A stretch of DNA of 49,834 bases, from the sequence record OX638287; one strand, 5' to 3'. Made by a program: the position numbers and the translations under genes. This stretch comes from Escherichia phage UP30. Shown here one piece after another: positions 1-49,834 of the stretch (positions are counted from its first letter, which is position 1; the number at the start of each line of letters is the position of its first letter). The notes beneath the pieces are model-generated. The model had not been told where the DNA came from. It ran no database searches and saw nothing but the letters and a program-made list of their open reading frames with translations.

Positions 1-516
1 ATGAGCAATACCAATCAGGAATTAAAAATCACCGATATGATTCGCCTAACCTGCGATGCAATGTACCGCGACAAAGGCATGAAAGAGTTCTCTTTCGTGG
101 CTGATGATATGGCGAGAGAGGCGGTAAAATTTTACTTCCGAGATCAGGATATTTCAGATGATGAGGTGGAGCGCGGAGCTACCGGGTGGGTGAACCAGAA
201 CCAGGGCGAGGTGGAGAAGCGATTCAAGTCGGCTTTCATCACCCCGATCATTACCCGACACTTCTGCAAGTATGGCAAGGTGGCAAAGGTTAAGGTAGGC
301 AGGAATGACGCAGCAATCACTATGATAACCGTTACCGTTACCGACGAAGAGGCTCCGGTGAAGAAGCGCCGCAGCCGGAAGAAAGTTAGCCTGGCTGATT
401 GCCTGGACTCGTTTGTGGTGGATGTGCGTAAGTTGGCTGATAGCGAGCTAATGACACGTGATGTGAATGAGATCGTGCGCCAGATGAAAGAGCATATTGA
501 AAAGTGTGGACTGTAA
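1..516 (+). CDS. hypothetical early protein (171 aa)
   Basis: ATG at position 1; AGAGGA RBS lies at the window end (49823-49828), implying circular permutation; no motif recognised. Confidence 0.55.
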   Translation: MSNTNQELKITDMIRLTCDAMYRDKGMKEFSFVADDMAREAVKFYFRDQDISDDEVERGATGWVNQNQGEVEKRFKSAFITPIITRHFCKYGKVAKVKVGRNDAAITMITVTVTDEEAPVKKRRSRKKVSLADCLDSFVVDVRKLADSELMTRDVNEIVRQMKEHIEKCGL

Positions 517-528
517 GGAGAGATGACT

Positions 529-789
529 ATGAGCAAGATTAAGCATGACGCCCTGAAAGGTATTTTGATGCGACTGGAGCCGGGCGAGGCATTCCAGCTT
601 AACCCCGAAACGTTCGGATTCGTAGGCTTCTATCGGCTTGGCCTACAGATGAGTTCTCCAGCCGATGAGCTTGTCCGGTATGTGCGCAAGCAATTCGGTG
701 TCGAGATGATTAGTCTGGGCAAAGTGCAAGGCATCCAGCTATTTATCTTCAAGCCAAATAAGATTCGTTGCTTCACCCTGATGAAATAG
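529..789 (+). CDS. hypothetical protein (86 aa)
   Basis: ORF 523-789; second ATG at 529 has better spacing to AAGGAG (515-520); stop TAG is first triplet of dyad box. Confidence 0.5.
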   Translation: MSKIKHDALKGILMRLEPGEAFQLNPETFGFVGFYRLGLQMSSPADELVRYVRKQFGVEMISLGKVQGIQLFIFKPNKIRCFTLMK

Positions 790-835
790 CACTTTTTGTT
801 AAAACCGGATCGGGATAACCTGGTATAGTTATCCC
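787..835 (+). promoter_or_regulatory. early promoter module: dyad box + inverted repeat carrying TGgTATAGT
   Basis: tagcactttttgttaaaac 787-805; gggataacc...ggttatccc 812-835. Confidence 0.6.
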
Positions 836-860
836 ATCAACAACGAATGAGGAAGCGAAT

Positions 861-1055
861 ATGGAAACGCAAATTGACGTAGTGGTTGTTCAGCGTGACT
901 CTACTCATGAAAAGGGTCTGTTCAAGAAGGGAGTCGAAATCACGATAGATCTTGAGGATATGGTTGCATATCACTCGGGCCTCACCTGGAACGTGGTGCG
1001 CGTGGGTAGCGACTACAAACTCAAAGGATTTAACACTTACTTCGCGGAGGCTTAA
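861..1055 (+). CDS. hypothetical protein (64 aa)
   Basis: ORF with GAGGAAG RBS, preceded by box + hairpin promoter module. Confidence 0.55.
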   Translation: METQIDVVVVQRDSTHEKGLFKKGVEITIDLEDMVAYHSGLTWNVVRVGSDYKLKGFNTYFAEA

Positions 1056-1057
1056 TC

Positions 1058-1528
1058 ATGACAACAATCACTGTATTCTTGGCGAAAGACGAACTGGACG
1101 ACGAAATGTCATTCTTCGCGTTTGAGCACAGAACCGGATCGCACTGGCACACTTACAGCCACTACACGGTTATCTCAATCGAAGCGTACGACGGGGATTT
1201 GCTCACTGACAAGCTGAGTGATTTTATTGAAACTGTTAAGACTAGCGAAGGTTGCGAGTGGAAAGAAGATCATGAAGTTATGCGAATGTACGAGATGATT
1301 AATCCGGTTCGCCTTGAGTCGTTCGAGCTTGATCCTGATGTGACTATTAAGGTGAGAAAGCCTGGTGAGTTGTTGCCAGGGATGCGTGTGCTGACTGGTT
1401 GCACAGGCCGTAAGGTGTGGCGCACGGTATCGAAGGTTCGCCAGCGTTCAGAAACATGCTATAGCTTATTCTTTGAAGATGGTTGGAATGAGATGGCTGG
1501 TAGCGAAGTGAAGTACCTCACCAAATAG
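1058..1528 (+). CDS. hypothetical protein (156 aa)
   Basis: ORF, GGAGG RBS, stop TAG embedded in box. Confidence 0.6.
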   Translation: MTTITVFLAKDELDDEMSFFAFEHRTGSHWHTYSHYTVISIEAYDGDLLTDKLSDFIETVKTSEGCEWKEDHEVMRMYEMINPVRLESFELDPDVTIKVRKPGELLPGMRVLTGCTGRKVWRTVSKVRQRSETCYSLFFEDGWNEMAGSEVKYLTK

Positions 1529-1574
1529 CACGAATTGTTAAAACCGGATCGGGGTATCTTGATATAGTTACCCC
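1526..1574 (+). promoter_or_regulatory. early promoter module
   Basis: tagcacgaattgttaaaac; ggggtatcTTGATATAGTtacccc. Confidence 0.6.
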
Positions 1575-1606
1575 ATCGAAACGAGATACCAATCAGAGGA
1601 ATCACC

Positions 1607-1870
1607 ATGTCAATCGTCAAGAATCGCAAAGCAATCGAAGCTACCCGTCACAACAAGCAACACGCGATTTTCATCTCTCGCTACTGCTCAAATATCAATG
1701 ATGGCGCACAGTATCGACGCTATGCAGTTATTGAGCTTTCCCCGTACATTTACAAGGAGTATCTCGAGGATAACGGCAAATGGATTGAGACTGAAGGCAT
1801 GACGAGCTTCTTGATCTGGAATGGTGAATTTCAGGGTTATGACGATATCAGCACTTTAATTGAGGAATAA
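1607..1870 (+). CDS. hypothetical protein (87 aa)
   Basis: ORF preceded by promoter module and CCAATCAGAGGAAT leader. Confidence 0.55.
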   Translation: MSIVKNRKAIEATRHNKQHAIFISRYCSNINDGAQYRRYAVIELSPYIYKEYLEDNGKWIETEGMTSFLIWNGEFQGYDDISTLIEE

Positions 1871-1876
1871 ATAATT

Positions 1877-2104
1877 ATGCCGCGTTACAGCAATCTAACT
1901 CAACTAACCCGCGTCAACGGGCACATGATCCCGGCTAAATCTACTCACTGCGCGAAAGGCGCAAAGCACGGATTATATTTCAAGTGGCGCGGTCAATGGA
2001 ACTTCACGGCGGTGAGCAATTTTTACATGCGCGTTCCTGGTGATGACCCGCAATCGGTAGTAGAAAACTCAATCGGCGACAACAAGATCGAGGTACTAAA
2101 ATGA
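1877..2104 (+). CDS. hypothetical protein (75 aa)
   Basis: ORF, GAGGAATAA RBS. Confidence 0.5.
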   Translation: MPRYSNLTQLTRVNGHMIPAKSTHCAKGAKHGLYFKWRGQWNFTAVSNFYMRVPGDDPQSVVENSIGDNKIEVLK

Positions 2105-2211
2105 ACTTTAATACAGTAGCGCTATGGTCTGCCGTCTGGTTCTTCTGCATGGGTCACGTTATGGTCGGCATTGTGGTAATGCTTCTCCTGTGTGCGGGGG
2201 CGTTCGAATGA
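2101..2211 (+). CDS. putative small hydrophobic protein (36 aa, MNFNTVALWSAVWFFCMGHVMVGIVVMLLLCAGAFE)
   Basis: ATGA start/stop overlap with upstream gene and with next gene; hydrophobic; below the 60-aa ORF-track cutoff. Confidence 0.3.
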   Translation: MNFNTVALWSAVWFFCMGHVMVGIVVMLLLCAGAFE

Positions 2212-2381
2212 TGCGAATATTGATTTTCATGATGGCGGCGGTCGCCATGGCTATCCTGATAGTGTCAGGATGCGGAGAGGTCAGAGATAGCTGTCATAAG
2301 ACCGGGAACCAGGTTACTACGTTTGTGATGGTTGGCAACGTTCTGCTACCAATCACATCAAATGAAATCACTTGCGAATAG
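2208..2381 (+). CDS. putative lipoprotein (57 aa; signal peptide with lipobox IVSGC)
   Basis: In-frame internal ATGATG of ORF 2124-2381; N-terminal hydrophobic stretch then Cys lipobox. Confidence 0.4.
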   Translation: MMRILIFMMAAVAMAILIVSGCGEVRDSCHKTGNQVTTFVMVGNVLLPITSNEITCE

Positions 2382-2390
2382 GATTTAACA

Positions 2391-2582
2391 ATGGCTGATT
2401 TTATGCACCAAATGATTGCAGTATTCAAAGGCAGCGATGACCAGGAAGTGAAAGAGTGCTTTACCGTTGACAAGCCTTATAGTGCGTCGCTTACCAGCTT
2501 CGGGAACATCTCATTGCTTGATGATAATGGAGATCCCTGGATATTCGACGAAGATACTGATTGCTTCGAAATTAAAGAATAG
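2391..2582 (+). CDS. hypothetical protein (63 aa)
   Basis: ORF, stop TAG is start of box. Confidence 0.5.
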   Translation: MADFMHQMIAVFKGSDDQEVKECFTVDKPYSASLTSFGNISLLDDNGDPWIFDEDTDCFEIKE

Positions 2583-2628
2583 CACTTTTTGTTAAAACTC
2601 AATATAGGGGTTGCGCTATAGTAACCCC
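2580..2628 (+). promoter_or_regulatory. early promoter module
   Basis: tagcactttttgttaaaac; ggggttgcgcTATAGTaacccc. Confidence 0.6.
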
Positions 2629-2653
2629 ATCGACAACGAGCGAGGACGATAGC

Positions 2654-3142
2654 ATGAAAATCAAATTACTTTGCACTGGCGGTTATAAAGGCTTTACCCG
2701 AGATCTGGAAGCAGACCCTATCGTGGTTGATGCGGTGAAGTGTGATGATAGCCTCGGCGGCTACCGCGTGAAGTTTGACGACCTGGTTAAAGCTGGTGTG
2801 TACGATCTGGATTATGGACTTTCGGTTAGCCCGGTAGTCGGCCCGGCAGATTTCAACGAGAAGGACGGAACGATGTTCTTTTTTGAATGGGAAGTGCAAT
2901 CAAACATCAAGCCGCGCAAGGTTCGTCTTCTCAGCAATGGCGGCTACCCTATGCGCCCAGGTTATGAGAATCGCACGTTCCCGGTTATCGTTGACTTTGA
3001 AGAAATCACCGCACACTTAGCTTATATCAACGGTGAACAGCTTAATGCTGTTGGATTCGTGGGAGGTATGAATCAAGAGGCGCTATGCTTCTTCCATTGT
3101 AAAGCCGAGCCGTTCGATATTGAGTGCGAATTGGTTTACTAA
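2654..3142 (+). CDS. hypothetical protein (162 aa)
   Basis: ORF after promoter module, GAGGA RBS. Confidence 0.6.
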   Translation: MKIKLLCTGGYKGFTRDLEADPIVVDAVKCDDSLGGYRVKFDDLVKAGVYDLDYGLSVSPVVGPADFNEKDGTMFFFEWEVQSNIKPRKVRLLSNGGYPMRPGYENRTFPVIVDFEEITAHLAYINGEQLNAVGFVGGMNQEALCFFHCKAEPFDIECELVY

Positions 3143-3183
3143 GCACGAATTGTTAAAAGTGGATTTGGCCTGACTGGTATAAT
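3141..3183 (+). promoter_or_regulatory. early promoter module
   Basis: aagcacgaattgttaaaag; TGgTATAAT 3175-3183. Confidence 0.55.
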
Positions 3184-3213
3184 CCCCACATCAACCACTA
3201 AGAGGAAATCATT

Positions 3214-3720
3214 ATGTTGAAATTAGAAGATGTTAAATTCCCGATCAAATTTATCAGCATTGGCTGCGGTGAAATTACGTTCACCAATGAAGATAAGGGC
3301 ACCTGGGCCACTGAGGAAGTGTCTCAGCTTAAGTTGGAGTGGTTTATTGCACGGCATAACGAAGTAAACAAGGAAAATTCACCAAATAAGGACTACCACT
3401 ACATTATGAGTGACGCTCAGGATTCGTACAGCGTGTATGATAATTGGAAGTTGGAAGGTTCCATATTCAACGGTGTAAAACCAGAAATCAAGCCGACGCT
3501 ACAATGCACTCAGATCGAGAACATGCCATTGAGCGCCACACTAAAAGGTGTCCAGCTTGATAGCAAATCCTGGATTGAAATTACCGCCACACCGAAAACC
3601 ATTGAGGTGCACAACGATATCATCACGCTGTTGCTGCATCACGGTGGATTCAAGCATAAGACGGTATCGGGTGAAATCAGCATCAAGCGCGGAACGCTTG
3701 TCCGCTACGAGGTGAAATAA
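3214..3720 (+). CDS. hypothetical protein (168 aa)
   Basis: ORF after promoter module, AAGAGGAAA RBS. Confidence 0.6.
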   Translation: MLKLEDVKFPIKFISIGCGEITFTNEDKGTWATEEVSQLKLEWFIARHNEVNKENSPNKDYHYIMSDAQDSYSVYDNWKLEGSIFNGVKPEIKPTLQCTQIENMPLSATLKGVQLDSKSWIEITATPKTIEVHNDIITLLLHHGGFKHKTVSGEISIKRGTLVRYEVK

Positions 3721-3869
3721 TGGTTACCTGGGTTTTGATTATCCTGATGAGCAATGGACCGGATCACGTATATATGAACAGCCAGCATTCATGCAATGAG
3801 GCTCGGGCAGTCATTGCAGATAACAAGCCGTTCGGATACGAAGTAAAAACTATGTGCGTTAAACGATAG
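3720..3869 (+). CDS. putative small protein (49 aa, MVTWVLIILMSNGPDH...)
   Basis: TAATG overlap with upstream stop, GAGGTG RBS, stop TAG embedded in box; hydrophobic N-terminus. Confidence 0.4.
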   Translation: MVTWVLIILMSNGPDHVYMNSQHSCNEARAVIADNKPFGYEVKTMCVKR

Positions 3870-3914
3870 CACGAATTGCTAAACCTTCCGCAAGGCCATT
3901 TGATATAGTGGCCT
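3867..3914 (+). promoter_or_regulatory. early promoter module
   Basis: tagcacgaattgctaaac; aaggccatTTGATATAGTggcctt. Confidence 0.6.
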
Positions 3915-3949
3915 TATTGAAGCAGGGCAACCAATCAGAGGAATCAGCT

Positions 3950-4156
3950 ATGGCTACACGACTCACTCAGTGGCAGATTTACGACAAGGCATCACGCCTA
4001 CGTGAATCACTTCGCGGACTGACACCGAACGACCGCATGGAGATTATCGGGCACGCATTGCACGAACTCACGCCGCCGGACGTAACCTATCATTCATGCG
4101 GCAATAAATTCTGGAACGTAACATTCGAGGTGAAGAAACATGAGCAAGCGTCATAA
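3950..4156 (+). CDS. hypothetical protein (68 aa)
   Basis: Track ORF starts at 3908 inside the promoter hairpin; ATG 3950 follows CCAATCAGAGGAAT leader. Confidence 0.5.
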   Translation: MATRLTQWQIYDKASRLRESLRGLTPNDRMEIIGHALHELTPPDVTYHSCGNKFWNVTFEVKKHEQAS

Positions 4157-4427
4157 GTTAAAAATCGCTCCGGTACATTTCATCGGGGTAATGAACGGAA
4201 CCAAAACGGCTGAGTTCCGAGTCAATGACCGCAACTTCCAGCCCGGCGATATCCTGGAGCTATGCGAGTTCGAGCGCGATGAGTTTACCGGGTGGGAGGT
4301 TCACGCCAGGGTATCCGATGTTACCGATGTGACGCCATACATCAATCGCGGGTATGACGAGCAAGAATGCGACTTCACGCAATACGTGATGTTATCAATC
4401 AAGCCTTACAGGAAGATTAGGCCATGA
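4140..4427 (+). CDS. ASCH-domain-like protein (95 aa)
   Basis: GTKTAEFR matches the GxKxxExR ASCH signature. Confidence 0.45.
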   Translation: MSKRHKLKIAPVHFIGVMNGTKTAEFRVNDRNFQPGDILELCEFERDEFTGWEVHARVSDVTDVTPYINRGYDEQECDFTQYVMLSIKPYRKIRP

Positions 4428-5080
4428 AATTTGAATGCGTATCTAGTAGCGGATCTGGTTTCAAGTATGGAAAAACTTACGAAGGTGTTCGCGTAAATGA
4501 TGACAGTTTTATCATTACAGCTGAGAACGGTTGCAATGTGAACGTTGTTCGACGTAACGAATACCAGGAAATTTTCCTGCCGTATGGCGGTAGCTCAAAA
4601 TATATCTTCCATCGAATCGTAGATGGTGTTAAATTTAAAGACGTAATTGAAGCAATCAACCAACTACATAATAAAGAGGTAAAAACTATGAAATTCGAAT
4701 GTATCAGCGATAACACCAAAAAATTTACCGTTGGCAAAATCTACGACGCGCCGACTGAGAACGCAAAGCACACTGTAGCGCTAACCGATGACACGGGCCG
4801 CCACCGCATTGCAACCGTGACGCATAATGGCGAAGGTCTTCGCTGGAATAGCGGCGGCACTAAGTTTGCAACGTTCGGCAAGAAGAAGCGGAAATTTAAT
4901 ACCAGTCGAATCAAGGGCGATTTCCGCATCGAACATGGTAAGATTCACAGCGTTAAGCCAAGCGAAGTTGATGGTAAAGTCAAGCCTAAGCTGACCAACA
5001 AGGACATTGATAATCTGGCGAATCTGGCTATGGCTACCGTGCTTCTTATTTCTCTTATCGTGCTGTTTTTCGTAGTTTAA
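4424..5080 (+). CDS. membrane-anchored protein with two tandem MKFEC repeats (218 aa)
   Basis: Internal duplication (MKFECVSSSG... / MKFECISDNT...), C-terminal hydrophobic helix LAMATVLLISLIVLFFVV. Confidence 0.55.
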   Translation: MKFECVSSSGSGFKYGKTYEGVRVNDDSFIITAENGCNVNVVRRNEYQEIFLPYGGSSKYIFHRIVDGVKFKDVIEAINQLHNKEVKTMKFECISDNTKKFTVGKIYDAPTENAKHTVALTDDTGRHRIATVTHNGEGLRWNSGGTKFATFGKKKRKFNTSRIKGDFRIEHGKIHSVKPSEVDGKVKPKLTNKDIDNLANLAMATVLLISLIVLFFVV

Positions 5081-5088
5081 CTTAAAAT

Positions 5089-5120
5089 GGGAATCGTTCC
5101 TGAGCGGTTCCCTATTTTTA
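5089..5120 (+). terminator. intrinsic terminator
   Basis: 8-bp stem gggaatcg/cggttccc then TATTTTTA. Confidence 0.45.
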
Positions 5121-5237
5121 TGAGGTGAATATGAATAGCTTTATGCCTGATTTTAAGAACTGGAAAAACGAACCTCCATCATTTCATGAGTTGTTATTCT
5201 GCCTCCTGTTTCTGACTCTATCTCTTAAGGGTGTTTT

Positions 5238-5456
5238 ATGGCTACTATCATGACAGCAGAAGATGCAGCACGCGACGCAGTGGAAGGAATGCGCCCAAAT
5301 AGCTCCAGAATCGCCCACTACTACAAATCTGAGGTGTCGGCAGTGCAATTGACCCACGAAATTTTAAGGCTCCCACAGGTCGATTCAGCGCGCGTAGTGA
5401 CGTGCTTAAAAAATTATTTTTGCATTGCTATTAAAACGAATAGCACGAATTGCTAA
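5238..5456 (+). CDS. hypothetical protein (72 aa)
   Basis: ORF with AAGGGTG RBS; stop TAA embedded in box. Confidence 0.35.
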   Translation: MATIMTAEDAARDAVEGMRPNSSRIAHYYKSEVSAVQLTHEILRLPQVDSARVVTCLKNYFCIAIKTNSTNC

Positions 5457-5488
5457 AACCTATCAAGGGGAATGCGCTATGATTCCCC
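5441..5488 (+). promoter_or_regulatory. early promoter module
   Basis: tagcacgaattgctaaaac; ggggaatgcgcTATGATtcccc. Confidence 0.55.
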
Positions 5489-5513
5489 TACACCAACAAG
5501 CGAGGAAACACAC

Positions 5514-5960
5514 ATGAAACACTTAATCTGTATTGAAGCACCTAACGATGAATACACTCTTCACGGCATTGGTATGTTCAAAGGTCACTATATGACCGCA
5601 AGCATTTACGACGCGCATCGAGGTGACGGCGATCTAATGATTAAGTCAAAAGAGGTTAATCCGTACATCATGCAGAATCTTGGTAATAACGAATATATGG
5701 CCTACGGATGCAATGCGGTTTACAAGCACATCAAGATCCGCAAGCGTGTAGTGCGTGCATTCAAGAAAATTGCAATGAAGCACTGGAAGATGAGCAAGAA
5801 GGACGCCGGACGCTGGGCGCGCAATGTTGCTGACTCATACTTCTACCGTAACGGTGAGTCCTGCTACTTCCTTATCGATGAACTTATGGAAAACTGCGGA
5901 GGCGACTTCAGCCAGATTAGCTTTGACGATTGGGCTAACTATGAGATTAGTTGCTGGTAA
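5514..5960 (+). CDS. hypothetical protein (148 aa)
   Basis: Track ORF starts at 5472 inside the hairpin; ATG 5514 follows GAGGAAACA RBS. Confidence 0.5.
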   Translation: MKHLICIEAPNDEYTLHGIGMFKGHYMTASIYDAHRGDGDLMIKSKEVNPYIMQNLGNNEYMAYGCNAVYKHIKIRKRVVRAFKKIAMKHWKMSKKDAGRWARNVADSYFYRNGESCYFLIDELMENCGGDFSQISFDDWANYEISCW

Positions 5961-6009
5961 TGGCACGAATTGCTAAAACTTGCTCAAGGGTATTTGATAG
6001 AATGCCCTT
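5961..6009 (+). promoter_or_regulatory. early promoter module
   Basis: tggcacgaattgctaaaac; aagggtatTTGATAGAATgccctt. Confidence 0.55.
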
Positions 6010-6043
6010 CGTTGAGTTAAGCAACCAATCAGAGGAATAAATC

Positions 6044-6577
6044 ATGGATAAAATTACAATTTGGGGTCAGACTATCAACCTGTTTCTCGGCACGCGTCGA
6101 GTTGCAATCTTTGACTTCGACGGAACACTGAGCGACGGATCTGGTAGACTTCACCTGCTACCGACAAAGGATTTGCACTTGACTGAAAGCTGGTCCGAGT
6201 TTAACCGCGCGGCAATATTTGACAACCCTATCCAAAGCACGATCGATGTGATGAACTCTATGTTTGCAGCTGGTTATCATGTGATCATTTTAACCGGGCG
6301 AAGCGATGAGGTGCGTTACGCATCTGAGTTATGGCTTAAGCATCACGGCGCTCGATATGATTACTTAGTCATGCGACCGCACACTGACAACCGCAAAGAC
6401 ACGGTAATGAAAGAAGAGGCGGTGCGCGCGATCGGTATTGATAATATTCTGGCGGCCTGGGATGACTCACCTCAAATTATTCCATTACTCCGTTCGCTTG
6501 GAATAACCACTTACGCTGTAGTTGATTATGGCGATAAAGTTCACGATCATTTAAAATCTCACGGGGTAGATGAATGA
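6044..6577 (+). CDS. HAD-superfamily phosphatase (177 aa)
   Basis: FDFDGTL (DxDGT motif I), ILTGRS, AWDDSPQ motifs. Confidence 0.6.
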   Translation: MDKITIWGQTINLFLGTRRVAIFDFDGTLSDGSGRLHLLPTKDLHLTESWSEFNRAAIFDNPIQSTIDVMNSMFAAGYHVIILTGRSDEVRYASELWLKHHGARYDYLVMRPHTDNRKDTVMKEEAVRAIGIDNILAAWDDSPQIIPLLRSLGITTYAVVDYGDKVHDHLKSHGVDE

Positions 6578-6684
6578 ACCTATACGAATTTATTGCAGCA
6601 CATCCGGTATTGACGGTTATCATCCTGTTAATCATCAATCACACTATCATCAATGTGGCAAAATTATTTTTAGGGAGATACTAG
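6574..6684 (+). CDS. putative small membrane protein (36 aa)
   Basis: ATG at 6574 immediately precedes and is out of frame with the upstream TGA (6575-6577); hydrophobic VLTVIILLIINHTII. Confidence 0.3.
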   Translation: MNLYEFIAAHPVLTVIILLIINHTIINVAKLFLGRY

Positions 6685-6685
6685 C

Positions 6686-7258
6686 ATGAAAACAGCTATC
6701 ATTTTAAACGGCGCGCCGGGCGCTGGTAAGGACACTATCGGCGCAATCCTGGCTGACATTTACGATCACGTAGCTTTGCGCAGCTTCAAAGAGCCGATGT
6801 TTGAGATTGCTCGGGCAATACTTGGTGAAACTAACTACGAGTATTTCATGTTCTTGTATGAGGACCGTCGATACAAAGAAGAGCCAGCATCTATCCTGAA
6901 CGGTAAAAGCCCACGCCAGTTTATGATCTGGATTAGCGAAGAGGTAATCAAGCCACAGTTCGGCAATCGCTTCTTCGGTATGCGAGCGGAAAGTAAGGTG
7001 AAAGAGTCGTACTCCCTTTCGGTATTTACTGACGGTGGATTCAAAGATGAGATCTTGCAAATGATTGAAGGCGATATCCAGGTAAAGCTATGTCGAATCC
7101 ATCGCAACGGTTGCAACTTCGATAATGACAGTCGCGATTATATCTACCTGGATGATATGATCGGGGTCAACGGTTATCAGGAATGTGATTTCTTCTCTGT
7201 TGAGGGTCATCCTGAAATTACCGCTCAGCACATAGCCGCCACATTCATCAATAAATAG
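6686..7258 (+). CDS. P-loop kinase, dNMP-kinase-like (190 aa)
   Basis: N-terminal GAPGAGKDT Walker A of the GKDT type seen in phage dNMP kinases. Confidence 0.5.
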   Translation: MKTAIILNGAPGAGKDTIGAILADIYDHVALRSFKEPMFEIARAILGETNYEYFMFLYEDRRYKEEPASILNGKSPRQFMIWISEEVIKPQFGNRFFGMRAESKVKESYSLSVFTDGGFKDEILQMIEGDIQVKLCRIHRNGCNFDNDSRDYIYLDDMIGVNGYQECDFFSVEGHPEITAQHIAATFINK

Positions 7259-7303
7259 CACGAATTGCTAAAGCGTCGGTGGGGTGATTTGATATAGTTA
7301 CCT
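7256..7303 (+). promoter_or_regulatory. early promoter module
   Basis: tagcacgaattgctaaagc; TGaTATAGT 7290-7298. Confidence 0.55.
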
Positions 7304-7330
7304 CATCGACAACGAAGAGAGAAAATCGAA

Positions 7331-7540
7331 ATGATGGTATCAACTGATAAGCTTTTCACTTGCACTAAAACTTCTGAAGTATTCGAACTTATCCATACTG
7401 ATGATGGCGATTTCATGTATGACGGTTGCGACGCTTTCATTGAAGTGAAAGAAAGTGACTATGACGAAGGCGTTTATTATAATCCGGCAGTGAGCACTCA
7501 GTTTTTTACACCGATCGAAGAAGAAGGAGAAGGGGCATGA
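7331..7540 (+). CDS. hypothetical acidic protein (69 aa)
   Basis: ORF after promoter module. Confidence 0.5.
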   Translation: MMVSTDKLFTCTKTSEVFELIHTDDGDFMYDGCDAFIEVKESDYDEGVYYNPAVSTQFFTPIEEEGEGA

Positions 7541-7884
7541 TTACGATTAACCTGTCAGAGAAGCAAGCTCGTGAAATACTTGATGCTATTGGCGATCAAT
7601 TACACGTAAAGGGTGCTGCGGCTGAATTGCTAAACCAGATCGACAAACAACTAACTCCAATATCGACGAATCAAGCTGAGTTTGCAGTCTGGAAAAGTGA
7701 GCGAATCTTGCCAAATATTATCAAGGCGTGGAAGCGCAAGCATAAAAAGCAGGTTAACGTAGAGGAATTATTTACCGATGAATTAAGTCCTGCTAAGGTT
7801 GCTCAGTACCAGTTGCGATACATGGAGTCGGTTTGTAATCAGGTTTTAGGTTTGGATATAAAAATGGTAAAAGGTGATAAATAA
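7537..7884 (+). CDS. hypothetical protein (115 aa)
   Basis: ORF, ATGA overlap with upstream gene. Confidence 0.55.
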   Translation: MITINLSEKQAREILDAIGDQLHVKGAAAELLNQIDKQLTPISTNQAEFAVWKSERILPNIIKAWKRKHKKQVNVEELFTDELSPAKVAQYQLRYMESVCNQVLGLDIKMVKGDK

Positions 7885-8114
7885 TGTTCGGTTTAAGTGA
7901 AGCGGAATGGAATGTAGTAAAGCGTGCGGCTAAAGAACTAAATAAATTCGTCAGTGGCATGAAGAAAGAAGACCGTAAAAACGACAAGATCATGATTGAC
8001 GTGATTTCTACTCATCACAAAAAGGTCGAGCTACTAATTGACCGTTACAAGTTTGTATGGACCGCCGGGTATATTGCCGGGCGCGTAGGCAACAAAGAAG
8101 GGGATTACGAGTAA
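7884..8114 (+). CDS. hypothetical protein (76 aa)
   Basis: ORF, TAATG overlap. Confidence 0.5.
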   Translation: MFGLSEAEWNVVKRAAKELNKFVSGMKKEDRKNDKIMIDVISTHHKKVELLIDRYKFVWTAGYIAGRVGNKEGDYE

Positions 8115-8317
8115 TGGATAATTTACCAAAGAAAGGCAATCAGGTTCGATGCATCACTTCACGCAATGGTGATGCTTTCTCGGCGGGATGTTTGTACGAC
8201 GTTGAAAAAGTCAGTAAAGCTAAGAGACTCGTATATGTGTACGGAGATGATGGAAACATGCATGAGATTGATTACCCGCAGGATATGAGTAAGGGTCAGT
8301 TTGAAATTAATGATTGA
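8114..8317 (+). CDS. hypothetical protein (67 aa)
   Basis: In-frame ATG within ORF 8057-8317, TAATG overlap with upstream stop. Confidence 0.45.
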   Translation: MDNLPKKGNQVRCITSRNGDAFSAGCLYDVEKVSKAKRLVYVYGDDGNMHEIDYPQDMSKGQFEIND

Positions 8318-8480
8318 CCTACATCCCTGAGCGGTGATAGTATTAATCCCGTAGACAGACGAGGCGCAACGAAGCGCAACGCGTGAGACGATTCTCACTC
8401 TTCCAGCTAACAAGCTCGGTTGCATAGTTGTTAAGCAACGCCGCAGACCCGTAAGCGGCAACAATTCAAGAGGATTGCAT

Positions 8481-8645
8481 AATGCAAAACACTAAAGACG
8501 AATCAGTCAAAATTGAAATTAAAGTAACTCGCAACGGCAAAACCACTCGTTATAAGAAACGTTTGAATCCGGGCGAGGCTGTTATTGGTCGCATTTCTGG
8601 CGTTATGATTAAGGCGCAGGAAGATGAAGCGATTCAAAGTTAAAT
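8481..8645 (+). CDS. putative small basic protein (54 aa)
   Basis: ATG after AAGAGGATTGCATA RBS; not in ORF track (<60 aa). Confidence 0.3.
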
Positions 8646-8659
8646 TAATCATTCGAAAG

Positions 8660-8809
8660 ATGGGGATGTTTTGCCAGTCGTGCAAGCAATCTTTCGAAAC
8701 TGAATTATCAGCAACCAGTCAGGAAGAGGCCATCACGAAAGCTAAGAAACTTTCTGGAGCCAATCTTGACACTCACAAAATAAACATTGAATTAATAAAG
8801 GAGATTTAA
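8660..8809 (+). CDS. putative small CxxC protein (49 aa)
   Basis: In-frame internal ATG of ORF 8624-8809; start uncertain. Confidence 0.3.
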   Translation: MGMFCQSCKQSFETELSATSQEEAITKAKKLSGANLDTHKINIELIKEI

Positions 8810-8810
8810 T

Positions 8811-9038
8811 ATGACCATTTTTTTATCGATTCTTGCTGGTGTCGTTATTTTTGGTGCTGGTTTGTTTGCTGGCTTCGCACTTGTTGCGGCCGCAATTGCG
8901 ATGGACGCGAAGGATAAGACTGGCGTATGGCTGACCTACTCACCTAAGAAGGACCAATGGGAAATGTTTGGCGACTTTGCTCACTGCTACTCTAAAGCTC
9001 AGACCCACCCTAAAGGAATTAAGCGACGATTGTCGTGA
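8811..9038 (+). CDS. small membrane protein (75 aa)
   Basis: Hydrophobic N-terminal half; followed by intrinsic terminator. Confidence 0.5.
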   Translation: MTIFLSILAGVVIFGAGLFAGFALVAAAIAMDAKDKTGVWLTYSPKKDQWEMFGDFAHCYSKAQTHPKGIKRRLS

Positions 9039-9047
9039 TAAACACTA

Positions 9048-9070
9048 ACCCGCTTCGGCGGGTTTTTTTA
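9048..9070 (+). terminator. intrinsic terminator at end of early block
   Basis: cccgc-ttcg-gcggg then T7. Confidence 0.7.
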
Positions 9071-9081
9071 TGCCTGCAATA

Positions 9082-9107
9082 TGGTAAAATAGCACTAAAT
9101 GTTAAAC
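9082..9107 (+). promoter_or_regulatory. terS promoter: extended -10 TGgTAAAAT directly followed by dyad box
   Basis: TGGTAAAAT 9082-9090; tagcactaaatgttaaac 9090-9107; ATG 9123. Confidence 0.45.
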
Positions 9108-9122
9108 AAAGAGGATGTATTT

Positions 9123-9647
9123 ATGAGTGAACCTAAGAATGCTCCCGTAGTCCAGGGAGGTAATTTCAAAGAGCTATACAAGAAAAAGTTCGGCACTGTT
9201 CTTGCGAAGAACCGGGCAATGACGCCTGAGCAATTATTCGATCTATCAGTGAAGTACTTTGAATGGGCCGAAGATAATGCGATTAAGGCGTCTGAGTCTG
9301 CCAGCTTCCAGGGTGGCGTTTACGAGTCACTTGTTCATAAACCTCGCGTCTTCACCTGGACCGGATACCGACTATTCATCGGCGCAAGCGAGGCCGCGAT
9401 CATTAAATGGAAGCGCGAGGAGGAATACAGTGAGGTTATGGAGTTCGTGGAATCCGTAATCAACGAGCAAAAATTCCAACTTGCCGCCAACGGTGTTATT
9501 AACGCCTCCTTTATCGGTAAGGATTTAGGGATCGATAAGCCAGCTTCAATCAATATCGAAAACTCGGCAGCTTCCGCGTCGACCGCCGTCGCCACTACTG
9601 AGGACGCAATGAAAGAGGCAGTAAACAGCATTCTTGATATGCTTTAA
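9123..9647 (+). CDS. terS: terminase small subunit (putative)
   Basis: Position immediately upstream of TerL; size; ATG 9123 with AAAGAGGA RBS (track ORF starts at 9099 inside the box). Confidence 0.5.
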   Translation: MSEPKNAPVVQGGNFKELYKKKFGTVLAKNRAMTPEQLFDLSVKYFEWAEDNAIKASESASFQGGVYESLVHKPRVFTWTGYRLFIGASEAAIIKWKREEEYSEVMEFVESVINEQKFQLAANGVINASFIGKDLGIDKPASINIENSAASASTAVATTEDAMKEAVNSILDML

Positions 9648-9686
9648 CGTTACGGGCGTGCAAGCGCCCATACAGGAGACTTGATT

Positions 9687-11255
9687 ATGATTCAATGGGA
9701 AGAACTCGACGCAACTCAGAAGTTGGCGATCAAGAAAATGAGCGAGGCCAATTTCGAAAAAATGATTCGGATCTGGTTCCAGCTTATGCAGGCTCAGCAG
9801 TTCCAGCCTAACTGGCATCACCTTTACCTATGTCACGAAGTGGAGGAAATTATTGCAGGCCGACGCGGGAACACTATCTTTAACGTCACTCCAGGCTCCG
9901 GTAAAACTGAGGTATTCTCAATTCACCTTCCTGTATACGCGATGCTCAAGTGTAAGAAGGTGCGAAACCTTAACGTGTCGTTTGCCGACAGTCTGGTGAA
10001 GCGTAACAGTAAGCGCGTGCGTGAGATTATCAGCAGCAACGAGTTCCAGGAGCTATGGCCTTGCAAGTTTGGCACATCGAAAGACGAAGAGATGCAAGTG
10101 CTTAATGACGATGGAAAGGTTTGGTTTGAGTTAATCTCCGCTGCGGCTGGCGGTCGTATTACTGGTTCGCGTGGTGGCTACATGATGCCGGGATTTTCCG
10201 GGATGGTAATGCTCGACGATATCGACAAGCCTGATGATATGTTCTCAAAGGTTAAGCGTGAGCGTACGCATATGCTATTGAAGAACACCATTCGATCCCG
10301 TCGTATGCATAACGAAACTCCAATTATCGCAATACAGCAGCGACTACACGCACAAGATTCGACGTGGTTCATGATGAATGGCGGCATGGGTATTGAGTTC
10401 GATCAGATCTCAATTCCGGCACTAGTAACTGAAGAGTACGGCAAGACGCTTCCTGACTGGTTACAGCCTTACTTTGAGCGCGACGTTTTGTCGTCTGAAT
10501 ATGTAGAGTTGGATGGAGTTAAGCATTACTCATTCTGGCCCAGCAAGGAAAGCGTTCACGACCTGTTAGCGCTTCGAGAAGCGGACCAGTATACCTTTGA
10601 CTCTCAGTATCAGCAGAAGCCGATCGCGCTTGGTGGCTCCGTGTTTAACTCTGAGTGGTGGACTTATTACGGTAGCAGCCTTGACGCTGACGAGCCAGAT
10701 CCGGGTAAATATGATTACCGTTTTATCACTGCCGATACCGCTCAGAAGACAGGCGAGCTAAACGACTACACGGTCTTTTGTTTGTGGGGCAAGAAAAACG
10801 ATAAGGTTTACTTTATTGACGGCATTCGCGGTAAGTGGGAAGCGCCTGATATGGAGAAACAATTTACCGCATTCGTTAATCAGGCGTGGAGACACAATAA
10901 ATCAATGGGTGTGCTTCGCAAAATTTACGTGGAAGATAAAGCGAGCGGTACGGGGCTGATCCAGAATCTCAGGAAAAAGACCCCGATCTCTATCACTCCA
11001 TTGCAGCGTAACAAAGACAAAGTTACCCGCGCGATGGATGCTCAGCCAGTCATCAAGGCTGGGCGCGTAGTTCTTCCAGAAGAGCACCCTATGCTCGCGG
11101 AAATTATCGCAGAACATAGCGCGTTCACTTACGATGACACGCATCCGCACGACGATATTGTCGATAACTTCATGGACGCTGCAAACATTGAGCTACTGAC
11201 AATTGACGATCCTATCGAGCGAATGAAGCGACTCGCCGGGATGGTTAAGCGGTAA
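9687..11255 (+). CDS. terL: terminase large subunit
   Basis: ~520 aa, N-terminal ATPase region (TPGSGKTE), position before portal; ATG 9687 after AGGAG. Confidence 0.8.
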   Translation: MIQWEELDATQKLAIKKMSEANFEKMIRIWFQLMQAQQFQPNWHHLYLCHEVEEIIAGRRGNTIFNVTPGSGKTEVFSIHLPVYAMLKCKKVRNLNVSFADSLVKRNSKRVREIISSNEFQELWPCKFGTSKDEEMQVLNDDGKVWFELISAAAGGRITGSRGGYMMPGFSGMVMLDDIDKPDDMFSKVKRERTHMLLKNTIRSRRMHNETPIIAIQQRLHAQDSTWFMMNGGMGIEFDQISIPALVTEEYGKTLPDWLQPYFERDVLSSEYVELDGVKHYSFWPSKESVHDLLALREADQYTFDSQYQQKPIALGGSVFNSEWWTYYGSSLDADEPDPGKYDYRFITADTAQKTGELNDYTVFCLWGKKNDKVYFIDGIRGKWEAPDMEKQFTAFVNQAWRHNKSMGVLRKIYVEDKASGTGLIQNLRKKTPISITPLQRNKDKVTRAMDAQPVIKAGRVVLPEEHPMLAEIIAEHSAFTYDDTHPHDDIVDNFMDAANIELLTIDDPIERMKRLAGMVKR

Positions 11256-11273
11256 TAAATGAGATATAATCAA

Positions 11274-11298
11274 GGCTGTCAATTGACGGCCTTTTTTA
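11274..11298 (+). terminator. terminator/attenuator between terL and portal
   Basis: ggctgtc-aatt-gacggcc then T6. Confidence 0.45.
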
Positions 11299-11309
11299 TT
11301 GGAGGAAAC

Positions 11310-12593
11310 ATGAAAATTGTTAAGCATGATGGATATAACGATATCTTTAACGGCGGTGCGGACGGTTCACCTAAGCCATTTTTTATGTCAGATGCATCAT
11401 ATCACGTAGGATCTTTCTACAATGACAATGCCACGGCAAAGCGTATTGTAGATGTGATTCCTGAAGAGATGGTGACGGCTGGGTTTAAAATATCAGGCGT
11501 TAAGGATGAGAAAGAATTCAAATCTCTGTGGGATAGTTACAAAATTGATCCTAGCTTGGTTGACGTTCTTTGCTGGGCGCGCCTATACGGTGGAGCGGCT
11601 ATTGTAGCGATCATTAATGACAACAGAATGCTAACCAGTCCAGTTAAGCCTGGAGCTAAACTTGAAGGTGTGCGTGTTTACGATAGGTTCGCAATTACAA
11701 TCGAAAAAAGAGTAACCAATGCGCGATCGCCTCGCTATGGTGAGCCTGAGATCTATAAGGTGTCTCCTGGTGACAATATTCAACCTTACTTAATCCACCA
11801 CACGAGAATTTTCATTACTGATGGTGAGAGAGTTACCCCTCAGATGCGGAAGCAGAATCAGGGGTGGGGCGCTTCAGTTTTGAATAAGTCACTGATTGAT
11901 GCAATCTGCGACTACGACTATTGCGAATCACTTGCGACTCAGATCCTGCGGCGTAAGCAACAGGCGGTATGGAAGGTCAAAGGTCTTGCCGAAATGTGCG
12001 ATGATGACGATGCTCAGTATGCGGCGCGTCTGCGACTTGCTCAGGTTGATGATAACTCAGGCGTAGGCCGCGCGATCGGTATCGATGCTGAGACGGAAGA
12101 ATACGATGTTCTAAACTCTGATATCAGCGGAGTACCTGAGTTCTTGTCAAGCAAGATGGATCGTATTGTTTCCCTTTCCGGGATTCATGAGATTATCATC
12201 AAAAATAAGAACGTAGGCGGCGTATCAGCGAGCCAAAACACAGCGCTTGAGACTTTCTATAAGTTGGTAGATCGTAAGCGTGAGGAAGATTATAGACCGC
12301 TTCTTGAGTTCTTGTTGCCGTTCATTGTTGACGAGGAAGAGTGGTCGATCGAGTTCGAGCCGTTGTCGGTCCCGAGCAAGAAAGAAGAATCCGAGATTAC
12401 GAAGAACAATGTTGAGTCTGTGACGAAAGCTATCACTGAGCAAATCATCGATCTGGAAGAGGCTCGCGATACGTTGCGCTCTATCGCTCCTGAGTTTAAA
12501 CTCAAGGACGGTAATAACATTAACATTCGCGAACCAGAAGAAACAACCGAGCCGGAACCGGGATTAGGGGAGAAGTTAGAAGATGAAAATTAA
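11310..12593 (+). CDS. portal protein
   Basis: 427 aa directly after TerL, acidic C-terminus; ATG 11310 after GGAGGAAACA (track ORF starts inside upstream hairpin). Confidence 0.75.
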   Translation: MKIVKHDGYNDIFNGGADGSPKPFFMSDASYHVGSFYNDNATAKRIVDVIPEEMVTAGFKISGVKDEKEFKSLWDSYKIDPSLVDVLCWARLYGGAAIVAIINDNRMLTSPVKPGAKLEGVRVYDRFAITIEKRVTNARSPRYGEPEIYKVSPGDNIQPYLIHHTRIFITDGERVTPQMRKQNQGWGASVLNKSLIDAICDYDYCESLATQILRRKQQAVWKVKGLAEMCDDDDAQYAARLRLAQVDDNSGVGRAIGIDAETEEYDVLNSDISGVPEFLSSKMDRIVSLSGIHEIIIKNKNVGGVSASQNTALETFYKLVDRKREEDYRPLLEFLLPFIVDEEEWSIEFEPLSVPSKKEESEITKNNVESVTKAITEQIIDLEEARDTLRSIAPEFKLKDGNNINIREPEETTEPEPGLGEKLEDEN

Positions 12594-13344
12594 TGGCGTT
12601 GCTACTCAGTGGCGCTATCCTGAAATGAGTGAGCGTGCAATGTCGCGCTCCCTACAGGATGTAGCAGCCAAACTAACTGAAAAAATGCGTAACGAATTAA
12701 AGCCGATGAAATTTGATGCTACCGACGAAGAGATAGATCAGGCAGAAAGGTCATTGCTTGATTACGTTGAATCGCTCATCGCGCCGATTATCGGATCTCT
12801 ATCATCCGTTGCGCTCACGATCTATAAATTCAACTCTAAGCAGTGGCTGCGCATCGCTCGCAATGCTGGAGGTAAGAAGAATCAAGCTGTTATGCTACTT
12901 GCCCTGATTGGTCCCACCGCTGCCGAAAGCTGGTACTCAGGACAATATAATCTGTGGCGATCGCAGGTGACTACTTCTATCAGGAAATTTGCTGCCAACA
13001 TGGTTACTGATTTCACTGATAAACTTCGTGCAGCATCCGGTCAGGGTAAAAGCAAGGATTTCGTGGCTGAACTGGTTAAGGAGCGATTTGGCATTTACCG
13101 AAATTGGGCCAAAAACAGAGCGTCGGGAATCGTCGGAACGTGGAACAGTAGACTGATGCGGCAACGCATAAAAGACGCTGGAGTATCTTGCTACTTCTGG
13201 CGCGGGGTGATGGATTTACGCGAACGTGAAAAACATGTAAGATGGGAAGGTAAGCGCATAGCGGTAGATTCTGATCATGTATTCCCTGGTGAAGAATACA
13301 ATTGCCGTTGTTGGGCTGTTCCAGACTTTTCTACAGGAGATTAA
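12583..13344 (+). CDS. head morphogenesis protein (Mu F / SPP1 gp7-like)
   Basis: Position after portal; C-terminal HVFPGEEYNCRCW motif. Confidence 0.65.
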   Translation: MKINGVATQWRYPEMSERAMSRSLQDVAAKLTEKMRNELKPMKFDATDEEIDQAERSLLDYVESLIAPIIGSLSSVALTIYKFNSKQWLRIARNAGGKKNQAVMLLALIGPTAAESWYSGQYNLWRSQVTTSIRKFAANMVTDFTDKLRAASGQGKSKDFVAELVKERFGIYRNWAKNRASGIVGTWNSRLMRQRIKDAGVSCYFWRGVMDLREREKHVRWEGKRIAVDSDHVFPGEEYNCRCWAVPDFSTGD

Positions 13345-13346
13345 AA

Positions 13347-14459
13347 ATGAAGGCAAAGCAAAGATTCGATTCGGTAAAAATCAAGGCGCATTTTGATGAT
13401 AATGGTTTTTTGGTTGACCGTCCCATCGTAGCGCGAATCGGTGCTCAGGTTTACAAAACGCCACACGGAGATCGCGTTGAGTTTCGTCCTGCGTCCGAAG
13501 TGTTCAAACAAGACTCATTGCAAAGTTTTGCAGGCAAGCCGATTACAGTCGGGCACGTAACGGTGACGCCAAAAAATGCTAAGGATGTTGTTGTCGGATC
13601 GTGTGCTGGTGCTGGTATTGCTTCAGGGGTTGGTGTTGAAGTTCCTTTGAGTATTTACAGTGAATACGCGATCGGTAAGGCAAAAGCGAAGGAGGCCGGG
13701 GAATTGTCAGTTGGCTACACGTCAGTTGATATTGATAAACCTGGTTGGGGTTCAAACGAAACTGGAGAATATATCTTCGAAGAGGATATGAAACAGGATG
13801 AAGCGCCGCCTGAAGGATGGGTGAAGTTCGACGCGGTACAGACCAATATTAAGGTCAATCATATCGCCCTGGTCTTCAAAGGTCGTGCGGGAATTGCTAA
13901 ATTAAACCTTGATGCCGAACAGGAATTTCCGTATGATAATAACGTTCAATCAACCAACGAGGACAAGCAAATGAAAAAAATTAAGATCGATTCAGTTGAT
14001 GTGGAAGTAACCGAAGACGTTGCGAACCATATCGAAAAGTTAACCGCACAGATCGCTACCATTCAGGGCAAAGCTGATGGTTTCGAAGCAGAACGCGACG
14101 CGCTCAAGGTCAAGGTTGACTCTCTACCGGAACTGGTAAAAGCAGAAGTGGAGAAGCAGAAAGCTGACGCAGCCGCACGCGCAGAAGTCACGGCAGTAGC
14201 AGAAACCGCAGGCGTTAAGCATGACGGCCTTGAAATCAAAGACGTTAAGGTGGCGGTTGTGAAAGCAATGCTGAACAAAGACGTTAGCGAAAAATCTGAT
14301 GCATACATCGACGCCATGTTTGATGTTGCTAAGGATTCTGATATTATGGCTATTCAGCGTAAAGCGGTAAAAGGCGACTCTATCGAAGACGGCAAGCCGG
14401 AAGAGAAAAACGACGCCGCGCCTGTTACGCCAAATTCACGTTTAAGTAAAGTAATGTAA
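13347..14459 (+). CDS. putative prohead protease / scaffold protein (370 aa)
   Basis: Position between head morphogenesis gene and capsid-region genes; Lys/Glu/Ala-rich coiled-coil-like C-terminus. Confidence 0.45.
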   Translation: MKAKQRFDSVKIKAHFDDNGFLVDRPIVARIGAQVYKTPHGDRVEFRPASEVFKQDSLQSFAGKPITVGHVTVTPKNAKDVVVGSCAGAGIASGVGVEVPLSIYSEYAIGKAKAKEAGELSVGYTSVDIDKPGWGSNETGEYIFEEDMKQDEAPPEGWVKFDAVQTNIKVNHIALVFKGRAGIAKLNLDAEQEFPYDNNVQSTNEDKQMKKIKIDSVDVEVTEDVANHIEKLTAQIATIQGKADGFEAERDALKVKVDSLPELVKAEVEKQKADAAARAEVTAVAETAGVKHDGLEIKDVKVAVVKAMLNKDVSEKSDAYIDAMFDVAKDSDIMAIQRKAVKGDSIEDGKPEEKNDAAPVTPNSRLSKVM

Positions 14460-14470
14460 GGAGAAAAATT

Positions 14471-14947
14471 ATGGCACAGATTAACGCATCTTATCAGCGC
14501 GACATGGCGATCGCCCTTCCGGGTATGGTTGCTGACACTTCCAAATACAACATCGACGGCGCTTGTGTCGTTAACGAAGGTGATGTTTTTGTTGGTGCTG
14601 CTGTTCAGGTTGTCCAAGCTCAGGCTGTTGATGGTCATAAACTGGTTAAGGCTATGGAAGCGTCTAAAGTACCGTACGGCGTAGCGATTCGTTCTCACTG
14701 GCAGACTGTCAACGCTCAAAACCAGATGGTTTATGAAGAAGGTGGCGCAATCAACGTAATGACCTCCGGGCGAGTCTGGATGCTTTCAAAATCAGAAGAA
14801 GCACCAACTTTCGGAACTGCTGTTAAGTTAGATGTTGATGGTCAGGAAAAATCTGATGGCACGATCGAAACTACCTGGACTTACGCTGGCGGCTGGACTA
14901 AATACAAAGACATTCAGCTTGTAGAAGTTCAGTTGCATCAACTGTAA
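14471..14947 (+). CDS. head protein, paralog A (158 aa), possible decoration protein
   Basis: Shares TSxYNIDGACV...PYGxAxRS...GRxWxL...EAP block with the next gene. Confidence 0.5.
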   Translation: MAQINASYQRDMAIALPGMVADTSKYNIDGACVVNEGDVFVGAAVQVVQAQAVDGHKLVKAMEASKVPYGVAIRSHWQTVNAQNQMVYEEGGAINVMTSGRVWMLSKSEEAPTFGTAVKLDVDGQEKSDGTIETTWTYAGGWTKYKDIQLVEVQLHQL

Positions 14948-15007
14948 TTAGCGTTTAATATGGGGACTATCCTTTTTGGATGGTCCTTTTTTTATGGAGA
15001 AATAATT

Positions 15008-15772
15008 ATGGCTTACGAAAATTTAATGTTGCGCCCGGCGTGTCCTGGAAATCTTTCCGATACTTCAACCTACAATATTGATGGTGCTTGCGTTGCGCAG
15101 GGTGATATTGAGTTCGGCTCGGCGGTACAGGTTATCGGGATCGTTGATGGTGTTAAAGTCGTTACGGCGCTTACTGATGGTGGAACTCCTTACGGTATAG
15201 CTTTCCGTTCCCAATATGAACACCTGAGCGGTAAAATCTTAGACGGCGAAGTGTGCAACGTAGTTTCTTACGGTCGAATGTGGACGCTTACTTCTCTTGA
15301 TGAGGCTCCCGGCTTATTCTCAAAGTTGCAATTTGGATCTGGTGGCGTTGTTACTGGTGGATCTGGTTCCGTAGGTTGGACCTTCGCGGGTGGATTTGTT
15401 AAGCATGAAGACGGCTACATCATTGAGGTTCAGGTGAAACAAAATGCTTTCATCGTCCCACCGCCGCCTCCAGTTGTTCTTGTTGAATCAGCTACGATCA
15501 CTACCGACAAGGAAAGTCCTCAGCCTAACAACGTTACGATTCAGTGCGTAGCTAATGTTCTTCCTGTGAACGCTGATGATAAAACTGGCAAGTGGTCAAT
15601 TGACGCCACCAACATTGCTACTGTGGATCCGGACTCAGGTTTGGTTACTCCTGTAGGTGGAGAAGTCGTCGGTAACTTCAATATCACATGGACGGCTAAC
15701 GACGCCAGCAAGACGAAGGCAACTATTGCCTATCGCGTAGAAGCGGCTCCAACTCCAGAAGGTGAGTCATAA
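15008..15772 (+). CDS. head protein, paralog B with C-terminal Ig-like (Big_2-type) domain
   Basis: N-terminal paralogy to 14471-14947; PPPPP linker then Ig-like domain; ATG 15008 after GGAGAAATAATT. Confidence 0.5.
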   Translation: MAYENLMLRPACPGNLSDTSTYNIDGACVAQGDIEFGSAVQVIGIVDGVKVVTALTDGGTPYGIAFRSQYEHLSGKILDGEVCNVVSYGRMWTLTSLDEAPGLFSKLQFGSGGVVTGGSGSVGWTFAGGFVKHEDGYIIEVQVKQNAFIVPPPPPVVLVESATITTDKESPQPNNVTIQCVANVLPVNADDKTGKWSIDATNIATVDPDSGLVTPVGGEVVGNFNITWTANDASKTKATIAYRVEAAPTPEGES

Positions 15773-15784
15773 CACAAAAATGCT

Positions 15785-15812
15785 TTGACGCTTTAACAAA
15801 AAGTGCTATTAT
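15785..15812 (+). promoter_or_regulatory. strong sigma70-type promoter of capsid gene (TTGACG-16-TGcTATTAT) with inverted box in spacer
   Basis: -35 15785-15790, -10 15807-15812; box ttaacaaaaagtgctatta 15793-15811. Confidence 0.55.
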
Positions 15813-15816
15813 TGAA

Positions 15817-15845
15817 GCCGTGAACATAATCACGGCTTTTTTATT
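15817..15845 (+). terminator. hairpin + U-run in capsid gene 5' leader
   Basis: gccgtga-acataa-tcacggc then T6. Confidence 0.45.
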
Positions 15846-15863
15846 AACTAAGGAGAAATAATT

Positions 15864-16823
15864 ATGGCTACTAAAAAATTTGATGAAGCAGACAAAAGCA
15901 ATGTCGAAATGTATCTGATCCAGGCTGGCGTAAAGCAGGATGCAGCAGCAACTATGGGTATCTGGACCGCTCAGGAACTACACCGCATCAAAAACCAGTC
16001 TTACGAAGAAGATTACCCTGTCGGCTCCGCGCTGCGAGTATTCCCGGTTACTACCGATCTTTCTCCGACTGACAAGACTTTCGAATACATGACCTTTGAT
16101 AAGGTTGGCACGGCTCAGATTATCGCGGACTACACCGACGACCTGCCGCTTGTTGATGCCCTGGGCACTTCTGAGTTCGGTAAAGTGTTCCGTTTGGGTA
16201 ACGCGTATCTGATCTCAATCGACGAAATCAAAGCGGGTCAGGCAACTGGTCGCCCACTGTCAACTCGTAAGGCAAGTGCATGTCAGTTAGCGCATGACCA
16301 ACTGGTTAACCGTCTGGTGTTCAAAGGTTCCGTGCCGCACAAGATCGTGTCCGTGTTCAATCATCCGAACATCACCAAAATTACCTCCGGTAAGTGGATG
16401 GATGGCGCAACTCAGAAACCGGAAACAGCAGAAGCTGAATTGACTCAGGCAATCGAAACCATCGAGACGATTACTCGCGGTCAGCATCGTGCAACCAACA
16501 TTCTGATCCCGCCGTCCATGCGTAAGGTATTGGCTATTCGTATGCCTGAGACTACCATGTCTTATCTGGACTACTTCAAGTCTCAGAATGCTGGTATCGA
16601 GATCGACTCTATCGCAGAGCTTGAAGATATCGACGGCGCGGGTACTAAAGGTGTGCTGGTTTACGAAAAGAATCCGATGAACATGTCCATCGAGATCCCG
16701 GAAGCATTCAACATGCTGCCAGCACAGCCGAAAGACTTGCACTTTAAAGTGCCTTGCACCTCTAAGTGTACTGGTCTTACAATTTATCGCCCGATGACTA
16801 TTGTCTTAATCACTGGCGTGTAA
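15864..16823 (+). CDS. major capsid protein (putative)
   Basis: 319 aa, strong promoter upstream and strong terminator downstream, position in head module. Confidence 0.65.
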   Translation: MATKKFDEADKSNVEMYLIQAGVKQDAAATMGIWTAQELHRIKNQSYEEDYPVGSALRVFPVTTDLSPTDKTFEYMTFDKVGTAQIIADYTDDLPLVDALGTSEFGKVFRLGNAYLISIDEIKAGQATGRPLSTRKASACQLAHDQLVNRLVFKGSVPHKIVSVFNHPNITKITSGKWMDGATQKPETAEAELTQAIETIETITRGQHRATNILIPPSMRKVLAIRMPETTMSYLDYFKSQNAGIEIDSIAELEDIDGAGTKGVLVYEKNPMNMSIEIPEAFNMLPAQPKDLHFKVPCTSKCTGLTIYRPMTIVLITGV

Positions 16824-16830
16824 TATCATA

Positions 16831-16861
16831 GGGGCTAACTTAGTTAGTCCCTTTTTTTTTA
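16831..16861 (+). terminator. strong intrinsic terminator after capsid gene
   Basis: 8-bp stem, then T9. Confidence 0.75.
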
Positions 16862-16875
16862 TTGGAGAAATCAAA

Positions 16876-17163
16876 ATGGCTAAAGAAAAAACTGTTGTTA
16901 TCGTAAACGTTGGTGTAGCTCTTCAAATGTTCCGTCTTGAAGATGGTTCATTTGCTAAAGTTCTTCCAGATGAAGAGGTCACGCTTCCGGCGTCCGTTCT
17001 TGATTTACCTGGCCTGCGTTGCTTAATTGCTCGCGAAGAAATCGAAGTTAAAGACGATAGTGCAACCAACCGCAAAATCCGCGATGAAATGGCAAAGATC
17101 ACGAAGCCAGATCCGTGGGATAGCAAAAGCGTTAAAGAGCTTGAGGACGGCGGCGAATATTAA
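16876..17163 (+). CDS. hypothetical structural protein (95 aa)
   Basis: ORF bracketed by two terminators within the head module. Confidence 0.5.
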   Translation: MAKEKTVVIVNVGVALQMFRLEDGSFAKVLPDEEVTLPASVLDLPGLRCLIAREEIEVKDDSATNRKIRDEMAKITKPDPWDSKSVKELEDGGEY

Positions 17164-17169
17164 TCATCA

Positions 17170-17196
17170 AGGCGCTCATGTAGCGCCTTTTTTTAT
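17170..17196 (+). terminator. intrinsic terminator
   Basis: aggcgct-catgt-agcgcct then T7. Confidence 0.7.
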
Positions 17197-17207
17197 GGAG
17201 GTAAATT

Positions 17208-17618
17208 ATGAATCAAGAAACTTTAATTGCAGTTGTTGAGCAGATGCGAAAGCTGGTTCCGGCACTTCGTAAGGTTCCAGATGAAACGCTTTATGCATGG
17301 GTAGAAATGGCTGAGCTATTCGTCTGCCATAAGACCTTCAAAGATGCATACGTCAAAGCGCTTGCTCTTTATGCATTGCATCTTGCCTTCCTTGATGGCG
17401 CGCTAAAAGGTGAAGATGAAGATCTGGAGTCTTACTCACGACGCGTTACGTCATTCTCCCTGAGTGGTGAATTTAGCCAGACTTTCGGAGAGGTTACGAA
17501 GAACCAGTCAGGGAACGTGATGCTTTCAACGCCGTGGGGTAAGATGTTTGAACAGCTTAAAGCGCGCCGCCGTGGTCGATTTGCATTAATGACCGGACTC
17601 CGTGGAGGATGCCACTAA
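17208..17618 (+). CDS. head-tail connector/adaptor (putative)
   Basis: Position and size. Confidence 0.45.
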   Translation: MNQETLIAVVEQMRKLVPALRKVPDETLYAWVEMAELFVCHKTFKDAYVKALALYALHLAFLDGALKGEDEDLESYSRRVTSFSLSGEFSQTFGEVTKNQSGNVMLSTPWGKMFEQLKARRRGRFALMTGLRGGCH

Positions 17619-17989
17619 TGAACTACTCACAAATTGAACGAATGGCCCGGAAGGGTGTAGCTTTCTTCACCGACCCATCCAGGCCAATGAACCTGATAAA
17701 AAAAGGTGAATATGGTTACGACGAGAACGGATTCGAGATCCCACCGATGGAACAGGTTATTCCAATATCTGGAGCAACTCGCAGGCCAAAGGCTCGGGAG
17801 ATTGACGGGGAAACAATCCGTGCCTCAGACCTTTTGGGGATCTTCAATAATGACCATGAGATAAAAGAAGGCGACTATATAGAAATTGATGGTGTGCGTC
17901 ATGTTGTCGTTGACGCTCGTCCGGTGCAGGCATCATTAGAGCCTGTTGCCTATCGTCCAGTATTGCGGAGGATATCAGTCGGTGGCTAA
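17609..17989 (+). CDS. head closure / neck protein (putative)
   Basis: Position, overlapping start. Confidence 0.4.
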   Translation: MPLMNYSQIERMARKGVAFFTDPSRPMNLIKKGEYGYDENGFEIPPMEQVIPISGATRRPKAREIDGETIRASDLLGIFNNDHEIKEGDYIEIDGVRHVVVDARPVQASLEPVAYRPVLRRISVGG

Positions 17990-18425
17990 CTATCAGATTC
18001 GCAGGTTTCAAGGTGAGATTGATGCGTGGATTAAGGCTGCTGAGAGCACACTAGAGCACGCCATAGAGATATTCGTCAGAGATGTGCATAGCGCTCTCGT
18101 TAGCCGCTCTCCGGTCGATACGGGTCGCTTTAAGGGTAACTGGCAGATAACTTTTAACGAAATCCCCAACTACGCATTAAACCGATACGATAAAACTGGC
18201 GGCGTCGTCCGTTGGGAAGAGCAAGCCAAAACTTATGGCATGTTCAGCCGTGGCGGCGCTATAACATCCGTTCACTTCTCAAACATGTTGATTTATGCAA
18301 ACGCACTTGAATACGGTCACTCGCAACAAGCACCAAGCGGCGTCGTAGGTCTGGTGGCGCTAAGGCTGAGATCGTATATGGCAGACGCAATCAAACAAGC
18401 AAGGAGACAACAAAATGCACTATGA
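17982..18425 (+). CDS. tail completion / neck protein (putative)
   Basis: Track ORF starts at TTG 17946; GTG 17982 is a plausible start; start uncertain. Confidence 0.35.
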   Translation: MANYQIRRFQGEIDAWIKAAESTLEHAIEIFVRDVHSALVSRSPVDTGRFKGNWQITFNEIPNYALNRYDKTGGVVRWEEQAKTYGMFSRGGAITSVHFSNMLIYANALEYGHSQQAPSGVVGLVALRLRSYMADAIKQARRQQNAL

Positions 18426-18813
18426 GTTATCAGCGGCGGCACGCGCCGCCTTTCTTTCAAAATACAGGGACTTTCCTCACTACATGGAAAACCGTAACTT
18501 TACACCTCCGAAGGACGGCGGTGTGTGGCTGAGGTTCAACTACATTGAAGGCGACACGCTTTATCTATCCATTGATAGAAAATGCAAGTCTTACATTGCG
18601 ATCGTGCAAGTCGGTGTAGTGTTTCCACCAGGCTCCGGCGTTGATGAAGCAAGATTGAAAGCAAAAGAGATTGCCGATTTTTTCAAAGATGGTAAAATGC
18701 TTAACGTTGGTTATATTTTCGAGGGTGCAATCGTGCATCAAATTGTTAAACACGAAAGCGGTTGGGTGATTCCAGTTCGCTTTACAGTACGAGTAGACAC
18801 AAAGGAGACTTAA
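18415..18813 (+). CDS. tail terminator-like protein (putative)
   Basis: Position just before major tail protein. Confidence 0.4.
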   Translation: MHYELSAAARAAFLSKYRDFPHYMENRNFTPPKDGGVWLRFNYIEGDTLYLSIDRKCKSYIAIVQVGVVFPPGSGVDEARLKAKEIADFFKDGKMLNVGYIFEGAIVHQIVKHESGWVIPVRFTVRVDTKET

Positions 18814-18815
18814 TT

Positions 18816-19484
18816 ATGCACTTACCAAATGGCGCACAAATTTTCGTAGAAACCTCTCGCGGCGATGAGATTGATGCTTCTGCGGTTAGCAATGCTGAGC
18901 GACCCGTTGCAACGGTAGCATCTAAGGGTGATTTAGCTAAAGGTGATTACGTTATTGTAACTCAGTCAACTTGGGCTAAAATTGTTAGCCGAGTCCTTAT
19001 TGTGACCGACGCTCAAGAAACAGAAATTACACTGGCTGGAATTGACACATCTGATACTCTTGTTTTCCCGTCTGGCGGCACAATGAGTTTTGCAAAAATT
19101 ACTGGTTGGACTGAGATTCCATGCGTGCAGGAGATTGGTCAGGACGGTGGCGAGCAGCAGTATTACACGTATCAGTGTTTGTCTGACGACAAAGAGCAGC
19201 AGATCCCGACTTTTAAATCTGCGATCTCGCTAACTTATACTTTTGCTCACGAATTTGATAACCCGATCTACCCGATTCTGCGCAAGCTGGATGCATCTGG
19301 TCAGGTAACTGCGGTTCGAATGTATGTACCTAAAGCAAGTGAGATGCGTATGTGGGCTGGCATCTTATCGTTTAACGACATTCCATCCACGCAGGTTAAC
19401 GAGATGGAAACGGTTGAATTATCCGTATCCCTGAAAGGTGACTTTACTTTCGTATCTTCCACTCTAGCATCGCCTGGTGCTTAA
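18816..19484 (+). CDS. major tail protein (putative)
   Basis: ATG 18816 after AAAGGAG; terminator downstream; precedes G/GT chaperone. Confidence 0.55.
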   Translation: MHLPNGAQIFVETSRGDEIDASAVSNAERPVATVASKGDLAKGDYVIVTQSTWAKIVSRVLIVTDAQETEITLAGIDTSDTLVFPSGGTMSFAKITGWTEIPCVQEIGQDGGEQQYYTYQCLSDDKEQQIPTFKSAISLTYTFAHEFDNPIYPILRKLDASGQVTAVRMYVPKASEMRMWAGILSFNDIPSTQVNEMETVELSVSLKGDFTFVSSTLASPGA

Positions 19485-19496
19485 ATCATATCCACA

Positions 19497-19525
19497 GGGG
19501 GCTTGCGCCCCCTTCTTCATTTCTG
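19497..19525 (+). terminator. terminator after major tail protein gene
   Basis: ggggg-cttgc-gccccc then T-rich tract. Confidence 0.5.
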
Positions 19526-19560
19526 TAAAATCATCGTATCAACTTTATTCACTTCGTTTT

Positions 19561-19578
19561 TAACAAAAAGTGCTATTA
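19561..19578 (-). promoter_or_regulatory. dyad box, inverted relative to downstream tail chaperone gene
   Basis: taacaaaaagtgctatta; followed by CCAATCAGGAG leader. Confidence 0.45.
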
Positions 19579-19597
19579 ACCAATCAGGAGAAATATC

Positions 19598-19915
19598 ATG
19601 GCTAAATTCAATTTTGTGCTGGGCCAACTTCCAGACTTCAAACTTCCGGTAACTTTCACCATGCCAAACGGTGAAGATGCGACGATTATTTTTACCGTTC
19701 GCCACCTTTCCAGCAAAGAAGTACAGGATATGTACGCAAAACAGGGTGAAATGAATGATAGCGATTTCATCACTAAGATCGCGTCAGGCTGGAACGTTGA
19801 AGAAGAATTTAACGAAGATAACGCACGCAAACTGGTACAGTATTACCCATCCGCAGCGTACAATCTTACAGCCACTTACATTAAGGCTCTTGCCGGACAC
19901 CGCGCAAAAAACTAA
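19598..19915 (+). CDS. tail assembly chaperone (lambda gpG-like)
   Basis: Small acidic protein before tape measure; ends at slippery A_AAA_AAC. Confidence 0.65.
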   Translation: MAKFNFVLGQLPDFKLPVTFTMPNGEDATIIFTVRHLSSKEVQDMYAKQGEMNDSDFITKIASGWNVEEEFNEDNARKLVQYYPSAAYNLTATYIKALAGHRAKN

Positions 19916-20232
19916 AAAGGGCGGTCTATCTGTTATATCAGAAGCCGCCAACAGAAGAGCAACTACGATCGGTCGGCCTTAGTCTTTCTGACTATGAGGA
20001 CGAAGAACCGGAGACGATAATCGGTGACGCTGAGATGGTGAAGGCGTGGAATGTTTTTACGTCAATGCTCACTCAGTGGAGAAGTTCAGGCGCTGGCGCT
20101 TATGGTCTTGACTATAATGTTTTGCCTATGTTGTTTAAAATCTATAAAATAGAAGATGAAGAACTGGCATTGCAGGACGTTAGAATCATGGAAGCGAAAG
20201 CGCTTGAAATGATTGCTAAACAGAACAACTAA
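19598..20232 (+). CDS. tail assembly chaperone G-T fusion via -1 programmed frameshift
   Basis: Heptamer A AAA AAC at 19906-19912; -1 frame open from there to 20232. Confidence 0.55.
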
Positions 20233-20254
20233 GCCGCCGTTTGGCGGTTTTTTC
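20233..20254 (+). terminator. weak terminator/attenuator before tape measure gene
   Basis: ccgcc-gttt-ggcgg then T6. Confidence 0.4.
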
Positions 20255-20270
20255 GTATATAGGGGGTTAT

Positions 20271-23144
20271 ATGGTTGATAAGGTAGCAGGTCTTTCTCTT
20301 GACGTTGATGTGTCAACAGTACAGCGCGCCGTAAAGTCACTGAAAGAGTTTTCAAAGGCAAACGACCAAGCCGCTGACTCTATGGGGTCTTTAATCAATG
20401 AGGCAGAGGTTGCAAAGCAGAAGGCTAAGGAACACTCTGAACAACTCAAGCGACAGCGCAAAGAGTACGAAGCAGTAGAGAAAGCAATCGATCCTACAGT
20501 CGCAAAAATGGAGAAGTTAAGGGTTGCATCTCAGCAACTTGATAAGCTCTGGCAGCAAGGCGTTGTTCCAGATGACACATTTTTCCGTTTGGGTGAAATG
20601 CTGGATCTGCAAAACTCAAAACTTGCTCGCAGCCGCGCTATGCTGACGGAAGAAGGCCAGGCGGCATTACAGGAAGCAAAAGCAAAAGAGCAGGCAGCAG
20701 CGCGAAACAAAGCATTCATGGATGCTCTGAACGGTCAAGTTAACGCGATCGGCAAGACTCATGCTGAATTGATGGAACTGAAAGCGGCTGAGCTTGGTTT
20801 ATCGAAAGAAGCGGCGCCACTAATCGCAAAACTGAAAGATCAGGGTCGTGCAATGAATGCCGCAGGCATTAGCGCTGGGGAATATAAGCAGGCAATGAGG
20901 ATGCTTCCGGCACAGATTACCGATGTTGTAACCTCTCTTGCTTCCGGTATGCCTGTGTGGATGGTTGCCATCCAGCAGGGGGGTCAGATCAAGGACTCGT
21001 TTGGCGGGATTGGCAATACGTTTAAGGTATTGCTCAGCTATATTAATCCAGTCACAGCAGGTGTTGGCGTTCTCGTGGGCTCATTAGGTCTTCTGGCGAA
21101 AGCTGGATATGACTCTTACAAGTCAATCACTGATATGCAAAACGCTCTCATTGAGACTGGCGGTTATGCAGGCGTTACGGCTGATGACCTTGATTCAGTT
21201 GCTAAAAAGATTGCGCAGACGAGTAACTCAACCGTTGGAAGCATTCGTGATATTGTGACGGGGTTAGCAAGTTCTGGTAAGTACACCCGCGATCAGATCA
21301 AGAGCATCACTAAAGCTACTGCGGAGTGGTCCGCAGCAACCGGAAAATCAGCAAGCCAAATCATTGCTGAGTTCGACAAAATCGCAAGCGATCCGGTAAA
21401 AGGCTTGGAGAAGTTAAACGAACAATACAACTTCCTTGAAAAAGGACAGCTTACCTATATCGACACGTTAAGCCGGACAAAGGGCGAAACTGAGGCCGTA
21501 TCTGAAGCCACAAAATTATTCGCTGATGTGATGGAGCAGAGAATGAAGTCGATCGCGGATAATGCCACCCCACTTGAAAAGATGTGGAGCGATATTAAGC
21601 AATGGGCTTCTGACGCGTGGGGATGGGTTGGGGATCATACACTTGGTGCGCTGAACCTGATTATCGACGTTGTTCAGGGTACAGTGATTCAGGTAAAAAT
21701 GATTCTTGCGAAAGGTGACGAATACATCTCAAACTTTATCGCCTCCGCAATCAAGGCTACGCAGTCGCTGCCAGGTATGAGTAATTTTGGTGCTGATGTA
21801 CTGAAGGAGCAGGAGAACATTGTAAAAAGCTCCCGAGACAACTACGACCAGTTGGCCTCCGAACTTGACGCTATCAATGCTCGTGTAGAAAAAGGTGAGA
21901 TGGGCTACGTTGAAGCAATGAAGCAGCGACGCACTCTTGAAAAGCAGTACAGTGAGGAAACTAAGGAAGCAATAAGGAAAGAAGCGGAGGAAATCGAGAA
22001 GCGAAACCGAGAAAGAAATAAGCAGTCGAAAATTGTGCGCTCACCTACAGAGCAATTCGACAAGGAGTTAATTTCACTCAAAGCGCAGCTTAAGGTATTG
22101 CAGGAGCATAAGGAGATTGGTCAAAAACTTTCCGCACAGAGGAAGGCGTTGTTTACAACTGAGGCCACGATCGCTGTTCTTCGAGAGGCTAGTTCTAAAC
22201 GTCAGTTATCTGCGGAAGAAAAAGCATTGCTGGCAAGTCAGGAGAAAGTTGTCGAACTTGCAAAACAGAAGGCTGAGATTGGCGATCAGATTGTTAAGCA
22301 GCAGCAGTTAAACGAACTTACCGACAAGTCACTGAAGTTTGTCAATGAGATGACGGCGGCGACGGAGCAGCTAAACGCATCTCGCGGTATGAGTACCCGC
22401 GAAATGGAACGACAAGCGGAACTGGCTAAGATCACCACTGATTATATTAATGCAGGTGGCAGCGAAGGAGATGAAAAACTCCAGAACATGATCAAGGCAC
22501 AAAATGATTACTATGCTGCGGAAGATGCCAAGCGTGCTGACTGGTTAGCAGGTGCTGAAAGTGCATTTGCAGATTACGGCGATTCTGCAATGGATATGTA
22601 CGGTAACGTGTATGATGTTGCGTCAAGTTCACTTAACGGAATGAGTGATATGATGACCCAATTTCTGACTACAGGTAAGGCAAACTTTGCTGATTTTGCG
22701 AAAAACATTATCAGCATGATTATCAAGATGATTGCTCAGATGGTTATATTCAATACGATCTCTGGCATGATGGGCGGTAAGACATGGAGTTTTGCAGGTG
22801 GATTGACTTCTGGCGCTTCTGTGGCACCACAGGCAACTCCTACGCCTGCCGCCTCTGGTTTTAGGTCTTTATCTTCAGGTGTCGCTGTTACCTCGCTTGC
22901 TGCCGCTGCGGGTAGTGTGGCAACATCTGGATTTAACGCATCTAAATCAGCGCCGAAGGCAGTAAACCAATCAGCAGGTGGGACGGTCGTTGACGTTAGG
23001 GGCATGGAGGTTAAAGTTGACAACGGTTCAGATCCGAAAGGCATTTCTCAGGGCGTAGAAATGATGTTCAAAAAAATGATTCGTGAATCTTGTTCTCAAG
23101 GCGGCGAGGTTTACAATTACATTCAGGAAAAAACGGGAGGCTAA
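20271..23144 (+). CDS. tail tape measure protein (957 aa)
   Basis: Very long coiled-coil-rich ORF after G/GT, hydrophobic and Gly/Ala-rich C-terminal region; ATG 20271 after AGGGGG. Confidence 0.85.
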
Positions 23145-23146
23145 TA

Positions 23147-23500
23147 ATGGCGACACTTGACACTTTCAGTTGGTGTACGCAGGTTCAAGGGGGCGGTGGC
23201 TCCCTTACCACTACCAACAATGACCGCTCCATACAGTTTGGTAACGGATACATGCAGCTTTCATCATCTGGATTTAACACCACGAGACGAGAGTATTCAG
23301 TTGTCTATGCCGGGGAAGATTTCATGTCTGTTTACGACTTCTGCGATTCTCACCGCATTAAACCTTTCGCATGGACGCCGCCGGACGGGAAGATCGGGAT
23401 ATGGGTTGTGAAGCCTAACAGCTTGGGCGCGAAGCCAGTATCACGCGACGTGATGGAAATTAACGTAACGTTTATGGAGCAGTTCACATCTATGGAATAG
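23147..23500 (+). CDS. minor tail protein (lambda gpM-like)
   Basis: 117 aa after tape measure; ATG 23147 after GGGAGG. Confidence 0.65.
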   Translation: MATLDTFSWCTQVQGGGGSLTTTNNDRSIQFGNGYMQLSSSGFNTTRREYSVVYAGEDFMSVYDFCDSHRIKPFAWTPPDGKIGIWVVKPNSLGAKPVSRDVMEINVTFMEQFTSME

Positions 23501-23516
23501 CACCACATGACAAAAG
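23498..23516 (+). promoter_or_regulatory. degenerate dyad box
   Basis: tagcaccacatgacaaaag; stop TAG of gpM-like gene is first triplet. Confidence 0.3.
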
Positions 23517-23538
23517 CCCGCCTTGCGCGGGTTTTTTT
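23516..23538 (+). terminator. intrinsic terminator
   Basis: cccgc-cttgc-gcggg then T7; same stem as at 25696. Confidence 0.65.
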
Positions 23539-23579
23539 GTGGCTGTAGAATGGTATCAACTAAACGAGAGGAAAAAGCA

Positions 23580-24362
23580 ATGAGTGAAAACAAAAAACTT
23601 TATGATGAAGAAAGCGGAAAGAGCCTGTTCCATAACTGTCTTCAATCACTGTATCCTGGAGAAATCATTACACTGATTGAGGTTGACGGAAGCAAGTTCG
23701 GCGCTCAGGTGTACAGATTCCACGGAGAGAATATACAGTACACTCCAGAAGAAATCATGCAGGCACAGCAAACCGGAACGCTGCCGCCGAAAGAAATTAC
23801 CTTCCGTGGTGAGCAGTACGGAGCGCGACCGTTCGGTATATCCGGGATCTCGTTCGACAGTTCCGGCAGAGCTACAAAGCCACAGTTGACAGTGGCAAAC
23901 ATTGATAGTCGCGTGTCTGCTATGATTCGTGCATATAACGGATTGATGCAGGCTAAGGTGACAATCTGGATAACTCAGCGTGAGCTTATCAATTCTGATG
24001 GTTCAATCGCTGATGGTGCTTATCGTAAGCTGGTATACTATATCGAACGCCCGAGCTATGTAGATAAGAGCGTAGCTCGGTTCGATCTCACGTCGCCGTA
24101 TGATATGGATGGCATCATGATCCCGTCCCGACTCACTCAAAGCGTTTGCTATTGGGCGCAGCGTGGCTGGTATAAAACCGGAAAAGGTTGCGGATACAAC
24201 GGGCAAAATGGTTACTTTGACAAAGACAATAATCCGGTAGACGATCCCGCCCTGGATTTCTGCCCGGGAACGGTAACTGCCTGTCGCCTTCGGTTCGGTG
24301 CAAACAATGAATTGGATTTTGGCGGTTGCGCGGTTGCTTCACTACAGAGGAAAAATCAATGA
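23580..24362 (+). CDS. minor tail protein (lambda gpL-like)
   Basis: Position; C-terminal cysteine cluster consistent with an Fe-S site. Confidence 0.7.
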   Translation: MSENKKLYDEESGKSLFHNCLQSLYPGEIITLIEVDGSKFGAQVYRFHGENIQYTPEEIMQAQQTGTLPPKEITFRGEQYGARPFGISGISFDSSGRATKPQLTVANIDSRVSAMIRAYNGLMQAKVTIWITQRELINSDGSIADGAYRKLVYYIERPSYVDKSVARFDLTSPYDMDGIMIPSRLTQSVCYWAQRGWYKTGKGCGYNGQNGYFDKDNNPVDDPALDFCPGTVTACRLRFGANNELDFGGCAVASLQRKNQ

Positions 24363-25093
24363 TTAGTGCAAAAATTAAACTTGAAATTATGACTCACGCA
24401 CAAGAAGAATACCCCCGCGAATGCTGCGGGATAGTTACCCAAAAGGGGCGAGTGCAAAAATACCACAGAGTCGATAATGTTCATCGTGATCCTGAAAATC
24501 ATTTCATGATGGATGCTGTACAGTACGCCTGCATTGAGGATGACGCGGAATCAACCACGATCGCAATTGTTCATAGTCACACAGGTGATGGGGCTACAAC
24601 TCTCCCCAGCGCGCACGACACGTGCATGTGCAACGAAATGGAGGTTACATGGATTATTGTTAGCGTACCGGAAGGGGATATGCGATTCGTGAAGCCTGAG
24701 AAATTACCTCTGATTGGTCGTCCGTGGTCGTTAGGTTCATTCGACTGTTACGGCCTGGTGATGGCATGGCACAAAGAGCACGGAGTAGAGTTACGAGATC
24801 GCCGATTGAATTTTGAATGGTGGAAACCTGAGTACGGAATTAATCTCTATCAGGACTATTACAAGCAAGATGGATTTGTTGAGATTCCAGATCAGAACAA
24901 TCCTTCATTTGGTGATATGGTAATCATGCAGATAGGGCAAAACGTTACTGTATGGAATCACGCAGGGATTTACTTGGGCGATAATCAGATCTTGCATCAC
25001 GCCTTCGGTAAGTTGTCGCGACGTGATATCTATTCCGGCTGGTATCAGGAACACACAGTTTTAATTGTTCGCCATAAGGATCTAAAGCTATGA
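24359..25093 (+). CDS. tail assembly protein (lambda gpK-like; JAB/MPN + NlpC/P60-like)
   Basis: HSHTGDGATTLPSAHD JAMM-type motif, C-terminal Cys/His region; ATGA overlap with L. Confidence 0.7.
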   Translation: MISAKIKLEIMTHAQEEYPRECCGIVTQKGRVQKYHRVDNVHRDPENHFMMDAVQYACIEDDAESTTIAIVHSHTGDGATTLPSAHDTCMCNEMEVTWIIVSVPEGDMRFVKPEKLPLIGRPWSLGSFDCYGLVMAWHKEHGVELRDRRLNFEWWKPEYGINLYQDYYKQDGFVEIPDQNNPSFGDMVIMQIGQNVTVWNHAGIYLGDNQILHHAFGKLSRRDIYSGWYQEHTVLIVRHKDLKL

Positions 25094-25689
25094 ATGATGT
25101 GAAAGTAATCAAATTATCCGGTTCACTTGGAAGACGCTTCGGTGTCTTTCACAGATTCGCTGTTGACTCTTACCCGGAAGCTATCCGGGCGCTATCCAGT
25201 CAGGTAGATGGATTTAAAGAATACATGCAAAGCGAGGTGGGATCTCGTAGCAAGTTTGCAATATTCGTGGACGGCGTTAACGTTGGTCACCACGAAGAGG
25301 AAAAATTCAAATGCGCTAAAGAGATAAGAATAATCCCGATCCCGACTGGCTCTAAGTCTGGAGGTCTATTCCAGGTCGTATTGGGCGCGGCAATAATGGT
25401 TGCTGCATTCTATACCGGGGGCGCATCTCTGGCGTTAATGGGAACAATGTCCTCGTCTCTGTTTATGATGGGCGGCGCTATGGTGCTGGGAGGTGTGATG
25501 CAGATGATCTCACCGCAGCCGGGAGGTGCAAACTTCGAAGTTCAATCAAGCAAGAATAAGCCTTCATACGCGTTCGGCGGCGCTGTTAATACAACGGCGG
25601 CGGGATATCCACTTCCGGTCCCGTATGGCTATCGCGCCGGAGGTGGCGCAACGTTCTCAGCAGGTTCTTACGCTGAGGATATGAGTTAA
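25090..25689 (+). CDS. tail assembly protein (lambda gpI-like)
   Basis: Position between K and J; Gly-rich hydrophobic C-terminal half. Confidence 0.65.
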   Translation: MNDVKVIKLSGSLGRRFGVFHRFAVDSYPEAIRALSSQVDGFKEYMQSEVGSRSKFAIFVDGVNVGHHEEEKFKCAKEIRIIPIPTGSKSGGLFQVVLGAAIMVAAFYTGGASLALMGTMSSSLFMMGGAMVLGGVMQMISPQPGGANFEVQSSKNKPSYAFGGAVNTTAAGYPLPVPYGYRAGGGATFSAGSYAEDMS

Positions 25690-25695
25690 AACCAA

Positions 25696-25718
25696 CCCGC
25701 CTTGCGCGGGTTTTTTTT
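25696..25718 (+). terminator. intrinsic terminator
   Basis: cccgc-cttgc-gcggg then T8. Confidence 0.65.
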
Positions 25719-25722
25719 CGCC

Positions 25723-25764
25723 TGTATAATGGGTTCACCGATAAATAGCACAAAAAGGTAAACA
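25723..25764 (+). promoter_or_regulatory. J promoter: TGTATAAT then dyad box abutting RBS
   Basis: -10 TATAAT 25725-25730; tagcacaaaaaggtaaac 25746-25764; ATG 25767. Confidence 0.45.
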
Positions 25765-25766
25765 TC

Positions 25767-28700
25767 ATGATTCAAAAAGTGATAAGCGGATCTAAGGGCG
25801 GCTCGTCTAAGCCTCATAATCCAGTTGAAATGGAAGATAACCTGATCTCAATTAACAAGATCAAGATCCTGTTAGCTATATCTGACGGCGAGATTGACGA
25901 AACATTCAGCCTCAAGCAACTGATGTTTAACTCGGTCCCGGTGCAAAACGAGGATGGATCATTCAACTTCGAAGGGGTAAAGGCAGAGTTCAGGCCGGGC
26001 ACGCAGACTCAGGAATACATCAAAGGCATGGAAGATAGCGCCAGTGAGGTAACTGTAAACCGTGAGGTTACGACCGATAATCCGTACACGATCGCAGTAA
26101 CCAATAAAACTCTGTCGGCAATCCGTATAAAAATGTTCATGCCTCGCGGAGTACGCATTGAAAACAATGGCGATAAAAACGGCGTTAGAGTTGAGTACGA
26201 AGTGCAGCAAGCGGTTGATGGGGGTTCGTTTGAGACGGTGCTCACTGACGTAATCGAAGGCAAAACAATGTCAGGTTACGACAGAAGTCGTCGCGTAAAC
26301 CTGCCGAACTTCAATAATCAGGTGATATTCAGAGTCGTTCGCAAAACTCCAGACTCTAACGATTCGAACGTTGTCGATGCAATCCAGGTGAGAAGCTATG
26401 CCGAGGTAATTGATGCCAAATTCCGTTACCCTCTGACTGGTCTTCTTTTTGTTGAGTTTGATTCGAAGATGTTCCCGAGCCAGTTACCTACGATCTCAAT
26501 TCGTAAGCGATGGAAGATTGTAAACGTTCCGTCTAACTATGATCCAGAATCACGAACCTATAACGGGAATTGGGATGGAACTTTTAAGAAGGCGTGGACG
26601 AATAACCCTGCCTGGGTGCTTTATGACCTGATGATTAATCAGCGCTATGGACTGGATCAGAAAGAGCTTGGAATCTCCGTAGATAAATGGGCGCTATATG
26701 AGGCCGCGCAATATTGCGATCAGATGGTCCCTGACGGGAAAGGCGGTACTGAGCCTCGGTATCTTTGCGACGTGATAATCCAGTCACAGACTGATGCTTA
26801 CAAAGTTATTCGAGATATTTGCTCAATCTTCCGTGGCATGAGTTTTTGGAATGGTGAGAGCATTTCTGTAATCATCGACAGACCGCGTGAGCCTGCGTAC
26901 ATCTTCACGAACGACAACGTTGTTAATGGTGACTTCTCCTATACTTTCGCAAGCGAAAAGAGTATGTACACGACGTGTAACGTGATGTTTGATGACGAAC
27001 AAAACATGTATCAACAGGATGTTGAGCCAGTATTCGATCGTGAGGCGACTCTACGGTTCGGTAACAACGTAACGAGCATTACAGCGATCGGATGCACTCG
27101 ACGCAGTGAGGCTAACCGTCGCGGTAGGTGGATTCTGAAAACCAACCTACGCAGCACCACGGTAAACTTCGCTACCGGGCTGGAGGGAATGATTCCGACC
27201 ATCGGGGATGTTGTAGCAATAGCTGACAACTTCTGGTCAAGTAACTTGACTATGAACCTATCAGGGCGATTGCTCGAAGTGTCTGGAAGTCAGATTTTCT
27301 TGCCGTTCCGTGTGGATGCTCGCGCAGGTGACTTTATTATCGTAAATAAGCCTGATGGCAAGCCCGTGAAGCGCACAATCTCAAGTGTTAGTGCGGATGG
27401 AAAGACCATAGAGATTAACATCGGCTTCGGCTTTCCTGTGAAGCCTAACACGGTGTTTGCAATTGACCGTACCGACCTTGCGTTACAGCAGTACGTCGTG
27501 ACTAAAATCGACAAGGGTGATGACGATGAGGAATTTACCTACAAAATCACTGCGGTCGAGTACGATCCTAACAAGTACGATGAGATTGATTATGGCGTGA
27601 ACATCGATGATAGACCTACAAGCATCGTTGAGCCTGACCAGATACCTAAACCGGAAAACGTGCAGGTGTCCTCAGAGTCGAGAATCGTCCAGGGGATGAG
27701 CGTAGAAACGATGATTGTTAGCTGGGATAAAGTGCCGTACGCAGTTTTCTATGACGTCCAGTGGCGAAAGGATAACGGCAACTGGCAGAACGTTCCGCAG
27801 ACGGCAAACAAAGAGGTTTACGTTGAAGGGATTTACGCTGGTAACTATCAGGTTCGCGTTCGATCTGTGGCTGGCTCCGGTACGACTTCAGGTTGGTCAA
27901 ATATCGTAGCGGCGACGTTGACAGGTAAGCAAGGTGAACCGGGTCGACCGATTAACCTTACGGCTACGGATGATGTTGTTTTTGGTATCCGTACAAAATG
28001 GGGGTTCTCTGAAGGTTCAGGCGATACTGCCTATACAGAGTTGCAACAGTCACCGGATGGAACGGTTGACAATGCAAGTTTACTCTCTCTGGTTCCGTAT
28101 CCGCAGCATGAGTATTATCACTCACCAATGCCGGGCGGGAATATCGTGTGGTATCGGGTAAGGACGGTTGACAGGATCGGTAACGTGTCGCAGTGGACTG
28201 ATTTTGTCAGAGGCATGGCATCAACGAACGTAGACGATATTATCGGTGATATTTCTGTTGATATCGAAAACTCGCCAGGTTACGAATGGCTTGTTGATAA
28301 TGCAACCGACAACGCAGCGCAGAACGCAGCGAACGCTGAAGCATCAATTGAAAACGCACTCGCTAACGATAGAGACGCGATCCACATGAAGAAGGAGAAC
28401 GGTAAACGAAAAGCCGAGTACACCAAATCTCTTAAACTGATTGCTGACGAGACAGAGGCGCGCGTGACGGCTGTTGAGCAATTGAAAGCTAGTTTTGGAG
28501 ATCAGATTAGCGCGAGCAATAGCGAATTGCGTGAGGTTATCGCAACTGAGACAGGTGCGCTATCTCGCGAGATTGACCAACTCAAGGCAGAGATTGGTGA
28601 TGATATTCAGGCAAGTTTGACCGATATCCGTGAAGCCATCGCGAACGAGACTGAGGCAAGAACGCAAGCTGACTTAACGTTAAGCGCGCGACTTGGGGAT

Positions 28701-29216
28701 AATGAGGCGGCACTTTCTCAAAAACTTGACTCGTGGAGTAACGCGGATTCGACTGGCGCAATGTACGGCGTCAAGCTGGGACTTAAGTATAATGGTCAGG
28801 AATACAGCGCAGGCATGGCTATGTCTCTGATTGGTTCTGGCGCGGTTGTTAAGGCTCAGATTCTTTTTGAGGCGTCACGATTTGCCATCATGACAGGAAT
28901 GAATGGTCAGACTCAGTATCCTTTCGTGGTTGAGAATGGTCAAGTTATCCTGAGTAGCGCAATCATCAAGGATGGATTTATTACTAACGCAATGATTGGT
29001 AACGCAATTCAGTCTAACAATTGGGATGGATATCAAGGGTGGCATATTAACAAGAATGGTGCAGCTTACTTTATGAACGCAACAGTAAGGGGTGCTTTGT
29101 ATGCAGATAACGGATCGTTTGCATTCAACGGAACAAACAACACGGTTCAGATAAACAATAACGGGATCACGGTTAACCTACCTAACGGGGGCCGAGTGGT
29201 TGTTGGTGTCTGGTAA
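25767..29216 (+). CDS. host specificity / central tail fibre protein (lambda gpJ-like, 1149 aa)
   Basis: Size and position after I; fibronectin-III-like region; heptad-repeat-rich C-terminal part. Confidence 0.85.
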   Translation: MIQKVISGSKGGSSKPHNPVEMEDNLISINKIKILLAISDGEIDETFSLKQLMFNSVPVQNEDGSFNFEGVKAEFRPGTQTQEYIKGMEDSASEVTVNREVTTDNPYTIAVTNKTLSAIRIKMFMPRGVRIENNGDKNGVRVEYEVQQAVDGGSFETVLTDVIEGKTMSGYDRSRRVNLPNFNNQVIFRVVRKTPDSNDSNVVDAIQVRSYAEVIDAKFRYPLTGLLFVEFDSKMFPSQLPTISIRKRWKIVNVPSNYDPESRTYNGNWDGTFKKAWTNNPAWVLYDLMINQRYGLDQKELGISVDKWALYEAAQYCDQMVPDGKGGTEPRYLCDVIIQSQTDAYKVIRDICSIFRGMSFWNGESISVIIDRPREPAYIFTNDNVVNGDFSYTFASEKSMYTTCNVMFDDEQNMYQQDVEPVFDREATLRFGNNVTSITAIGCTRRSEANRRGRWILKTNLRSTTVNFATGLEGMIPTIGDVVAIADNFWSSNLTMNLSGRLLEVSGSQIFLPFRVDARAGDFIIVNKPDGKPVKRTISSVSADGKTIEINIGFGFPVKPNTVFAIDRTDLALQQYVVTKIDKGDDDEEFTYKITAVEYDPNKYDEIDYGVNIDDRPTSIVEPDQIPKPENVQVSSESRIVQGMSVETMIVSWDKVPYAVFYDVQWRKDNGNWQNVPQTANKEVYVEGIYAGNYQVRVRSVAGSGTTSGWSNIVAATLTGKQGEPGRPINLTATDDVVFGIRTKWGFSEGSGDTAYTELQQSPDGTVDNASLLSLVPYPQHEYYHSPMPGGNIVWYRVRTVDRIGNVSQWTDFVRGMASTNVDDIIGDISVDIENSPGYEWLVDNATDNAAQNAANAEASIENALANDRDAIHMKKENGKRKAEYTKSLKLIADETEARVTAVEQLKASFGDQISASNSELREVIATETGALSREIDQLKAEIGDDIQASLTDIREAIANETEARTQADLTLSARLGDNEAALSQKLDSWSNADSTGAMYGVKLGLKYNGQEYSAGMAMSLIGSGAVVKAQILFEASRFAIMTGMNGQTQYPFVVENGQVILSSAIIKDGFITNAMIGNAIQSNNWDGYQGWHINKNGAAYFMNATVRGALYADNGSFAFNGTNNTVQINNNGITVNLPNGGRVVVGVW

Positions 29217-29220
29217 CAGA

Positions 29221-29246
29221 AAGGGGCCGATTGGCCCCTTTTTTTA
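29221..29246. terminator. bidirectional terminator between convergent J and cor operon
   Basis: ggggcc-gatt-ggcccc then T7. Confidence 0.7.
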
Positions 29247-30200
29247 ATACATGTTTGGAGTGAAAGGAATTGGCATTGAAATGTTTATGTTGAATGGGAA
29301 TTGAGCGCCGCTCTGAGTAGAATAGTTACCTACCCTCGTTCCTGGTGCGCTTCTAACGTTACCTCCGCTCATGCACACGCCCTTGTATCGGATGTTATTA
29401 TATCCACCTGTAACCCTGCATATTGTGCCAGTTCTCAGTATTGGGAAAAATCCACCGCACCACTGCCAGCCGTCATTTATCGCCATAGTCCCGCCGAGAA
29501 CGAAGGGGCGTCTAACGCTTGAGAAAACGATCTGACCAGCGGGATTGCTCATAGTAATTCCCGGTCCTGGAGGTGGTGGAGTGTTATTAAATATTACGAG
29601 TTGCACGTATACGCTCGCGCCAACGTCATCAATCCCGTTATAGTTTGCATCCCTACACCATATAGTATTTCCGTCAGATTCAAGTGTTACGTTTGGGTTA
29701 TCCCACATACCGAAAGGAACGCCCTGGACTGGCAATTGAGCCTGACCGTTAACCTGGATGCCTCCAACAAATGCGGCACTCATCAACCTTGCGTTATTCG
29801 GTATCGCTGCGAAGTTGGTTGAATCGTTGACAAGTATCCCCTGATTTCCTGCCTGAGCGGGGAGAATTTCGTAACAGTTGCCATAAAATCTCATCCTTCT
29901 TCCACCGTGACCGTTAAAATTCCCTACCGTTATTCGCCCGGTTGAATCATTAACCTTCTGAAAGCTGGTTAAATAATACACCTCAGGAATATAATCCATG
30001 TCGTCTATGTAGATGGACTGAGATGGAAGGCAAAAAGCAGTAGATCCAGGACTCATTTGCAGACCAAAATCAAAAACCGATCCCGATGAGTCAACGCCGT
30101 CCGCTTGTATTGGTCCGCACCATGACGGTGCGCGAAGCCCCGAGGTTATCTCCATTGCCGGACGACCGTCATTTAAGTTTATGTATATTCCTTGTCCCAT
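29244..30200 (-). CDS. hypothetical Gly/Asn-rich protein (about 318 aa), co-operonic with Cor-like lipoprotein
   Basis: ATG 30200 lies 2 nt after upstream stop (coupling); ends at bidirectional terminator. Confidence 0.55.
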   Translation of the reverse strand: MGQGIYINLNDGRPAMEITSGLRAPSWCGPIQADGVDSSGSVFDFGLQMSPGSTAFCLPSQSIYIDDMDYIPEVYYLTSFQKVNDSTGRITVGNFNGHGGRRMRFYGNCYEILPAQAGNQGILVNDSTNFAAIPNNARLMSAAFVGGIQVNGQAQLPVQGVPFGMWDNPNVTLESDGNTIWCRDANYNGIDDVGASVYVQLVIFNNTPPPPGPGITMSNPAGQIVFSSVRRPFVLGGTMAINDGWQWCGGFFPILRTGTICRVTGGYNNIRYKGVCMSGGNVRSAPGTRVGNYSTQSGAQFPFNINISMPIPFTPNMY

Positions 30201-30202
30201 AA

Positions 30203-30433
30203 TTACCACTCTTTAGTTTTGATTGACACCTTGCCGCTAAAGTTTCCCTGGTCGTCGTCTGATGACAGACCTTTGAATCGCATGTCGATTTCTCCAGCGG
30301 GAACATTCTGCCCGTCAACGAATCGCATCATGCAAGAACCGTACGCGTAAGTAACACAGTCGCCATTTTTAAGATTCTGAGCGCAACCAGTCAGGATGAA
30401 TGCAGAAGCGATAATGGTGATTAATTTTTTCAT
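30203..30433 (-). CDS. Cor-like lipoprotein (putative superinfection exclusion)
   Basis: 76 aa, signal peptide with lipobox LTGC, GAGGAC RBS, own sigma70-like promoter; name is from T1/phi80 context, not verified. Confidence 0.5.
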   Translation of the reverse strand: MKKLITIIASAFILTGCAQNLKNGDCVTYAYGSCMMRFVDGQNVPAGEIDMRFKGLSSDDDQGNFSGKVSIKTKEW

Positions 30434-30462
30434 TTGTATGTCCTCGTCGTTAGTGTGATTGC

Positions 30463-30491
30463 ATTGTATGTCGCATTTACTTTTATTGCAA
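30463..30491 (-). promoter_or_regulatory. sigma70-type promoter of cor operon (TTGCAA-17-TACAAT)
   Basis: -35 30486-30491, -10 30463-30468 on minus strand. Confidence 0.5.
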
Positions 30492-30511
30492 TAGCTCGAT
30501 TACAATTTTTT

Positions 30512-30695
30512 CGTGTAACAGGTGTCTATTTTTGTAACCGGAATAGGTGTTACAAAATCGACCCCATCCGACCGCAGGGAGATATGATAAAAACTCTATA
30601 TAATATATATAGATAGATAATATTTAATTTTAGCTTTATATATATAATTATTGTTGTGTAACAGTTGTCTATCGTGTAACAGGTGATTTGATTGA
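30512..30695. repeat. direct repeats cgtgtaacaggtg (x2) and gtgtaacagNtgtctat (x2) flanking an AT-rich block
   Basis: 13-mer at 30512-30524 and 30673-30685; TGTAAC/GTTACA 7 times in 30514-30854. Confidence 0.6.
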
Positions 30696-30900
30696 TTCGT
30701 CAAATTTCTATCATATATGTTCAAAATTTAATCAATAGGGATTCCATTTATGGATATCTATGTATTTCTAAGAAAAAGCGGTTACAAGTGTTACGCAATA
30801 GACAGCACACAAAAACTGACTCAAGTTATTGATTCAGTTGATGCTGGTTGTAACTTGAGCAATATAGACACGCAATTACACACCAATTACATGTATTCGA

Positions 30901-30928
30901 TTGACTAAATGCTGTTAATGGCTATAAT
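30901..30928 (+). promoter_or_regulatory. canonical sigma70 promoter of recombination module (TTGACT-16-TATAAT)
   Basis: -35 30901-30906, -10 30923-30928, AAGGAG 30945-30950. Confidence 0.6.
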
Positions 30929-30959
30929 GGATTCATCGTAAACGAAGGAGATAAACGCA

Positions 30960-32024
30960 ATGTTTAAAGTATTCACATCAAGCCAGCTTTCTAATGACGA
31001 GTATCATAGCAATGAAGGTTGGGCGGCAGAGTATGTAAGCGGATCTAGCCTTGCTGAAATCTATCAGACTTGTCCGGCTAACTGGAGATTCAAGAAGAAC
31101 GAAACGACTAAAGCGCTGGAGTTCGGTACTCAGTCGCATACAAACTTTGAGAGTAGCGATCTGTTTACTGCAACGTATGCGCGTTGTCCGTCTCCGGCAG
31201 AGTTCAAAGATCTGATTACGTCACAAGCCGCGCTGGCTGCAAAATTAAAATCTTTCGGCCTGAAAGGTACATCCGGTAAGCAGTACCCGGACCTCATCAA
31301 AATGATGGTTGATTGCGGTGAAGATCTCAATGTTCAATATCTGATTGAACTGATTGCTGAAGCTGAGGCGCGTGCTGAAGGAAAGCAACTGGTTGACGCT
31401 GATAAATATGATGCCTGTATGAAGATGAGAGCCATCCTTGAGCAAAATCCCGATCATGAAGCGTGCATCAATAGCGAGACGGCCCAGCGTGAGATCTCAA
31501 TCTTCGGTGAGATATCCGGCGTAAAGGTTAAAGTTCGACTTGACCATTTGGACTATAAAGAGAATGTTCCAGGTCGTGTGCTGACTGGTTACGATGAGAA
31601 TGGCGATCCGGTATTCGAAGACGTGATTTTTCCTGAAGCACTGATTATCACCGACTTCAAAACAACTATGAGCGCTAACCCGTTAGAGTTCCCGAGACTG
31701 GCATACAATCACGGCTATTACCTGAAAATGGCATTGCAGCACGACCTGCTGCGACGTGCAATCCAGGCTGGCGCTTTTGAGGGTAACTTCCCGGAAGATA
31801 TCCCGATCGTAGTTCGATTACTGGCGCAGGAGAAAAAAGAGCCTTACATCGCCCTTGCTTACCGCATGACTATGGAGCAAATCAGGATCGGGCGTAGTCA
31901 GTATGTTAGCGTTGTCCACACCTACAAGGCTTGTTCTGAGATGGACGTTTGGCCCGGATACGCTGGCGACGCAAGCGAGATCGAACTTGAAACGCCGTCA
32001 TGGGTACGCTATCAAAACAAGTAA
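30960..32024 (+). CDS. recombination exonuclease (PD-(D/E)xK, YqaJ/RecE-like)
   Basis: ITDFKT motif; first gene of exo-Erf-SSB module; canonical promoter upstream. Confidence 0.55.
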   Translation: MFKVFTSSQLSNDEYHSNEGWAAEYVSGSSLAEIYQTCPANWRFKKNETTKALEFGTQSHTNFESSDLFTATYARCPSPAEFKDLITSQAALAAKLKSFGLKGTSGKQYPDLIKMMVDCGEDLNVQYLIELIAEAEARAEGKQLVDADKYDACMKMRAILEQNPDHEACINSETAQREISIFGEISGVKVKVRLDHLDYKENVPGRVLTGYDENGDPVFEDVIFPEALIITDFKTTMSANPLEFPRLAYNHGYYLKMALQHDLLRRAIQAGAFEGNFPEDIPIVVRLLAQEKKEPYIALAYRMTMEQIRIGRSQYVSVVHTYKACSEMDVWPGYAGDASEIELETPSWVRYQNK

Positions 32025-32026
32025 AC

Positions 32027-32074
32027 GGCACAAATAGCTAAACAAGTAATTAATGAGGTGTTATAATGCACCTC
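32027..32074 (+). promoter_or_regulatory. degenerate promoter module upstream of erf
   Basis: ggcacaaatagctaaac; hairpin gaggtgTTATAATgcacctc. Confidence 0.45.
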
Positions 32075-32098
32075 GTACACCAATCAGGAGAAGTTAAG

Positions 32099-32746
32099 AT
32101 GCAATTATCACCAGAAACCAACGAAATCCTTCCTGCACTGTTTAACGCTCGCAACAAATTCGCTAAAGCAAAGAAGGATGCTAAAAACAATCACCTGAAA
32201 AATTCATACGCAACGCTTGATGCAATGATGGCGGCAGTAAGTCCTGCGTTAACCGACAACGATATCATGATTCTGCAATCAATGCTGGACACCAGTACAG
32301 AAACGACATTCCATCTTGAGACTATGCTGATTCACAAATCAGGGCAGTGGGCCAAATTCTTCATGATGATGCCGATTGCAAAACGAGATCCGCAAGGCGT
32401 AGGTTCTGCAATGACGTATGCGCGACGTTACTCTCTCGCGGCGGCGCTTGGAATTAGCCAGAGTGATGACGACGCGCAGCTTGCGGTGAAATCTGTCAAG
32501 GATTGGAAAAAAGAACTTGATTCGTGTGAAGATATCGAATCACTGAAAGAGGTATGGGCTAACGCTTACCGCCAGACGGACACGGCAAGCAAGTCAATCA
32601 TTCAGGATCACTACAACGCACTGAAGGCTAAGTTTGAGATCGGAAAGGCTCGCGGCATTCGCCCGGCGCAACCGGAACAGAAAAAACAGGTTGAAGCAAC
32701 AAGCGCGAAACCTGTACAATCTCAATCAATCACCAATTTCGAATAA
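32099..32746 (+). CDS. erf: Erf-family single-strand annealing protein
   Basis: YATLDA and MTYARRYS motifs; ATG 32099 after CCAATCAGGAG leader. Confidence 0.65.
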   Translation: MQLSPETNEILPALFNARNKFAKAKKDAKNNHLKNSYATLDAMMAAVSPALTDNDIMILQSMLDTSTETTFHLETMLIHKSGQWAKFFMMMPIAKRDPQGVGSAMTYARRYSLAAALGISQSDDDAQLAVKSVKDWKKELDSCEDIESLKEVWANAYRQTDTASKSIIQDHYNALKAKFEIGKARGIRPAQPEQKKQVEATSAKPVQSQSITNFE

Positions 32747-32753
32747 TCATTCC

Positions 32754-32780
32754 GGGCGGCTTCGGTCGCCCATAAATTTT
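32754..32780 (+). terminator. stable UUCG-tetraloop hairpin between erf and ssb (attenuator or stabiliser)
   Basis: 7-bp stem with TTCG loop, weak U tract. Confidence 0.35.
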
Positions 32781-32793
32781 AGGAGAGAAAATC

Positions 32794-33207
32794 ATGCATA
32801 TTATCACTGGCGAGATCCGAAAAGAACCTAAGATTCTTGAACGTAACGGAGGCAATACTTATATTATTGAACTGGCAGAGAGTTACAAGCCGCGTGATGG
32901 CGATCGAGAATACACCAACTATACATTCTTTTTCAGCGATGGTGGGAAGCCCGGACTTGCTGATTGGTATCGTGAAGCGTTCCAGGTTGGTCGCGTCGTA
33001 TCAGTATCGTGCGAGACGTTGAAGATCTCATCCCGCGAGCACAACGGAACGGTTTACAATTCATTGCAGGCGGCTGATTTTCCTAAGTTGATATTCAGCC
33101 AACGAGGACAAAGCAACCAACAACGAGCGCCACAGCAACAACAGCGAACGCAATCACATCAACAGCCAAATCCTCAATCAACTTTCGACGATGATATCCC
33201 GTTCTAA
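32794..33207 (+). CDS. ssb: single-stranded DNA-binding protein
   Basis: Gln/Pro-rich tail ending DDDIPF; position after Erf. Confidence 0.8.
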   Translation: MHIITGEIRKEPKILERNGGNTYIIELAESYKPRDGDREYTNYTFFFSDGGKPGLADWYREAFQVGRVVSVSCETLKISSREHNGTVYNSLQAADFPKLIFSQRGQSNQQRAPQQQQRTQSHQQPNPQSTFDDDIPF

Positions 33208-33208
33208 C

Positions 33209-33236
33209 AAAAATCCCCGCATTGCGGGGATTTTAT
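33209..33236. terminator. bidirectional terminator between ssb and tail fibre gene
   Basis: aaaatccccgc-att-gcggggatttt. Confidence 0.7.
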
Positions 33237-35020
33237 CATTTGGACTTCAATGTTTTTATCTCTTCTTGTAACTCTTCAACTTTCTTCATTGTATCCTGCA
33301 AAGCTCTCATAGTGTCAAGCAATAAAGGAGTTGTATCAAGCTCAAGCCTTTCAACTTTTGGCCCGTTTAGCTCGTGGCTCTCATAAACCCTTCTCTTAAC
33401 ATATAGATTGTCGATCTCTTCTATCTCCTGAGCTATAACACCTCGCCTTACCCTTTCTTGCTCATCATCGTTAAATATAAAGTTCCTAAATCTCATTGAT
33501 TTTATGTTGTTGTATGCAATGCTTGATTCATCATCCTTTATGCTGTGCTTTATATTTCTGTCAGATGCCGGAATCTGTTGGAAACTTCCAGCCCCTTGCG
33601 GTCCAGCGTAAGATATTTGCCCTGAAGCCATAAACCTGAAATGCATTTGCAGACCAATATTGCCTGCTCCATCCCTATCTTGAGCGCCTACTGATATTTG
33701 TGCCCTGGGCCATTCAGGATTACCCGTAGTCATCATGCCAAATGCTACGCCGCCAACGTATCCCTGACCTCTGGTGTCGCACGATCCAGCAATAAGTGAT
33801 TGATAGTTTTCAGCGCCACTATCGGCGGTGTAAGCACCAGCCTGAAAACACGTCTCAGACCACATCTGGTTGTAACCCATATTTCCTTTATTACATAAAA
33901 GCTGAGAAGCCCTGAATCTATTATTAGTCTCGAAGTAGTTTGAACCCTCATAAAACAATAAAGTTCCAGCATAACCATCACTTCCATTACCTTTTCTGAC
34001 GTAAAGCCCTGGCACAGAAAGTCCATCCGGTGAAATAATCATAAGTGATGAAAGTATGGACTGACTACCCCAGCTAGAACCGTCCCACGAGTTCCTTCCT
34101 GCACCTATAGGACCCGTGGTGTTAATAGTAAGAAAGTTAACAGCATCATTTTCACCTAACCCAATATTTTTTCTTGACTCTTTTTTATCCTCAAGGCCAG
34201 CTAGATTGCCATCCTTAGTTAAAAGATTTTCAGCATTGATGCTATTGGCTGCGTCTTTCGCTTCTTGAGCGCTCACCGCTGCCGCATCTTTTGAGCTAAC
34301 AGCATCGTCACGCGCTGCCTGAGCGTCGTTTTTTGCAGAGGTCGCCGTTTGTGCTGCCGTTTGAGCGTCATTAACGTAACCTGACAGATCGCCTTTTGCG
34401 TCATTAATTGCCTGAATCGCCGCCGCTTCTTCTGAGTCAATGTGAGAAATGACAGATGATTCCTTTGATCCTATATCAGTTATGGCCTGATCCTTCGCCG
34501 CATTGATGCTACCGACAGCACCGTCAACAATCTGCTGTGTCTGATTCTTGATTGAGTTAGTTTCATCACGTGCGGCGTTAGCTGCGTCACGAGCTAATTC
34601 AGCCTGGTTTTGTGCGGCTTGAGAGTCTGATTTAGCCTGGTTCACCTCAGCAACTATTTGCTCAAGTTTATTCATATCAAGCTGATTTATCAGGTCTATA
34701 GCTGCTGCGATCTCAGTCTCCTTGCTTTGATAGTATCTAAGCGTCTCAGCAACGTTTTGAGCCAAGCCGTTAACAGTCAACGAATCGTTAAGCAGGATCA
34801 CATACTTACCGTCAGCGGCAGTCTGACCATCTGTAGAGATAGCCTTTAACTCAGTATCGCTCACGATATCGCTAATTACAGCCAGCTTAATCGGTTGCTC
34901 CAGAAATACGATGGTTGCACCGACTCGAATAAGAGCAAGCTGGTCTTTCCATTTTGTATCGGTTCCGCGAACCGTACCGTCTGCATCCATTGATGCTGTG
35001 CCGCGTCTATATAAAGCCAT
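33236..35020 (-). CDS. tail fibre with C-terminal intramolecular chaperone (S74-type) domain
   Basis: Coiled-coil Ala/Gln-rich shaft; C-terminal ~120 aa with GVIAQEIEEI-type motif and coiled-coil end. Confidence 0.7.
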   Translation of the reverse strand: MALYRRGTASMDADGTVRGTDTKWKDQLALIRVGATIVFLEQPIKLAVISDIVSDTELKAISTDGQTAADGKYVILLNDSLTVNGLAQNVAETLRYYQSKETEIAAAIDLINQLDMNKLEQIVAEVNQAKSDSQAAQNQAELARDAANAARDETNSIKNQTQQIVDGAVGSINAAKDQAITDIGSKESSVISHIDSEEAAAIQAINDAKGDLSGYVNDAQTAAQTATSAKNDAQAARDDAVSSKDAAAVSAQEAKDAANSINAENLLTKDGNLAGLEDKKESRKNIGLGENDAVNFLTINTTGPIGAGRNSWDGSSWGSQSILSSLMIISPDGLSVPGLYVRKGNGSDGYAGTLLFYEGSNYFETNNRFRASQLLCNKGNMGYNQMWSETCFQAGAYTADSGAENYQSLIAGSCDTRGQGYVGGVAFGMMTTGNPEWPRAQISVGAQDRDGAGNIGLQMHFRFMASGQISYAGPQGAGSFQQIPASDRNIKHSIKDDESSIAYNNIKSMRFRNFIFNDDEQERVRRGVIAQEIEEIDNLYVKRRVYESHELNGPKVERLELDTTPLLLDTMRALQDTMKKVEELQEEIKTLKSK

Positions 35021-35042
35021 AGTATAAACTCCTTAAGTAAAT

Positions 35043-35092
35043 AGCATGAATTGCTAAACACTGATTTTATCATTGCGCTAATGGTCTTGCAA
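35043..35092 (-). promoter_or_regulatory. tail fibre promoter (TTGCAA-17-TGaTAAAAT) with dyad box at the start site
   Basis: -35 35087-35092, -10 35064-35069 on minus; box 35043-35061. Confidence 0.5.
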
Positions 35093-35098
35093 CGGGCA

Positions 35099-35122
35099 AT
35101 AAAAAACCGCCCGAAGGCGGTT
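35099..35122 (-). terminator. intrinsic terminator after primase (minus strand)
   Basis: ccgcc-cgaa-ggcgg with A6 on plus strand = U-run on minus. Confidence 0.6.
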
Positions 35123-36056
35123 AGAGTAGGTCACTTGCTGAGAATAATTTGGCTTGCATTCCTGAACGGTATCCTCCAGGGTTAGGGATGATTATTTTTA
35201 ACTGCCTGTCGTCTGCCATATACAAAGTTTCTTTGTCAGATGGTTCGCACGCCACCCTTACCTCCCGATCCCCTTTGTATCTGTACGCAACCATTTCTAG
35301 GTTTTCAGGAGTAAAGCAGGCCCATACCTCTTGCTTTGTATGAAATGCAATATGTTGAGCATCAATCCAGTTTAGACACAAGTAGATCGCCTTCTCAGTT
35401 TTACCAGTCACGGCAACCGAGCAACTTGTGTATTTCTTCGCGTAAAATGATTCCCTTCCCTCTTCATCAATAATCAAAATATTGCAAAACTCGTCATCAA
35501 GCCCATCGTCATGCACAAGTTGACACGGGATAGTGTGAAATACTGACTCACCGCCATCCTCGCGACGTTTTACGCCTACGTCGAATGATTCAGTGGGTAG
35601 TGACTCAAACATACTTAGAGGCGTGTTTACGCGCTTCTCTGTGCGCTCCATAACTTTCATCACTGCATCATGGTCTGCCATCATAACATTTACGCCAGCT
35701 ACCGGAGTGCGGCGTGCTTTTTTGTTTGCCTTGACAATGTACTCCTGCGGAACCTTACCGAGAAATCTCCCCAGGATGTTTATGCATTCACTGTACGGCA
35801 TACCAGTTAATTTCATCAACCAGCCGATCCCGGAGTCGTTGCCGCATGAGTTGCAGATCGCGCCGCCGTCGCCCGGAGTATTCAAGTTATCAGTCCAACG
35901 AAAACGGTCCTTGCCGCCGCAGTTAGGGCAAGGTTGGTGCTTCTTGTTGAAAACCTCGTTAGGCAATCCGCAAACAGACTGGAATGCATCACGCCATAAC
36001 CCCTTCATATACGGCAATACGTCCTCTTTCTGAAACATCATAAATTCTTCGTTCAC
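35121..36056 (-). CDS. DNA primase (zinc-binding, putative)
   Basis: CPNCGGKDRFRW...CNSC zinc-finger motif; GTG 36056 or ATG 36041, start uncertain. Confidence 0.55.
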   Translation of the reverse strand: MNEEFMMFQKEDVLPYMKGLWRDAFQSVCGLPNEVFNKKHQPCPNCGGKDRFRWTDNLNTPGDGGAICNSCGNDSGIGWLMKLTGMPYSECINILGRFLGKVPQEYIVKANKKARRTPVAGVNVMMADHDAVMKVMERTEKRVNTPLSMFESLPTESFDVGVKRREDGGESVFHTIPCQLVHDDGLDDEFCNILIIDEEGRESFYAKKYTSCSVAVTGKTEKAIYLCLNWIDAQHIAFHTKQEVWACFTPENLEMVAYRYKGDREVRVACEPSDKETLYMADDRQLKIIIPNPGGYRSGMQAKLFSASDLL

Positions 36057-36077
36057 TTCCAGATCTCCAAATAAAAA

Positions 36078-36132
36078 CGCGTAGAAGGATGTTACCCCGC
36101 TACGCGTCGTTTGTTTTAACTAAAAATGCTAT
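36078..36132 (-). promoter_or_regulatory. dyad box plus downstream hairpin/U-run upstream of primase
   Basis: Box 36114-36132 (minus sense tagcatttttagttaaaac); stem acgcgtag/ctacgcgt 36078-36110. Confidence 0.45.
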
Positions 36133-36568
36133 TGGTCGTTCCGATATCTTCCTTCTTCACCACTCGCATAAACTTCTTGTTCTTGCATCGCTTCTCAAGG
36201 CACTTGCCGTTACCGTCAAACTTGAGGTCGAATCGCAACCATGCCGCGCGGTATCCTTTACACCCCTGGCGACGGTAAGCGCGATGTGCAGCTTCAGCAC
36301 CTTGCCACGAAATCATATTGCGCTCTTTCCAGCCTTGCACGGTCTGATTACTAACTTTCAGAGCCTTTGCGCAGGCCGCCGGGCCACCATAATATTCGAT
36401 AAGAGCATCAAGTCGCGCTCGCAGTCCGGCGCGTGTTTCTTCTTTATGGATATAGAATCCGCAGCGTTGGCGAGGCTTTTTATCTTTACCGCGTCGGGTT
36501 CCATTGTTACCATTGATGTGACGTTTATCGATTTCACCAGTTGACTCGGCAATTCGTTGCATATTCAT
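36116..36568 (-). CDS. DNA-binding protein with Cro-like HTH and possible N-terminal HNH-like motif
   Basis: ACAKALKVSNQTVQGW helix-turn-helix; RHINGNNG resembles an HNH core; AGGAG RBS. Confidence 0.45.
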   Translation of the reverse strand: MNMQRIAESTGEIDKRHINGNNGTRRGKDKKPRQRCGFYIHKEETRAGLRARLDALIEYYGGPAACAKALKVSNQTVQGWKERNMISWQGAEAAHRAYRRQGCKGYRAAWLRFDLKFDGNGKCLEKRCKNKKFMRVVKKEDIGTTNSIFS

Positions 36569-36581
36569 CTTGATTCTCCTG

Positions 36582-36648
36582 TAGCACTTTTTGCTAAAAA
36601 CGTTTACTGTATGCCGTGTATTATAGCGTAAACGTTACAACGATTCAA
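36582..36648. promoter_or_regulatory. bidirectional promoter region sharing one palindromic -10 (TATTATAG)
   Basis: Box 36582-36601; plus -10 tattat 36619-36624; minus TATAAT 36620-36625 with -35 TTGAAT 36643-36648. Confidence 0.5.
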
Positions 36649-36661
36649 AGGATTAATAGCC

Positions 36662-38680
36662 GTGACAATGAACATCAAAAAGCAGATTGCATTACTTGGC
36701 GAGGACTACATAAAACGCACTCAGGAGCGATTCACTGTTGGTGAGGTCGTTCCGTATCCGTATCAGGTTGTTGCTTATGCTGAGATAGCGAAGCGCCTGT
36801 CAAATTATGATCATCCATTCTTCGTTAAAGCGTCAGTATCTGCGGGTAAGACAATCATTTTTGCTATGGTTGCAAAACAGTGTCAGAAAATGGGGTTAAA
36901 AATGCTTGTGCTGGCACGCCAGGGTGAGATTGTCGATCAGGATAGCGAAGAGATCGACAACTTCGGTGTGACTAACTCTATCTTCTCAGCGTCACTTGGA
37001 ATAAAATCTTGCTACTTCCCGATCGTGGTTGGCTCTGAGGGTACTGTTGCAAACGGCCTCAATAATGAGTTGGCTGATTTTGTCCCGCATGTAATAGGGA
37101 TCGACGAATGTCACCAGGTGGATTGGGAAGACCTCGCGCAAGCAATCGAAGGAAAGGAAACGATTGAGCAGATGAGGGGGGAGAAAGGGAAAGTTATCAT
37201 GGAAGGGGAGATTCCTCTGATTGGTAATGATGGTAAGCCTCTTCTCGGAACTAAGCGAAGCCAGTACACGATCGTTATCATGGAGATGATGCGTCGCTGT
37301 AAAGAGGTTCACGGGCATGACCTAAGAATATTTGGTATGACGGGATCTGAATTTCGCGGCGTTGTTCCTATTCTTGTTGAGAACCCAAAGGCGTTAGGAT
37401 TCTGGCGTGAGCGCGTTACTGATATTGACACAAACTACCTCATTGAGTTTGGTTCTGTCGTTCCGACGATATTCGGTTCAACTGACGGGGTTCATTACGA
37501 TCTGGATAAGTTCAAGGCGTCGAGCGAGGACGGCGTGCAGGACTTTACAGAGAAAGATATGAAGGCGATGGAAGATGAAATCCTTCATGACAAATCTCTG
37601 ACTCAGCGAATCATGCAAATGGTCGCCAAAAAGGCTGAAGAACGCAACGCTGTTTTGATTACATGTGCCGGGGTTCGTCACTGTAAAGAGGCGGCGGCGG
37701 CACTTCCTCCGGGAAGCACCTATGCAATCATCACTGGAGATACAGACACCAAAACTCGCAAGAAGATTCTGGACGATGTGAGGGCCGGGAAGATTAAATA
37801 CACCTTTCAGGTAATGGCTCTCACGACTGGCGTTAACGTTCCAAATTGGGATTTCAGCGTCATACTTCGTAAGATAGGATCACTCACGCTGTTGATTCAA
37901 CTTTTGGGTAGGGGTATGCGACTGCTTAAATCATGGCAGGTAGCTGAAGGAATGGTCAAGCAAGATCATCTTGTATGGGATTTCGCTGGCACCATGGATG
38001 AGTTAGGCCAACTTTATTTCGATCCGATACTTGAGCAGGCTCAATTCCAGAAGCGTTTTGAAAACGGCAAAGACCCGAAAACGTGTCCGAAGTGTGGTTG
38101 CGTAAATAGCTTCTACGCTCGCCGATGCGTTAACGTTATCGACGGTGAGCGTTGTGATCATTTCTGGACTTCTCAGATTTGCGAGGACCAGGTGGATGAG
38201 CGTACCGGGAAAATCATTGTTAAAGGATGTGGTGCAGAGAATGACGTTGTTGCTCGCGTCTGCCGTTGCTGCGATGTTTCGCTTGTCGATCCTAACCTGA
38301 AGTTGTCAGGTAAAGCGTACACCAAGAATGACTGGTACGAGGTCAAGAATTTTGAGGTAACTCTAACCAAAAACCAAAAGGGCGTTATATACAAATACAC
38401 ACTGATTAACGATGATGGCGATGAGTTCAAGGCGTATGAAAAATTCTTCCCTGAGTCCGACTCTAAGATTTGCGGTACGCTATGGAAAACGAAGGGTGTA
38501 TTGCCTCATGTGTCAGATCCTAAAATGCGTCGCTACTTTATCGGAATGAAGAACGCCATCAAGATCGTGCAGTACTCGCATCATATCGCTCATCCGGTAC
38601 GTGTCACACACCGACGCAACCAGAAGAAGGAAGATATTATTTCACGTAAAGATTTCGGTATGGAGGATATCCCACAATGA
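36662..38680 (+). CDS. SF2 helicase with C-terminal zinc ribbon
   Basis: Walker A SAGKT, DECH box, CPKCGC...C-rich C-terminus; start may be ATG 36668. Confidence 0.75.
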   Translation: MTMNIKKQIALLGEDYIKRTQERFTVGEVVPYPYQVVAYAEIAKRLSNYDHPFFVKASVSAGKTIIFAMVAKQCQKMGLKMLVLARQGEIVDQDSEEIDNFGVTNSIFSASLGIKSCYFPIVVGSEGTVANGLNNELADFVPHVIGIDECHQVDWEDLAQAIEGKETIEQMRGEKGKVIMEGEIPLIGNDGKPLLGTKRSQYTIVIMEMMRRCKEVHGHDLRIFGMTGSEFRGVVPILVENPKALGFWRERVTDIDTNYLIEFGSVVPTIFGSTDGVHYDLDKFKASSEDGVQDFTEKDMKAMEDEILHDKSLTQRIMQMVAKKAEERNAVLITCAGVRHCKEAAAALPPGSTYAIITGDTDTKTRKKILDDVRAGKIKYTFQVMALTTGVNVPNWDFSVILRKIGSLTLLIQLLGRGMRLLKSWQVAEGMVKQDHLVWDFAGTMDELGQLYFDPILEQAQFQKRFENGKDPKTCPKCGCVNSFYARRCVNVIDGERCDHFWTSQICEDQVDERTGKIIVKGCGAENDVVARVCRCCDVSLVDPNLKLSGKAYTKNDWYEVKNFEVTLTKNQKGVIYKYTLINDDGDEFKAYEKFFPESDSKICGTLWKTKGVLPHVSDPKMRRYFIGMKNAIKIVQYSHHIAHPVRVTHRRNQKKEDIISRKDFGMEDIPQ

Positions 38681-39093
38681 TTACAGACAAAGGTGATTAT
38701 TTAGAGTTTTACGAACGAGATCCCAGCGACACACGAAAGGAGGACGCGCACCAGGTAGATTGCGTGTCCTGGCTGAAATACAATTTCCCACATCTTCTAT
38801 TTTGGCACACTGTAAATGAAGGTGAAAAAACAATCACCTCGGCGCTCAGGGATGAGCAGGCTGGGTTACTTAAAGGAGTGTCAGACTTCGTTATCCTGAT
38901 TGGTGTAAACTCACGCTACCCGTTCGCAGCTATCGAACTCAAGCGGGTTAATAAGTCCGGCAAGGGAAAGGCGTCACCAGTCAGCGATAAGCAAAAGGAA
39001 TTTCTCCGCAATGTTCGTCAACGAGGTGGATTTGCTGCGGTTGCATATGGATTGGAGCAATTCAAGATCGCAATTTACGAAATGATGAAATAG
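38677..39093 (+). CDS. VRR-NUC-type nuclease
   Basis: PD-(D/E)xK-like core (VSDFVIL...AAIELK); ATGA overlap with helicase. Confidence 0.6.
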   Translation: MITDKGDYLEFYERDPSDTRKEDAHQVDCVSWLKYNFPHLLFWHTVNEGEKTITSALRDEQAGLLKGVSDFVILIGVNSRYPFAAIELKRVNKSGKGKASPVSDKQKEFLRNVRQRGGFAAVAYGLEQFKIAIYEMMK

Positions 39094-39135
39094 CACTTTT
39101 TGTTAAAACTGCCGGAATGGAATCTGGCATTATTA
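39091..39135 (+). promoter_or_regulatory. promoter module upstream of dam
   Basis: tagcactttttgttaaaac; TGgCATTAT. Confidence 0.5.
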
Positions 39136-39160
39136 CCTCACCGAAACGAGAGGACTAAAA

Positions 39161-39874
39161 ATGAAAGACTTTAATGACATTGAAACTATCGACTTTGCAG
39201 AAACTGGTTGCTCATTCACTCGCGAAGCAATAGCATCAGGCGGTTATTATCAGGCATTGAAAACGCCAACCTGTAAAGAAATCTCCGGTCGTCGATATAA
39301 GGGAACAAATACGCCTGACGCAGTTCGTGATTTATGGTCTACCCCACGAGAGGTTATTGCATACCTTGAGGGTCGTTACGGAAAATACGATCTCGATGCT
39401 GCGGCAAGCGAAGAAAATAAAGTTTGCGAGAAGTTTTATTCTCAGGAAACAAACTGCTTAAAACGTTGGTGGGGTAAGAGCAAGCACGTTTGGTTAAATC
39501 CTCCTTACAGCCGCCCTGATATATTCGTCAAAAAGGCGATTGAGCAAATGGAGCACAACAATCAGATCGATATGTTGTTACCTGCCGATAATTCGACGGC
39601 GTGGTTTACTGAGGCTCGACAGCACGCGGCTGAAATTATCTGGATTGAAGCGGATTTGACTGAAGATATCGACGGTAACGAGTATGCTCGATCCGGTCGC
39701 CTGGCCTTCATATCCGGTGAAACTGGAAAGGCGGTTGACGGTAATAACAAAGGTTCGGTAATTTTCATTATGCGCGAACTGAAAGAAGGTGAGGTTCAAC
39801 AGACCCACTACATTCCAATCACAAGCATTTGCCCTTCGGTGAAGAACAAACGAGCAAAAGTGAGGAAAGTATGA
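39161..39874 (+). CDS. dam: DNA N6-adenine methyltransferase (phage Dam-like)
   Basis: YDLDAAAS and NPPYS motifs. Confidence 0.7.
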   Translation: MKDFNDIETIDFAETGCSFTREAIASGGYYQALKTPTCKEISGRRYKGTNTPDAVRDLWSTPREVIAYLEGRYGKYDLDAAASEENKVCEKFYSQETNCLKRWWGKSKHVWLNPPYSRPDIFVKKAIEQMEHNNQIDMLLPADNSTAWFTEARQHAAEIIWIEADLTEDIDGNEYARSGRLAFISGETGKAVDGNNKGSVIFIMRELKEGEVQQTHYIPITSICPSVKNKRAKVRKV

Positions 39875-40122
39875 TGAACGAAAAAATGATTCCGGTTAAG
39901 TTAACTGAGCAAGGCTTATGGCTTCTTTATCGCGCTACGTGCTGCGAAATCATGGAACAAAACGGATTGACGAAAGATGTTATTGGTTGCGACTTATGGG
40001 AGTTTACCAGTTCTCTTGATATGTCATTCGACGAGATAAAGAATGAACACATTGATTATTGGCCTTCGCTCATACAAAGAGACGTAGAAGAATTTAAATC
40101 TGATACGATCGCACAGCACTAA
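39871..40122 (+). CDS. hypothetical protein (83 aa)
   Basis: In-frame ATG of ORF 39829-40122, ATGA overlap with dam stop. Confidence 0.45.
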   Translation: MMNEKMIPVKLTEQGLWLLYRATCCEIMEQNGLTKDVIGCDLWEFTSSLDMSFDEIKNEHIDYWPSLIQRDVEEFKSDTIAQH

Positions 40123-40157
40123 TTGCTAAAACTACCCGGCGAAAGTCGGGTATAGTT
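40115..40157 (+). promoter_or_regulatory. promoter module
   Basis: agcactaattgctaaaac; cccggcgaaagtcggg then TATAGT. Confidence 0.5.
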
Positions 40158-40188
40158 ATTTCATCGAAACGAAATGAGGAATCAGAAG

Positions 40189-40398
40189 ATGGCACGCATT
40201 AACGCAAACTTTTTCAATATCGCCCAGCAGTCTGCAAAAATGGCCGTTCATATTACGAGTAAGCAAGGTGGCAACTTCGATTGGGATATTGCTATGAACT
40301 TCCTTAAAATGTCTTATTACCGTTGCTCGGTTGAAGAAGTCGAATGCTTCATCTCTGACGTGGAGAAATTAACTAATGCTGATAAAAAAGCAAGGTAA
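40189..40398 (+). CDS. hypothetical protein (69 aa)
   Basis: ATG 40189 after promoter module and GAGGAATCAGAAG leader. Confidence 0.5.
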   Translation: MARINANFFNIAQQSAKMAVHITSKQGGNFDWDIAMNFLKMSYYRCSVEEVECFISDVEKLTNADKKAR

Positions 40399-40648
40399 GC
40401 GCGAAGTGTGGGAGCATGCAAAGGAATGCGGGATCTCAGGCGATATAGCACTAATCGCTAAATACTTCGATATAAAGGATGTTAGCATTATTTCAAACGG
40501 CAAGATTTCATTTATGGAAGATATGCCGAGAAAAATGCATAGAGTACCAGCTACTCCATCGCTTGAGTTTTACCGTGAAGAAGGAAAGAGAATTGAACGA
40601 GAACGAAAAGCAGCAAAAAACATCAAGTCTTCCCGGCTTAAATATTAA
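40376..40648 (+). CDS. hypothetical protein (90 aa), overlaps next ORF in another frame
   Basis: Track ORF; possible frameshift partner of 40479-40880. Confidence 0.3.
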   Translation: MLIKKQGKREVWEHAKECGISGDIALIAKYFDIKDVSIISNGKISFMEDMPRKMHRVPATPSLEFYREEGKRIERERKAAKNIKSSRLKY

Positions 40649-40880
40649 TGCTGACGACTACCAGACAATATGGATCGGGAAAAAGCAGGTCAAGCAAATC
40701 CCCTTCTCTGATTGGTTGCCTCCTGACTTCGTTAACGTGCTTTGCACTATCGGGAACGATCAGGAATTGCACATTGGATATTATTCGCCAGGAAGAAACA
40801 GAATGATGCTTGAGGTTGACGGAAAGCTGGTTGAGTTCAAATCATCAGATCTAGGTTTCTGGTTAAAGGCTGTAGCGTGA
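40479..40880 (+). CDS. hypothetical protein (133 aa), N-terminal part uncertain
   Basis: Track ORF; C-terminal half looks protein-like, N-terminal overlaps 40376-40648. Confidence 0.35.
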   Translation: MLALFQTARFHLWKICREKCIEYQLLHRLSFTVKKERELNENEKQQKTSSLPGLNINADDYQTIWIGKKQVKQIPFSDWLPPDFVNVLCTIGNDQELHIGYYSPGRNRMMLEVDGKLVEFKSSDLGFWLKAVA

Positions 40881-40958
40881 AACTTTATTTTGCTGTAGTA
40901 TTAACACCGCTAATTTCATTTTCAGTAATGTATTTCATTATCATGTAAGGGTTAAAAT

Positions 40959-42110
40959 ATGTCACAAGCTAAAATCACTACCGAGCAACTAATCGAAGAG
41001 CGCATGAACGGCCTAACGCTTCGCGAGATCGCGGAAAAGTACGGTATGCATATCCGCACGGTTGAAGCGCGTCACGCCAAACTTGCAAAAGAAGGCCACT
41101 TTCACGGTAACGAGCATGTTGCTAAAAACGTTCCAGAAGGCTTCATGGTTAAAGGTACATCAACGATGATTCGAGGTGATGGGACCGAAGTGGTCCGCTG
41201 GGTTAAGACAGATCAGGATCGTGAGAAGATTGCCGCAATGATGGAAGCGGCTCGTATTGCATTCTGCGAAGACCTGCCGCGAGCAAAGCCAACCGAGCTA
41301 CTCACCTCGCAAGGACTTACAACCGCGATCGGTAAGCTGGCGCTCTATCCGGTATTCGACCTTCACATCGGCGCGCTTGCTCACAAGCATGAGTGCGGAG
41401 AGAACTACTCTACCGACGTAGCTGAAAAAGTGCTGGGCGACTTCTTCAATTATGCGATCGATATCGCGCCAAATGCAGAGAAAGCCGTTCTGTTAATCGG
41501 CGGTGACTTCCTTCACTCTGACGGCCTTGACGCTGTAACCCCGGCAAGCGGTCACGTTCTGGATCAGGATTCACGATACGCTAAGTTGGTGCATGTAGCG
41601 ATTCGATCGGTGCGACGAGCTATCGACAAAATGCTGACGAAACACAAAGAAGTCGAAGTCCAGGTCATTGAAGGAAACCACGACCAATCAGGAATGATTT
41701 GGCTGCGCGCTGCAATGGCTGCATACTATGAAGACGAGCCGCGAGTATTCGTTGACGTGAGTCCTATGATTCTGCATAAGACTCGCTGGGGCAATACCTT
41801 GCTGGGATACACTCACGGTCACACGATGAAAAAGGCCGACATTCGACTTGCAGCAATGGCGGCAGACTTCCGCGCAGACTTCGGTGAAAGCAAATACGTG
41901 TACACGCACAGCGGACACTGGCATCATCAGACAATCACTGAACACTCGTTAGGAATTGATGAGGTTCACGGGCAGTTAGGAGCGAAGGATGCATACGCCG
42001 CGCGAGGCGGGTGGCGCTCATATCGCCAAGCGGCGGTAATCGTTTACGACAAGCAATTTGGTGAGATAGGTCGATTCATCTATCGTCCAGAAATGACAGG
42101 ATCGCACTAA
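40959..42110 (+). CDS. calcineurin-like metallophosphoesterase with N-terminal HTH
   Basis: DLH, GDFLHSDG, EGNHD, GHT, GHWHH motifs; LTLREIAEKYGMHIRTVEARH helix-turn-helix. Confidence 0.65.
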   Translation: MSQAKITTEQLIEERMNGLTLREIAEKYGMHIRTVEARHAKLAKEGHFHGNEHVAKNVPEGFMVKGTSTMIRGDGTEVVRWVKTDQDREKIAAMMEAARIAFCEDLPRAKPTELLTSQGLTTAIGKLALYPVFDLHIGALAHKHECGENYSTDVAEKVLGDFFNYAIDIAPNAEKAVLLIGGDFLHSDGLDAVTPASGHVLDQDSRYAKLVHVAIRSVRRAIDKMLTKHKEVEVQVIEGNHDQSGMIWLRAAMAAYYEDEPRVFVDVSPMILHKTRWGNTLLGYTHGHTMKKADIRLAAMAADFRADFGESKYVYTHSGHWHHQTITEHSLGIDEVHGQLGAKDAYAARGGWRSYRQAAVIVYDKQFGEIGRFIYRPEMTGSH

Positions 42111-42150
42111 TTGCTAAAAACGCCCGAAGGGATTCGGGCATAGTAACCAC
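42104..42150 (+). promoter_or_regulatory. promoter module
   Basis: gcactaattgctaaaaac; gcccgaagggattcgggc then CATAGT. Confidence 0.5.
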
Positions 42151-42173
42151 ATCGAAAACAAATAGGTAATATC

Positions 42174-42350
42174 ATGAAACGTGTTAAATGCATCCGAAAT
42201 GATTCCAAAACTCTTCCATTCCGCGTAAATCAGATCTATAGTGTGGGTTATGATTTCGGTGGTGGATTATTTGAGATTTACGACGGTCGAGGCTCTTCAA
42301 TCCAAGCACCTCTGAACGGTCACTACCTGGAATTTATTGCAATAGATTAA
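42174..42350 (+). CDS. putative small protein (58 aa)
   Basis: ATG after promoter module; below ORF-track cutoff. Confidence 0.35.
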   Translation: MKRVKCIRNDSKTLPFRVNQIYSVGYDFGGGLFEIYDGRGSSIQAPLNGHYLEFIAID

Positions 42351-42468
42351 CAATATCATTCATCAACTTACTGGCTGGCATGGTTTACATGCTGGCCTTT
42401 TGTCGTTGTATCAAATAAATTTGAAGGTTAAAATCGACTCACTTGTTCAAAAAATATATGGTGAGATT

Positions 42469-42684
42469 ATGAAAGAATTTTTAACCGCAGCGACGTCAAG
42501 CACGGGCGGCGCTTCTCTTGTCGGGGCAGCTACCGGGCAACTTTACATTGCTGGCGCTACATTCATTTGCTTTCTGCTTTTTGGTGTGTGGGGAGCGTAC
42601 TGGAAGTATCGTGATAGCAAGGCGATTCAGGAAGCGTTAAACGATGGCGATCTAAATAAGGCACTTAAGATCAGGGGGAGATAA
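42469..42684 (+). CDS. holin (putative; possibly pinholin)
   Basis: 71 aa, hydrophobic core, charged C-terminus, immediately upstream of endolysin; GGTGAG RBS. Confidence 0.5.
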
Positions 42685-43172
42685 TGAGCTTAAAAAATAA
42701 CGTTATAGGCGCATCGATCGGGGCTGCTTTGACGTTGACGCCTACCCTGCTGGAACGAATCGAAGGGATAGAATACGAGGTGTATTACGATATCGCCGGA
42801 GTCCCTACCGTATGCAGCGGAATAACCGGGCCGGACGTCATACCTGGTAAGAAATACACTAAGCGAGAATGCGATGCATTACTGATAAAACATATCGGCG
42901 TCGCTCAGCGATACGTTGACAAAAAGGTGAATGTTGATATTCCGGTAACGATGCGCGCGTCACTGTACAGCTTCACTTTCAACGTTGGTACTGGCGCGTT
43001 CGGATCTTCTACAATGCTTAAGCTAATAAATCAGAGTAAGCACAAGGAAGCGTGCAATCAGTTATGGCGATGGGTATACTACCACAACCCAAAAACAAAA
43101 AAGCGAGAAGTGTCTAGAGGACTTAAGAACCGACGCGCTGAAGAATACGCGTATTGCGTTAAGGAATTATGA
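42684..43172 (+). CDS. SAR endolysin (T4-lysozyme-like)
   Basis: N-terminal weakly hydrophobic SAR-like segment; catalytic E-x8-D-x5-T pattern ([16 protein letters not shown]). Confidence 0.75.
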
Positions 43173-43573
43173 TGAAACTGAAGAAAACGTGCATTGCGAT
43201 TGCATTGGCTTTTGGTGTTATTTCCCTATCCGGTTGCTCGACGGCATCTGCCCTGAGCGGTTTAATCGGATCTAAACCGGAAGTTACAGCACAAATCGGA
43301 GAGGAGAACACAAAGCAATTAGCAGGAGTAACCGCAAAATCCGAAGATAAGCGAGATGTTAAAGTTGATAAGTCCAATGTAGGAAAGATTGACTCTTCCT
43401 TGAAGAAGTCAATTGAAGTGTCAACCATTAAGGCTAACACGGTTAACGCTGAAAGCATCACAGTAACAAAACCGGAAAACTGGTACGATGCTATCGTTGG
43501 CTGGATTCTCGTTTTTATCGGTCTATTGCTGGTTTATTTTTCACTTCGTAAGGACGAAAAAAAGGAGGCTTAG
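43169..43573 (+). CDS. unimolecular spanin (N-terminal lipoprotein signal, C-terminal TMD)
   Basis: Lipobox LSGC plus C-terminal transmembrane segment; architecture of the T1 gp11-type u-spanin. Confidence 0.6.
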
Positions 43574-43590
43574 CCTCCTTTGTTATTTGT
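43556..43590. terminator. bidirectional terminator between lysis cassette and leftward early block
   Basis: aggagg-cttag-cctcct flanked by A7 and T-rich tract; spanin stop codon in loop. Confidence 0.6.
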
Positions 43591-43694
43591 ACCTTTTGAC
43601 GTGGAGTAGCAACTCACCTTCCTGATCGCAAAGATTGTGCTCACTGTCGTTGTTGGCCCTCATTGAAGTGAGCAACAGACTCAACAACCCTTGC

Positions 43695-44102
43695 TCAAAT
43701 TCTTCTTTCGTAAGCTGGAGCCTTGCGCACAATTCGACGTTCCGATCTATCAACGTTTCTACGTTCGCTAAACAAGTCTTCATCACTCATTTCTCCAATG
43801 TGCATCATTTCCCATGTATATCGATTGTTGTAGCCATCAATACACATCAGCTTCATCATTACCGGGCGCTTAATCTTTCCCTTGCACCAGTAAAATCCAT
43901 CTTTGCAATCAAGATAACCCTCAGTTACACAGCGTGAGCAAAACTCCTTAGATAGCGCGCTTGTAAATTCACGGCGAGTCATCCCGGCGGCCTTAGCGAA
44001 TCGCTCACTTTCCTTGTGGGCGTATATAAATTTCGCTATGTGCTGTCGGGTGTATTTGTCGTATCCTTCGCAGAACCGGAACAGATCTAAAAGAAGAAGC
44101 AT
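43695..44102 (-). CDS. hypothetical Cys-rich protein (135 aa)
   Basis: Track ORF, start 5 nt after upstream stop; C-terminal extent uncertain because of overlap with 43583-43786. Confidence 0.4.
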   Translation of the reverse strand: MLLLLDLFRFCEGYDKYTRQHIAKFIYAHKESERFAKAAGMTRREFTSALSKEFCSRCVTEGYLDCKDGFYWCKGKIKRPVMMKLMCIDGYNNRYTWEMMHIGEMSDEDLFSERRNVDRSERRIVRKAPAYERRI

Positions 44103-44106
44103 ATAA

Positions 44107-45675
44107 TTAACCCATCAGTCGAGGATTGATGAAAACAATATCATCAATGCGGCAAGTGTAGTTCATCTCTTCGAGCGTGATCAGCAGACTGTCGATTCGC
44201 TCAGCTACCTTCTGCTGACCGTTGAACGGAGTAACGTTCCGACACTTCGCTACAATGCTATGAATCGGTGCGCGGCCTTTGTTCTTCTTCGCGATCTCAG
44301 TGATAACATCAATCAGTTTACGGGATTCAGCCTCATCACCAGCATATCCGGCAGCACTGGCAGAAGAAAGATAAGTCCTGGAAAGCTCATTGAAAATCAT
44401 AATCGCTTCCTGCATTGTTTCGAGATCAATCTCACGATTAGCTCGGTTCGGTGATTCACCCTCCCAATTCTTGATCGTGTGAAGAACTGAGGCGATACGC
44501 AGAGCGTGCTTATCGAACTTTCCGAGATGACCGCGCAGCATTGAGTGAGAGTATTTCCCCCCGGCGGCGAAATCCGGTTCCATAGCCTGACGCGCCAGGT
44601 TTAATTCACGCATAGCATTACGGCTTACAGAGAGAACAACGTTTTCCTCCTTCATGATGTTATGCACGAGTCGATAATATTTGCTAACCAGTCCGCGATC
44701 GACTTCCTTATACAGTGCATCACCATTTTCATCGCACAGAATACGAGTACCTAAAAGCGGTTCCTCACGAACTAACAAGAAGCGCTCAGATACACCGATA
44801 CCTCGTTGGCCTGCGTCCATGATACCCTTGATTGTTTCATCCTGAGCAATTACGCAGATCGAACCTACCGGGCACAGGGACAAGTTATTGTCCTGGTTGG
44901 ATCGAGCGACCTCCATGTGGTTTTTATCCCACGCCTTAAGGATAAGTTCACTGTTGGATTTCTTATCTGAACCTCCATACGTCAGTCCAAGCAATGTATT
45001 GATTGCCGTTGCTTCATCAGAGATTACGGAGAAGTGACCTTGAACAGCCGCCACTTTCGCCAGACCTTCGGGTGTAGGATCTGATACCGCGAAAACAATA
45101 TCAGCCATCTTCTTGATCTTCTCTTCCAGTTTCTCTTTGTCTTCGTACAGAGCCGCAGTCGTGTTACCCTTCTGGTCGTTCTTGATTTCCTTCTCAACCT
45201 GACGTAGCTGACTGGTTAAACGGATACGCTCCTTTTTGCGTTCTTCATTCAGTCGCTGAATCTCCGCGCGCATAGGAGTAATTGCCGCTGAGTTAATCGC
45301 TGATTTACCCGTTGACGGCGGCTGACTGATTACCATATAAAGCGCGGTCGGTTGTTCTTCGCCGTGATATTGCACCCAAAACTTCCCGAGCATCGCGGCT
45401 GAGATGCAACCGATGAAATGAGCGTACGCAGACGAAACCGGGAACTGAACTGACTCAGCCTTCGCCTTTGCATATTCGAATACCAGGTTATCGCCACCTA
45501 ACGAAATCAGCGGGAACTTATCGTTGCCGCTATTGATATCGATCGGGTCTTGCCAAAACGAAACTGAATCCCCATAACTGTTTTCACGAATTGCGATCGC
45601 CACCGGATTAACTCCAGTGCTATTGGCGATCTCAATAATCTGTTGGTAATTAAGTTTTGGCTTAATATTAAACAT
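44107..45675 (-). CDS. P-loop NTPase, probable replication-associated ATPase/helicase
   Basis: Walker A PPSTGKS, Walker B-like CVIAQDE; ATG 45675 after AAGGAG (track ORF starts 45738). Confidence 0.55.
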   Translation of the reverse strand: MFNIKPKLNYQQIIEIANSTGVNPVAIAIRENSYGDSVSFWQDPIDINSGNDKFPLISLGGDNLVFEYAKAKAESVQFPVSSAYAHFIGCISAAMLGKFWVQYHGEEQPTALYMVISQPPSTGKSAINSAAITPMRAEIQRLNEERKKERIRLTSQLRQVEKEIKNDQKGNTTAALYEDKEKLEEKIKKMADIVFAVSDPTPEGLAKVAAVQGHFSVISDEATAINTLLGLTYGGSDKKSNSELILKAWDKNHMEVARSNQDNNLSLCPVGSICVIAQDETIKGIMDAGQRGIGVSERFLLVREEPLLGTRILCDENGDALYKEVDRGLVSKYYRLVHNIMKEENVVLSVSRNAMRELNLARQAMEPDFAAGGKYSHSMLRGHLGKFDKHALRIASVLHTIKNWEGESPNRANREIDLETMQEAIMIFNELSRTYLSSASAAGYAGDEAESRKLIDVITEIAKKNKGRAPIHSIVAKCRNVTPFNGQQKVAERIDSLLITLEEMNYTCRIDDIVFINPRLMG

Positions 45676-45696
45676 CACAATGAACTCCTTAGTTGA

Positions 45697-45750
45697 CGGT
45701 GTAAATGATACACCGCCAATGGTACACGCGTTTTGCAAAAAGTGCTATTA
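45697..45750 (-). promoter_or_regulatory. promoter module (minus strand)
   Basis: Minus-sense tagcactttttgcaaaac; hairpin with TATCAT; AAGGAG. Confidence 0.5.
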
Positions 45751-45751
45751 G

Positions 45752-46168
45752 TTATAAGTATTTGGCCTCAAAGGTTGTGCCGTCCGCGATGCTGAATCCA
45801 ACCTCTTCGCGAAACAGCGTCCAGCGATATCCATCCTCATCAAAGATGTAGCCAGCCACTCCACCAAGCGCACGACCGCTTTCCACCTGGTAGCGCTTTC
45901 CAACCTTGAATGATTTTTTCATGGGGTTGCGATGTTCAAGCCCGGTGCACTTTAGCGTCTTGGTTTTAAGTTCAGTGAACTTCGCGAAGTAGATTTCATC
46001 AGATCCGTGAATCTGTAATTCATCGTGTTTCTCAAGTTTTAAATACTTTCCGCATTTTAATTTAATTTCGCGAGTTCCGTCGTAACGCTCACGACCTTTA
46101 TACAGATTGTTTACTTCGAAGCCTGTGATTTTTTCTGCGGAAGTGCATTTCAGTTTGATGGATTTCAT
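45752..46168 (-). CDS. hypothetical protein (138 aa)
   Basis: ATG 46168 after CCAATCAGGAG leader and promoter module. Confidence 0.5.
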   Translation of the reverse strand: MKSIKLKCTSAEKITGFEVNNLYKGRERYDGTREIKLKCGKYLKLEKHDELQIHGSDEIYFAKFTELKTKTLKCTGLEHRNPMKKSFKVGKRYQVESGRALGGVAGYIFDEDGYRWTLFREEVGFSIADGTTFEAKYL

Positions 46169-46199
46169 TGCGCTCACTCCTGATTGGTTTTCTTGAATA

Positions 46200-46256
46200 A
46201 GGCCACTTTATCAAATGACCTTACGGCAATATTAACAAATCGTGCTATTTACCAGG
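46200..46256 (-). promoter_or_regulatory. promoter module (minus strand)
   Basis: Minus-sense tagcacgatttgttaat; aaggtcatTTGATAAAGTggcctt. Confidence 0.5.
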
Positions 46257-46458
46257 GAATATAATCTTCGTCGTCCTCATGAGTATCATCACCAGGTAAC
46301 TCAAAATTGGGATCGTATTCGCTTTCGGCATCCATATCCATATTTCCCAAAGCCTCGTCAAGCGTAATTTCTTTATATGCAACCTTGATACACCATTCAG
46401 CACCAAGCCCGGCATCAAGAGCGGCAAAATAACGAGTCCAGAAATTATCCTGTTCCAT
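46249..46458 (-). CDS. small acidic protein (69 aa) with SSB-tail-like C-terminus DEDYIPW
   Basis: ATG 46458 after GGAG; many Asp/Glu; stop embedded in box. Confidence 0.5.
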   Translation of the reverse strand: MEQDNFWTRYFAALDAGLGAEWCIKVAYKEITLDEALGNMDMDAESEYDPNFELPGDDTHEDDEDYIPW

Positions 46459-46462
46459 TAAA

Positions 46463-46687
46463 TTAACTCCATGAATTAATGTAAATTGAGTTAGCCTCAA
46501 GCGTTGCGCGGACGTCGGCATCTGTTGCATTTACTAAGCGCGAGCCTGGCGTGCTGCCAATAACGTTATTACCGTTGCGAGTTTTAGTTACCGTCATTGA
46601 AATAAAACCGGAAGACTTATCCATTTTAATAACTACACGACCTTTAGCGTTCAGGTGCTTGATGATATTCTCAACTTTAATGCTCAT
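46463..46687 (-). CDS. hypothetical protein (74 aa)
   Basis: ATG 46687 after promoter module and AAAGGA RBS. Confidence 0.5.
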   Translation of the reverse strand: MSIKVENIIKHLNAKGRVVIKMDKSSGFISMTVTKTRNGNNVIGSTPGSRLVNATDADVRATLEANSIYINSWS

Positions 46688-46715
46688 TTCTAATTCCTTT
46701 GTTTCGTTTGGTGTG

Positions 46716-46767
46716 GGAGTAATATATATCACTCCCGATTGTATGTCTTTAGCAATTCGTGCTATCA
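46716..46767 (-). promoter_or_regulatory. promoter module (minus strand)
   Basis: Minus-sense tagcacgaattgcta; gggagTGATATATAttactccc. Confidence 0.5.
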
Positions 46768-46908
46768 GTACTCAGAAATTACTTTGCACTCTTTGATTGT
46801 TCCACCCAAAACTACTTTCTGCATCATTGCTTTTTGGTGGCTATCGTAAACGCGAACATTTTTTACGCTATTAAATTTACCCGTATAGAAGGTGTGAATA
46901 TAAATCAT
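46765..46908 (-). CDS. putative small protein (47 aa)
   Basis: ATGA coupling with upstream stop; stop TGA abuts box; below ORF-track cutoff. Confidence 0.3.
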   Translation of the reverse strand: MIYIHTFYTGKFNSVKNVRVYDSHQKAMMQKVVLGGTIKECKVISEY

Positions 46909-47225
46909 TTTTTACCGTCCCACGTTTGATATGCTGTAACCAGGTTGATGCTATGGTCGAACTCGTCAATGCTCAGCGATCCGATTCGAACCAGTTCTTT
47001 GTCATGCTTAATATCAATCATCCGGCTATATGGATGACCTGGCACATATTTAAATAGTCTCTTGCTGTCGGCAATATCAGCGTTGATTCCATAGAATCGG
47101 CCTACTGCCGCCTTCACGCGTTCCATGATGTTTTTTTCGTGGATTGCAGCCGCGTTATTCAATGCCGCGACAGTGCTCCCGTTAATCTTCGGTGACTTGG
47201 TTGTGATCTTGTAAGTGTGGTTCAT
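46905..47225 (-). CDS. hypothetical protein (106 aa)
   Basis: ATG 47225 after GGGGGAATA RBS (in-frame within ORF 46905-47291). Confidence 0.5.
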   Translation of the reverse strand: MNHTYKITTKSPKINGSTVAALNNAAAIHEKNIMERVKAAVGRFYGINADIADSKRLFKYVPGHPYSRMIDIKHDKELVRIGSLSIDEFDHSINLVTAYQTWDGKK

Positions 47226-47241
47226 TATTCCCCCTAACCGT

Positions 47242-47442
47242 TCAGGATAGCTTTTGTGCTTCGTAAATGATAACAGGTTCAAGACGTTCAAGTCGAACGC
47301 GGAACGTGTTCATGAATCCTTCGTTGTTCTTCAGCGATTCGAAGGCGTCTGTAGCTTCGATTGCGCTATCCCCCATGTAGGCAACTACGCTCTTTTGCGT
47401 CTCTCGCGAGATCGCAACAACTCGGTAGATATAATCACTCAT
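47242..47442 (-). CDS. hypothetical protein (66 aa)
   Basis: ATG 47442 after AAGGAGG RBS. Confidence 0.5.
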   Translation of the reverse strand: MSDYIYRVVAISRETQKSVVAYMGDSAIEATDAFESLKNNEGFMNTFRVRLERLEPVIIYEAQKLS

Positions 47443-47806
47443 ACAATGCCTCCTTAACACGATCCGCAATGCAGGAGTTTACGGTGATTGAGTAGTTCGC
47501 CACTCCCCACAGTGCAATATTTCCTAACTCAGTGCGCATAGATGGATTGTTAAGCTGAATGATTGTTTCTCCAGTATCGTTATCGACGAAGCGAGATACT
47601 CCTAAATGGTCCACCACGCGCGTTACTCTGTTCACACACTCCATTGCATCACTTACACCATAATAGGCGCTCAGAGCGGCTCTCACAGCCTTCTCTTGCT
47701 TGTTGTAAATCTTGCGCGCGATGTTATCGATCGCTACGTGCTCTTTCTCGTCAGTCTGGATTGCCGTGCTTGCTGTGAAGTCCAGGTCAGTGAACTGCTT
47801 AAACAT
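47435..47806 (-). CDS. hypothetical protein (123 aa)
   Basis: ATG 47806 after full promoter module and leader. Confidence 0.55.
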   Translation of the reverse strand: MFKQFTDLDFTASTAIQTDEKEHVAIDNIARKIYNKQEKAVRAALSAYYGVSDAMECVNRVTRVVDHLGVSRFVDNDTGETIIQLNNPSMRTELGNIALWGVANYSITVNSCIADRVKEALYE

Positions 47807-47831
47807 GATTCTTTCCTCATTTGCTGTTGAT

Positions 47832-47880
47832 GGGATGACTATACCAGCCATCCCGGATGCGCGTTTAGCAATTCGTGCTA
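47832..47880 (-). promoter_or_regulatory. promoter module (minus strand)
   Basis: Minus-sense tagcacgaattgctaaac; gggatggcTGGTATAGTcatccc. Confidence 0.55.
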
Positions 47881-48216
47881 TTAAGCAATATCGAACTCAG
47901 CGGCATATGCTTCCTTGAAGCCAGCTTCACGCATGGTGCGCTTGCTGATTTTGCGCTGGAATTTGTACTGGCTGTTAGGCATAACCCACCAGAAGCAGGC
48001 AGTTTCACGAACGATTTCATATTTACCGTAACGGGTGAAGGTGTCGCGTTCCATATCCGGCTGATTTACACAGGTCAGGAATTTAGCTGCCTTGTCTTCA
48101 GTTTTGATTTCTTCCCACACGAAGGAATCCATACCGTTAACCTTGCAAGCTACCATGATGTACTCAACGCCGTTTTCGATTTTGATGATTTCGTTACCGC
48201 GATTTTCGTATTTCAT
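47881..48216 (-). CDS. hypothetical protein (111 aa)
   Basis: ORF after promoter module; stop overlaps next box. Confidence 0.55.
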   Translation of the reverse strand: MKYENRGNEIIKIENGVEYIMVACKVNGMDSFVWEEIKTEDKAAKFLTCVNQPDMERDTFTRYGKYEIVRETACFWWVMPNSQYKFQRKISKRTMREAGFKEAYAAEFDIA

Positions 48217-48249
48217 TTTCCTGTTCCTGATGTGTATCTCGTTTCGATG

Positions 48250-48298
48250 AGGTAATTATGCCAAATCACACCGATCGAGTTTTAACAAAAAGTGCTAT
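48250..48298 (-). promoter_or_regulatory. promoter module (minus strand)
   Basis: Minus-sense tagcactttttgttaaaac; ggtgtgatttgGCATAATtacctc. Confidence 0.5.
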
Positions 48299-48986
48299 TT
48301 GCGATCGCTTTGAAAAATCCCCTGGGTGATAGCGATCGTATCAGCTTGGTCTTTGCAGACTTGCCGCCCAGCTTGTTCTGCTGCGCAGAGTACCCGTCAG
48401 GCAGATTTACTGGTTTTCTCTCCGGCATGACAAAGTCATCCGAGGTCCACAGGCACGTCTTCTTCGGGTAAGCATCGCGCGGCGCAATATACATCGGGAA
48501 CCAGGGGTGTACGTCATTCTCCGGTAGATAGCCGCCATACTCCCAGGGGTCGAAAGTGTGGTCAGCTTTACGCCAGGCAGATGAAAGAACGCTCACCGGA
48601 TTCTCAATGATGTAAGTCACGCCCAGGCTATCGCCAATGTTCGCAGCAATCCGGGCGGTGGCAACAGCTTTCTCCTGGAATAGCGGATCACGTTCACGCT
48701 TGCTGGCAAAATGACGAGCGCCGCTAACAGCCAGGTCAGTGCACGGCGGGAATGCCATAATGAAATCCGGCTTGCCATACACACCCGCGATCGCATCTCG
48801 CTCGAACTTCTCACCAATGAAGACGTTCACATACTCAATATTCGGATGCTCCACCCGGGCATTGTGCTTTGCATAATCTCCGTGATCGGCTCCGTCAAAG
48901 TTGAAGCACATCACCTTATAGCCTTGCTTTGCCAGTTCATGACCAGCCAGGCCGGAACCGTCGAATAGTGACCAGATTAATTTCAT
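48282..48986 (-). CDS. DNA (cytosine-5)-methyltransferase-like protein
   Basis: LFDGSG (motif I-like), PPCTDLAVSG (Pro-Cys motif IV-like), IIENPV (ENV-like); ATG 48986. Confidence 0.5.
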   Translation of the reverse strand: MKLIWSLFDGSGLAGHELAKQGYKVMCFNFDGADHGDYAKHNARVEHPNIEYVNVFIGEKFERDAIAGVYGKPDFIMAFPPCTDLAVSGARHFASKRERDPLFQEKAVATARIAANIGDSLGVTYIIENPVSVLSSAWRKADHTFDPWEYGGYLPENDVHPWFPMYIAPRDAYPKKTCLWTSDDFVMPERKPVNLPDGYSAQQNKLGGKSAKTKLIRSLSPRGFFKAIANSTFC

Positions 48987-49022
48987 TTGTTGCATTCTCC
49001 TGATTAACCTTATCGCTTACCC

Positions 49023-49148
49023 TTATCGCTTACCCTGACCGTTGCAAGCCGGACACGTGATTCGCTGCATTGTCCAGACTCCAGTGAATAAAGGAACCAG
49101 GGTAAATCCACGACCAGCGCACTGACTACAAACCTGTTTAACTTTCAT
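49023..49148 (-). CDS. putative small zinc-ribbon protein (41 aa; CSQC...CPAC)
   Basis: ATG 49148 after CCAATCAGAAGAGGAAG leader, in-frame within ORF 49023-49217. Confidence 0.4.
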   Translation of the reverse strand: MKVKQVCSQCAGRGFTLVPLFTGVWTMQRITCPACNGQGKR

Positions 49149-49164
49149 TGCTGCTTCCTCTTCT

Positions 49165-49227
49165 GATTGGTTGATGTGATGAATCATACCCTGCCAACCT
49201 GGTCCAGTCGTTAGCAAAAAATGCTAT
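49165..49227 (-). promoter_or_regulatory. promoter module (minus strand)
   Basis: Minus-sense atagcattttttgctaac; TATGAT; CCAATCAGAAGAGG leader. Confidence 0.45.
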
Positions 49228-49413
49228 TCCAATAATTGCTTATTATTCCATCAATGCTGGAATAGGTGGAATAATTTTGATTCCGATTGATTGCAAATGA
49301 TGAAACATGATTATTGCATGGTGTGCAACAGTTGGTTGATTTATTGCTGAGATTACAATGATTGTGAGAGGGAGGATCTAGTGTTACCCGGTTCGCCTGG
49401 TAGTCATCTCCAT
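49228..49413 (-). ncRNA. candidate non-coding transcript between two minus-oriented dyad boxes
   Basis: No ORF >21 aa on either strand; bracketed by boxes; ATTCC/GGAAT repeat cluster. Confidence 0.2.
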
Positions 49414-49434
49414 TTTTAGCAAAAAGTGCTACCG
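49414..49434 (-). promoter_or_regulatory. dyad box without adjacent ORF
   Basis: Minus-sense tagcactttttgctaaaa; next 190 nt leftward have no ORF >21 aa. Confidence 0.4.
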
Positions 49435-49521
49435 ATTACACTTTAACTTGTCACTGCTGTAATATTTGTCTAGAATCACACTTGTGACAAAATTACGCAC
49501 TGTGACACCTCACAATATACA

Positions 49522-49552
49522 TATAGATATATGTATCTATATAATATATATA
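49522..49552. repeat. AT-rich palindrome TATAGATA-N4-TATCTATA and 18-mer tctatataatatatatag shared with 30596-30613
   Basis: Exact 18-mer at 49535-49552 and 30596-30613. Confidence 0.55.
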
Positions 49553-49834
49553 GTATTTTTTTTATTTATATATATAGATAATTATATTGTAATAATTGTG
49601 TATAGTTGTCTTACATTGTCTAGCGTACTGTTGGCATATTTCTATCTGCATGTTTATATATACAGTACTTTTTTGAGAGCTATATATTTCTATATGGACT
49701 CTAGACAGCTAGACAAATGTTACACGGCTTAAAATCGGCTTGCAGGCATTGACAACTCTACGTCGCGCTGTCACAATGGCAATTGTTGACACGTTATGAC
49801 GCCATTTACACGCAAATAGACAAAGAGGATATAT

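Follow-up and report, generated by a model that had tools for sequence, protein, structure and literature searches.

The DNA considered here is related to phage T1 and its kin. In T1 and TLS, restriction analysis revealed headful packaging that is initiated at a pac site and gives 3–4 partially permuted variants (PMC11447400). Terminal redundancy and circular permutation were described for T1-like genomes (PMC4070988, PMC5238451), the pac site of T1 and its relatives was placed in the leading untranslated region (PMC7718038), and PhageTerm analysis of relatives returned either headful packaging or no fixed termini (PMC6763659, PMC13164509). The T1 record annotates a repeat_region 1..2800, i.e., a 2,800-bp terminal repeat starting at position 1, the basis of which is unstated in the record.

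The stretch analysed here (the window) is the whole of sequence record OX638287 from Escherichia phage UP30, 49,834 nt in length. It shares ~90% nucleotide identity with Shfl1, phiL, SH6 and other Tunavirus genomes. By blastn, the window is colinear over its full length with Shfl1 (50,661 bp, a circular record), in which positions 1–468 correspond to window positions 49367–49834 and position 470 to window position 1, i.e., a rotation of 468–469 nt; the T1 genome is likewise colinear, end to end. The size falls in the Tunavirus class (~49–51 kb), the packaging and head proteins are of the T1 type, and 310 of 319 residues (97%) of the major capsid protein are the same as in T1. Scanning the whole window for Rfam families and tRNAs gave no matches. 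The initial annotation had proposed that the window is probably the whole genome, and the full-length colinearity with Shfl1 and T1 bears this out: the genome is complete and the window can be used as such. At the level of sequence comparison, it is confirmed as a Tunavirus (phage T1-like, Drexlerviridae) genome. The reading that we prefer, with a probability of roughly 0.9, is that the window represents one genome unit of a virulent T1-like siphovirus of this genus, linearised at the ATG of the gene-77 homologue, lacking one T and having ends that are adjacent to each other.

Two elements meet at the point where the window is opened:

49823–49834, plus strand: Shine–Dalgarno sequence AAGAGGA, core GAGG at 49825–49828, and spacer ATATAT, serving the ATG at position 1
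1–516, plus strand: first rightward gene, encoding 171 aa, homologous to T1 gp77 and Shfl1p01 (PHROG 11083, E 1e-91)

The last 15 bases of the window read acaAAGAGGAtatat, and the ribosome-binding site that the initial annotation had assigned to these bases is present there, with its GAGG core 6 nt from the ATG in the window and 7 nt from it once the missing T is restored. Both the Shine–Dalgarno sequence and the ATG are kept in all aligned relatives. The gene 1 product is 52% identical to T1 gp77, and homologues are annotated at the same 516-nt size in Shfl1, SA30RD, IME18 and Eco_BIFF; judged by these homologues, the open reading frame is a real, conserved gene. A Pfam search with genes 1 and 2 gave no matches. 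An in-frame TAG lies six codons upstream of the ATG, so gene 1 stops short of crossing the join. The boundary interrupts no gene, and features near both ends are thus best read with the two ends joined.

The two ends of the window are contiguous, as had been claimed from the position of the ribosome-binding site, and this is usual in a phage family with headful packaging. The join between positions 49834 and 1 is spanned by a single alignment piece in 34 related phage records, which are opened at many different places, and also in one piece in 7 IMG/VR contigs found with a degenerate junction pattern; the junction pattern had no match in GTDB genome contigs. The join is further crossed by the Logan contig ERR11523139_67 (run ERR11523139, 49,804 nt), an independent assembly of the same phage, which carries an identical gene 1 at an internal position and whose ends correspond to window positions 29458 and 29490, 20 kb from the window's own opening. 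Compared with the joined window, this contig shows 0 mismatches over 6,516 nt, one extra T apart. The base-by-base comparison covered 16.2 kb of the 49.8-kb contig and the remainder rests on exact length arithmetic, in which (49834 − 29490 + 1) + 1 + 29458 = 49,804 is the exact size of the contig. Opened 20 kb apart, the two assemblies close each other's ends, as expected of a circular assembly.

The extra T is found at the join in ERR11523139_67 and in every aligned relative, and is absent from the window. The join reads ...GAGGATATAT followed by ATGAGCAAT, with a single T between them in the other assembly and in the relatives, indicating a true unit of 49,835 bp and a window that is one base short. 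The exact window junction pattern had no match in IMG/VR because of this missing base, and the T should be put back at the join. The missing base could be taken to mean that a segment longer than one base is absent at the boundary, but this is the least probable of the alternatives weighed here, since ERR11523139_67 equals the window plus exactly one base and all relatives align across the join with that single gap only. A virion chromosome whose fixed ends (cohesive, or exact direct terminal repeats) fall at the window boundaries is highly improbable as well. The ends of the T1 record map just 522 nt away, and the openings of several related records fall within 49313–49400, which suggests that a preferred end probably lies nearby. 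However, a fixed end at the boundary itself would separate a Shine–Dalgarno sequence from its ATG, the independent assembly of the same reads continues through that point, and the terminase shares 99% identity with that of T1, for which headful packaging is documented (PMC11447400). Fixed ends or long terminal repeats at the boundaries, named in the initial annotation as evidence against it, were looked for: terminal repeats are absent, with no overlap of at least 8 nt between the end and the start of the window and no direct repeat between its first 4 kb and last 4 kb, nor does a defined end mark the boundary. A fixed physical end there is rejected on these grounds, together with the crossing by ERR11523139_67.

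The boundary falls within a ~690-nt non-coding region (49149–49834) between diverging transcription units, and is thus located in the main non-coding control region of T1-like phages. The following features lie in or beside this region:

49749–49777, plus strand: conserved sigma-70-like promoter directed into gene 1, TTGACA-17-CACAAT with TG upstream, also annotated in relatives
49183–49227, minus strand: leftward promoter-like element predicted from sequence, a 21-nt family repeat (49209–49227) followed by TATGAT (49188–49183) at the family's fixed offset
49023–49148, minus strand: first leftward gene, for a CxxC...CxxC mini-protein of 41 aa with a DnaJ zinc-finger-like match below the Pfam cut-off
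48282–48995, minus strand: second leftward gene, a DNA methyltransferase by sequence match

The plus-strand site carries a promoter annotation in SA30RD, SA32RD and SA12KD, and the leftward element lies directly upstream of the first leftward gene. All 9 copies of the 21-nt family repeat from 786 to 9107 are on the plus strand, and all 7 copies from 45730 to 49432 are on the minus strand, a switch showing that the polarity of transcription flips in this region. A sigma-70 consensus scan of 48900–49834 returned 7 sites against 3.9 ± 2.1 expected, a count that alone is not significant. The divergent promoters that had been placed at the far end of the window are therefore upheld in part, by the polarity flip, the conserved plus-strand site and the leftward element, and not by the scan count. 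The control region has two arms of small genes, transcribed outward from it in opposite directions.

The packaging genes are identified by their similarity to those of T1, and the ends of the T1 record define a further point of interest:

9099–9647, plus strand: small terminase (TerS), P22 gp3-like (Pfam GP3_package), 172 of 174 residues identical to T1 TerS
9681–11255, plus strand: large terminase (TerL), 518 of 524 residues identical to T1 TerL
49312/49313, no strand: point homologous to both T1 record ends by alignment to T1, candidate pac-proximal chromosome end

TerS scores 39.2 bits against Pfam GP3_package (cut-off 29.4) and also matches PHROG 606, which places it in the pac-recognising type, and TerS and TerL are each 99% identical to their T1 counterparts. 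The point at 49312/49313 sits 522 nt left of the window boundary beside a conserved repeat cluster, and a small palindrome, TTGCA-TGGTG-TGCAA, follows just after it at 49314–49328. By analogy with T1 and TLS, the virion DNA of this phage is probably packaged by a pac-initiated headful mechanism, with terminal redundancy and limited permutation. The P22-gp3-type small terminase would start at a pac site on concatemers, in which, as in replicating DNA, the window ends are adjacent, and 3–4 successive headfuls of ~50.7–51.6 kb each would be filled. Virion molecules made in this way would carry a terminal redundancy of roughly 0.9–1.8 kb and would be only partially permuted, with ends that cluster from ~49.3 kb into the first few kilobases of the window. 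The circular permutation stated in the initial annotation likewise rests on homology to T1 and TLS, where it is limited to 3–4 headfuls from pac (PMC11447400). The same analogy supplies the extent of the redundancy, a pac position close to 49313 and the packaging direction, of which the last is uncertain because the T1 ORF numbers run opposite to the T1 record.

A genome that is complete and has contiguous ends could also be packaged in a sequence-independent, T4-like manner, which would give fully random permutation and no preferred end near 49.3 kb. KanT1 showed no obvious termini by PhageTerm (PMC13164509), SU57 lacked a submolar pac fragment (PMC7718038), and no pac motif was found in the window, all of which would fit such a mode. 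It is nevertheless improbable, as TerS belongs to the P22 gp3 type and matches its T1 counterpart at 99% identity, and the pac-initiated series of 3–4 headfuls was established for T1 and TLS by restriction analysis (PMC11447400). At 2 mismatches, a search of the window for the P22-type pac motif returned a single match where 5.8 were expected, and the motif is judged absent.

Two further elements occupy the same non-coding region:

49211–49295, no strand: conserved non-coding element, a family repeat box, two copies each of TATTCCA and TGGAATA (49225–49273), then TGATT repeats
49435–49748, no strand: AT-rich non-coding module, core of ~20–30% G+C, with short TAGACA/GTGACA/TTACAC repeats, paralogous to 30490–30960

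Conservation of the first extends to T1 and to 134 Klebsiella phage (Webervirus-type) records, and it is a candidate pac recognition site or operator of the leftward promoter. The exact 16-nt site TAGACANNTGTTACAC occurs only in the AT-rich module and in its paralogue at ~30.5 kb. The shorter motif TDGACAM shows no overall enrichment genome-wide (37 against 38.8 expected); it is distinctive solely for its local clustering and for the longer composite site. Single-strand folding of 49215–49440 gave no unusual secondary structure (z = −0.56). Speculatively, the repeat cluster, the two AT-rich modules and the 16-nt site might together serve T1-like phages as pac site and as origin(s) of replication, with lineage-specific motif swaps marking a co-evolving DNA-binding protein; we regard this as unlikely, but if it were true, the ~690-nt region would do more than promoter duty.

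In comparison with T1 (NC_005833, the type Tunavirus), the window shares the gene order and also the non-coding region from which arms of small genes diverge, and the T1 record ends inside that region. The T1 unit is shorter, however (48,836 bp vs. 49,835 bp), and lacks the leftward methyltransferase and neighbouring genes beside the junction; its gene 77 is only 52% identical, the short motifs in 49437–49834 of the window are replaced by GATTAAC/ATTACGC, and its record is opened 522 nt further left. Shfl1 (NC_015456) and the Shfl1-like Tunavirus records show ~90–91% identity over nearly the whole length, and Shfl1 was deposited as circular with a junction sequence shared with the window. It differs in being opened at the equivalent of window position 49367, in the extra T before the ATG, and in a number of small indels or replacements that affect the small genes. 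As for the pac headful packaging of P22, Sf6 and TLS, the gp3-type small terminase is common ground known here from sequence, and the family of this phage is documented to have terminally redundant, partially permuted chromosomes (PMC11447400). A P22-like pac sequence is not found in the window; P22 has its pac site within the small terminase gene, whereas that of the T1 group was placed in a non-coding region ~9 kb upstream of the terminase gene (PMC7718038).

The two ends of the window are contiguous, as the initial annotation had proposed. A 278-nt query across the join, where position 49834 meets position 1, aligned as one piece in 34 related phage records, in which the join lies at varying positions (4.2, 8.0, 15.1, 29.4, 33.6, 36–46 kb, etc.), and seven IMG/VR contigs likewise cross it in one piece. 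The exact protein of gene 1 (ORF 1..516, plus strand, 171 aa) was found mid-contig on one Logan contig, ERR11523139 contig 67 (49,804 nt), which was assembled independently from the same phage. Around gene 1, this contig and the joined window align over 6,516 nt and differ only by one 1-nt gap (0 mismatches). The contig's own ends correspond to window 29458 and 29490, with flanks of 3,444 and 6,192 nt that are 100% identical, and the sum (49834 − 29490 + 1) + 1 + 29458 = 49,804 equals its length exactly. Thus, the window and the Logan contig each close the opening of the other, giving a circular map. The Logan contig lacks exactly 31 nt (window 29459–29489), inside a gene at 29244–30209 (minus strand); this may be an arbitrary break of the circular graph or a variant site.

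Fixed physical ends at the window boundaries were also considered. There is no end/start overlap of at least 8 nt in the window, a blastn comparison of the first 4 kb with the last 4 kb returned only inverted matches of a dispersed promoter-like repeat, and no direct repeat between these two segments is longer than 17 nt or significant. The boundaries show no cohesive-end or terminal-repeat architecture, and the earlier interpretation of a circularly permuted genome stands unrefuted.

Both terminal portions of the window and its middle show ~85–93% nucleotide identity to T1-like siphoviruses of Escherichia and Shigella (Drexlerviridae, Tunavirus). By blastn, the window is colinear end to end with the complete circular record of Shigella phage Shfl1 (NC_015456, 50,661 bp), including a single 41.9-kb aligned piece (window 6041–47882). 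Shfl1 1–468 corresponds to window 49367–49834, Shfl1 470 to window 1 and Shfl1 50440–50661 to window 49143–49366, indicating that the window is the Shfl1 arrangement rotated by ~469 nt, from which nothing is absent except small indels among small genes. Colinearity also holds against T1 itself (NC_005833) and the unit closes as a circular map, bearing out the proposal of a whole genome. No Rfam families or tRNAs were found in the window. The phage collection holds no near-identical record, the best full-length relatives (Shfl1, phiL, SA32RD) being ~90–91% identical, and the isolate is probably, judged by nucleotide identity, a distinct Tunavirus species under the usual 95% rule.

The window is short by one base. 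The join reads GAGGATATATTATG in the Logan contig and GAGGATATAT directly followed by ATG in the joined window, whereas the same-phage assembly and all relatives carry GAGGATATATT-ATG; this longer form occurs in 3/3 aligned records, 7/7 IMG/VR contigs and 7/7 relatives in a further alignment. The alignment has no other gap near the join, except those setting off the more divergent T1 row. The extra T in the Logan contig and in every relative examined indicates that the true unit genome is 49,835 bp, and most likely one T was lost exactly at the window boundary when the circular sequence was cut or sliced.

The window ends in ...ACAAAGAGGATATAT and starts with ATGAGCAAT, placing a GAGG core (49825–49828) 6 nt ahead of the gene 1 ATG. 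This Shine–Dalgarno (SD) sequence and the ATG are kept in every relative aligned, confirming the predicted ribosome-binding site in the window's last bases. Gene 1 matches PHROG 11083 (E 1e-91), its product is 52% identical to T1 gp77, and homologues of equal length are annotated in Shfl1, SA30RD, IME18 and Eco_BIFF. In the joined sequence its frame is open for only five codons 5′ of the ATG; the boundary therefore interrupts no gene. The boundary instead cuts a non-coding region (49149–49834), with the following features.

Features of the non-coding region
49183–49227, minus strand: leftward promoter-like element, leftmost in the region; 21-nt repeat copy (49209–49227), then TATGAT at the family's fixed offset
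49225–49273: two TATTCCA and two TGGAATA within 50 nt, accounting for 4 of the genome's 12 copies
after this cluster: five TGATT repeats, all on one strand; nowhere else in the genome is such a run as dense
T1-end point, where the T1 record ends map, then a small palindrome at 49314–49328
49414–49432, minus strand: orphan 21-nt repeat copy without a −10 element
~49435–49748: AT-rich module, 5′ of the rightward promoter, SD and gene 1
49749–49777, plus strand: rightward promoter (TTGACA, 17 nt, CACAAT, TG ahead), conserved; three related records carry a promoter annotation here

The 21-nt repeat ATAGCACnnnTTGnTAAAA, reported previously for TLS and T1 (PMC11447400), has 27 copies in the window versus 1.9 expected (e.g., 786, 1525, 2579, 5440 and 39090 on the plus strand; 45730, 46230, 47863, 48280, 49209 and 49414 on the minus strand). 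Its orientation follows transcription: all 9 copies in 786–9107 are on the plus strand and all 7 in 45730–49432 on the minus strand. Usually a −10 element, often extended (e.g., TGnTATAGT), follows ~19–20 nt past the repeat, with the next start codon ~75 nt on; the few exceptions (15791, 19558, 36114, 49414) lack a −10 or are on the minus strand in the mainly plus-strand 10–43 kb block. The strand flip of the repeat, together with the conserved rightward site and the leftward element, shows that transcription diverges from the end region. The divergence of the putative early promoters postulated there is thus partly supported, although a sigma-70 consensus scan of the end region (7 sites versus 3.9 ± 2.1 expected) is not significant alone. 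The leftward element is directly followed by the first leftward gene (49148–49023), which encodes a 41-aa CxxC...CxxC mini-protein with a weak DnaJ zinc-finger-like match under the Pfam cut-off; the replacement sequence at this spot in Shfl1 does not align.

The element at 49211–49295, comprising the TATTCCA/TGGAATA pairs and TGATT repeats (~80 nt), shows ~80% conservation across 134 records of Klebsiella phages (Webervirus in the cases inspected) that are otherwise far more divergent from the window, and several of these records start or end within 50–300 nt of its counterpart. This conservation and the nearby record ends argue for a cis-acting function: the element could serve in recognition of pac or as the operator for the leftward promoter. 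A P22-type pac motif was not found, and the fold of the candidate pac region is unremarkable.

Two paralogous AT-rich non-coding modules (30490–30960 and 49435–49834) each lie at a minus-to-plus transcription switch and share sequence that includes an exact 18-nt match, TCTATATAATATATATAG. A 16-nt site, TAGACANNTGTTACAC, has three exact copies in the genome (30513, 30656, 49710), only in these modules. Of the 14 TAGACA copies in the genome, 8 fall in the two 500-nt bins covering the modules, and a ninth lies at 49466. The paired modules may be promoter/operator regions or origins. Between T1 120–541 and window 49437–49834 the backbone is conserved, whereas at matching positions the window lineage has TAGACA/GTGACA/TTACAC motifs and T1 has GATTAAC/ATTACGC direct repeats; beside the divergent gene 77, these swaps look like candidate lineage-specific binding sites.

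Restriction analysis of T1 and TLS revealed pac-initiated headful packaging, from which three or four variants with partial permutation and terminal redundancy arise (PMC11447400). The T1-like family is described as having terminally redundant, circularly permuted genomes (PMC4070988, PMC5238451), PhageTerm assigned headful packaging or no fixed termini to relatives (PMC6763659, PMC13164509), and for T1 and its relatives the pac site was placed in this leading untranslated region (PMC7718038). The window's TerL (518/524 residues), TerS (172/174), a P22 gp3 family member, and major capsid protein (310/319) are nearly identical to those of T1. The T1 record is linear with an annotated repeat_region 1..2800; in the alignment, its position 2 falls on window 49314 and its last base on 49312, placing the T1 chromosome end between 49312 and 49313, 522 nt left of the boundary. 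The headful is estimated at ~50.9 kb from TLS (49,902 + ~1 kb); the T1 record yields an estimate of 51.6 kb, and the T1 paper's abstract reportedly gives 50.7 kb. With a headful of 50.7–51.6 kb, the 49,835-bp genome would have ~0.9–1.8 kb of terminal redundancy, and the ends of successive headfuls would step through the window's first few kb. Permutation is probably limited and pac-anchored near the boundary by analogy with T1; a rightward packaging direction, taken from the T1 annotation only, is uncertain.

Some records of relatives follow the T1 convention for their opening point, others begin at the ATG of the small terminase gene or at random positions, and the window matches the usual database practice of opening circular assemblies arbitrarily. 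All features of the finding fit the textbook behaviour already known for T1-like phages.

Follow-up and report, generated by a model that had tools for sequence, protein, structure and literature searches.

The box repeated along the 49,834-nt stretch of Escherichia phage UP30 DNA analysed here (OX638287, hereafter the window) is real and appears, from its letters, to be the marbox (soxbox/robbox), the asymmetric 20-bp site of MarA, SoxS and Rob. These host regulators (or RamA) probably read the phage copies, and thereby take the place left empty by the sequence-only reading, which had named no candidate regulator. The computed basis of this proposal consists of consensus identity, a geometry identical to that of micF, orientation rules and enrichment, together with family-wide conservation, occurrence in an unrelated phage and no detectable phage-encoded reader. 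It is from these that we infer actual binding, the acting paralogue, activation or repression and the transcription start sites, all +1 positions given below being predicted.

Searching the whole window for TAGCAC-N4-TGYTAAA with at most 2 mismatches returned 29 matches, against 2.29 ± 1.43 expected and a maximum of 7 in 100 dinucleotide shuffles, so that the count against shuffled controls suggested earlier shows the box to be enriched. The literal TAGCAC-N5-TG(C/T)TAAAAC, under which the element had been announced, gave 0 matches in the window even at 2 mismatches: this pattern is one base too long, while the TAGCA-N5-TGYTA of the accompanying description stands. Among the 27 positions listed at that time, 24 are copies with at most 2 mismatches, 46236 and 36114 correspond to the copies at 46231-46247 and 36115-36131, 23498 is degenerate, and a copy at 40446 had been missed. 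The copy at 32027 is poor as a dyad, yet matches the marbox 20-mer perfectly. A further 2-mismatch match at 39482, within the dam gene, is probably due to chance. The repeat is not new in print: in TLS, T1 and Rtp it had been described as a "direct repeat" and left unexplained (PMC11447400).

The actual element is the asymmetric 20-mer ATAGCACnnWTTGYTAAAAC, kept whole in both orientations. When 102 unique copies from 6 genomes are stacked in a logo, positions −50..−31 spell A T a G C A C n n W T T G Y T A A A a c, with the GCAC 'A-box' 98-100% conserved. Its most conserved positions (A−50, C−44, T−40, A−34 and A−33) break the symmetry on which the description as a dyad relied, and G−47 is 98% conserved whereas its symmetry partner −37 is C in 58% and T in 39% of copies. 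Compared with the published E. coli marbox consensus, AYNGCACNNWNNRYYAAAYN (PMC2064960), the phage 20-mer agrees at every specified position but number 19, at which A is found in micF too; it also agrees at 10 of the 10 specified positions of an independent 15-mer pattern, GCAnnWWnTGnnAAA (PMC12052159). The published 20-mer with at most 1 mismatch is found at 21 sites in the window (0.89 expected), as is the perfect 15-mer (0.97 expected), whereas the controls λ and T7 have about none (0/1 and 3/0 matches) and no class II composites. That −42/−41 are strictly W and −37 is C or T would be explained by the box being a marbox, which is non-palindromic and read by monomers with two HTH motifs, unlike a dyad for a dimer. 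Besides, single changes in the A-box GCAC lower Rob affinity 7-100-fold, the part conserved in the phage thus being the one where changes cost Rob most; counting against the marbox, the phage B-box is as strongly conserved, although Rob reportedly relies mainly on the A-box (PMC8279559).

Reading by another host DNA-binding protein such as Lrp seems highly improbable. The outer half-sites match the SELEX consensus YAGHAWATTWTDCTR, TAGCA...TGCTA fitting YAGHA...TDCTR (PMC5554404), and a host factor as such is favoured because the unrelated phage IME_EC2 has the boxes. Lrp, however, prefers A/T at position 6 of the 15-mer, where the phage C is invariant, its in vivo motif is AGAATwwwATTCT, its site does not reach the conserved flanks A−50 and A−34/−33, which are left unexplained, and a fixed single Lrp site at −41 has no known precedent. 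σ54 (TGGCAC-N5-TTGC) was considered as well; the spacing is 2 bp short and its GG is AG in the box.

About 20 forward copies lie exactly 18 bp (three of them 19 bp) upstream of a −10 hexamer and are devoid of a −35; unless otherwise stated, the following are class II marbox promoters.

786..836, + strand: marbox 786-805, 18-bp spacer with stem-loop arm, −10 TATAGT 824-829, predicted +1 A at 836; would drive the gene starting at 861
1525..1575, + strand: −10 TATAGT 1563-1568, predicted +1 1575, gene start 1607
2579..2629, + strand: −10 TATAGT 2617-2622, no TG motif, predicted +1 2629, gene start 2654
3140..3190, + strand: AAGCAC box variant, −10 TATAAT 3178-3183, gene start 3214
3866..3916, + strand: 0 mismatches to the 20-mer consensus, −10 TATAGT 3904-3909
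5440..5490, + strand: −10 TATGAT 5478-5483, gene start 5514
5960..6010, + strand: TGGCAC variant, −10 TAGAAT 5998-6003, polynucleotide kinase gene at 6044
7255..7305, + strand: −10 TATAGT 7293-7298, 15-bp stem-loop over −30..+6, gene start 7331
36082..36132, − strand: class II-geometry marbox preceding the primase gene, differing from the 17-mer at 2 positions, −10 TAACAT
36581..36631, + strand: helicase gene (start 36662), −10 TATTAT 36619-36624
39090..39140, + strand: dam methylase gene (start 39161), spacer-type hairpin, −10 CATTAT 39128-39133
40113..40163, + strand: spacer-type hairpin TACCCGGCGAAAGTCGGGTA, −10 TATAGT 40151-40156
40445..40495, + strand: marbox with 0 mismatches to the 20-mer, weak −10 (TAGCAT) at class II distance
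42101..42151, + strand: upstream of lysis-region genes, spacer-type hairpin, −10 CATAGT 42139-42144
45698..45748, − strand: DNA helicase gene, −10 TATCAT 45705-45710
46198..46248, − strand: −10 TAAAGT 46205-46210
46714..46765, − strand: 19-bp spacer, −10 TATATT 46721-46726
47831..47881, − strand: 0 mismatches to the 20-mer consensus, −10 TATAGT 47838-47843
48248..48298, − strand: −10 CATAAT 48255-48260
49176..49227, − strand: 19-bp spacer, TAGCAT box variant, −10 TATGAT 49183-49188

In these composites, the 20-mer is centred at −40.5 and spans −50..−31, thereby replacing the −35. The −10-like hexamer begins 22 bp past TTGYTA in 17 copies and 23 bp in 3, bearing out both the spacing of about 22 nt noticed earlier and the remark that this is too far for a −35: the box is a promoter component at a fixed distance from a −10 that is often extended (TGn in 10 of the 16 copies examined). 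G−14 (88/102) and A+1 (89/102) are conserved though they were not selected for. The micF promoter consists of a 20-bp marbox, 18 bp and then TAGAAT (PMC13335620), the phage geometry being identical to that of this structurally solved class II Rob/SoxS/RamA promoter, and published class II sites are forward, clustered at about −41, without −35 and followed by a canonical −10 (PMC10268841, PMC8811837). By this likeness, class II sites would serve about 20 early, replication and lysis-region promoters, where the monomeric AraC-family activators MarA, SoxS and Rob (RamA in Klebsiella, Salmonella and Enterobacter), sitting over the −35 position, would contact σ70 region 4 and α-CTD and recruit RNA polymerase.

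An idea put forward, among others, in the TLS paper (PMC11447400) amounts to the RNA polymerase holoenzyme alone reading the box, as a displaced −35-like TTGYTA plus a UP-like A/T element contacted by α-CTD, which we hold to be quite unlikely. TTGYTA shares 4 of its 6 positions with TTGACA, TTTTT-N3-AAAA recalls the T-tract/A-tract arrangement found in UP elements, and the element is both invariant across hosts and found in unrelated phages of the same hosts. Nevertheless, the geometry of σ70 regions 2 and 4 rules out a 22-bp spacer, the element lies 8-9 bp downstream of the canonical UP position, GAAT-type copies have no T-tract and AGCAC, where conservation is highest, is not rich in A/T; in addition, −35-like and UP features explain neither the reverse nor the core-overlapping copies.

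As had been noticed earlier, stop codons are embedded in the boxes: in 18 of the 20 class II-distance copies, the upstream ORF's stop lies inside the box or at most 4 nt before it, the box being transcribed as the upstream gene's 3' end. This agrees with a role in RNA (a 5-bp hairpin, 3'-UTR or leader element) or as a 'stoperator' where a bound protein blocks elongation, as does the C/T change at −37, which preserves pairing with G−47 as either G-C or G·U, and the fact that several copies adjoin ribosome-binding sites. Such a role is nonetheless extremely doubtful, and the hairpin put forward earlier weak, since inverted TGTTA-type copies would give an A·C mismatch in RNA and the box stem has no compensatory double changes, while the strict 18-bp distance to the −10 and the conserved +1 A point to a DNA-level promoter role and the full asymmetric 20-mer, beyond the stem, is kept in both orientations. 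Variable stem-loops do occupy the free nucleotides of the marbox promoters. They can form only in read-through transcripts, and probably end or stabilise the upstream transcription unit. The hairpin of the 40113..40163 promoter was scored terminator-like by the scan and its T1 counterpart is annotated as a terminator, and the −10 TAACAT of the 36082..36132 site sits in the loop of the terminator 3' of the HTH gene.

The remaining copies are placed otherwise, as follows.

49413..49483, + strand: class I arrangement, reverse marbox 49413-49432 (minus strand), centre −60.5 from predicted +1 49483; rightward promoter with −35 TTGTCA 49448-49453, 17-bp spacer and TAGAAT 49471-49476
9082..9108, + strand: terS promoter, extended −10 TGGTAAAAT (9082-9090) after a terminator, overlapped by forward marbox 9089-9108 (−8..+12)
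15785..15812, + strand: major-capsid-gene promoter, TTGACG(15785-15790)-16-TATTAT(15807-15812); reverse marbox 15790-15809 (centre −20) fills the spacer and supplies TGn and the first −10 bases
25725..25764, + strand: J/tail-tip gene promoter, −10 TATAAT 25725-25730 after a terminator; forward marbox 25745-25764 (+9..+28) takes in the RBS and stops 2 nt short of the ATG
35041..35092, − strand: tail-fibre gene promoter, TTGCAA(35087-35092)-17-TAAAAT(35064-35069), reverse marbox 35041-35060 at −3..+17
36116-36568, − strand: Cro-fold HTH protein gene with its own σ70 promoter, −35 TTGAAT 36643-36648, −10 TATAAT 36620-36625
19557..19576, − strand: reverse marbox preceding the tail-chaperone start codon by 21 nt
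32025..32044, + strand: marbox matching the 20-mer with 0 mismatches, intercistronic between recE and erf, 21 nt ahead of the erf ATG

One copy thus fits the class I rule, being reverse, centred at −60.5 and upstream of a promoter with its own −35, where it would act as a class I site; the arrangement is also present in JMPW1 and T1. Five copies, with centres from −20 to +23.5, cover part of the core promoter or of the transcript's first 30 nt at the terS, major capsid, J, tail-fibre and HTH genes, the leader of the latter holding the marbox of the divergent helicase promoter (36581..36631) at +14..+33 in reverse orientation. In orthologous sequences read by eye, the capsid arrangement is likewise seen in T1, YP10S2, Vc1 and Motto, and that of the tail fibre in T1, Rtp and YP10S2. 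Two more marboxes, at the tail chaperone and at erf, occupy leader or intercistronic positions where no promoter was identified, no convincing core promoter being found near the former and no usable −10 for erf at the latter. The box positions confirm the second positional class described earlier for terS, capsid, tail chaperone, J and tail fibre. E. coli sites in such positions are classed as core-promoter-overlapping, and the pbpG spacer site represses (PMC12052159); the five overlapping copies, which lie in this configuration that is repressing in E. coli, may by analogy act as repressor sites. Placements at −40.5 forward, at −60.5 reverse and from −20 to +23.5 are all precedented for one family, MarA/SoxS/Rob (PMC12052159, PMC10268841). 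Of the single dimeric regulator proposed earlier as both activator and repressor, the dual positioning of one regulator is retained, but not the dimer, the site being asymmetric and, as a marbox, probably read by a monomer.

That earlier model can be given a candidate, the Cro-fold protein listed above (T1 ST23 / Rtp52 family), which as a dimeric HTH would recognise TAGCA-N5-TGYTA, centred at −42, as a partial dyad, activating early promoters in class II fashion and repressing late ones. Among the core early proteins it alone carries a DNA-binding signature, its confident core can be superposed on Xfaso-1 and N15 Cro, which are dimeric and all-α (TM about 0.71-0.74), its gene is a core gene in 824 phage records and combines a near-consensus σ70 promoter with a box in the leader at 69 of 71 distinct loci, and the box half-site centres are 10 bp apart. 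The protein was nevertheless demoted and is a very unlikely reader, given that IME_EC2 lacks any homologue of it while carrying six perfect boxes, five of them spaced in the same way, that the most conserved box positions are asymmetric, and that its recognition helix is variable (SNQTVQGW, TPQAVEEW, SIQVVQQW, PYGTVRHW) while the box is invariant, contrary to the covariation of helix and half-site known for Cro proteins (PMC6649833). Moreover, the divergent helicase promoter accounts for the box in its leader, and the marbox covers every conserved position and the spacing.

As far as can be detected, no reader of the box is phage-encoded: tblastn with MarA, SoxS and Rob gave no homologue in 8 T1-like genomes or IME_EC2, and no AraC-type Pfam domain was present in 37 window proteins. 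It is possible that a phage protein without detectable homology mimics marbox specificity. The genes that IME_EC2, a podovirus (Murrayvirus, 59% GC, P22-like virion) with 6 perfect boxes, 5 of them followed by a −10 at the same distance, has in common with T1-like phages are limited to those for replication, recombination and methylase. The comparison with related genomes proposed earlier shows the composite unchanged across Drexlerviridae of Escherichia, Klebsiella and Yersinia, hosts in which the MarA/SoxS/Rob family is conserved (PMC12052159). Two other Drexlerviridae, Motto (deposited as a Pseudomonas phage) and Vc1 (a Vibrio phage), have intact or partly intact composites although their hosts have no established MarA/SoxS/Rob set, which counts against the marbox.

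From the class I, class II and overlapping placement of the marboxes, it would follow that most phage promoters borrow a host stress-regulon activator. The marA, soxS and rob genes are dispensable to the host, and to our knowledge no effect of losing them has been reported for T1-like phages. Unstressed cells contain little MarA or SoxS, and their Rob, though abundant, stays largely inactive unless an inducer is present. T1 nevertheless grows well under ordinary laboratory conditions; the marboxes may therefore only modulate promoters having basal activity. With a marbox fronting about 20 genes, the phage seems to tie the expression of its genes to the stress and antibiotic-resistance regulon of its host.

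In the UP30 window, which belongs to a T1-like siphovirus (about 89% identity to JMPW1, ADB-2 and Shfl1), the repeated intergenic box was first written as TAGCAC-N5-TG(C/T)TAAAAC, a literal pattern that is off by one and has 0 matches in the window, even at two mismatches. Written as TAGCAC-N4-TGYTAAA, which is equivalent to the TAGCA-N5-TGYTA form also given in that sequence-only reading, the repeat is confirmed with 29 window matches at two mismatches or fewer, compared to 2.29 ± 1.43 (maximum 7) in dinucleotide shuffles. Of the 27 positions initially listed, only two or three are not genuine copies, a further copy, absent from that list, lies at 40446, and a two-mismatch match at 39482, within the dam gene, is probably due to chance. 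The proposal that the box is a dyad read by a dimeric regulator does not hold, since a logo built on six genomes (102 unique copies) lacks symmetry: no symmetric partner exists for A−50, C−44, T−40, A−34 and A−33, which rank with the best-conserved box positions, and G−47 is conserved at 98% while its would-be partner at −37 is C in 58% and T in 39% of the copies. Besides, inverted copies keep the entire asymmetric 20-mer, beyond the half-sites alone.

At −50..−31 relative to the predicted start, the phage logo of these 102 copies reads A-T-a-G-C-A-C-n-n-W-T-T-G-Y-T-A-A-A-a-c. It fits the published soxbox/marbox consensus, an asymmetric 20-bp sequence AYNGCACNNWNNRYYAAAYN (PMC2064960), at every specified position but position 19 (A in 70%, C in 20% of the phage copies), where the micF marbox itself has A. 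The non-palindromic 15-mer GCAnnWWnTGnnAAA of the Grainger laboratory, read by MarA, SoxS, Rob and, in other enterics, RamA (PMC12052159), is fitted by the phage box at 10 of its 10 specified positions, and this identity accounts for the strict A/T at −42/−41 and for the C/T at −37. Proteins of the MarA family are monomeric, and their two HTH motifs read CAC(G/T)-7N-AAA (PMC8811837); the phage box, CAC(T/G)-7N-AAA, is likewise a non-palindromic site of two elements. Changes in the A-box (GCAC) cost Rob 7-100-fold in affinity and those in the B-box 2-4-fold (PMC8279559), and no part of the phage logo varies less than GCAC, which is 98-100% invariant. In comparison with the DNAs used for crystallography, micF (...ACAGCACTGAATGTCAAAAC...) and mar (...ATGCCACGTTTTGCTAAATC...) (PMC8279559), the GAAT-type variant of the phage box shares 14 of 20 positions with the micF marbox, and the TTTT/C-type variant 16 of 20 with the mar marbox.

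Enrichment was counted solely with the externally defined 20-mer (PMC2064960) and 15-mer (PMC12052159). The former, at one mismatch or fewer, has 21 window sites against 0.89 expected (maximum 3), and the latter 21 perfect sites against 0.97 expected, the respective counts being 0 and 1 in λ and 3 and 0 in T7; class II composites, i.e. a marbox followed at the fixed distance by a −10 hexamer, number 0 in both control phages. As for the quality of the window copies, four match the 20-mer perfectly, 16 have one mismatch, five have two, three have three and one has four. It is probable that the box copies are consensus marboxes predicted to bind the host activators, and therefore that most phage promoters are of the class II mar/sox/rob type; they would add to a well-known kind new members that are carried by a phage, where neither the place nor the number was to be expected.

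As an element of unexplained function, the repeat had been published before, and the T1 genome paper of 2004 reportedly called such repeats 'perhaps enhancers'. In their 2024 re-annotation of phage TLS, Kropinski and co-workers described 21 copies of a 21-nt direct repeat, aaATAGCACnnnTTGnTAAAA, lying along the direction of transcription about 76 nt 5' of start codons, as well as only three σ70-like intergenic promoters; they reported the repeat also in T1, Rtp and Rogue1, and left open whether it works as a stoperator, an enhancer-binding site or an UP element (PMC11447400). This is the same element as the window box, with the same orientation rule and the same distance of about 76 nt to the start codon. 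The proposed marbox identity is new relative to the TLS paper, which has neither the fixed −10 spacing nor the class I and core-overlapping copies nor the hairpins. A literature search for marboxes, Rob or SoxS tied to T1-like phages found no such link, and a search for start-site or transcriptome data for any of the Drexlerviridae returned none.

Twenty window copies form a rigid composite, in which TTGYTA is separated by 22 bp (23 bp in three copies) from a −10-like hexamer (TATAGT, TATAAT, TATGAT or CATAGT, often with TGn), with a conserved A seven nt further on, then a leader (CATCGAAACGA) and an RBS, the start codon lying 69-83 nt from the box. The spacer between marbox and −10 is 18 bp in 17 of these copies and 19 bp in three, and the 18-bp spacing is found in 103 copies over six T1-like genomes (the window, JMPW1, T1, Rtp, TAH8 and YP10S2). 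The 20-mer is thereby centred at −40.5 from the predicted +1, in the orientation seen at micF, which is the class II position and explains why the box had seemed too far upstream to be a −35. The segment −35..−30 reads AAAACN, with no recognisable −35 hexamer. Across the 102 logo copies, A−11 and T−7 are invariant (102/102) since they were used as selection criteria, and T−12 occurs in 84; G−14 (88 copies) and A+1 (89 copies) are conserved though unselected, which supports a σ70-type core promoter. The TGn of an extended −10, present in 10 of 16 copies, should give basal activity, so that dependence on the activator may be no more than modulatory. In 18 of the 20 composites, the stop codon of the upstream ORF lies inside the box or at most 4 nt before it.

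The micF promoter is built in the same way, with a 20-bp marbox, 18 bp, TAGAAT and 7 nt to the RNA 5' end (PMC13335620); both it and the phage composite place GCAC distal and AAA proximal to the −10. In Salmonella, genome-wide MarA/SoxS/RamA sites cluster at about −41 (forward), −62 and −72 (reverse), and class II promoters lack a −35 (mean of 1.9 out of 6 matches), their −10 elements and starts being canonical; at micF, region 4 of σ70 is displaced (PMC10268841). The phage promoters thus resemble micF and the other class II mar/sox/rob promoters in their asymmetric forward marbox, centred at about −41, and in the missing −35. They differ from them in that the phage sites number roughly 20 per 50 kb in lytic genomes whereas chromosomal marboxes are single, in that they are much nearer to consensus than typical chromosomal marboxes, described as degenerate, and in that, unlike at micF, a stem-loop fills the spacer and discriminator and the upstream stop codon is embedded in the site. 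At phage middle/late promoters, the T4 MotA box (centre −30, with AsiA), the Mor site at Mu Pm (about −43.5) and the λ cII repeats (TTGC-N6-TTGC) replace the −35. Like them, the window has many promoters in which a conserved box stands in for the −35 ahead of a σ70 −10, and recruitment of RNA polymerase by an activator would be expected here as well; however, the activator in those systems is phage-encoded, whereas the window has no detectable phage reader and its site is that of a host regulon.

Other readings of the box fare less well. An UP element, bound by α-CTD, is A/T-rich and spans −57..−38, while the box lies at −50..−31 with a core, AGCAC, that is not A/T-rich, and the GAAT-type copies, which have no T-tract, also count against it. 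Lrp would suit the outer half-sites, which fit its SELEX consensus, but was rejected on account of the invariant C at position 6, the conserved flanks and the lack of a positional precedent. A σ54 promoter (TGGCAC-N5-TTGCW) requires GG and GC 10 nt apart, whereas the box has AG for GG and its elements are 8 nt apart, i.e. 2 bp short. The T4 MotA box, the λ cII repeats, a σ32 −10 (CCCCAT) and a cruciform that would shorten the spacer all fail on position or spacing. Finally, an antisense promoter on the minus strand at the capsid and tail genes was rejected because the −10 of that strand is not conserved between the window, T1 and YP10S2.

The nucleotides left unconstrained by the marbox and the −10 are exactly those that form the arms of a hairpin. 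Folding of −31..+6 gives a mean of −11.5 kcal/mol and, against shuffles, a mean z of −3.1, with z below −2 in 75% of 102 copies. Stem-loops are found in 111 of 126 class II copies from eight genomes: 81 bracket the −10, 30 lie in the spacer and abut the −10, and 15 copies have none. In the bracket type the register is fixed, −24..−17 pairing with −1..−8, and the stem sequences are wholly different from copy to copy; at least 7 of 8 pairs form in this register in 30 copies, against 0-3 in each of eight shifted registers. Examples inside class II promoters of the window are as follows.

Stem-loops inside class II promoters of the window
812-835, stem-loop
1551-1574, stem-loop
3891-3914, stem-loop
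7274-7310, stem-loop
40134-40153, stem-loop

A transcript initiated at the promoter itself begins no earlier than the 3' arm, so that the stem-loop can form only in RNA reading through from upstream or in the DNA, and these structures may end or stabilise the upstream transcription unit. Three such hairpins are annotated as terminators in the T1 record. As intrinsic terminators, they would call for a T-rich tail, and such a tail is present in only 12 of the 30 spacer-type hairpins and in none of the bracket type, so that this reading was set aside. Downstream of the predicted +1, the leader (CATCGAAACGA...) and a recurrent RBS context (ACCAATCAGAGGA) are kept at paralogous promoters and in different genera, and may be a translation or stability element.

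Conserved leaders of the window
836-860, leader
1575-1606, leader
and equivalents

Next to the first of these leaders, window 861-1052 encodes a 64-aa product that fits PF25180, 'Phage antiviral trigger protein Gp54' (Pfam, E = 9e-36). At 40376-40648, a 90-aa ORF (phrog_2817, E = 1e-31) is kept in seven of seven comparison genomes; it is unannotated in T1 and JMPW1 and overlaps, in a different frame, an annotated ST17-like ORF.

Besides the class II composites, some marboxes stand at other positions with respect to the core promoter.

Class I and core-overlapping marboxes of the window (starts predicted)
49413-49432: class I marbox, reverse, centre −60.5 from the predicted start of the rightward promoter TTGTCA-17-TAGAAT
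Major capsid gene: reverse marbox, centre −20, filling the spacer of TTGACG-16-TATTAT and supplying its TGn
terS: forward marbox at −8..+12 of TGGTAAAAT, centre +2
Tail fibre gene: reverse marbox at −3..+17 of TTGCAA-17-TAAAAT, centre +7
J: forward marbox at +9..+28 with the RBS within it, centre +18.5
HTH gene: reverse marbox at +14..+33, centre +23.5

The copy at 49413-49432 is a reverse marbox within 53-85 bp before the start of a promoter with a good −35, which is the class I arrangement; it is a single case within the window and recurs in JMPW1 and T1. The capsid arrangement was also read, by eye in orthologous sequences, in T1, YP10S2, Vc1 and Motto. Repression from core-overlapping marboxes is known at rob, purA and hdeA. 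In E. coli, marboxes centred between −35 and +25 are treated as core-promoter-overlapping, and at pbpG, where the marbox lies in the spacer, MarA, SoxS and Rob repress (PMC12052159). The capsid marbox sits within the −35/−10 spacer as described for pbpG (PMC12052159), while some other phage copies, unlike the pbpG type, reach +9..+33 and contain or abut the RBS. The idea that one regulator acts from an activator position at some genes and from a core-overlapping one at others is thus supported by published marbox rules, and by this analogy the phage late promoters would be repressed through their core-overlapping marboxes. Two further marboxes, one upstream of the tail chaperone gene and the other in the recE-erf interval, are each 21 nt from the start codon that follows, and no promoter could be identified for them.

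Two neighbouring regions deserve mention. At 15785-15863, the strong capsid promoter TTGACG-16-TATTAT is directly followed by a terminator-like hairpin (15816-15837) and a T run, and then by the RBS, which is an odd order for a promoter and a terminator. Between cor and recE, about 500 bp (30434-30959) are non-coding and hold a near-consensus promoter without a marbox, TTGACT-16-TATAAT (30901-30928); possible roles of this stretch are those of an immediate-early promoter or of an origin.

Comparison with related genomes found the composite unchanged in T1, JMPW1, Rtp (Braunvirinae), TAH8 (a Klebsiella Webervirus), the Yersinia phage YP10S2 and the Drexlerviridae Vc1 and Motto, the latter two deposited as Vibrio and Pseudomonas phages, respectively. 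In T1-like genomes the 20-mer has 9-21 matches and the 15-mer 12-21, with Vc1 at the low end, and class II composites number 12-16, except for 4 in Vc1; its sister phage Motto has 14. Many mismatched boxes accompany the 4 intact composites of Vc1, whose small number may have no meaning or may be a sign that the sites decay where the host does not have the regulators. An IMG/VR scan for the composite matched, besides T1-like contigs, Enterobacteria phage IME_EC2 (NC_047742), a Murrayvirus and podovirus of 59% GC with P22-like virion genes, which has 7 matches to the 20-mer, 6 to the 15-mer and 5 class II composites; of its six perfect boxes, five have a −10 at exactly the composite distance.

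Perfect boxes of IME_EC2 (NC_047742)
60, plus strand
4757, minus strand
7067, minus strand
28266, minus strand
36229, minus strand
37537, minus strand

IME_EC2, which has a T1-like replication/recombination module, shares with the window only the primase, helicase, VRR-NUC, RecE, Erf and two methylases. An element shared by phages with unrelated virion and early genes and the same host range points to a host reader. In addition, the T4-like Escherichia phage Lw1 (KC801932, 176 kb) carries one full cassette at 7489 on the minus strand, in the order marbox, 18 bp, TGTTATATT, CACATCGAAACGA leader, RBS and ATG; no T1-like genes lie near it, and the cassette looks like the horizontal transfer of a promoter-plus-gene unit.

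A phage-encoded reader was also considered. The candidate is the HTH protein, a 150-aa product of the T1 ST23/Rtp52 family encoded at 36116-36568 on the minus strand, which is the one protein of the core early set that shows a DNA-binding signature; no recognisable DNA-binding domain was found in the other core small proteins. It has a sub-threshold Cro/YdaS HTH in Pfam, is assigned to phrog_2856 ('transcriptional regulator') in PHROG, and the core of its AlphaFold model (pLDDT >93, residues about 40-140) matches in fold the Cro proteins of Xfaso-1 and N15, both dimeric and all-α, on which it can be superposed. Its gene is a core gene, present in 824 phage records, and is preceded by a near-consensus σ70 promoter of its own, which stands back-to-back with the helicase promoter that carries the box and is conserved at 69 of 71 distinct loci, and its homologues in IMG/VR, all at least 50% identical, come from T1-like contigs of similar size. 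However, IME_EC2 has the composite without the gene, no HTH homologue being found in that genome and no HTH gene between its primase and helicase. Moreover, recognition helix and half-site covary in Cro proteins (PMC6649833), whereas the recognition helix of the HTH protein varies while the box is invariant. Together with the asymmetry of the box, these observations led us to demote the HTH protein as its reader, and they equally speak against a dimeric operator of the Cro/CI type.

Independently of the box, the HTH promoter (36620-36648, minus strand) is one of the few canonical σ70 promoters of the genome, its −10 overlapping that of the divergent helicase promoter, and the N-terminal segment of the protein, IDKRxxNGNNGTxRGxD...R, is invariant, basic, modelled with low confidence and more conserved than the recognition helix. 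About 20 'Campylobacter phage' records (e.g. MG065663; host Campylobacter jejuni) encode a T1-like HTH protein and have T1-like genome sizes, which makes the host assignment doubtful.

As to a phage copy of the host activators, tblastn of MarA, SoxS and Rob against nine phage genomes gave noise only, although the probes recognise each other at 1e-31 to 1e-41, and no AraC-type domain was detected by Pfam in the 37 window proteins screened. A marginal match of IME_EC2 gp22 (E = 0.015) had no Pfam support and was discarded as a MarA-like protein. The probable readers are host MarA, SoxS or Rob (RamA), whose binding to the marboxes would bring in RNA polymerase at class II and class I promoters and hinder it where the site overlaps the core promoter. 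As background to this model, Rob, though abundant, shows little activity unless bile salts or dipyridyl are present, MarA and SoxS are induced by stress and labile to Lon, and yet T1 grows well in unstressed laboratory cultures.

A far-reaching extension of this model, which we regard as unlikely, is that T1-like phages and Murrayviruses lack a transcriptional programme of their own making and run one off the host mar/sox/rob system, with a built-in timer and sponge. MarA/SoxS/Rob would turn on about 20 class II early promoters and meanwhile occupy the core-overlapping marboxes of terS, capsid, J and tail fibre; the unstable MarA and SoxS would decay after degradation of the host DNA, and the remaining Rob would be titrated by hundreds of replicated genomes, each with about 25 consensus sites. 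Early promoters would fade and late ones be freed, giving a passive, replication-coupled early-to-late timer, while the site load would act as a sponge collapsing the efflux and porin stress response of the host, and expression would be boosted in mar/sox/ram-derepressed multidrug-resistant hosts and in the bile-rich gut.

If true, the marbox identity would explain both the conserved repeats between genes of T1-like phages, which were described in 2004 and were without an explanation as late as 2024, and the near-absence of canonical σ70 promoters in their genomes. The compact, near-consensus class II marbox promoters, with their built-in insulating hairpins, could serve as engineering parts. 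At the level of the infected cell, the phage genome may titrate MarA/SoxS/Rob, and the host activator may serve as an early/late timer. More broadly, the multidrug-resistance regulators MarA, SoxS, Rob and RamA would govern the whole early programme in a family of lytic phages that is very common and to which the Klebsiella Weberviruses, popular in phage therapy, belong, so that phage expression, and possibly burst size and latency, would depend on the stress state of the host, on its exposure to bile or salicylate and on marR, soxR or ramR resistance mutations.

Follow-up and report, generated by a model that had tools for sequence, protein, structure and literature searches.

Variable RNA hairpins at upstream gene ends nested in putative -35-less promoters of the T1-like Escherichia phage UP30

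The DNA analyzed here, 49,834 nt of Escherichia phage UP30 (sequence record OX638287; hereafter the window), is a T1-like (Drexlerviridae) genome in which most short gaps between genes of predicted early timing appear to hold one small module built of a conserved box, an inverted repeat whose stem differs from copy to copy, a -10-like hexamer, and a leader. We consider it probable that these modules are composite cassettes, in which a hairpin that attenuates read-through or stabilizes the 3′ end of the upstream cistron is nested in the -35-less promoter of the next gene. Read 5′ to 3′, such a cassette would consist of the upstream stop codon, the box, the variable hairpin, the -10, an A start, and a conserved A-rich leader with its Shine-Dalgarno (SD) sequence, and would close one transcription/translation unit while opening the next. 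The -10 would be of the sigma70 type, often TGn-extended, with no -35 hexamer. The hairpin would stand outside the promoter mechanism and fold in the sense RNA made by polymerases that read through the upstream gene, where it could serve that cistron as a 3′-end element, by attenuating or pausing read-through and/or by shielding the upstream mRNA against 3′ exonucleases. It would occupy promoter positions that make no base-specific contacts, lying either in the spacer or with -24..-19 paired to the discriminator, -6..-1. Promoter activity, the start site, timing, and the RNA activity that would dominate (attenuation or stabilization) are what we infer from sequence.

The conserved box and the predicted promoter core

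With up to two mismatches allowed, the box GCACNAATTGYTAAA has 24 matches in the window compared to 1.07 expected, and the consensus of the ~24 copies is ATAGCACnnnTTGyTAAAA. It reaches from about -50 to -32 relative to the predicted start, contains a dyad (TAGCA-N5-TGCTA) centered near -42, and has a G, a C, and a G that are near-invariant (99%). IHF and Fis sites, compared by eye only, were rejected. The T-type variant TTTTTGTTAAAA was the sole UP-like one in a by-eye comparison with the A/T-rich UP consensus AAAWWTWTTTTnnAAAA, expected at about -60 to -40, and lies ~9 bp too far downstream.

The same element was reported from phage TLS as a 21-nt direct repeat, aaATAGCACnnnTTGnTAAAA, that also occurs in T1, Rtp, and Rogue1 (PMC11447400, 2024); it equals the box of the UP30 modules, in matching orientation and ~76 nt from start codons. 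That paper considers the repeat by itself and leaves its function open, as a stoperator, an enhancer site, or a UP element. It found "only three" sigma70 promoters in TLS and, for that phage, no phage RNA polymerase (RNAP) or sigma gene (PMC11447400). A -10 at a fixed 22 bp, an A start, a leader, and nested hairpins are not part of the TLS repeat description. Our search of the literature for T1-like transcript maps, 5′/3′ ends, or the box sequence yielded the TLS paper and nothing else, and promoters in the Rogue1 paper were sought by consensus search only.

A -10 (TAnnnT, often TGn-extended) was found exactly 22 bp past TTGyTA in 18 gene-oriented copies of the window, each with an A 7 nt after the -10 that is the likely start site. 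Starts predicted in this way include 1575, 2629, 3916, 5490, 7305, and 47831. The 22-bp distance from TTGNTA to the -10 is fixed in 218 of 351 unique modules. Across these 351, the -10 has A at position 2 in 78% and T at position 6 in 74%, the G of TG is present in 74%, and 70% have an A 7 nt downstream, a profile that matches the sigma70 -10. The earlier note had described the center of the repeat as TTGATATAGT-like, which holds for part of the copies only, since TG extends the -10 in just 41% of flanking-type modules across relatives.

The modules have no -35 hexamer at 16-18 bp from the -10; TTGyTA sits 22 bp away and was rejected as a -35 on account of this spacing and the lack of a usable -10 at 17 bp. 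None of the modules came up in a standard sigma70 (-35/-10) scan of the window, and the numbers of promoter-like and terminator-like hits in the window were at the level of shuffled sequence. An Rfam scan of the whole window at the gathering threshold gave 0 matches, and a tRNA scan of the window found nothing.

Modules share the orientation of the downstream gene, whose start codon occurs ~70-85 nt past the box, and the SD and ATG are located 20-35 nt beyond the predicted +1. The leader is A-rich and single-stranded (ATCGAAACGA). The shared leader motifs noticed earlier are real and precede ATGs as exact or variant copies: CCAATCAGAGGAAT has exact copies at 1589, 3931, and 6025, and variants of it precede the ATGs at 19598, 32099, 46168, and 49148, while CATCGAAACGAG is exact at 1574 and 48249 (minus strand) and has one mismatch at 39139 and 40162. 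An exact CCAATCAGAGGAAT also occurs at 37211-37224 on the minus strand, without an upstream box and where the other strand encodes IPLIG of a helicase; this match is probably due to chance.

Variable hairpins within the modules

The module singled out in the earlier note was found exactly as described there, from the box, arms, TG, and -10 to the leader and ATG 1607:

1525-1543, plus strand: box ATAGCACGAATTGTTAAAA, whose TAG at 1526-1528 terminates the upstream ORF 1058-1528
1551-1556 and 1569-1574, plus strand: 5′ arm GGGGTA and 3′ arm TACCCC of the hairpin
1560-1561 and 1563-1568, plus strand: TG and -10 TATAGT, within the hairpin loop
1575, plus strand: predicted +1 (A), with leader ATCGAAACGAG and CATCGAAACGAG at 1574-1585
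1589-1602, plus strand: SD region CCAATCAGAGGAAT, followed by ATG 1607

An outer GAT/ATC helix lengthens this hairpin to 1547-1577. It folds at -13.6 kcal/mol as RNA (z -2.28) and at just -4.8/-5.0 as DNA.

The claim of at least 12 modules with variable stems was borne out at box starts 786, 1525, 2579, 3866, 5440, 5960, 7255, and 32025 on the plus strand and 46248, 46765, 47881, and 48298 on the minus strand, and every stem pair quoted earlier is present. In these 12 the stems flank or overlap the -10 and differ in sequence; two more such modules lie at 45748 and 36132 (both minus strand). The placement of the inverted repeat around the -10 is thus correct for flanking modules, but not for three others (box starts 39090, 40113, and 42101), where the hairpin lies within the spacer. 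Folding against dinucleotide-shuffled controls, as had been proposed, gave -10.5 to -22.4 kcal/mol for the 12 hairpins as RNA, with z-scores of -2.3 to -7.3. The remaining modules of the window, and two controls, are as follows:

786-863, plus strand: flanking hairpin GGGATAAC/GTTATCCC, span 808-838; -10 824-829; ATG 861
2579-2656, plus strand: flanking hairpin GGGGTT/AACCCC 2607-2628; -10 2617-2622; ATG 2654; z -3.89
3140-3216, plus strand: degraded hairpin 3159-3187; -8.8 kcal/mol, z -0.78; stem GGGGATT/AATCCCC intact in the T1 ortholog
3866-3952, plus strand: two-helix hairpin 3885-3922, inner AAGGCCA/TGGCCTT and outer CTTC/GAAG, extending to +4..+7; ATG 3950; z -4.30
5440-5516, plus strand: flanking hairpin AGGGGAAT/ATTCCCCT 5466-5489; ATG 5514
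5960-6046, plus strand: hairpin AAGGGTA/TGCCCTT 5982-6017, with a sense-strand U.G pair at the position of T1's C-G; ATG 6044
7255-7333, plus strand: 15-bp hairpin 7275-7310 with four G.U pairs; ATG 7331; -22.4 kcal/mol, z -7.31; as DNA, top strand -5.3, bottom strand barely folding (-2.0, z -0.34)
32025-32101, plus strand: hairpin GAGGTG/CACCTC 32053-32076, between exonuclease-like and Erf-like genes; -10 TATAAT one base nearer the box; ATG 32099; z -4.50
36132-36054, minus strand: hairpin around TAACAT, 36108-36076, then a true U tract; -18.6 kcal/mol, folded without shuffles; at the end of an HTH-regulator gene, with GTG 36056 starting a primase-like gene; T1 ortholog annotated as terminator 35930-35971
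39090-39163, plus strand: spacer-type hairpin 39110-39129 ending at -10 CATTAT; leader ACCGAAACGAG; ATG 39161; T1 ortholog annotated as terminator 38973-39001
40113-40191, plus strand: spacer-type hairpin CCCGGC-GAAA-GTCGGG 40133-40152 adjoining -10 TATAGT; ATG 40189; z -3.71; T1 ortholog annotated as terminator 39998-40024
42101-42176, plus strand: spacer-type hairpin GCCCGAA-GGGA-TTCGGGC 42122-42139 adjoining -10 CATAGT; ATG 42174
45748-45676, minus strand: 11-bp hairpin around TATCAT, 45719-45693; GTG 45678; -16.1 kcal/mol, folded without shuffles
46248-46166, minus strand: hairpin AAGGTCA/TGGCCTT 46229-46193 with a sense U.G pair; ATG 46168; z -4.83
46765-46685, minus strand: hairpin GGGAGT/ACTCCC 46736-46715; ATG 46687; z -4.82
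47881-47804, minus strand: hairpin GGGATG/CATCCC 47854-47832; ATG 47806
48298-48214, minus strand: imperfect hairpin 48278-48244; leader CATCGAAACGAG; ATG 48216; z -2.98
49227-49146, minus strand: control, first leftward module, with box, TATGAT, leader, and ATG 49148 and without an upstream gene or a hairpin; -3.9 kcal/mol (T1 equivalent at 48751, minus strand, -4.2)
36581-36664, plus strand: control, divergent region, with only an A/T-rich palindrome, AACGTTTAC/GTAAACGTT, that also brackets a canonical minus-strand promoter (TTGAAT-17-TATAAT); z -1.37

Among 150 diverse modules from relatives, 131 carry a hairpin with 5 bp or more; 49 of these are of the flanking and 82 of the spacer type. 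Across modules there are 76 distinct stem sequences. Stems mostly comprise 5-9 pairs, and few reach 13-15. A helix of 7 bp or more around the -10 was seen in 49.6% of all modules compared to 9.3% of half-swapped chimeras, and the mean minimum free energy (MFE) is -11.5 vs. -7.5 kcal/mol in chimeras (Mann-Whitney 1e-18); module copies share descent, and such counts are not independent.

The covariation analysis that had been suggested was significant. In a subfamily of 21 sequences, pairing holds in 96.1% of cells; shuffled alignments gave 81.0 ± 1.5, with 0/500 reaching the observed value, and slid controls gave 32-49%. Double-sided changes number 33 vs. 10.4 expected, and the covariation score is 0.471 vs. 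0.181, likewise attained by 0/500 shuffles. The A2 subfamily was selected on a loop pattern that itself dictates the two innermost pairs. The outer helix, which extends to +4..+7, covaries as well (CTTC/GAAG to CTTG/CAAG). When a fixed register was imposed on the mixed 150-sequence alignment, the effect for the flanking type was significant but small (47.8% vs. 42.3%), and it was not significant for spacer-type hairpins because their stem and loop register varies; helices had to be sought in each module separately, and a homogeneous subfamily had to be used. Stems that vary yet stay complementary indicate that a structure is under selection rather than a protein-contact sequence, in agreement with the earlier argument from compensatory stems.

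Upstream gene ends and the role of the hairpin

In 165 of 206 modules a stop codon falls inside the box or right beside it, and in 90 this codon is supplied by the TAG of ATAGCAC. Modules at whose box a co-directional ORF ends (n = 165) have a mean of -13.2 kcal/mol, 82% of them at or below -10, whereas those without such an ORF (n = 30) have a mean of -8.2, with 37% at or below -10 (p = 1.8e-5). Within the window, hairpins were present in 15 of 19 modules with an upstream gene and in 0 of 5 without one (Fisher 0.003). They are missing from the first leftward promoter (49227, minus strand) and from three antisense modules. Modules that have no upstream gene keep the box and the -10 and lack a stable hairpin. 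Exceptions are the degraded stem of module 3140, module 40445, which has an upstream gene and no hairpin, and the palindrome of module 36581, which has no upstream gene. The hairpin thus tracks the end of the upstream co-directional gene rather than the promoter. The interchangeable position of the hairpin in orthologous cassettes, and its annotation as a terminator in related records, agree with this. Neither this link nor the spacer placement had been part of the earlier note.

It is unlikely that the hairpins are efficient factor-independent terminators that make the cassettes fully insulated units, although terminator annotations in related records (T1, SA12KD, and T57 and T62 of TLS) fall on exactly these hairpins. 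The TLS table places T57 and T62 directly after repeats DR10 and DR12 (PMC11447400), and the stem-loop of a PeSL (promoter-early stem-loop) cassette, known from T4-like phages, reduced lacZ expression about as much as rrnB T1 did (PMC2839356). U tracts exist in a few copies, namely 36132 (minus strand), 23497 (plus strand), and TLS T57 and T62. The annotations of T1 and SA12KD, however, are software predictions rather than measurements. WebGeSTer admits hairpins without U tracts. Behind flanking-type stems, the next 9 nt hold on average 1.2 T and 4.5 A, an A-rich tail that upholds the earlier view that these are not standard terminators. Tails and discriminators of the spacer type are no T-richer than those of hairpin-less modules, and a "canonical terminator" reading of that type was dropped for this reason. 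Since most hairpins have no U tract, efficient intrinsic termination is not expected by E. coli rules.

Processing of the transcript is likewise an unlikely role. Here the hairpin would direct endonucleolytic cutting of polycistronic read-through RNA by RNase III in the stem or by RNase E in the A-rich leader, and each cistron would receive its own ends. The hairpins are indeed sense RNA structures between cistrons, followed by the A-rich, single-stranded leader, and some stems are long, such as the 15 bp at 7275-7310. RNase III substrates normally need roughly two helical turns, yet typical stems of 6-9 bp fall well short of this, the ~20 bp of interrupted double-stranded RNA of an RNase III site were not found in module stems, and no conserved stem feature marks a cleavage position. 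The processing reading overlaps with the 3′-stabilizer version of our preferred explanation and does not exclude it.

A bolder reading, which strikes us as quite improbable, takes the cassette for a site of hand-off: a pause at the -10 or a box-bound factor would hold the read-through polymerase at the U-tract-less hairpin, and core enzyme would re-initiate there. The -10 in the non-template strand would then induce pausing that depends on sigma70, the transfer from terminator to promoter would reset every cistron to an equal expression level, and the box, read by a phage or host factor, would define a new promoter class. If true, such a class would account for the finding of only three canonical promoters in TLS.

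Formation of the structure in DNA is very unlikely. Under that explanation, negative supercoiling would extrude a cruciform or a non-template hairpin in whose loop the -10 is pre-melted, and promoter strength would follow superhelicity, as in N4 virion RNAP promoters or engineered cruciform promoters; this would suit promoters without a -35 and flanking-type modules, which hold the -10 in the loop and in whose largest group (19 of 49) the 3′ arm ends at -1. The earlier note had allowed for either a cruciform or an RNA hairpin, and the evidence decides for sense-strand RNA. The MFE is -11.46 for the sense and -9.12 for the antisense strand (Wilcoxon 3e-13), G.U pairs number 174/1294 in sense compared to 90/1156 in antisense folds, GNRA tetraloops 21/50 compared to 1/32, and the subfamily has 17 G.U against 1 A.C. 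RNA folds reach -13 to -22 kcal/mol. As DNA, each strand of a hairpin, with its loop of 6-14 nt, folds at just -2 to -6 kcal/mol, compared to a cruciform cost roughly estimated at 18-38 kcal/mol. Non-Watson-Crick pairs occur as G.T on the sense strand alone, which leaves the bottom strand much weaker. Moreover, stable hairpins are absent where a promoter has no gene upstream, orthologous cassettes ahead of a given gene have the hairpin round the -10 in one phage and shifted off it into the spacer in another, and spacer hairpins have GNRA loops, an RNA feature.

There is similarly little likelihood that the repeats are mainly recombination substrates for modular gene exchange, with a hairpin devoid of any transcriptional role. 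Homology with relatives ends within modules in 15 of 88 clusters vs. 7.5% by length (~2-fold), the box provides stop codons in two frames, orthologous genes have different cassettes, and PeSLs recombine and form mini-circles (PMC2839356). Exchange would account for what is conserved in the modules yet leave unexplained why pairing with sense G.U pairs and GNRA loops is selected, and the excess of breakpoints could come from fast-evolving stems that end alignments. Finally, inverted repeats that overlap a promoter might be operators for a dimeric DNA-binding protein, as the palindrome 36600-36635, in the divergent control region beside the Cro-like HTH gene at 36116-36568 on the minus strand, may well be, but it is the pairing and not the sequence that is conserved, and no single protein could read 76 different stems, so for the general case this idea is effectively refuted.

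Significance and relation to known systems

The cassette is moderately new as a finding, parts of it being already known: the box was published in 2024 (PMC11447400), and hairpins are annotated as terminators in GenBank. What was described in TLS as a 21-nt direct repeat, its function left open, would serve as the upstream element in about 20 non-canonical promoters per genome, each with a -10 and no -35, and the annotated "terminators" of T1-like genomes would be nested inside these predicted promoters. Maps of transcription units for T1-like (Drexlerviridae) genomes could then be drawn from sequence. T1-like phages are common in therapy collections and are frequent contaminants of fermenters. 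Promoter/stem-loop cassettes would now occur in a second phage lineage, unrelated to the T4-like phages, which suggests convergent selection for self-contained gene cassettes where gene turnover is rapid. The modules also raise the questions of how a promoter whose only upstream element is 22 bp from the -10 is recognized and how hairpins without a U tract affect read-through transcripts.

With intrinsic terminators, the UP30 modules have in common a GC-rich sense RNA hairpin after a stop codon, often with a GNRA or UUCG loop; where terminators have a U tract, most UP30 copies have the -10 and discriminator or the A-rich leader. Promoter hairpins of the N4 virion RNAP have 5-7 bp stems and 3-nt loops and are used by a dedicated RNAP, and Horwitz and Loeb reportedly obtained a cruciform promoter controlled by supercoiling. 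An inverted repeat at the promoter core is found in N4/cruciform promoters and in UP30 modules alike. Unlike those of N4, UP30 loops measure 6-14 nt, and the hairpins are sense-biased and missing at promoters without an upstream gene; a stable, short-loop DNA hairpin on both strands of every copy was not observed. MotA-dependent middle promoters of T4 combine a sigma70 -10, often extended, with a phage box containing TGCT that replaces the -35 and is centered at about -30. The UP30 box also contains TGCT and is located at about -50 to -32, with its dyad near -42.

PeSL cassettes of T4-like phages (Arbiol et al. 2010, PMC2839356; Comeau et al. 2014, PMC4122927) resemble T1-type modules in their stems, rich in G-runs and C-runs, in their clustering among small genes of unknown function, and in their proposed dual role as attenuators of upstream transcription and recombination sites. 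Promoter and terminator activity and mini-circles were shown experimentally for PeSLs (PMC2839356), whereas T1-type modules are known from their sequences. The two differ in phage family, and their sequences are unrelated. The variable stem-loop of a PeSL, between the -35 and -10 or overlapping the -10, has its counterpart in the modules; the consensus sigma70 early promoter does not. PeSL promoters have the full sigma70 consensus (-35 TTGACA, -10 TATAAT, and an AT-rich upstream region), whereas T1-type modules have a -10, no -35, and a family-specific box.

Module anatomy and the promoter reading

The window is the 49.8-kb genome of a T1-like siphophage (Drexlerviridae, Tunavirus relatives) with the gene order of phage T1. 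Its first 6 kb are matched by 284 phage records, the closest of which (vB_EcoS_SA12KD, IME18, Sfin-1, and JMPW1) are ~88% identical. Twenty-four copies of the box pattern ATAGCACnnnTTGyTAAAA were found in the window, where about one would be expected. The module flagged in an earlier note is built as follows:

1525-1543 (+), box ATAGCACGAATTGTTAAAA
1551-1556 (+), 5' arm GGGGTA
1560-1561 (+), TG
1563-1568 (+), -10 TATAGT
1569-1574 (+), 3' arm TACCCC
1575 (+), A, predicted start
1574-1585 (+), leader motif CATCGAAACGAG
1589-1602 (+), leader motif CCAATCAGAGGAAT
1607 (+), ATG

Every stem pair listed in that note was found in the window, and both of the leader motifs it named were confirmed. An exact 14-nt copy of CCAATCAGAGGAAT at 37211-37224 (-), inside the helicase gene, is probably due to chance, since it has no box upstream and encodes IPLIG on the coding strand.

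A single scan of IMG/VR for the box, with T1 added, yielded 351 unique modules, 218 of which carry a -10-like hexamer exactly 22 bp past TTGNTA. The hexamer profile (T60 A78 T61 A55 A/G T74, in %), together with 74% for the G of a TG lying upstream, is a sigma70 -10 signature. The next six bases are rich in pyrimidines, and 70% have an A 7 nt after the hexamer, where transcription would be expected to start. The modules show no -35 hexamer at 16-18 bp, and a consensus (-35/-10) promoter scan picked up none of them. Based on the fixed 22-bp position of the -10, its profile, the A start, and the absent -35, the modules are best read as promoters of an "extended -10 plus upstream box" type. A literature search turned up no mapped transcripts for T1-like phages, and we infer this reading from sequence.

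The box, in which G, C, and G reach 99% conservation, covers approximately -50 to -32. Within it lies a perfect dyad, TAGCA-N5-TGCTA, whose centre, near -42, falls at a class II activator position. Sigma, alpha-CTD, and a phage or host factor are candidate readers of the box. In an alignment of the relatives (A1), TG at -15/-14 was present in 70% of hairpin-less modules, 41% of those whose hairpin surrounds or overlaps the -10 (flanking type), and 13% of those with a hairpin in the box-to-(-10) spacer (spacer type), showing that hairpin and TG extension trade off. Many spacer-type promoters have neither -35 nor TG, and thus would have to rely on the box. Beside the hairpin finding, the more interesting questions are how a promoter is recognized when its sole conserved upstream element and its -10 are 22 bp apart, and whether there is any mechanistic purpose in nesting hairpin and promoter.

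A selected RNA hairpin linked to the upstream gene end

When 17 gene-oriented modules of the window were folded against shuffles, nearly all gave a hairpin. The 12 flanking-type hairpins ranged from -10.5 to -22.4 kcal/mol as RNA (z -2.3 to -7.3 relative to dinucleotide-shuffled sequences). Among the relatives, chimeras whose 5' and 3' halves came from different modules served as controls. The -10 was enclosed by a helix of 7 bp or more in 49.6% of modules versus 9.3% of chimeras, 76 distinct stems were found, and the mean MFE of the 38-nt core was -11.5 kcal/mol versus -7.5 in chimeras (p 1e-18). With 150 diverse modules aligned without selection, a single fixed register gave 47.8% versus 42.3%, above 500 of 500 shuffles by a modest margin. 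The 21 sequences of a homogeneous subfamily paired in 96.1% of cells, versus 81.0 +/- 1.5 for shuffles and 32-49% for slid controls, with 33 double-sided changes versus 10.4 expected. Such changes include AAGGCC/GGCCTT to GAGTGC/GCACTC or GGAGAC/GTCTCC, and an outer helix changes from CTTC/GAAG to CTTG/CAAG. The inverted repeat is under selection; the subfamily covariation and the helix excess over chimeras support the earlier note's inference of structural selection.

That note had left the choice between a DNA cruciform and an RNA hairpin, which is narrowed to the latter by sense-strand folding, G.U excess, and GNRA loops. Mean MFE was -11.46 kcal/mol for sense versus -9.12 for antisense (p 3e-13), G.U pairs were twofold more frequent in sense folds (174/1294 versus 90/1156), and GNRA tetraloops numbered 21/50 in sense folds versus 1/32 in antisense folds. 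Non-Watson-Crick pairs in the subfamily were 17 G.U versus 1 A.C. The 15-bp hairpin at 7275-7310, with four G.U pairs, has an energy of -22.4 kcal/mol in sense RNA (z -7.3) and of -2.0 in the bottom DNA strand (z -0.3). DNA parameters gave only -2 to -6 kcal/mol per strand, against a roughly estimated cruciform cost of 18-38 kcal/mol. The structure is therefore strand-specific and, because its 5' arm precedes the predicted start, would form only in RNA coming from upstream.

Of 165 upstream ORFs, 90 have the TAG of ATAGCAC as their stop codon and 24 the TAA of GCTAAAA. Modules with such an ORF averaged -13.2 kcal/mol (82% at or below -10), versus -8.2 (37%) for those without (p 1.8e-5). The window splits likewise, 15/19 with an upstream gene versus 0/5 without (Fisher 0.003). 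All five of the latter, four with T1 equivalents that behave likewise, retain the box and a -10-like hexamer:

49227 (-), first leftward promoter
36581 (+), divergent-region promoter
15759-15809 (-), antisense-oriented box-plus-(-10) module, no hairpin
19526-19576 (-), antisense-oriented box-plus-(-10) module, no hairpin
35041-35091 (+), antisense-oriented box-plus-(-10) module, no hairpin

The hairpin thus goes with the upstream gene end, not with the promoter. Among 150 modules it surrounds or overlaps the -10 in 49 and occupies the spacer, with its end at the -10, in 82 (in the window, box starts 39090, 40113, and 42101). Cassettes ahead of orthologous genes swap between the two placements, which fits poorly with a role in promoter melting; free placement would be natural for an RNA element needing only to sit between a stop codon and the next transcript.

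Termination, antisense modules, and a divergent control region

Several records treat these hairpins as terminators. Spacer-type hairpins and one U-tract copy are annotated as rho-independent terminators in T1, orthologs of the window's flanking-type hairpins are so annotated in SA12KD (by WebGeSTer or TransTermHP prediction), and the listed terminators T57 and T62 of the relative TLS directly follow its direct repeats DR10 and DR12 (PMC11447400). The 9 nt past flanking-type stems average 1.2 T and 4.5 A, and no T-enrichment was found in spacer-type modules, which argues that by E. coli rules most hairpins are not canonical terminators. We take the hairpin to be a putative attenuator and/or 3'-end stabilizer of the upstream cistron, two roles not separable in silico.

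On the antisense strand of spacer-type modules (e.g., 40113-40152 and 42101-42139), the complement of the box A-run (UUUUAGCAA) lies 1-3 nt past the hairpin, so these copies could also stop antisense transcription, like bidirectional terminators. A late-region variant at 23497-23582 (+) has a degenerate box ATAGCACCACATGACAAAA, then a canonical terminator GCCCGCcttgcGCGGGTTTTTTT, TGTAGAAT, leader ATCAACTAAACGAGAGG, and an ATG at 23580; it is the same cassette idea with a real U-tract terminator. A box-only copy at 9089-9107 (+) lies between a canonical terminator (9047-9064, AACCCGCttcgGCGGGTTTTTTT) and the SD/ATG of the small terminase-like gene, which comes directly after it; no -10 was found at the usual distance.

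The three antisense-oriented modules have conserved counterparts at matching positions in T1 (15086-, 18850-, and 34902+), and one also in TLS (DR7). The predicted starts of 19576(-) and 35041(+) lie ~15-20 nt ahead of a terminator hairpin (GGGGGCgcaaGCCCCC and CCGCCcgaaGGCGG, respectively), and these modules could therefore give short antisense RNAs, about 35-45 nt in length, adjoining the major tail and primase/tail-fibre regions.

36569-36664, divergent control region

Here, the minus strand carries a near-consensus sigma70 promoter (TTGAAT-17-TATAAT) that would drive a Cro-like HTH gene, 36116-36568(-). The -10 of this promoter and that of the helicase-gene box module (TATTAT) overlap face to face. 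The palindrome AACGTTTAC-N20-GTAAACGTT, a plausible operator, brackets both. The HTH protein (PHROG 2856, "transcriptional regulator"; P22_Cro match sub-threshold) is a candidate binder of this palindrome or of the box.

Comparison with known cassettes

Promoter-early stem-loop (PeSL) cassettes of T4-like phages act as promoters and as terminators/attenuators, and recombine (PMC2839356; PMC4122927). The T1-type cassette shares their architecture and genomic setting; however, the sequences are unrelated and it lacks the consensus -35/-10 promoter of PeSLs. A 2024 paper described the box as a 21-nt direct repeat in TLS, T1, Rtp, and Rogue1, assigning it no function and making no mention of the -10, start, leader, or hairpins (PMC11447400). 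Parts of the cassette are therefore known separately, whereas the composite reading, with sense-RNA stems tied to upstream gene ends, appears to be new within the searchable literature.

Follow-up and report, generated by a model that had tools for sequence, protein, structure and literature searches.

A small membrane peptide and a predicted prolipoprotein encoded by an overlapping gene pair at the left end of Escherichia phage UP30

Introduction

Small siphophages encode a receptor-binding protein (RBP) and a cognate exclusion lipoprotein directly downstream of gpJ, and the two are exchanged as a module (PMC8594841). The genes of the known masking lipoproteins (Cor, Llp and Rtp45/SEOeko) adjoin that of the RBP and vary along with the receptor (PMC8594841, PMC12685063). 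The target of Rtp45 is LptDE, that of Llp is FhuA (PMC12685063). For the small ORFs at the left end of T1-like genomes, functions have yet to be determined (PMC13164509).

Here we analyze a pair of such small genes in Escherichia phage UP30 (sequence record OX638287). The window, by which we mean the whole stretch of DNA that was analyzed, comprises 49,834 nucleotides, and the region that contains the pair is 84-97% identical at the DNA level to the left end of approximately 55 Escherichia and Shigella Tunavirus (Drexlerviridae) phages, T1 included. A first-pass annotation, made from the sequence of the window, had proposed that one ORF of the track is in fact two genes, one for a hydrophobic peptide and one for an early lipoprotein that might mask the phage receptor. 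We term the two gene products ORF73 and ORF72, after their orthologues in phage T1.

The genes, their split and the lipoprotein label are already known from the T1 annotation of 2004 and from UniProt. In the T1 record, which cites Roberts et al. 2004 (PMID 14972552), orf73 (111 nt) and orf72 (174 nt) are listed, both with a ribosome-binding site (RBS) of their own. The label of orf73 is 'single transmembrane domain predicted N-in and C-out'; orf72 has no descriptive note. AV106 and LeonhardEuler annotate the same two CDS as T1, and in SA30RD, SH2 and Chapo the 174-nt gene alone is annotated, which leaves a gap of 103 nt. The UniRef name of the Shfl1 orf72 homologue is 'Lipoprotein', and the UniProt automatic rule assigns the same label. 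We found no functional work on these genes in the literature searched. As it stands, the finding chiefly corrects one ORF call and re-labels genes that had already been annotated. What the analysis adds is comparative proof of the gene model, a domain layout for ORF72, the orphan status of its family, the existence of natural knock-outs among relatives, and evidence against a linkage to the receptor.

Results

The pair and its upstream neighbour overlap. The stop codon TGA (2102-2104) of a 75-amino acid (aa) ORF at 1877-2104 sits within an ATGA at 2101-2104, which provides the start of a 36-aa ORF (2101-2211, plus strand; ORF73). The TGA of the latter (2209-2211) sits within a further ATGA at 2208-2211, where a 57-aa ORF begins (2208-2381, plus strand; ORF72). 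A Shine-Dalgarno sequence, GAGGT (2090-2094, plus strand), can be read from the sequence 6 nt 5' of ATG 2101 and is kept in 18 sequences. Moreover, the 3' end of the 36-aa gene holds a Shine-Dalgarno-like G-run, GGGGG (2196-2200, plus strand), which precedes ATG 2208 by 7 nt and reads GGAG in many relatives. At both equivalent positions T1 has an annotated RBS. An 85-aa ORF (2124-2381), which is in the frame of the 57-aa ORF, is likewise open, and it is this ORF that the track reports.

We aligned 18 distinct Tunavirus sequences, consisting of the window and 17 relatives, and calculated pooled pairwise pN/pS values. Within 2101-2381 the alignment contains no indels, and both ATGA junctions are retained in all 18 sequences. 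In the 36-aa frame the variable sites at codon positions 1, 2 and 3 number 10, 4 and 25 (25 of 39 in the third position; pN/pS 0.10), and in the 57-aa frame they number 12, 10 and 37 (37 of 59; pN/pS 0.15). The upstream extension of the 85-aa ORF, in contrast, has a pN/pS of approximately 4 in the same sequences. Its frame is interrupted by in-frame stops in three relatives (pSf-2, SA30RD and Shfl1), and T1 has CTG at the site of its ATG. Because of these stops, the missing T1 ATG and the pN/pS of the extension, we conclude that 2101-2211 and 2208-2381 are almost certainly two real, separate and translationally coupled genes. The 85-aa track ORF is, by the same comparison, an artefact that arose because this hydrophobic coding region contains few stops. 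The track model of one 85-aa protein and no 36-aa gene has in its favour that this ORF is uninterrupted in the window and in most relatives. It is, however, refuted by the comparative data on the extension, and the overlapping 36-aa frame, with its low pN/pS and its good Shine-Dalgarno sequence, also argues against it, so that its chance of being correct is vanishingly small. The first-pass annotation had drawn the same split as the T1 annotation of 2004; all its coordinates and both ATGA overlaps were exact when we re-read the two ORFs from the sequence, and the pN/pS values and conserved overlaps bear the split out. The translational coupling that it had suggested is also supported, as is the location of the pair among the small genes of the left-end block.

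Both genes belong to described phage protein families. ORF73 matches phrog_25570 over residues 1-36 (E 5.4e-27) and ORF72 matches phrog_8628 over residues 1-57 (E 1.2e-26), so that full-length profile matches, together with the matches to T1, assign both proteins to these families; for ORF73 the synteny is the same as well. PHROGs carries both families with function unknown. The T1 protein ST73 (YP_003871) has 36 aa, as does the window peptide, to which it is 83% identical, and ST72 (YP_003872) has the same 57 aa as the window lipoprotein at 91% identity. T1 shares with the window pair the gene order after orf74, the ATGA overlaps and the RBS positions, but it lacks the 63-aa gene that follows the pair in the window.

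The homologues of ORF72 form 17 protein clusters, every one of 57 aa. A search of 5.8 billion proteins and a profile search (HMMER) of 1.84 billion cluster representatives recovered 57-aa Tunavirus proteins only, at 79-93% identity, plus two frameshifted variants; the exhaustive HMMER search thus found no ORF72 relatives outside Tunavirus among the 1.84 billion representatives. Judged by these searches, ORF72 is an orphan family that is confined to Tunavirus. ORF73 was found in 55 Tunavirus records at 80-100% identity.

ORF72 is intact in about 52 of the 54 Tunavirus records that carry the gene. It is frameshifted in EF3-1, by a 4-nt insertion in a G-run that may be a sequencing error, as well as in P0018 and P0019, and in vB_SsoS_008 it is truncated to a 33-aa remnant. 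Finally, Eco_BIFF is without the whole stretch equivalent to approximately 800-2590, the pair included. The conservation in relatives on which the first-pass annotation had placed weight therefore holds for most phages that carry the gene and fails in a few others, where ORF72 is frameshifted, truncated or absent. By these comparisons the pair is under purifying selection yet dispensable. Of the lesions of ORF72 in EF3-1, vB_SsoS_008, DELF2 and SH6, some may be sequencing errors.

We then applied a lipoprotein rule of the PROSITE PS51257 type by script. It requires a K or R among residues 1-7, an uncharged stretch of six residues ahead of the lipobox, and the pattern [LIVMFWSTAG]2-[LIVMFYSTAGCQ]-[AGS]-C with the Cys at position 15-35. 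ORF72 matches it with R3, the uncharged h-region VAMAIL and the sequence I-V-S-G-C22. The lipobox codons V19-S20-G21-C22 are found at 2262-2273 (plus strand), and Cys22 (2271-2273) is the predicted site of lipidation and cleavage. The rule alone is weak, since eight ORFs of the window pass it, compared to 3.6 +/- 1.9 passing ORFs per shuffled window. Three of the eight are credible: ORF72, the ORF at 30203-30433 and the ORF at 43172-43573 (plus strand), which encodes a 133-aa u-spanin of the T1 gp11 type that has a lipobox (LSGC) at its N-terminus and a TMD at its C-terminus. The first-pass annotation was right about the lipobox IVSGC at Cys22 of the 57-aa ORF, which matches the rule and is conserved. 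It had, however, counted ORF72 as the second lipoprotein of the window besides a Cor-like one; with the u-spanin included ORF72 is the third.

In 18 cluster proteins S20 and C22 are invariant and G21 is nearly so. Non-canonical lipoboxes are present in SH6 (G21V), DELF2 (C22F) and P0009 (G21C). The relatives are only 3-20% diverged, and the conservation of the lipobox is thus modest evidence. Two further cysteines are conserved in the mature part, C29 in 17 and C56 in all of the 18 proteins, which leaves one disulfide pair once Cys22 is lipidated. Taken together, ORF72 is probably a prolipoprotein with predicted cleavage at VSG/C. The alternative is that it is not lipidated and that its N-terminal segment serves as an uncleaved signal anchor or as a substrate of signal peptidase I, which would yield a small membrane-anchored or free periplasmic peptide. 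The weakness of the rule by itself, the single positive charge of the n-region, and the V or C at -1 and the F in place of Cys in otherwise intact genes speak for this. Yet VSGC is present in nearly all sequences, and Cys22, invariant in the cluster proteins, is replaced only in DELF2. Moreover, without Cys22 an even number of conserved cysteines is left for one disulfide, and the UniProt automatic rule also calls a lipoprotein. We therefore consider a non-lipidated ORF72 quite unlikely.

A Gly at position +2 directs a lipoprotein to the outer membrane, and an Asp at +2 leads to its retention in the inner membrane (Lol-avoidance rule). ORF72 has Gly at +2, which predicts sorting to the outer membrane. 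The IME18 protein has Asp at this position, for which the same rule predicts retention in the inner membrane.

The predicted mature ORF72 consists of the 36 residues that follow cleavage at VSG/C. Residues 23-34 are variable (pN/pS 0.27) and form a putative tether. The C-terminal segment, residues 35-57 (QVTTFVMVGNVLLPITSNEITCE; 2310-2378, plus strand), is near-invariant (pN/pS 0.04, pS 0.20) and predicted to be a beta-hairpin. In an AF2 model based on a shallow family alignment, residues 2-20 form the helix of the signal peptide and residues 38-42 and 45-49 the strands of a hairpin, with an unconfident tether between helix and hairpin; the mean pLDDT is 59, which is low confidence. We infer that mature ORF72 would consist of the lipid-bearing Cys22, a flexible 12-residue tether and a constrained hairpin, which is probably clamped by a disulfide between Cys29 and Cys56. 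A possible mimic of a TonB box in the sequence TTFVM was rejected, as 9% of shuffles also contain the loose form of the motif and ORF72 lacks the strict form. Searches of Pfam (E <= 1), NCBIfam and PADLOC gave no match for ORF72 or ORF73, and a sequence search of the PDB with the ORF72 family profile returned spurious matches only (E 0.06-0.3).

For ORF73 the AF2 model, made from a single sequence, is one continuous helix comprising residues 3-35 with a pLDDT of 92. The protein lacks basic residues, carries a conserved Gly-His halfway along the helix and ends in AGAF-Glu, i.e. with an acidic C-terminus. It is thus predicted to be a 36-residue single-helix membrane peptide. A tblastn search detected an unannotated 36-aa ORF (MNPLAFGTAIFFLATGHFWLFIVTMILIGAGAFDDD) in the Badaguanvirus IME347 (NC_047960.1, 1750-1860) that is 42% identical to ORF73, with an E-value of 1e-8 in the pairwise comparison and of approximately 1 at the database level. 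The reverse search with the IME347 peptide recovered IME347 itself and Tunavirus peptides only. The IME347 ORF also overlaps its upstream gene by an ATGA, and the protein encoded next to it is a soluble-looking one, not a lipoprotein. Between the upstream genes of the window pair and of the IME347 peptide we detected no relatedness. As the homologue stands alone in another genus, ORF73 can apparently act without ORF72, and it is probably independent of it.

The pair is part of a unit of five genes, encoding proteins of 87, 75, 36, 57 and 63 aa, that is bounded by copies of a 51-nt repeat. The copy that opens the unit (1527-1577, plus strand; repeat family D1) contains a promoter-like sequence, TGATATAGT, inside a hairpin, and its equivalent in SA30RD is annotated as a terminator. 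It is followed by an 87-aa gene of unknown function (1607-1870, plus strand; phrog_11449, E 1e-31), which is annotated in relatives, and by the 75-aa gene (plus strand), the orthologue of T1 orf74 with a DUF7274 domain (PF23939, E 2.3e-38; phrog_6080; T1 annotation). The last gene of the unit (2391-2582, plus strand; phrog_11551, E 1e-47) encodes the 63-aa protein that is absent from T1, which is acidic and of unknown function, and the next repeat copy (2581-2631, plus strand; family D1) closes the unit.

The first 8 kb contain nine copies of the repeat, at 788-838, 1527-1577, 2581-2631, 3142-3192, 3868-3918, 5442-5492, 5962-6012 and 7257-7307, and a weak one at 4563-4613. They follow the pattern AGCACGAATTG[C/T]TAAAAC ... 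TGnTATAGT, and each starts where the gene before it has its stop codon. The extended -10-like TGnTATAGT is carried in a hairpin whose arms differ between copies and stay complementary, with compensatory changes in five of the eight stem pairs. A consensus scan for promoters and terminators found nothing at the intergenic repeats. The repeat could serve as a promoter, as a site of RNA processing or as a hotspot for recombination. Distant Drexlerviridae share parts of it at 90-100% conservation, and elsewhere it is annotated as terminator or repeat_region.

In Eco_BIFF the homologue of 523-789 is directly joined to the homologue of 2654-3142. The segment that this phage is missing runs from the repeat copy at 788 to the copy at 2581, and a deletion between repeat copies suggests that gene blocks are lost and gained by recombination between them. 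The T1 record (NC_005833.1) marks positions 1-2800, orf72 and orf73 included, as a repeat region. This is presumably the terminal redundancy, and if so such virion DNA would carry two copies of both genes. The early expression of the pair that we infer derives from its position and the promoter-like repeats only. Farther along the same strand, a 218-aa ORF (4424-5080, plus strand) is internally duplicated (MKFECVSSSGSGFKYGKTYEG... and MKFECISDNTKKFTVGKIYD...) and has a hydrophobic tail, LANLAMATVLLISLIVLFFVV, at its C-terminus; its product may be another membrane-anchored early protein.

The first-pass annotation had suggested that ORF72 masks a receptor, as small early lipoproteins typically do. 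The receptor-binding module of the window comprises J (25767-29216), a 321-aa RBP (29244-30209, minus strand) that is 42% identical to bas18_0025, the LptD-binding RBP of Oekolampad, and a 76-aa LptD-type exclusion lipoprotein (30203-30433, minus strand) that is 66% identical to Oekolampad bas18_0026 and matches PF24052. The last of these had been called Cor-like. It is an exclusion lipoprotein indeed, but it is not Cor: it has only the first 51 nt in common with T1 Cor, and past the signal peptide there is no likeness, which makes it Oekolampad-type instead. By these similarities the window carries an LptD-type module and not Cor, and UP30 is predicted to use LptD, not FhuA.

ORF72, at 2.2 kb, is 27 kb away from this locus (25.8-30.4 kb). 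It is essentially the same in phages with Cor/FhuA modules (T1, ADB-2, JMPW1/2, SH2 and LeonhardEuler) and identical or near-identical in those with LptD-type modules (the window, Sfin-1, ISF002 and Shfl1). The mature ORF72 of the window is even identical to that of ADB-2, which has a Cor module, and each of the two main versions of the tether, RDS and KER, is found alongside either type of module. Mature ORF72 has no Pfam match to lipoproteins of the Cor, Llp or Rtp45 type and no BLASTP alignment to the 30203-30433 lipoprotein of the window itself. When the ORF72 family was compared by hhalign with Cor and the LptD-type lipoproteins, the signal peptide and lipobox alone aligned, with a probability of 35%. 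In the early regions of JulesPiccard, Stevie, KLB26 and IME347 we found no convincing early lipoprotein.

Discussion

Our best overall explanation, to which we assign a probability of roughly 40%, is that ORF72 and ORF73 are an accessory early pair that acts on the cell envelope independently of the receptor, with an exclusion-type benefit as the likeliest outcome. ORF72 would be a lipopeptide made early and anchored in the outer membrane. Its hairpin would most likely dock on a conserved host component of the periplasm or outer membrane rather than on the phage's own terminal receptor, and the infected cell would be protected or reconditioned, for example by exclusion of other phages at a receptor-independent step. 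ORF73 would be an independent small inner-membrane effector. That the pair is accessory and receptor-independent is in itself likely. It appears accessory because it is absent from Eco_BIFF, because ORF72 is broken in EF3-1, P0018, P0019 and vB_SsoS_008, and because it is restricted to Tunavirus, and receptor-independent because mature ORF72 is the same in the window, which has the LptD-type module, and in ADB-2, which has Cor. As to what the pair does, an exclusion-type role is the single most likely one, though we hold it only tentatively and at less than even odds, with membrane perturbation or host takeover close behind.

These readings have to be weighed against two others. ORF72 might be of the Llp/Cor type, binding the terminal receptor of its own phage from the periplasmic side and thereby blocking adsorption of this phage and of others with the same receptor. 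It resembles Llp, Cor and Rtp45 in being a small lipoprotein that is predicted to reside in the outer membrane, in its likely disulfide and in its early position (PMC12685063), and its presence varies among relatives, as would be the case for an accessory exclusion gene. However, in small siphophages such genes reside in the RBP locus without known exception (PMC8594841), and ORF72 does not. Moreover, the window already has a cognate lipoprotein at that locus, and ORF72 does not co-vary with the type of module, its mature sequence being constant across Cor/FhuA and LptD. Finally, the mature domains are dissimilar, that of ORF72 having approximately 36 residues compared to 55-60. The evidence thus argues against ORF72 masking the phage's own terminal receptor, which we regard as very unlikely; it may act on a different conserved component of the envelope.

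Host takeover or membrane perturbation, without any exclusion of phages, is the other possibility. ORF73 would then be viroporin- or regulator-like and alter the membrane potential or a host inner-membrane protein, and ORF72 would modify an envelope machine or counter an envelope-associated defence. The long hydrophobic helix of ORF73, with its conserved mid-membrane His and no basic residues, fits this, as do its conservation by itself in IME347 and the fact that small hydrophobic peptides are common in the early regions of Drexlerviridae. Moreover, T1 is reported to alter the permeability of the membrane at an early stage of infection (Keweloh and Bakker 1984, cited in PMC13407855). Yet Pfam, NCBIfam and PADLOC reveal no similarity to a known toxin, viroporin or anti-defence family, and some relatives can dispense with the pair, as would suit an accessory function better than a core one in takeover. 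We therefore consider this explanation rather unlikely, and less likely than the accessory, receptor-independent envelope pair set out above.

A more far-reaching version of the latter would make ORF72 a new type of effector: a 36-residue lipid-anchored and disulfide-clamped hairpin that is made immediately after infection and acts, independently of the receptor, by strand addition on a conserved envelope machine such as the rim of an outer-membrane barrel or a periplasmic beta-sheet protein, resulting in broad exclusion or envelope reprogramming. The His-bearing helix of ORF73 would be a separate inner-membrane effector. This is unlikely, but if true no phage lipoprotein effector smaller than ORF72 would be known, and its mechanism would differ from those of Llp, Cor and Rtp45. 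If ORF72 acts on an envelope component other than the receptor, small siphophages would have a second, receptor-independent layer of envelope control. With its constrained 23-residue C-terminal segment, the confinement of ORF72 to one genus and its natural knock-outs, the pair is a clean, short and testable candidate.

How does the pair compare to known systems? It resembles two-component spanins such as lambda Rz/Rz1 in that the gene of a small lipoprotein overlaps that of an inner-membrane protein. However, the i-spanin of such systems has an N-terminal TMD and a long periplasmic coiled-coil, whereas ORF73 is all one helix with no periplasmic domain, and spanin genes are found in the lysis cassette, whereas ORF72 is encoded in the left-end block of small genes. 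The phage also encodes a u-spanin of its own, the T1 gp11-type protein at 43172-43573. Colicin lysis proteins and entericidins are very small lipopeptides, and the sizes of their precursors (approximately 45-57 aa) and mature forms (approximately 25-36 aa) are like those of ORF72. ORF72 has, however, no Pfam match to them (E <= 1), and the genetic context differs. Llp of T5, Cor of T1, phi80 and N15, Rtp45, and SE of Oekolampad (PF24052) are, like ORF72, small predicted outer-membrane lipoproteins of lytic phages with an internal Cys; the likeness ends at the signal peptide, and their mature forms of approximately 55-60 residues exceed the 36 or so of ORF72. Rtp45 contacts the rim of the LptD barrel by a beta-strand (PMC12685063), and by analogy this would be a plausible mode of action for the putative lipid-anchored hairpin of ORF72.

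Follow-up and report, generated by a model that had tools for sequence, protein, structure and literature searches.

The nearest described counterpart of the ORF studied here is gp68 of phage T1 (ST68, YP_003876), a one-barrel protein of 124 aa whose gene is transcribed straight from an early promoter cassette. As regards structure, the nearest match is Gp54 of Bas11 (PDB 9AXB; PF25180), a free 66-aa protein, non-essential and known only as a protein-binding ligand, which triggers the defence protein CapRelSJ46 and is among the few phage proteins known to be recognised directly by a protein of bacterial immunity; its close homologues from Bas5, Bas8, Bas10 and SECphi27 produce no CapRelSJ46 activation. 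Barrels whose unit is commonly tandem-repeated are found in the DUF7244 and DUF6501 families; DUF7244 has been assigned to the SH3 clan, and a standalone SH3 protein adjoins the T1-like lysis cassette (PMC13164509). With respect to membrane anchoring, TssL/SciP are C-tail-anchored inner-membrane proteins inserted by YidC (PMC3426401).

The ORF lies in UP30, a Tunavirus and T1-like coliphage; the window is the whole stretch of 49,834 nucleotides that was analysed, and the features found in it are collected in Table 1. Domain 2, the linker and the transmembrane (TM) helix of the UP30 protein aligned end to end with T1 gp68, and the two genes have their syntenic slot and terminator in common. UP30 differs by an additional N-terminal barrel and helix and by the two genes placed between promoter and ORF. 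On this homology the 218-aa protein can be described as the two-domain form of T1 gp68. It was assigned to phrog_10580 (PHROG HMM, E 1.6e-109, residues 1-217 on profile positions 1-211/212), and it gave 100% identity to the Escherichia phage UP30 protein and 43 clusters, from T1-like phages in every case. No family of Pfam, NCBIfam or PADLOC was above threshold for the protein, PDB sequence searches with it gave no match, and literature searches on T1-like transcriptomes or on the protein itself gave nothing usable. The sole PADLOC match, a Type I specificity subunit with 17.8 bits, was taken as chance.

Table 1. Features of the ORF and its surroundings (positions in the window).
Feature	Position	Strand	Description
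PF25180 Gp54 gene of UP30	861-1055		121.9 bits; positive control for the Gp54 search
Promoter cassette	3867-3909	+	Palindrome TAGCACGAATTGCTA at 3867-3881; extended -10 TGATATAGT at 3901-3909
68-aa protein gene	3950-4156	+	phrog_18601; co-transcribed upstream of the ORF
ASCH/DUF3850 gene	4140-4427	+	Co-transcribed; stop overlaps the ORF start (ATGA)
Fused ORF	4424-5080	+	218 aa; domain 1, helix, domain 2, basic linker, C-terminal TM helix
Domain 1	4424-4621	+	aa 1-66; predicted six-stranded beta-barrel, long beta1-beta2 loop, Gp54-like fold
Suppressed synonymous variation	4589-4693	+	Codons 56-90, upstream of and across the Met89 start
Junction helix	4622-4687	+	aa 67-88; predicted alpha-helix of domain 1; 3' part doubles as internal-start leader
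Internal Shine-Dalgarno and start	4673-4690	+	AAAGAGG at 4673-4679, 8 nt, ATG of Met89 at 4688-4690
Domain 2	4688-4888	+	aa 89-155; predicted paralogous six-stranded barrel
Basic linker	4889-5014	+	aa 156-197; predicted disordered, net charge about +8
Tail anchor TM helix	5015-5077	+	aa 198-218; no residues after
Intrinsic terminator	5089-5122	+	10-bp stem, then T-run; ends the transcription unit

The initial annotation had proposed two consecutive repeats of ~80 aa, each beginning with MKFEC and sharing F-x-x-G-K-x-Y. Both motifs were present, MKFEC at residues 1-5 and 89-93 and F-x-x-G-K-x-Y in each domain, and self-alignment gave an internal similarity that was significant and above chance. 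By BLASTP, residues 1-88 matched residues 89-218 with E 2e-5 across the first 21 residues; the Smith-Waterman self-comparison score of 58 was equalled in none of 2000 shuffles; and an HMM of domain 1 recovered domain 2 with i-E 3e-5. Comparison of the two domain profiles with hhalign gave 94.4% probability (E 8.5e-8) over 58 columns, a reach of the duplication that depends on the profile-profile comparison; by single-sequence comparison of the UP30 sequence alone, self-similarity was undetectable past residue ~25. Although the tandem duplication held, the proposed size of the unit did not: it corresponds to a barrel of ~65 aa, and an additional 22-residue helix (residues 67-88) is present in copy 1 only. 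With dN/dS of 0.15 in domain 1 and 0.09 in domain 2, both are under purifying selection. When all six frames of the window were scanned with the HMM there was no further significant paralogue, the next-best hit (E 0.11) being an ORF at 8042-8314 that belongs to phrog_4927, a related barrel family. Apart from the ORF, UP30 carries a Gp54 gene proper and one or more further genes for small barrels.

In the predicted structure the barrel is six-stranded with a prominent beta1-beta2 loop, as in PF25180 Gp54, and domain 2 (pLDDT 83-93) has its strands at positions corresponding to those of domain 1. The junction helix spanned residues 71-82 when the full-length protein was modelled and 71-84 when domain 1 was. 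According to these models the barrels share the SH3-like fold of Gp54 from Bas11; the fold search was run on domain 1 alone, and the fold of domain 2 is given by its homology to domain 1 together with the matching strand positions. By sequence, no match to PF25180 was seen up to E 0.1 for the full-length protein, nor up to E 1 for either domain, and the hhalign probabilities of the two domain profiles against the Gp54 profile were 0.8% and 1.4%. The likeness could be a case of convergence within SH3-like barrels. Unlike the free Gp54, the UP30 barrel is duplicated and, as predicted, tethered to the membrane.

The DUF7244 and DUF6501 barrels share with the UP30 protein an N-terminal K-x-x-C-[IV]...F/L-T-x-G-K-x-Y...DD-x-G pattern, but the UP30 barrels are longer, with about 65 aa and six strands. 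Conservation within the family is highest in domain 2, whose profile, searched against 1.84 billion proteins, found single-domain tail-anchored relatives and also DUF6501/DUF7244 tandem-repeat proteins, the latter at E 7e-9 to 5e-4. At Pfam thresholds P0072 and P0076 pass as DUF6501, and P0076 passes as DUF7244 too. The ORF protein itself reached 16.6 bits against DUF7244, below the Pfam cut-off of 27, and the domain-2 sequences had a best E of 0.031 against DUF6501 and did not reach the gathering score. The link of the ORF protein to both families is a transitive one only, via P0072 and P0076. On inspection, the five repeat proteins retrieved all lacked a hydrophobic helix at the C-terminus, in contrast to the UP30 protein.

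The C-terminal part agreed with the basic linker and transmembrane helix that had been suggested at first. There are 14 K/R against 6 D/E in residues 156-197, and residues 157-191 have pLDDT below 50. Hydrophobicity located a TM helix at residues 198-218 (Kyte-Doolittle mean 2.68), modelled as a helix over residues 192-217. The summed apparent insertion energy of residues 200-218 was about -2.3 kcal/mol and that of the next-best segment +15, on a scale whose values are reportedly those of Hessa et al. from 2005. No second hydrophobic segment and no signal peptide were found in the rest of the protein, which has a single helix at its extreme C-terminus, the arrangement of a tail-anchored protein. 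The helix is kept in all homologues, including distant ones at 30-40% identity, which have 0-4 residues past it and a net positive charge ahead of it; in UP30 the 15 residues ahead contain 4 K/R and 2 D/E. Considering the lack of a signal peptide, the positive charge before the helix and the 0-4 residues after it, the barrels are probably located in the cytoplasm, a topology deduced from charge and hydrophobicity rules (positive-inside rule) only. TssL/SciP, which have no homology to the UP30 protein, show the same single extreme C-terminal helix, absence of signal peptide and cytoplasmic bulk, the last being predicted in UP30.

The protein had been interpreted as a candidate envelope-targeting takeover or exclusion factor. 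The duplicated and tail-anchored character on which this was built is retained here; none of the tests made backs the function, and envelope targeting disagrees with the topology signals, which put the barrels in the cytoplasm. Superinfection exclusion would mean that the anchored early protein prevents a superinfecting T1-like phage from bringing its DNA across the inner membrane. A membrane protein within the presumptive early region, with the variable presence of an accessory gene that is typical of exclusion genes, would be compatible with it, and T1-like phages are known to carry exclusion functions such as cor (PMC13164509). No homology to exclusion families (Cor, Imm, Sp, SieA and Llp types) was detected in Pfam, PHROGs, NCBIfam or PADLOC. 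Moreover, the predicted orientation leaves every soluble part cytoplasmic, whereas known injection blockers have mostly periplasm-exposed domains or are lipoproteins, and the conservation sits in the barrels and not in the helix. We regard exclusion as unlikely.

SH3-like or KOW-like barrels next to a basic linker would suit nucleic-acid binding too, and the protein could then be an anchor that binds phage DNA or RNA and keeps replication, transcription or RNA repair attached to the membrane, similarly to phi29 p16.7. However, conservation is lowest in the linker, and linker plus TM helix occur among the relatives as two highly divergent alleles (dN about 0.5). T1 keeps the single-domain protein without the ASCH gene, and Gp54, the nearest structural match, is known only as a ligand of proteins. 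Such an anchor is unlikely.

A second in-frame start with a Shine-Dalgarno sequence at functional spacing was found at Met89. Its GAGG is unchanged both in 9 phages, T1 and IME347 included, and across the alignment of 14. Of the 9, only ISF001 departs from an ATG start codon, with TTG. It was also possible to see that the annotated start of the single-domain gene in T1 and IME347 is the Met89-equivalent site, where the T1 record AY216660 carries a ribosome_binding_site annotation. The Met89 site would be the ancestral start of the single-domain gene. The same signals could raise the suspicion of an annotation or sequencing artefact, in which two adjacent small paralogous genes seem fused through a missed stop or frameshift: the internal Shine-Dalgarno is good, and the T1 and IME347 genes begin there. 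Nevertheless, the frame is open across the junction in 14 independently sequenced relatives, where the fused frame is annotated intact, about 30 homologous protein clusters are sized 210-220 aa, and domain 1 contains no stop codon and is under purifying selection. The artefact is effectively refuted and hardly credible.

Genes with two in-frame starts are known in phages, such as lambda S105/S107. The pinholins of TLS and T1 also have a dual start (PMC11447400). In UP30 the starts are 88 codons apart and the products would differ by a whole folded domain, unlike those of lambda S105/S107. A pair of in-frame starts together with only one TM helix might suggest a regulator of lysis timing of the holin/antiholin kind, whose two isoforms antagonise each other and set the moment of membrane permeabilisation. 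Against this, the gene lies in the early block that precedes the terminase, at a distance from any lysis genes; a complete cassette of holin, endolysin and spanin is found at another locus in T1-like phages; the isoforms would differ by an 88-residue folded domain and not by a few charged residues; and T1 has one isoform only. A lysis timing role is very improbable.

Synonymous variation was suppressed in codons 56-90. Among 14 phages piS was 0.07-0.15 there and 0.33-0.43 in the flanks, piN resembled that of domain 2, and in a scan-corrected permutation test none of 2000 shuffles was as extreme; in 6 phages the dip was also seen (Fisher p = 0.001). RNA structure was rejected as its origin, as none was predicted (z +0.6). 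The dip reaches ~100 nt upstream of Met89, beyond the needs of a ribosome-binding site, and could come instead from an internal promoter or from a recently exchanged recombination segment. An internal promoter is a guess: an extended -10-like TGTTAAATT at 4627-4635 is unchanged in 14 phages, its motif class has 143 occurrences in the window, and the promoter scan gave no site on the + strand within the ORF. The leader at 3916-3934 recurs at bases 4646-4663 (ATTGAAGCA...CAACCAA), which also agree with the leader of T1 ST68. The idea that 4580-4690 is a degenerate early promoter cassette was rejected: only this leader piece of ~19 nt aligned (score 21, reached in 16 of 1000 shuffles), and the promoter part aligned nowhere. 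From the conservation of the start and the synonymous constraint we infer that both products may be made, the second isoform, of 130 aa from Met89, being likely.

The relatives give an idea of how the two-domain form arose. In T1, Badaguanvirus and Sertoctavirus relatives there is only domain 2 with linker and helix, from Met89. Domain 1 is absent in T1 and mostly deleted in Chapo, the vB_SsoS_008 copy is fragmented and another phage has both barrels deleted. As related phages have shortened, lost or degraded it, the gene is accessory, not a new kind of system, and by this comparison it is dispensable and non-essential. The ancestor would have had one barrel, linker and anchor and a promoter to itself, the arrangement seen in IME347, SRT8 and Bas12; the present domain 1, a paralogous barrel lying upstream, would then have been joined to it in frame in Tunavirus, with the fusion running through the leader of the old gene. 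Because the fusion reads through this leader, the old ribosome-binding site and the Met89 start persist inside the ORF, and with these signals retained two isoforms are probable, one of 218 aa with two barrels and one of 130 aa with one barrel, equivalent to T1 gp68. In T1, where the promoter cassette is joined directly to the ST68 leader, the sequence upstream of ST68 is the equivalent of the 3890-3924 promoter/leader joined to the pre-Met89 leader, so that the T1 leader is a chimera of two direct repeats which bracket the extra segment in UP30. That this upstream sequence is a 3' remnant of domain 1 was rejected by direct comparison. The locus is a clean case of a gene growing upstream through its own leader with the old start signals retained, and it bears a measurable footprint at synonymous sites.

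With respect to function, our preferred reading is that of an accessory, tail-anchored inner-membrane protein with duplicated barrels, a fused origin, two isoforms and a binding role, an account to which we give, as a whole, an even chance. The single C-terminal helix would insert into the inner membrane, and the basic flexible linker of roughly 40 residues would join it to the cytoplasmic barrels, which most likely act as protein-binding modules on a long leash at the inner membrane face. There a host or defence protein could be captured or moved to a new site, or a membrane-resident complex acted on. A more specific version, which we hold to be quite improbable, is a two-isoform membrane-tethered counter-defence device, in which the barrels bind and sequester cytoplasmic immune sensors or effectors (CapRel-like or others) at the inner membrane and the embedded start, possibly with a promoter, gives a one-barrel isoform with other targets or timing. 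If true, counter-defence would be the first function for the Gp54 fold and would explain the abundance of small barrels in Drexlerviridae early regions. The recurrence of a rare barrel in duplicated and membrane-tethered form, in a conserved T1-like slot, suggests that Drexlerviridae accessory regions hold a family of modular protein-binding units. Current concepts are left unchanged, and the gain in annotation is incremental and testable; homologues in T1 (ST68), Bas12 (bas12_0070) and Bas13 (bas13_0070) make deletion and the search for partners feasible.

Finally, the presumptive early region precedes the terminase genes and consists of short rightward transcription units, along which extended -10 promoter cassettes recur; the ORF forms part of it and is probably expressed early. 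The same promoter cassette was found in the intergenic gaps at 821, 1560, 3175 and 7290. The order of genes is ASCH gene, ORF, T1p66-like gene, 447-nt gene and pnk, and the single-domain relatives share the slot. The terminator is annotated in SA12KD and T1 and is kept in 9 phages.

The window belongs to a T1-like phage (Drexlerviridae, Tunavirus), and the DNA around the ORF is 87-93% identical to that of ~70 Escherichia and Shigella tunaviruses. The coordinates proposed in the initial annotation were exact, the ORF lying at 4424..5080 on the + strand (218 aa). A hypothetical protein encoded by Escherichia phage UP30 shares 100% identity with the product, which was covered end to end by phrog_10580, a PHROG of unknown function (E 1.6e-109); no family of Pfam, NCBIfam or PADLOC matched it at or above threshold. 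The ORF does not represent a novel type of system: what is new here is the architecture (duplicated, tail-anchored, probably with two isoforms), within a known kind of small phage barrel protein. The product had been described as two ~80-aa repeats, each with an MKFEC start and F-x-x-G-K-x-Y, and both motifs are indeed present in each half. Self-alignment was carried out, and the duplication is real, since the halves were significantly similar by BLASTP (residues 1-88 with 89-218, E 2e-5 across 21 residues), by local alignment (score 58, equalled by 0 of 2000 shuffles), by comparison of domain profiles built from relatives (94.4% probability, E 8.5e-8, 58 columns aligned) and by the domain-1 HMM, which matched domain 2 with an i-E of 3e-5. 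Compared as single sequences, the halves showed no similarity past residue ~25. The two repeats thus stood but their proposed length did not: the unit has ~65 residues, and copy 1 carries an additional 22-residue tail.

A basic linker and a C-terminal transmembrane helix had also been claimed, and both were found. The linker (residues 156-197) contains 14 basic and 6 acidic residues, and the C-terminal 21 residues form a strongly hydrophobic stretch (Kyte-Doolittle mean 2.68; summed insertion energy about -2.3 kcal/mol), being the only such segment of the product. Topology prediction gave a hydrophobic C-terminal helix in all homologues, even at 30-40% identity, with 0-4 residues beyond it; the 15 residues before it were net positive in all of them, and no homologue had a signal peptide. 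Because of this positive stretch, the positive-inside rule predicts that the barrels are cytoplasmic, a layout (C-terminal helix, cytoplasmic bulk) like that of the tail-anchored TssL (PMC3426401). Superinfection exclusion, one of the roles first put forward for the protein, is distinctly unlikely, as the predicted orientation speaks against it and no homology of any kind points to it.

The structure was predicted by AlphaFold2 with a 25-sequence alignment. Both domains were modelled confidently (block-mean pLDDT ~77-93), each with a long beta1-beta2 loop and with six strands whose relative positions almost coincide between the two, and the extra helix of domain 1 was located at residues 71-82. 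For residues 157-191 the pLDDT was below 50, and a helix followed at residues 192-217. A six-stranded barrel of rare topology with a prominent beta1-beta2 loop has been described for Gp54 of Bas11, a non-essential protein of 66 aa and unknown function which directly activates the defence protein CapRelSJ46 (Zhang et al., PMC11578894). By its homology to domain 1 and its matching strand positions, domain 2 would adopt a Gp54-like fold.

Gp54 corresponds to Pfam PF25180, whose model matched neither domain, and the profile-profile comparison of the domains with a 12-sequence Gp54 alignment gave a probability of ~1%. A genuine PF25180 gene is present elsewhere in the window (64-aa ORF, 121.9 bits); this true Gp54 homologue lies on the 5' side of the two-barrel gene, ~3.4 kb away. 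When the domain-2 profile was searched exhaustively (HMMER) against 1.84 billion representative proteins, only 11 were found at E <= 1e-3. Two were cluster representatives of the family itself (P0014 and P0046), three had a single barrel and a C-terminal helix (104-145 aa), and five were built from a K-x-x-C-[IV]...L-T-x-G-K-x-Y...DD-x-G unit repeated 4-6 times in tandem; an NHL-repeat protein (P0077) was taken as a chance match. Above the Pfam threshold, DUF6501 was found in the tandem-repeat proteins P0072 and P0076 and DUF7244 in P0076, and all five matched several PHROGs, phrog_4927 among them. DUF7244 is placed in the SH3 clan of InterPro, and a standalone DUF7244 protein adjoins the lysis cassette in T1-like phages (PMC13164509). 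The ORF product scored 16.6 bits against DUF7244, below the cut-off of 27, and we therefore call it SH3-like and Gp54-like by fold but no more than a remote relative by sequence. Small barrels of the C...F/Y...DD-x-G type seem numerous in the early region: the motif occurs in two further proteins, of 67 and 63 aa, the former belonging to phrog_4927 (E 1.8e-29), a family also matched by the DUF6501/DUF7244 tandem-repeat proteins.

On the 5' side of the terminase genes (large subunit at 9681..), short rightward units follow one another, and each of them has, ~40 nt upstream of its first ATG, a cassette that combines a variable hairpin with the palindrome TAGCACGAATTGYTA and an extended -10 of the form TGATATAGT or TGGTATAGT. 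The phage probably uses this repeated cassette as its early promoter/operator set; the hairpin carries a terminator annotation in SA12KD. The stop TGA of the ASCH/DUF3850 gene overlaps the ATG of the ORF (ATGA, 4424-4427), an arrangement which suggests translational coupling. T1 has neither this gene nor the 68-aa gene preceding it.

Coordinates of the features of the studied unit and of other sites in the window
Feature	Position	Strand	Remark
Probable promoter cassettes (extended -10)	821-829, 1560-1568, 3175-3183, 3901-3909, 7290-7298, also ~5900-6040		intergenic gaps
Cassette of studied unit	3867-3909		
68-aa gene	3950..4156		first in studied unit
ASCH/DUF3850 gene	4140..4427		second in studied unit
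Leader copies, ATTGAAGCA-nnn-CAACCAA	3916-3934, 4646-4663		
Extended -10-like TGTTAAATT	4627-4635		invariant
Internal Shine-Dalgarno-type AAAGAGG	4673-4679	+	precedes Met89
Met89 codon ATG	4688-4690	+	equivalent of T1 ST68 start
Strong terminator	5089-5112		downstream of ORF, closes studied unit
PF25180 gene	861..1055	+	64 aa
57-aa ORF	2208..2381	+	lipoprotein-type signal (LIVSGC)
Barrel-motif protein	2391..2582	+	63 aa
Barrel-motif protein	8114..8317	+	67 aa

The T1 homologue, ST68 (124 aa), begins at MKFECISDNTKK, which corresponds to Met89, and has only domain 2, linker and helix. The same layout is found in the homologues of Badaguanvirus IME347 (126 aa) and of Sertoctavirus SRT8 and Bas12 (104 aa), and in the single-domain genomes the gene sits in the same slot (ASCH gene, studied gene, T1p66-like gene, 447-nt gene, pnk). 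The GAGG before Met89 was identical in all nine aligned phages, including those which annotate it as a ribosome-binding site, and the start codon at this position was ATG in eight and TTG in ISF001. Six two-domain phages gave dN/dS values of 0.15 (domain 1) and 0.09 (domain 2); therefore both are translated and constrained. That the ORF is an annotation artefact is hardly conceivable and is refuted by 14 genomes in which the frame is unbroken. Synonymous diversity, taken from 14 phages aligned without gaps, dropped from 0.33-0.43 to 0.15 across codons 56-100 and reached 0.07 at codons 76-90, directly 5' of Met89, and the non-synonymous diversity of this block resembled that of domain 2. None of 2000 codon-order shuffles gave an equally low 45-codon window, the dip was also seen in a smaller data set (Fisher p = 0.001), and no RNA structure was predicted in the block (z +0.6). 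The simplest reading is that nucleotide signals still serve expression of the short product, so that isoforms of 218 and 130 aa would be made; a recently exchanged recombination tract is an alternative. The dip extends ~100 nt upstream, beyond the needs of a ribosome-binding site. Here lies the extended -10-like TGTTAAATT, of a motif class with 143 matches in the window, and the promoter scan of the + strand within the ORF gave no site. A dual-start protein that times lysis is highly improbable.

In T1 the promoter cassette is fused directly onto the ST68 leader: its sequence equals window 3890-3924 as far as ATTGAAGCA, and from CAACCAAC on it equals the region before Met89. The similarity of the two leader copies was marginal alone (16 of 1000 shuffles). 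The 730-bp segment between them contains two genes and domain 1. A T1 leader joined in this way would be expected had T1 lost the segment by recombination between the two repeats, or had the reverse insertion occurred. Since outgroup genera have a single-domain gene with its own promoter, we infer that this form is ancestral, and the direction of events is likewise deduced. Tunavirus would then have gained domain 1 through a duplication combined with read-through of the leader, and T1 and Chapo would have lost it again.

We have high confidence in the architecture and evolution of the protein. The barrels are the conserved parts, their closest structural relative binds another protein, the linker is long and flexible with low conservation, and the anchor is always present; from this we read the product as a tethered binding module encoded by an accessory gene, a reading that as a whole we hold at about even chances. 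A binding-adaptor function of the barrels, which we rate below even odds, is predicted tentatively: on the cytoplasmic side of the inner membrane they may bind and hold a host protein or a defence protein, or change its location, or they might act on a membrane-resident complex. Anchoring of nucleic acid is unlikely; pointers to it are the ASCH and PNK genes nearby, the basic linker and a KOW-like fold.

The gene varies among related phages. One barrel is absent from T1, and in Chapo a deletion has removed most of domain 1. The linker and helix (4889-5077) exist as two very divergent alleles (dN ~0.5, dS saturated in the alignment with relatives), one in UP30, SA12KD and Sfin-1 and the other in T1 and pSf-2; the switch point at the GKKK motif indicates modular exchange inside the gene. 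In SH2 (L007 701-1504) the stop TAA is replaced by CAA, giving a product of 267 aa, and the extension runs past the helix and across the terminator stem. The copy of vB_SsoS_008 (L003 1501-2112; 44% protein identity) is fragmented, with several short ORFs annotated on both strands, and is either decayed or poorly sequenced. In one metagenomic T1-like phage (L021 2501-2812) both barrels are deleted, leaving a chimera of lipoprotein signal, linker and helix; in this protein (P0051, 103 aa) the first ~35 codons of the counterpart of the 57-aa ORF are joined by deletion to the linker and helix.
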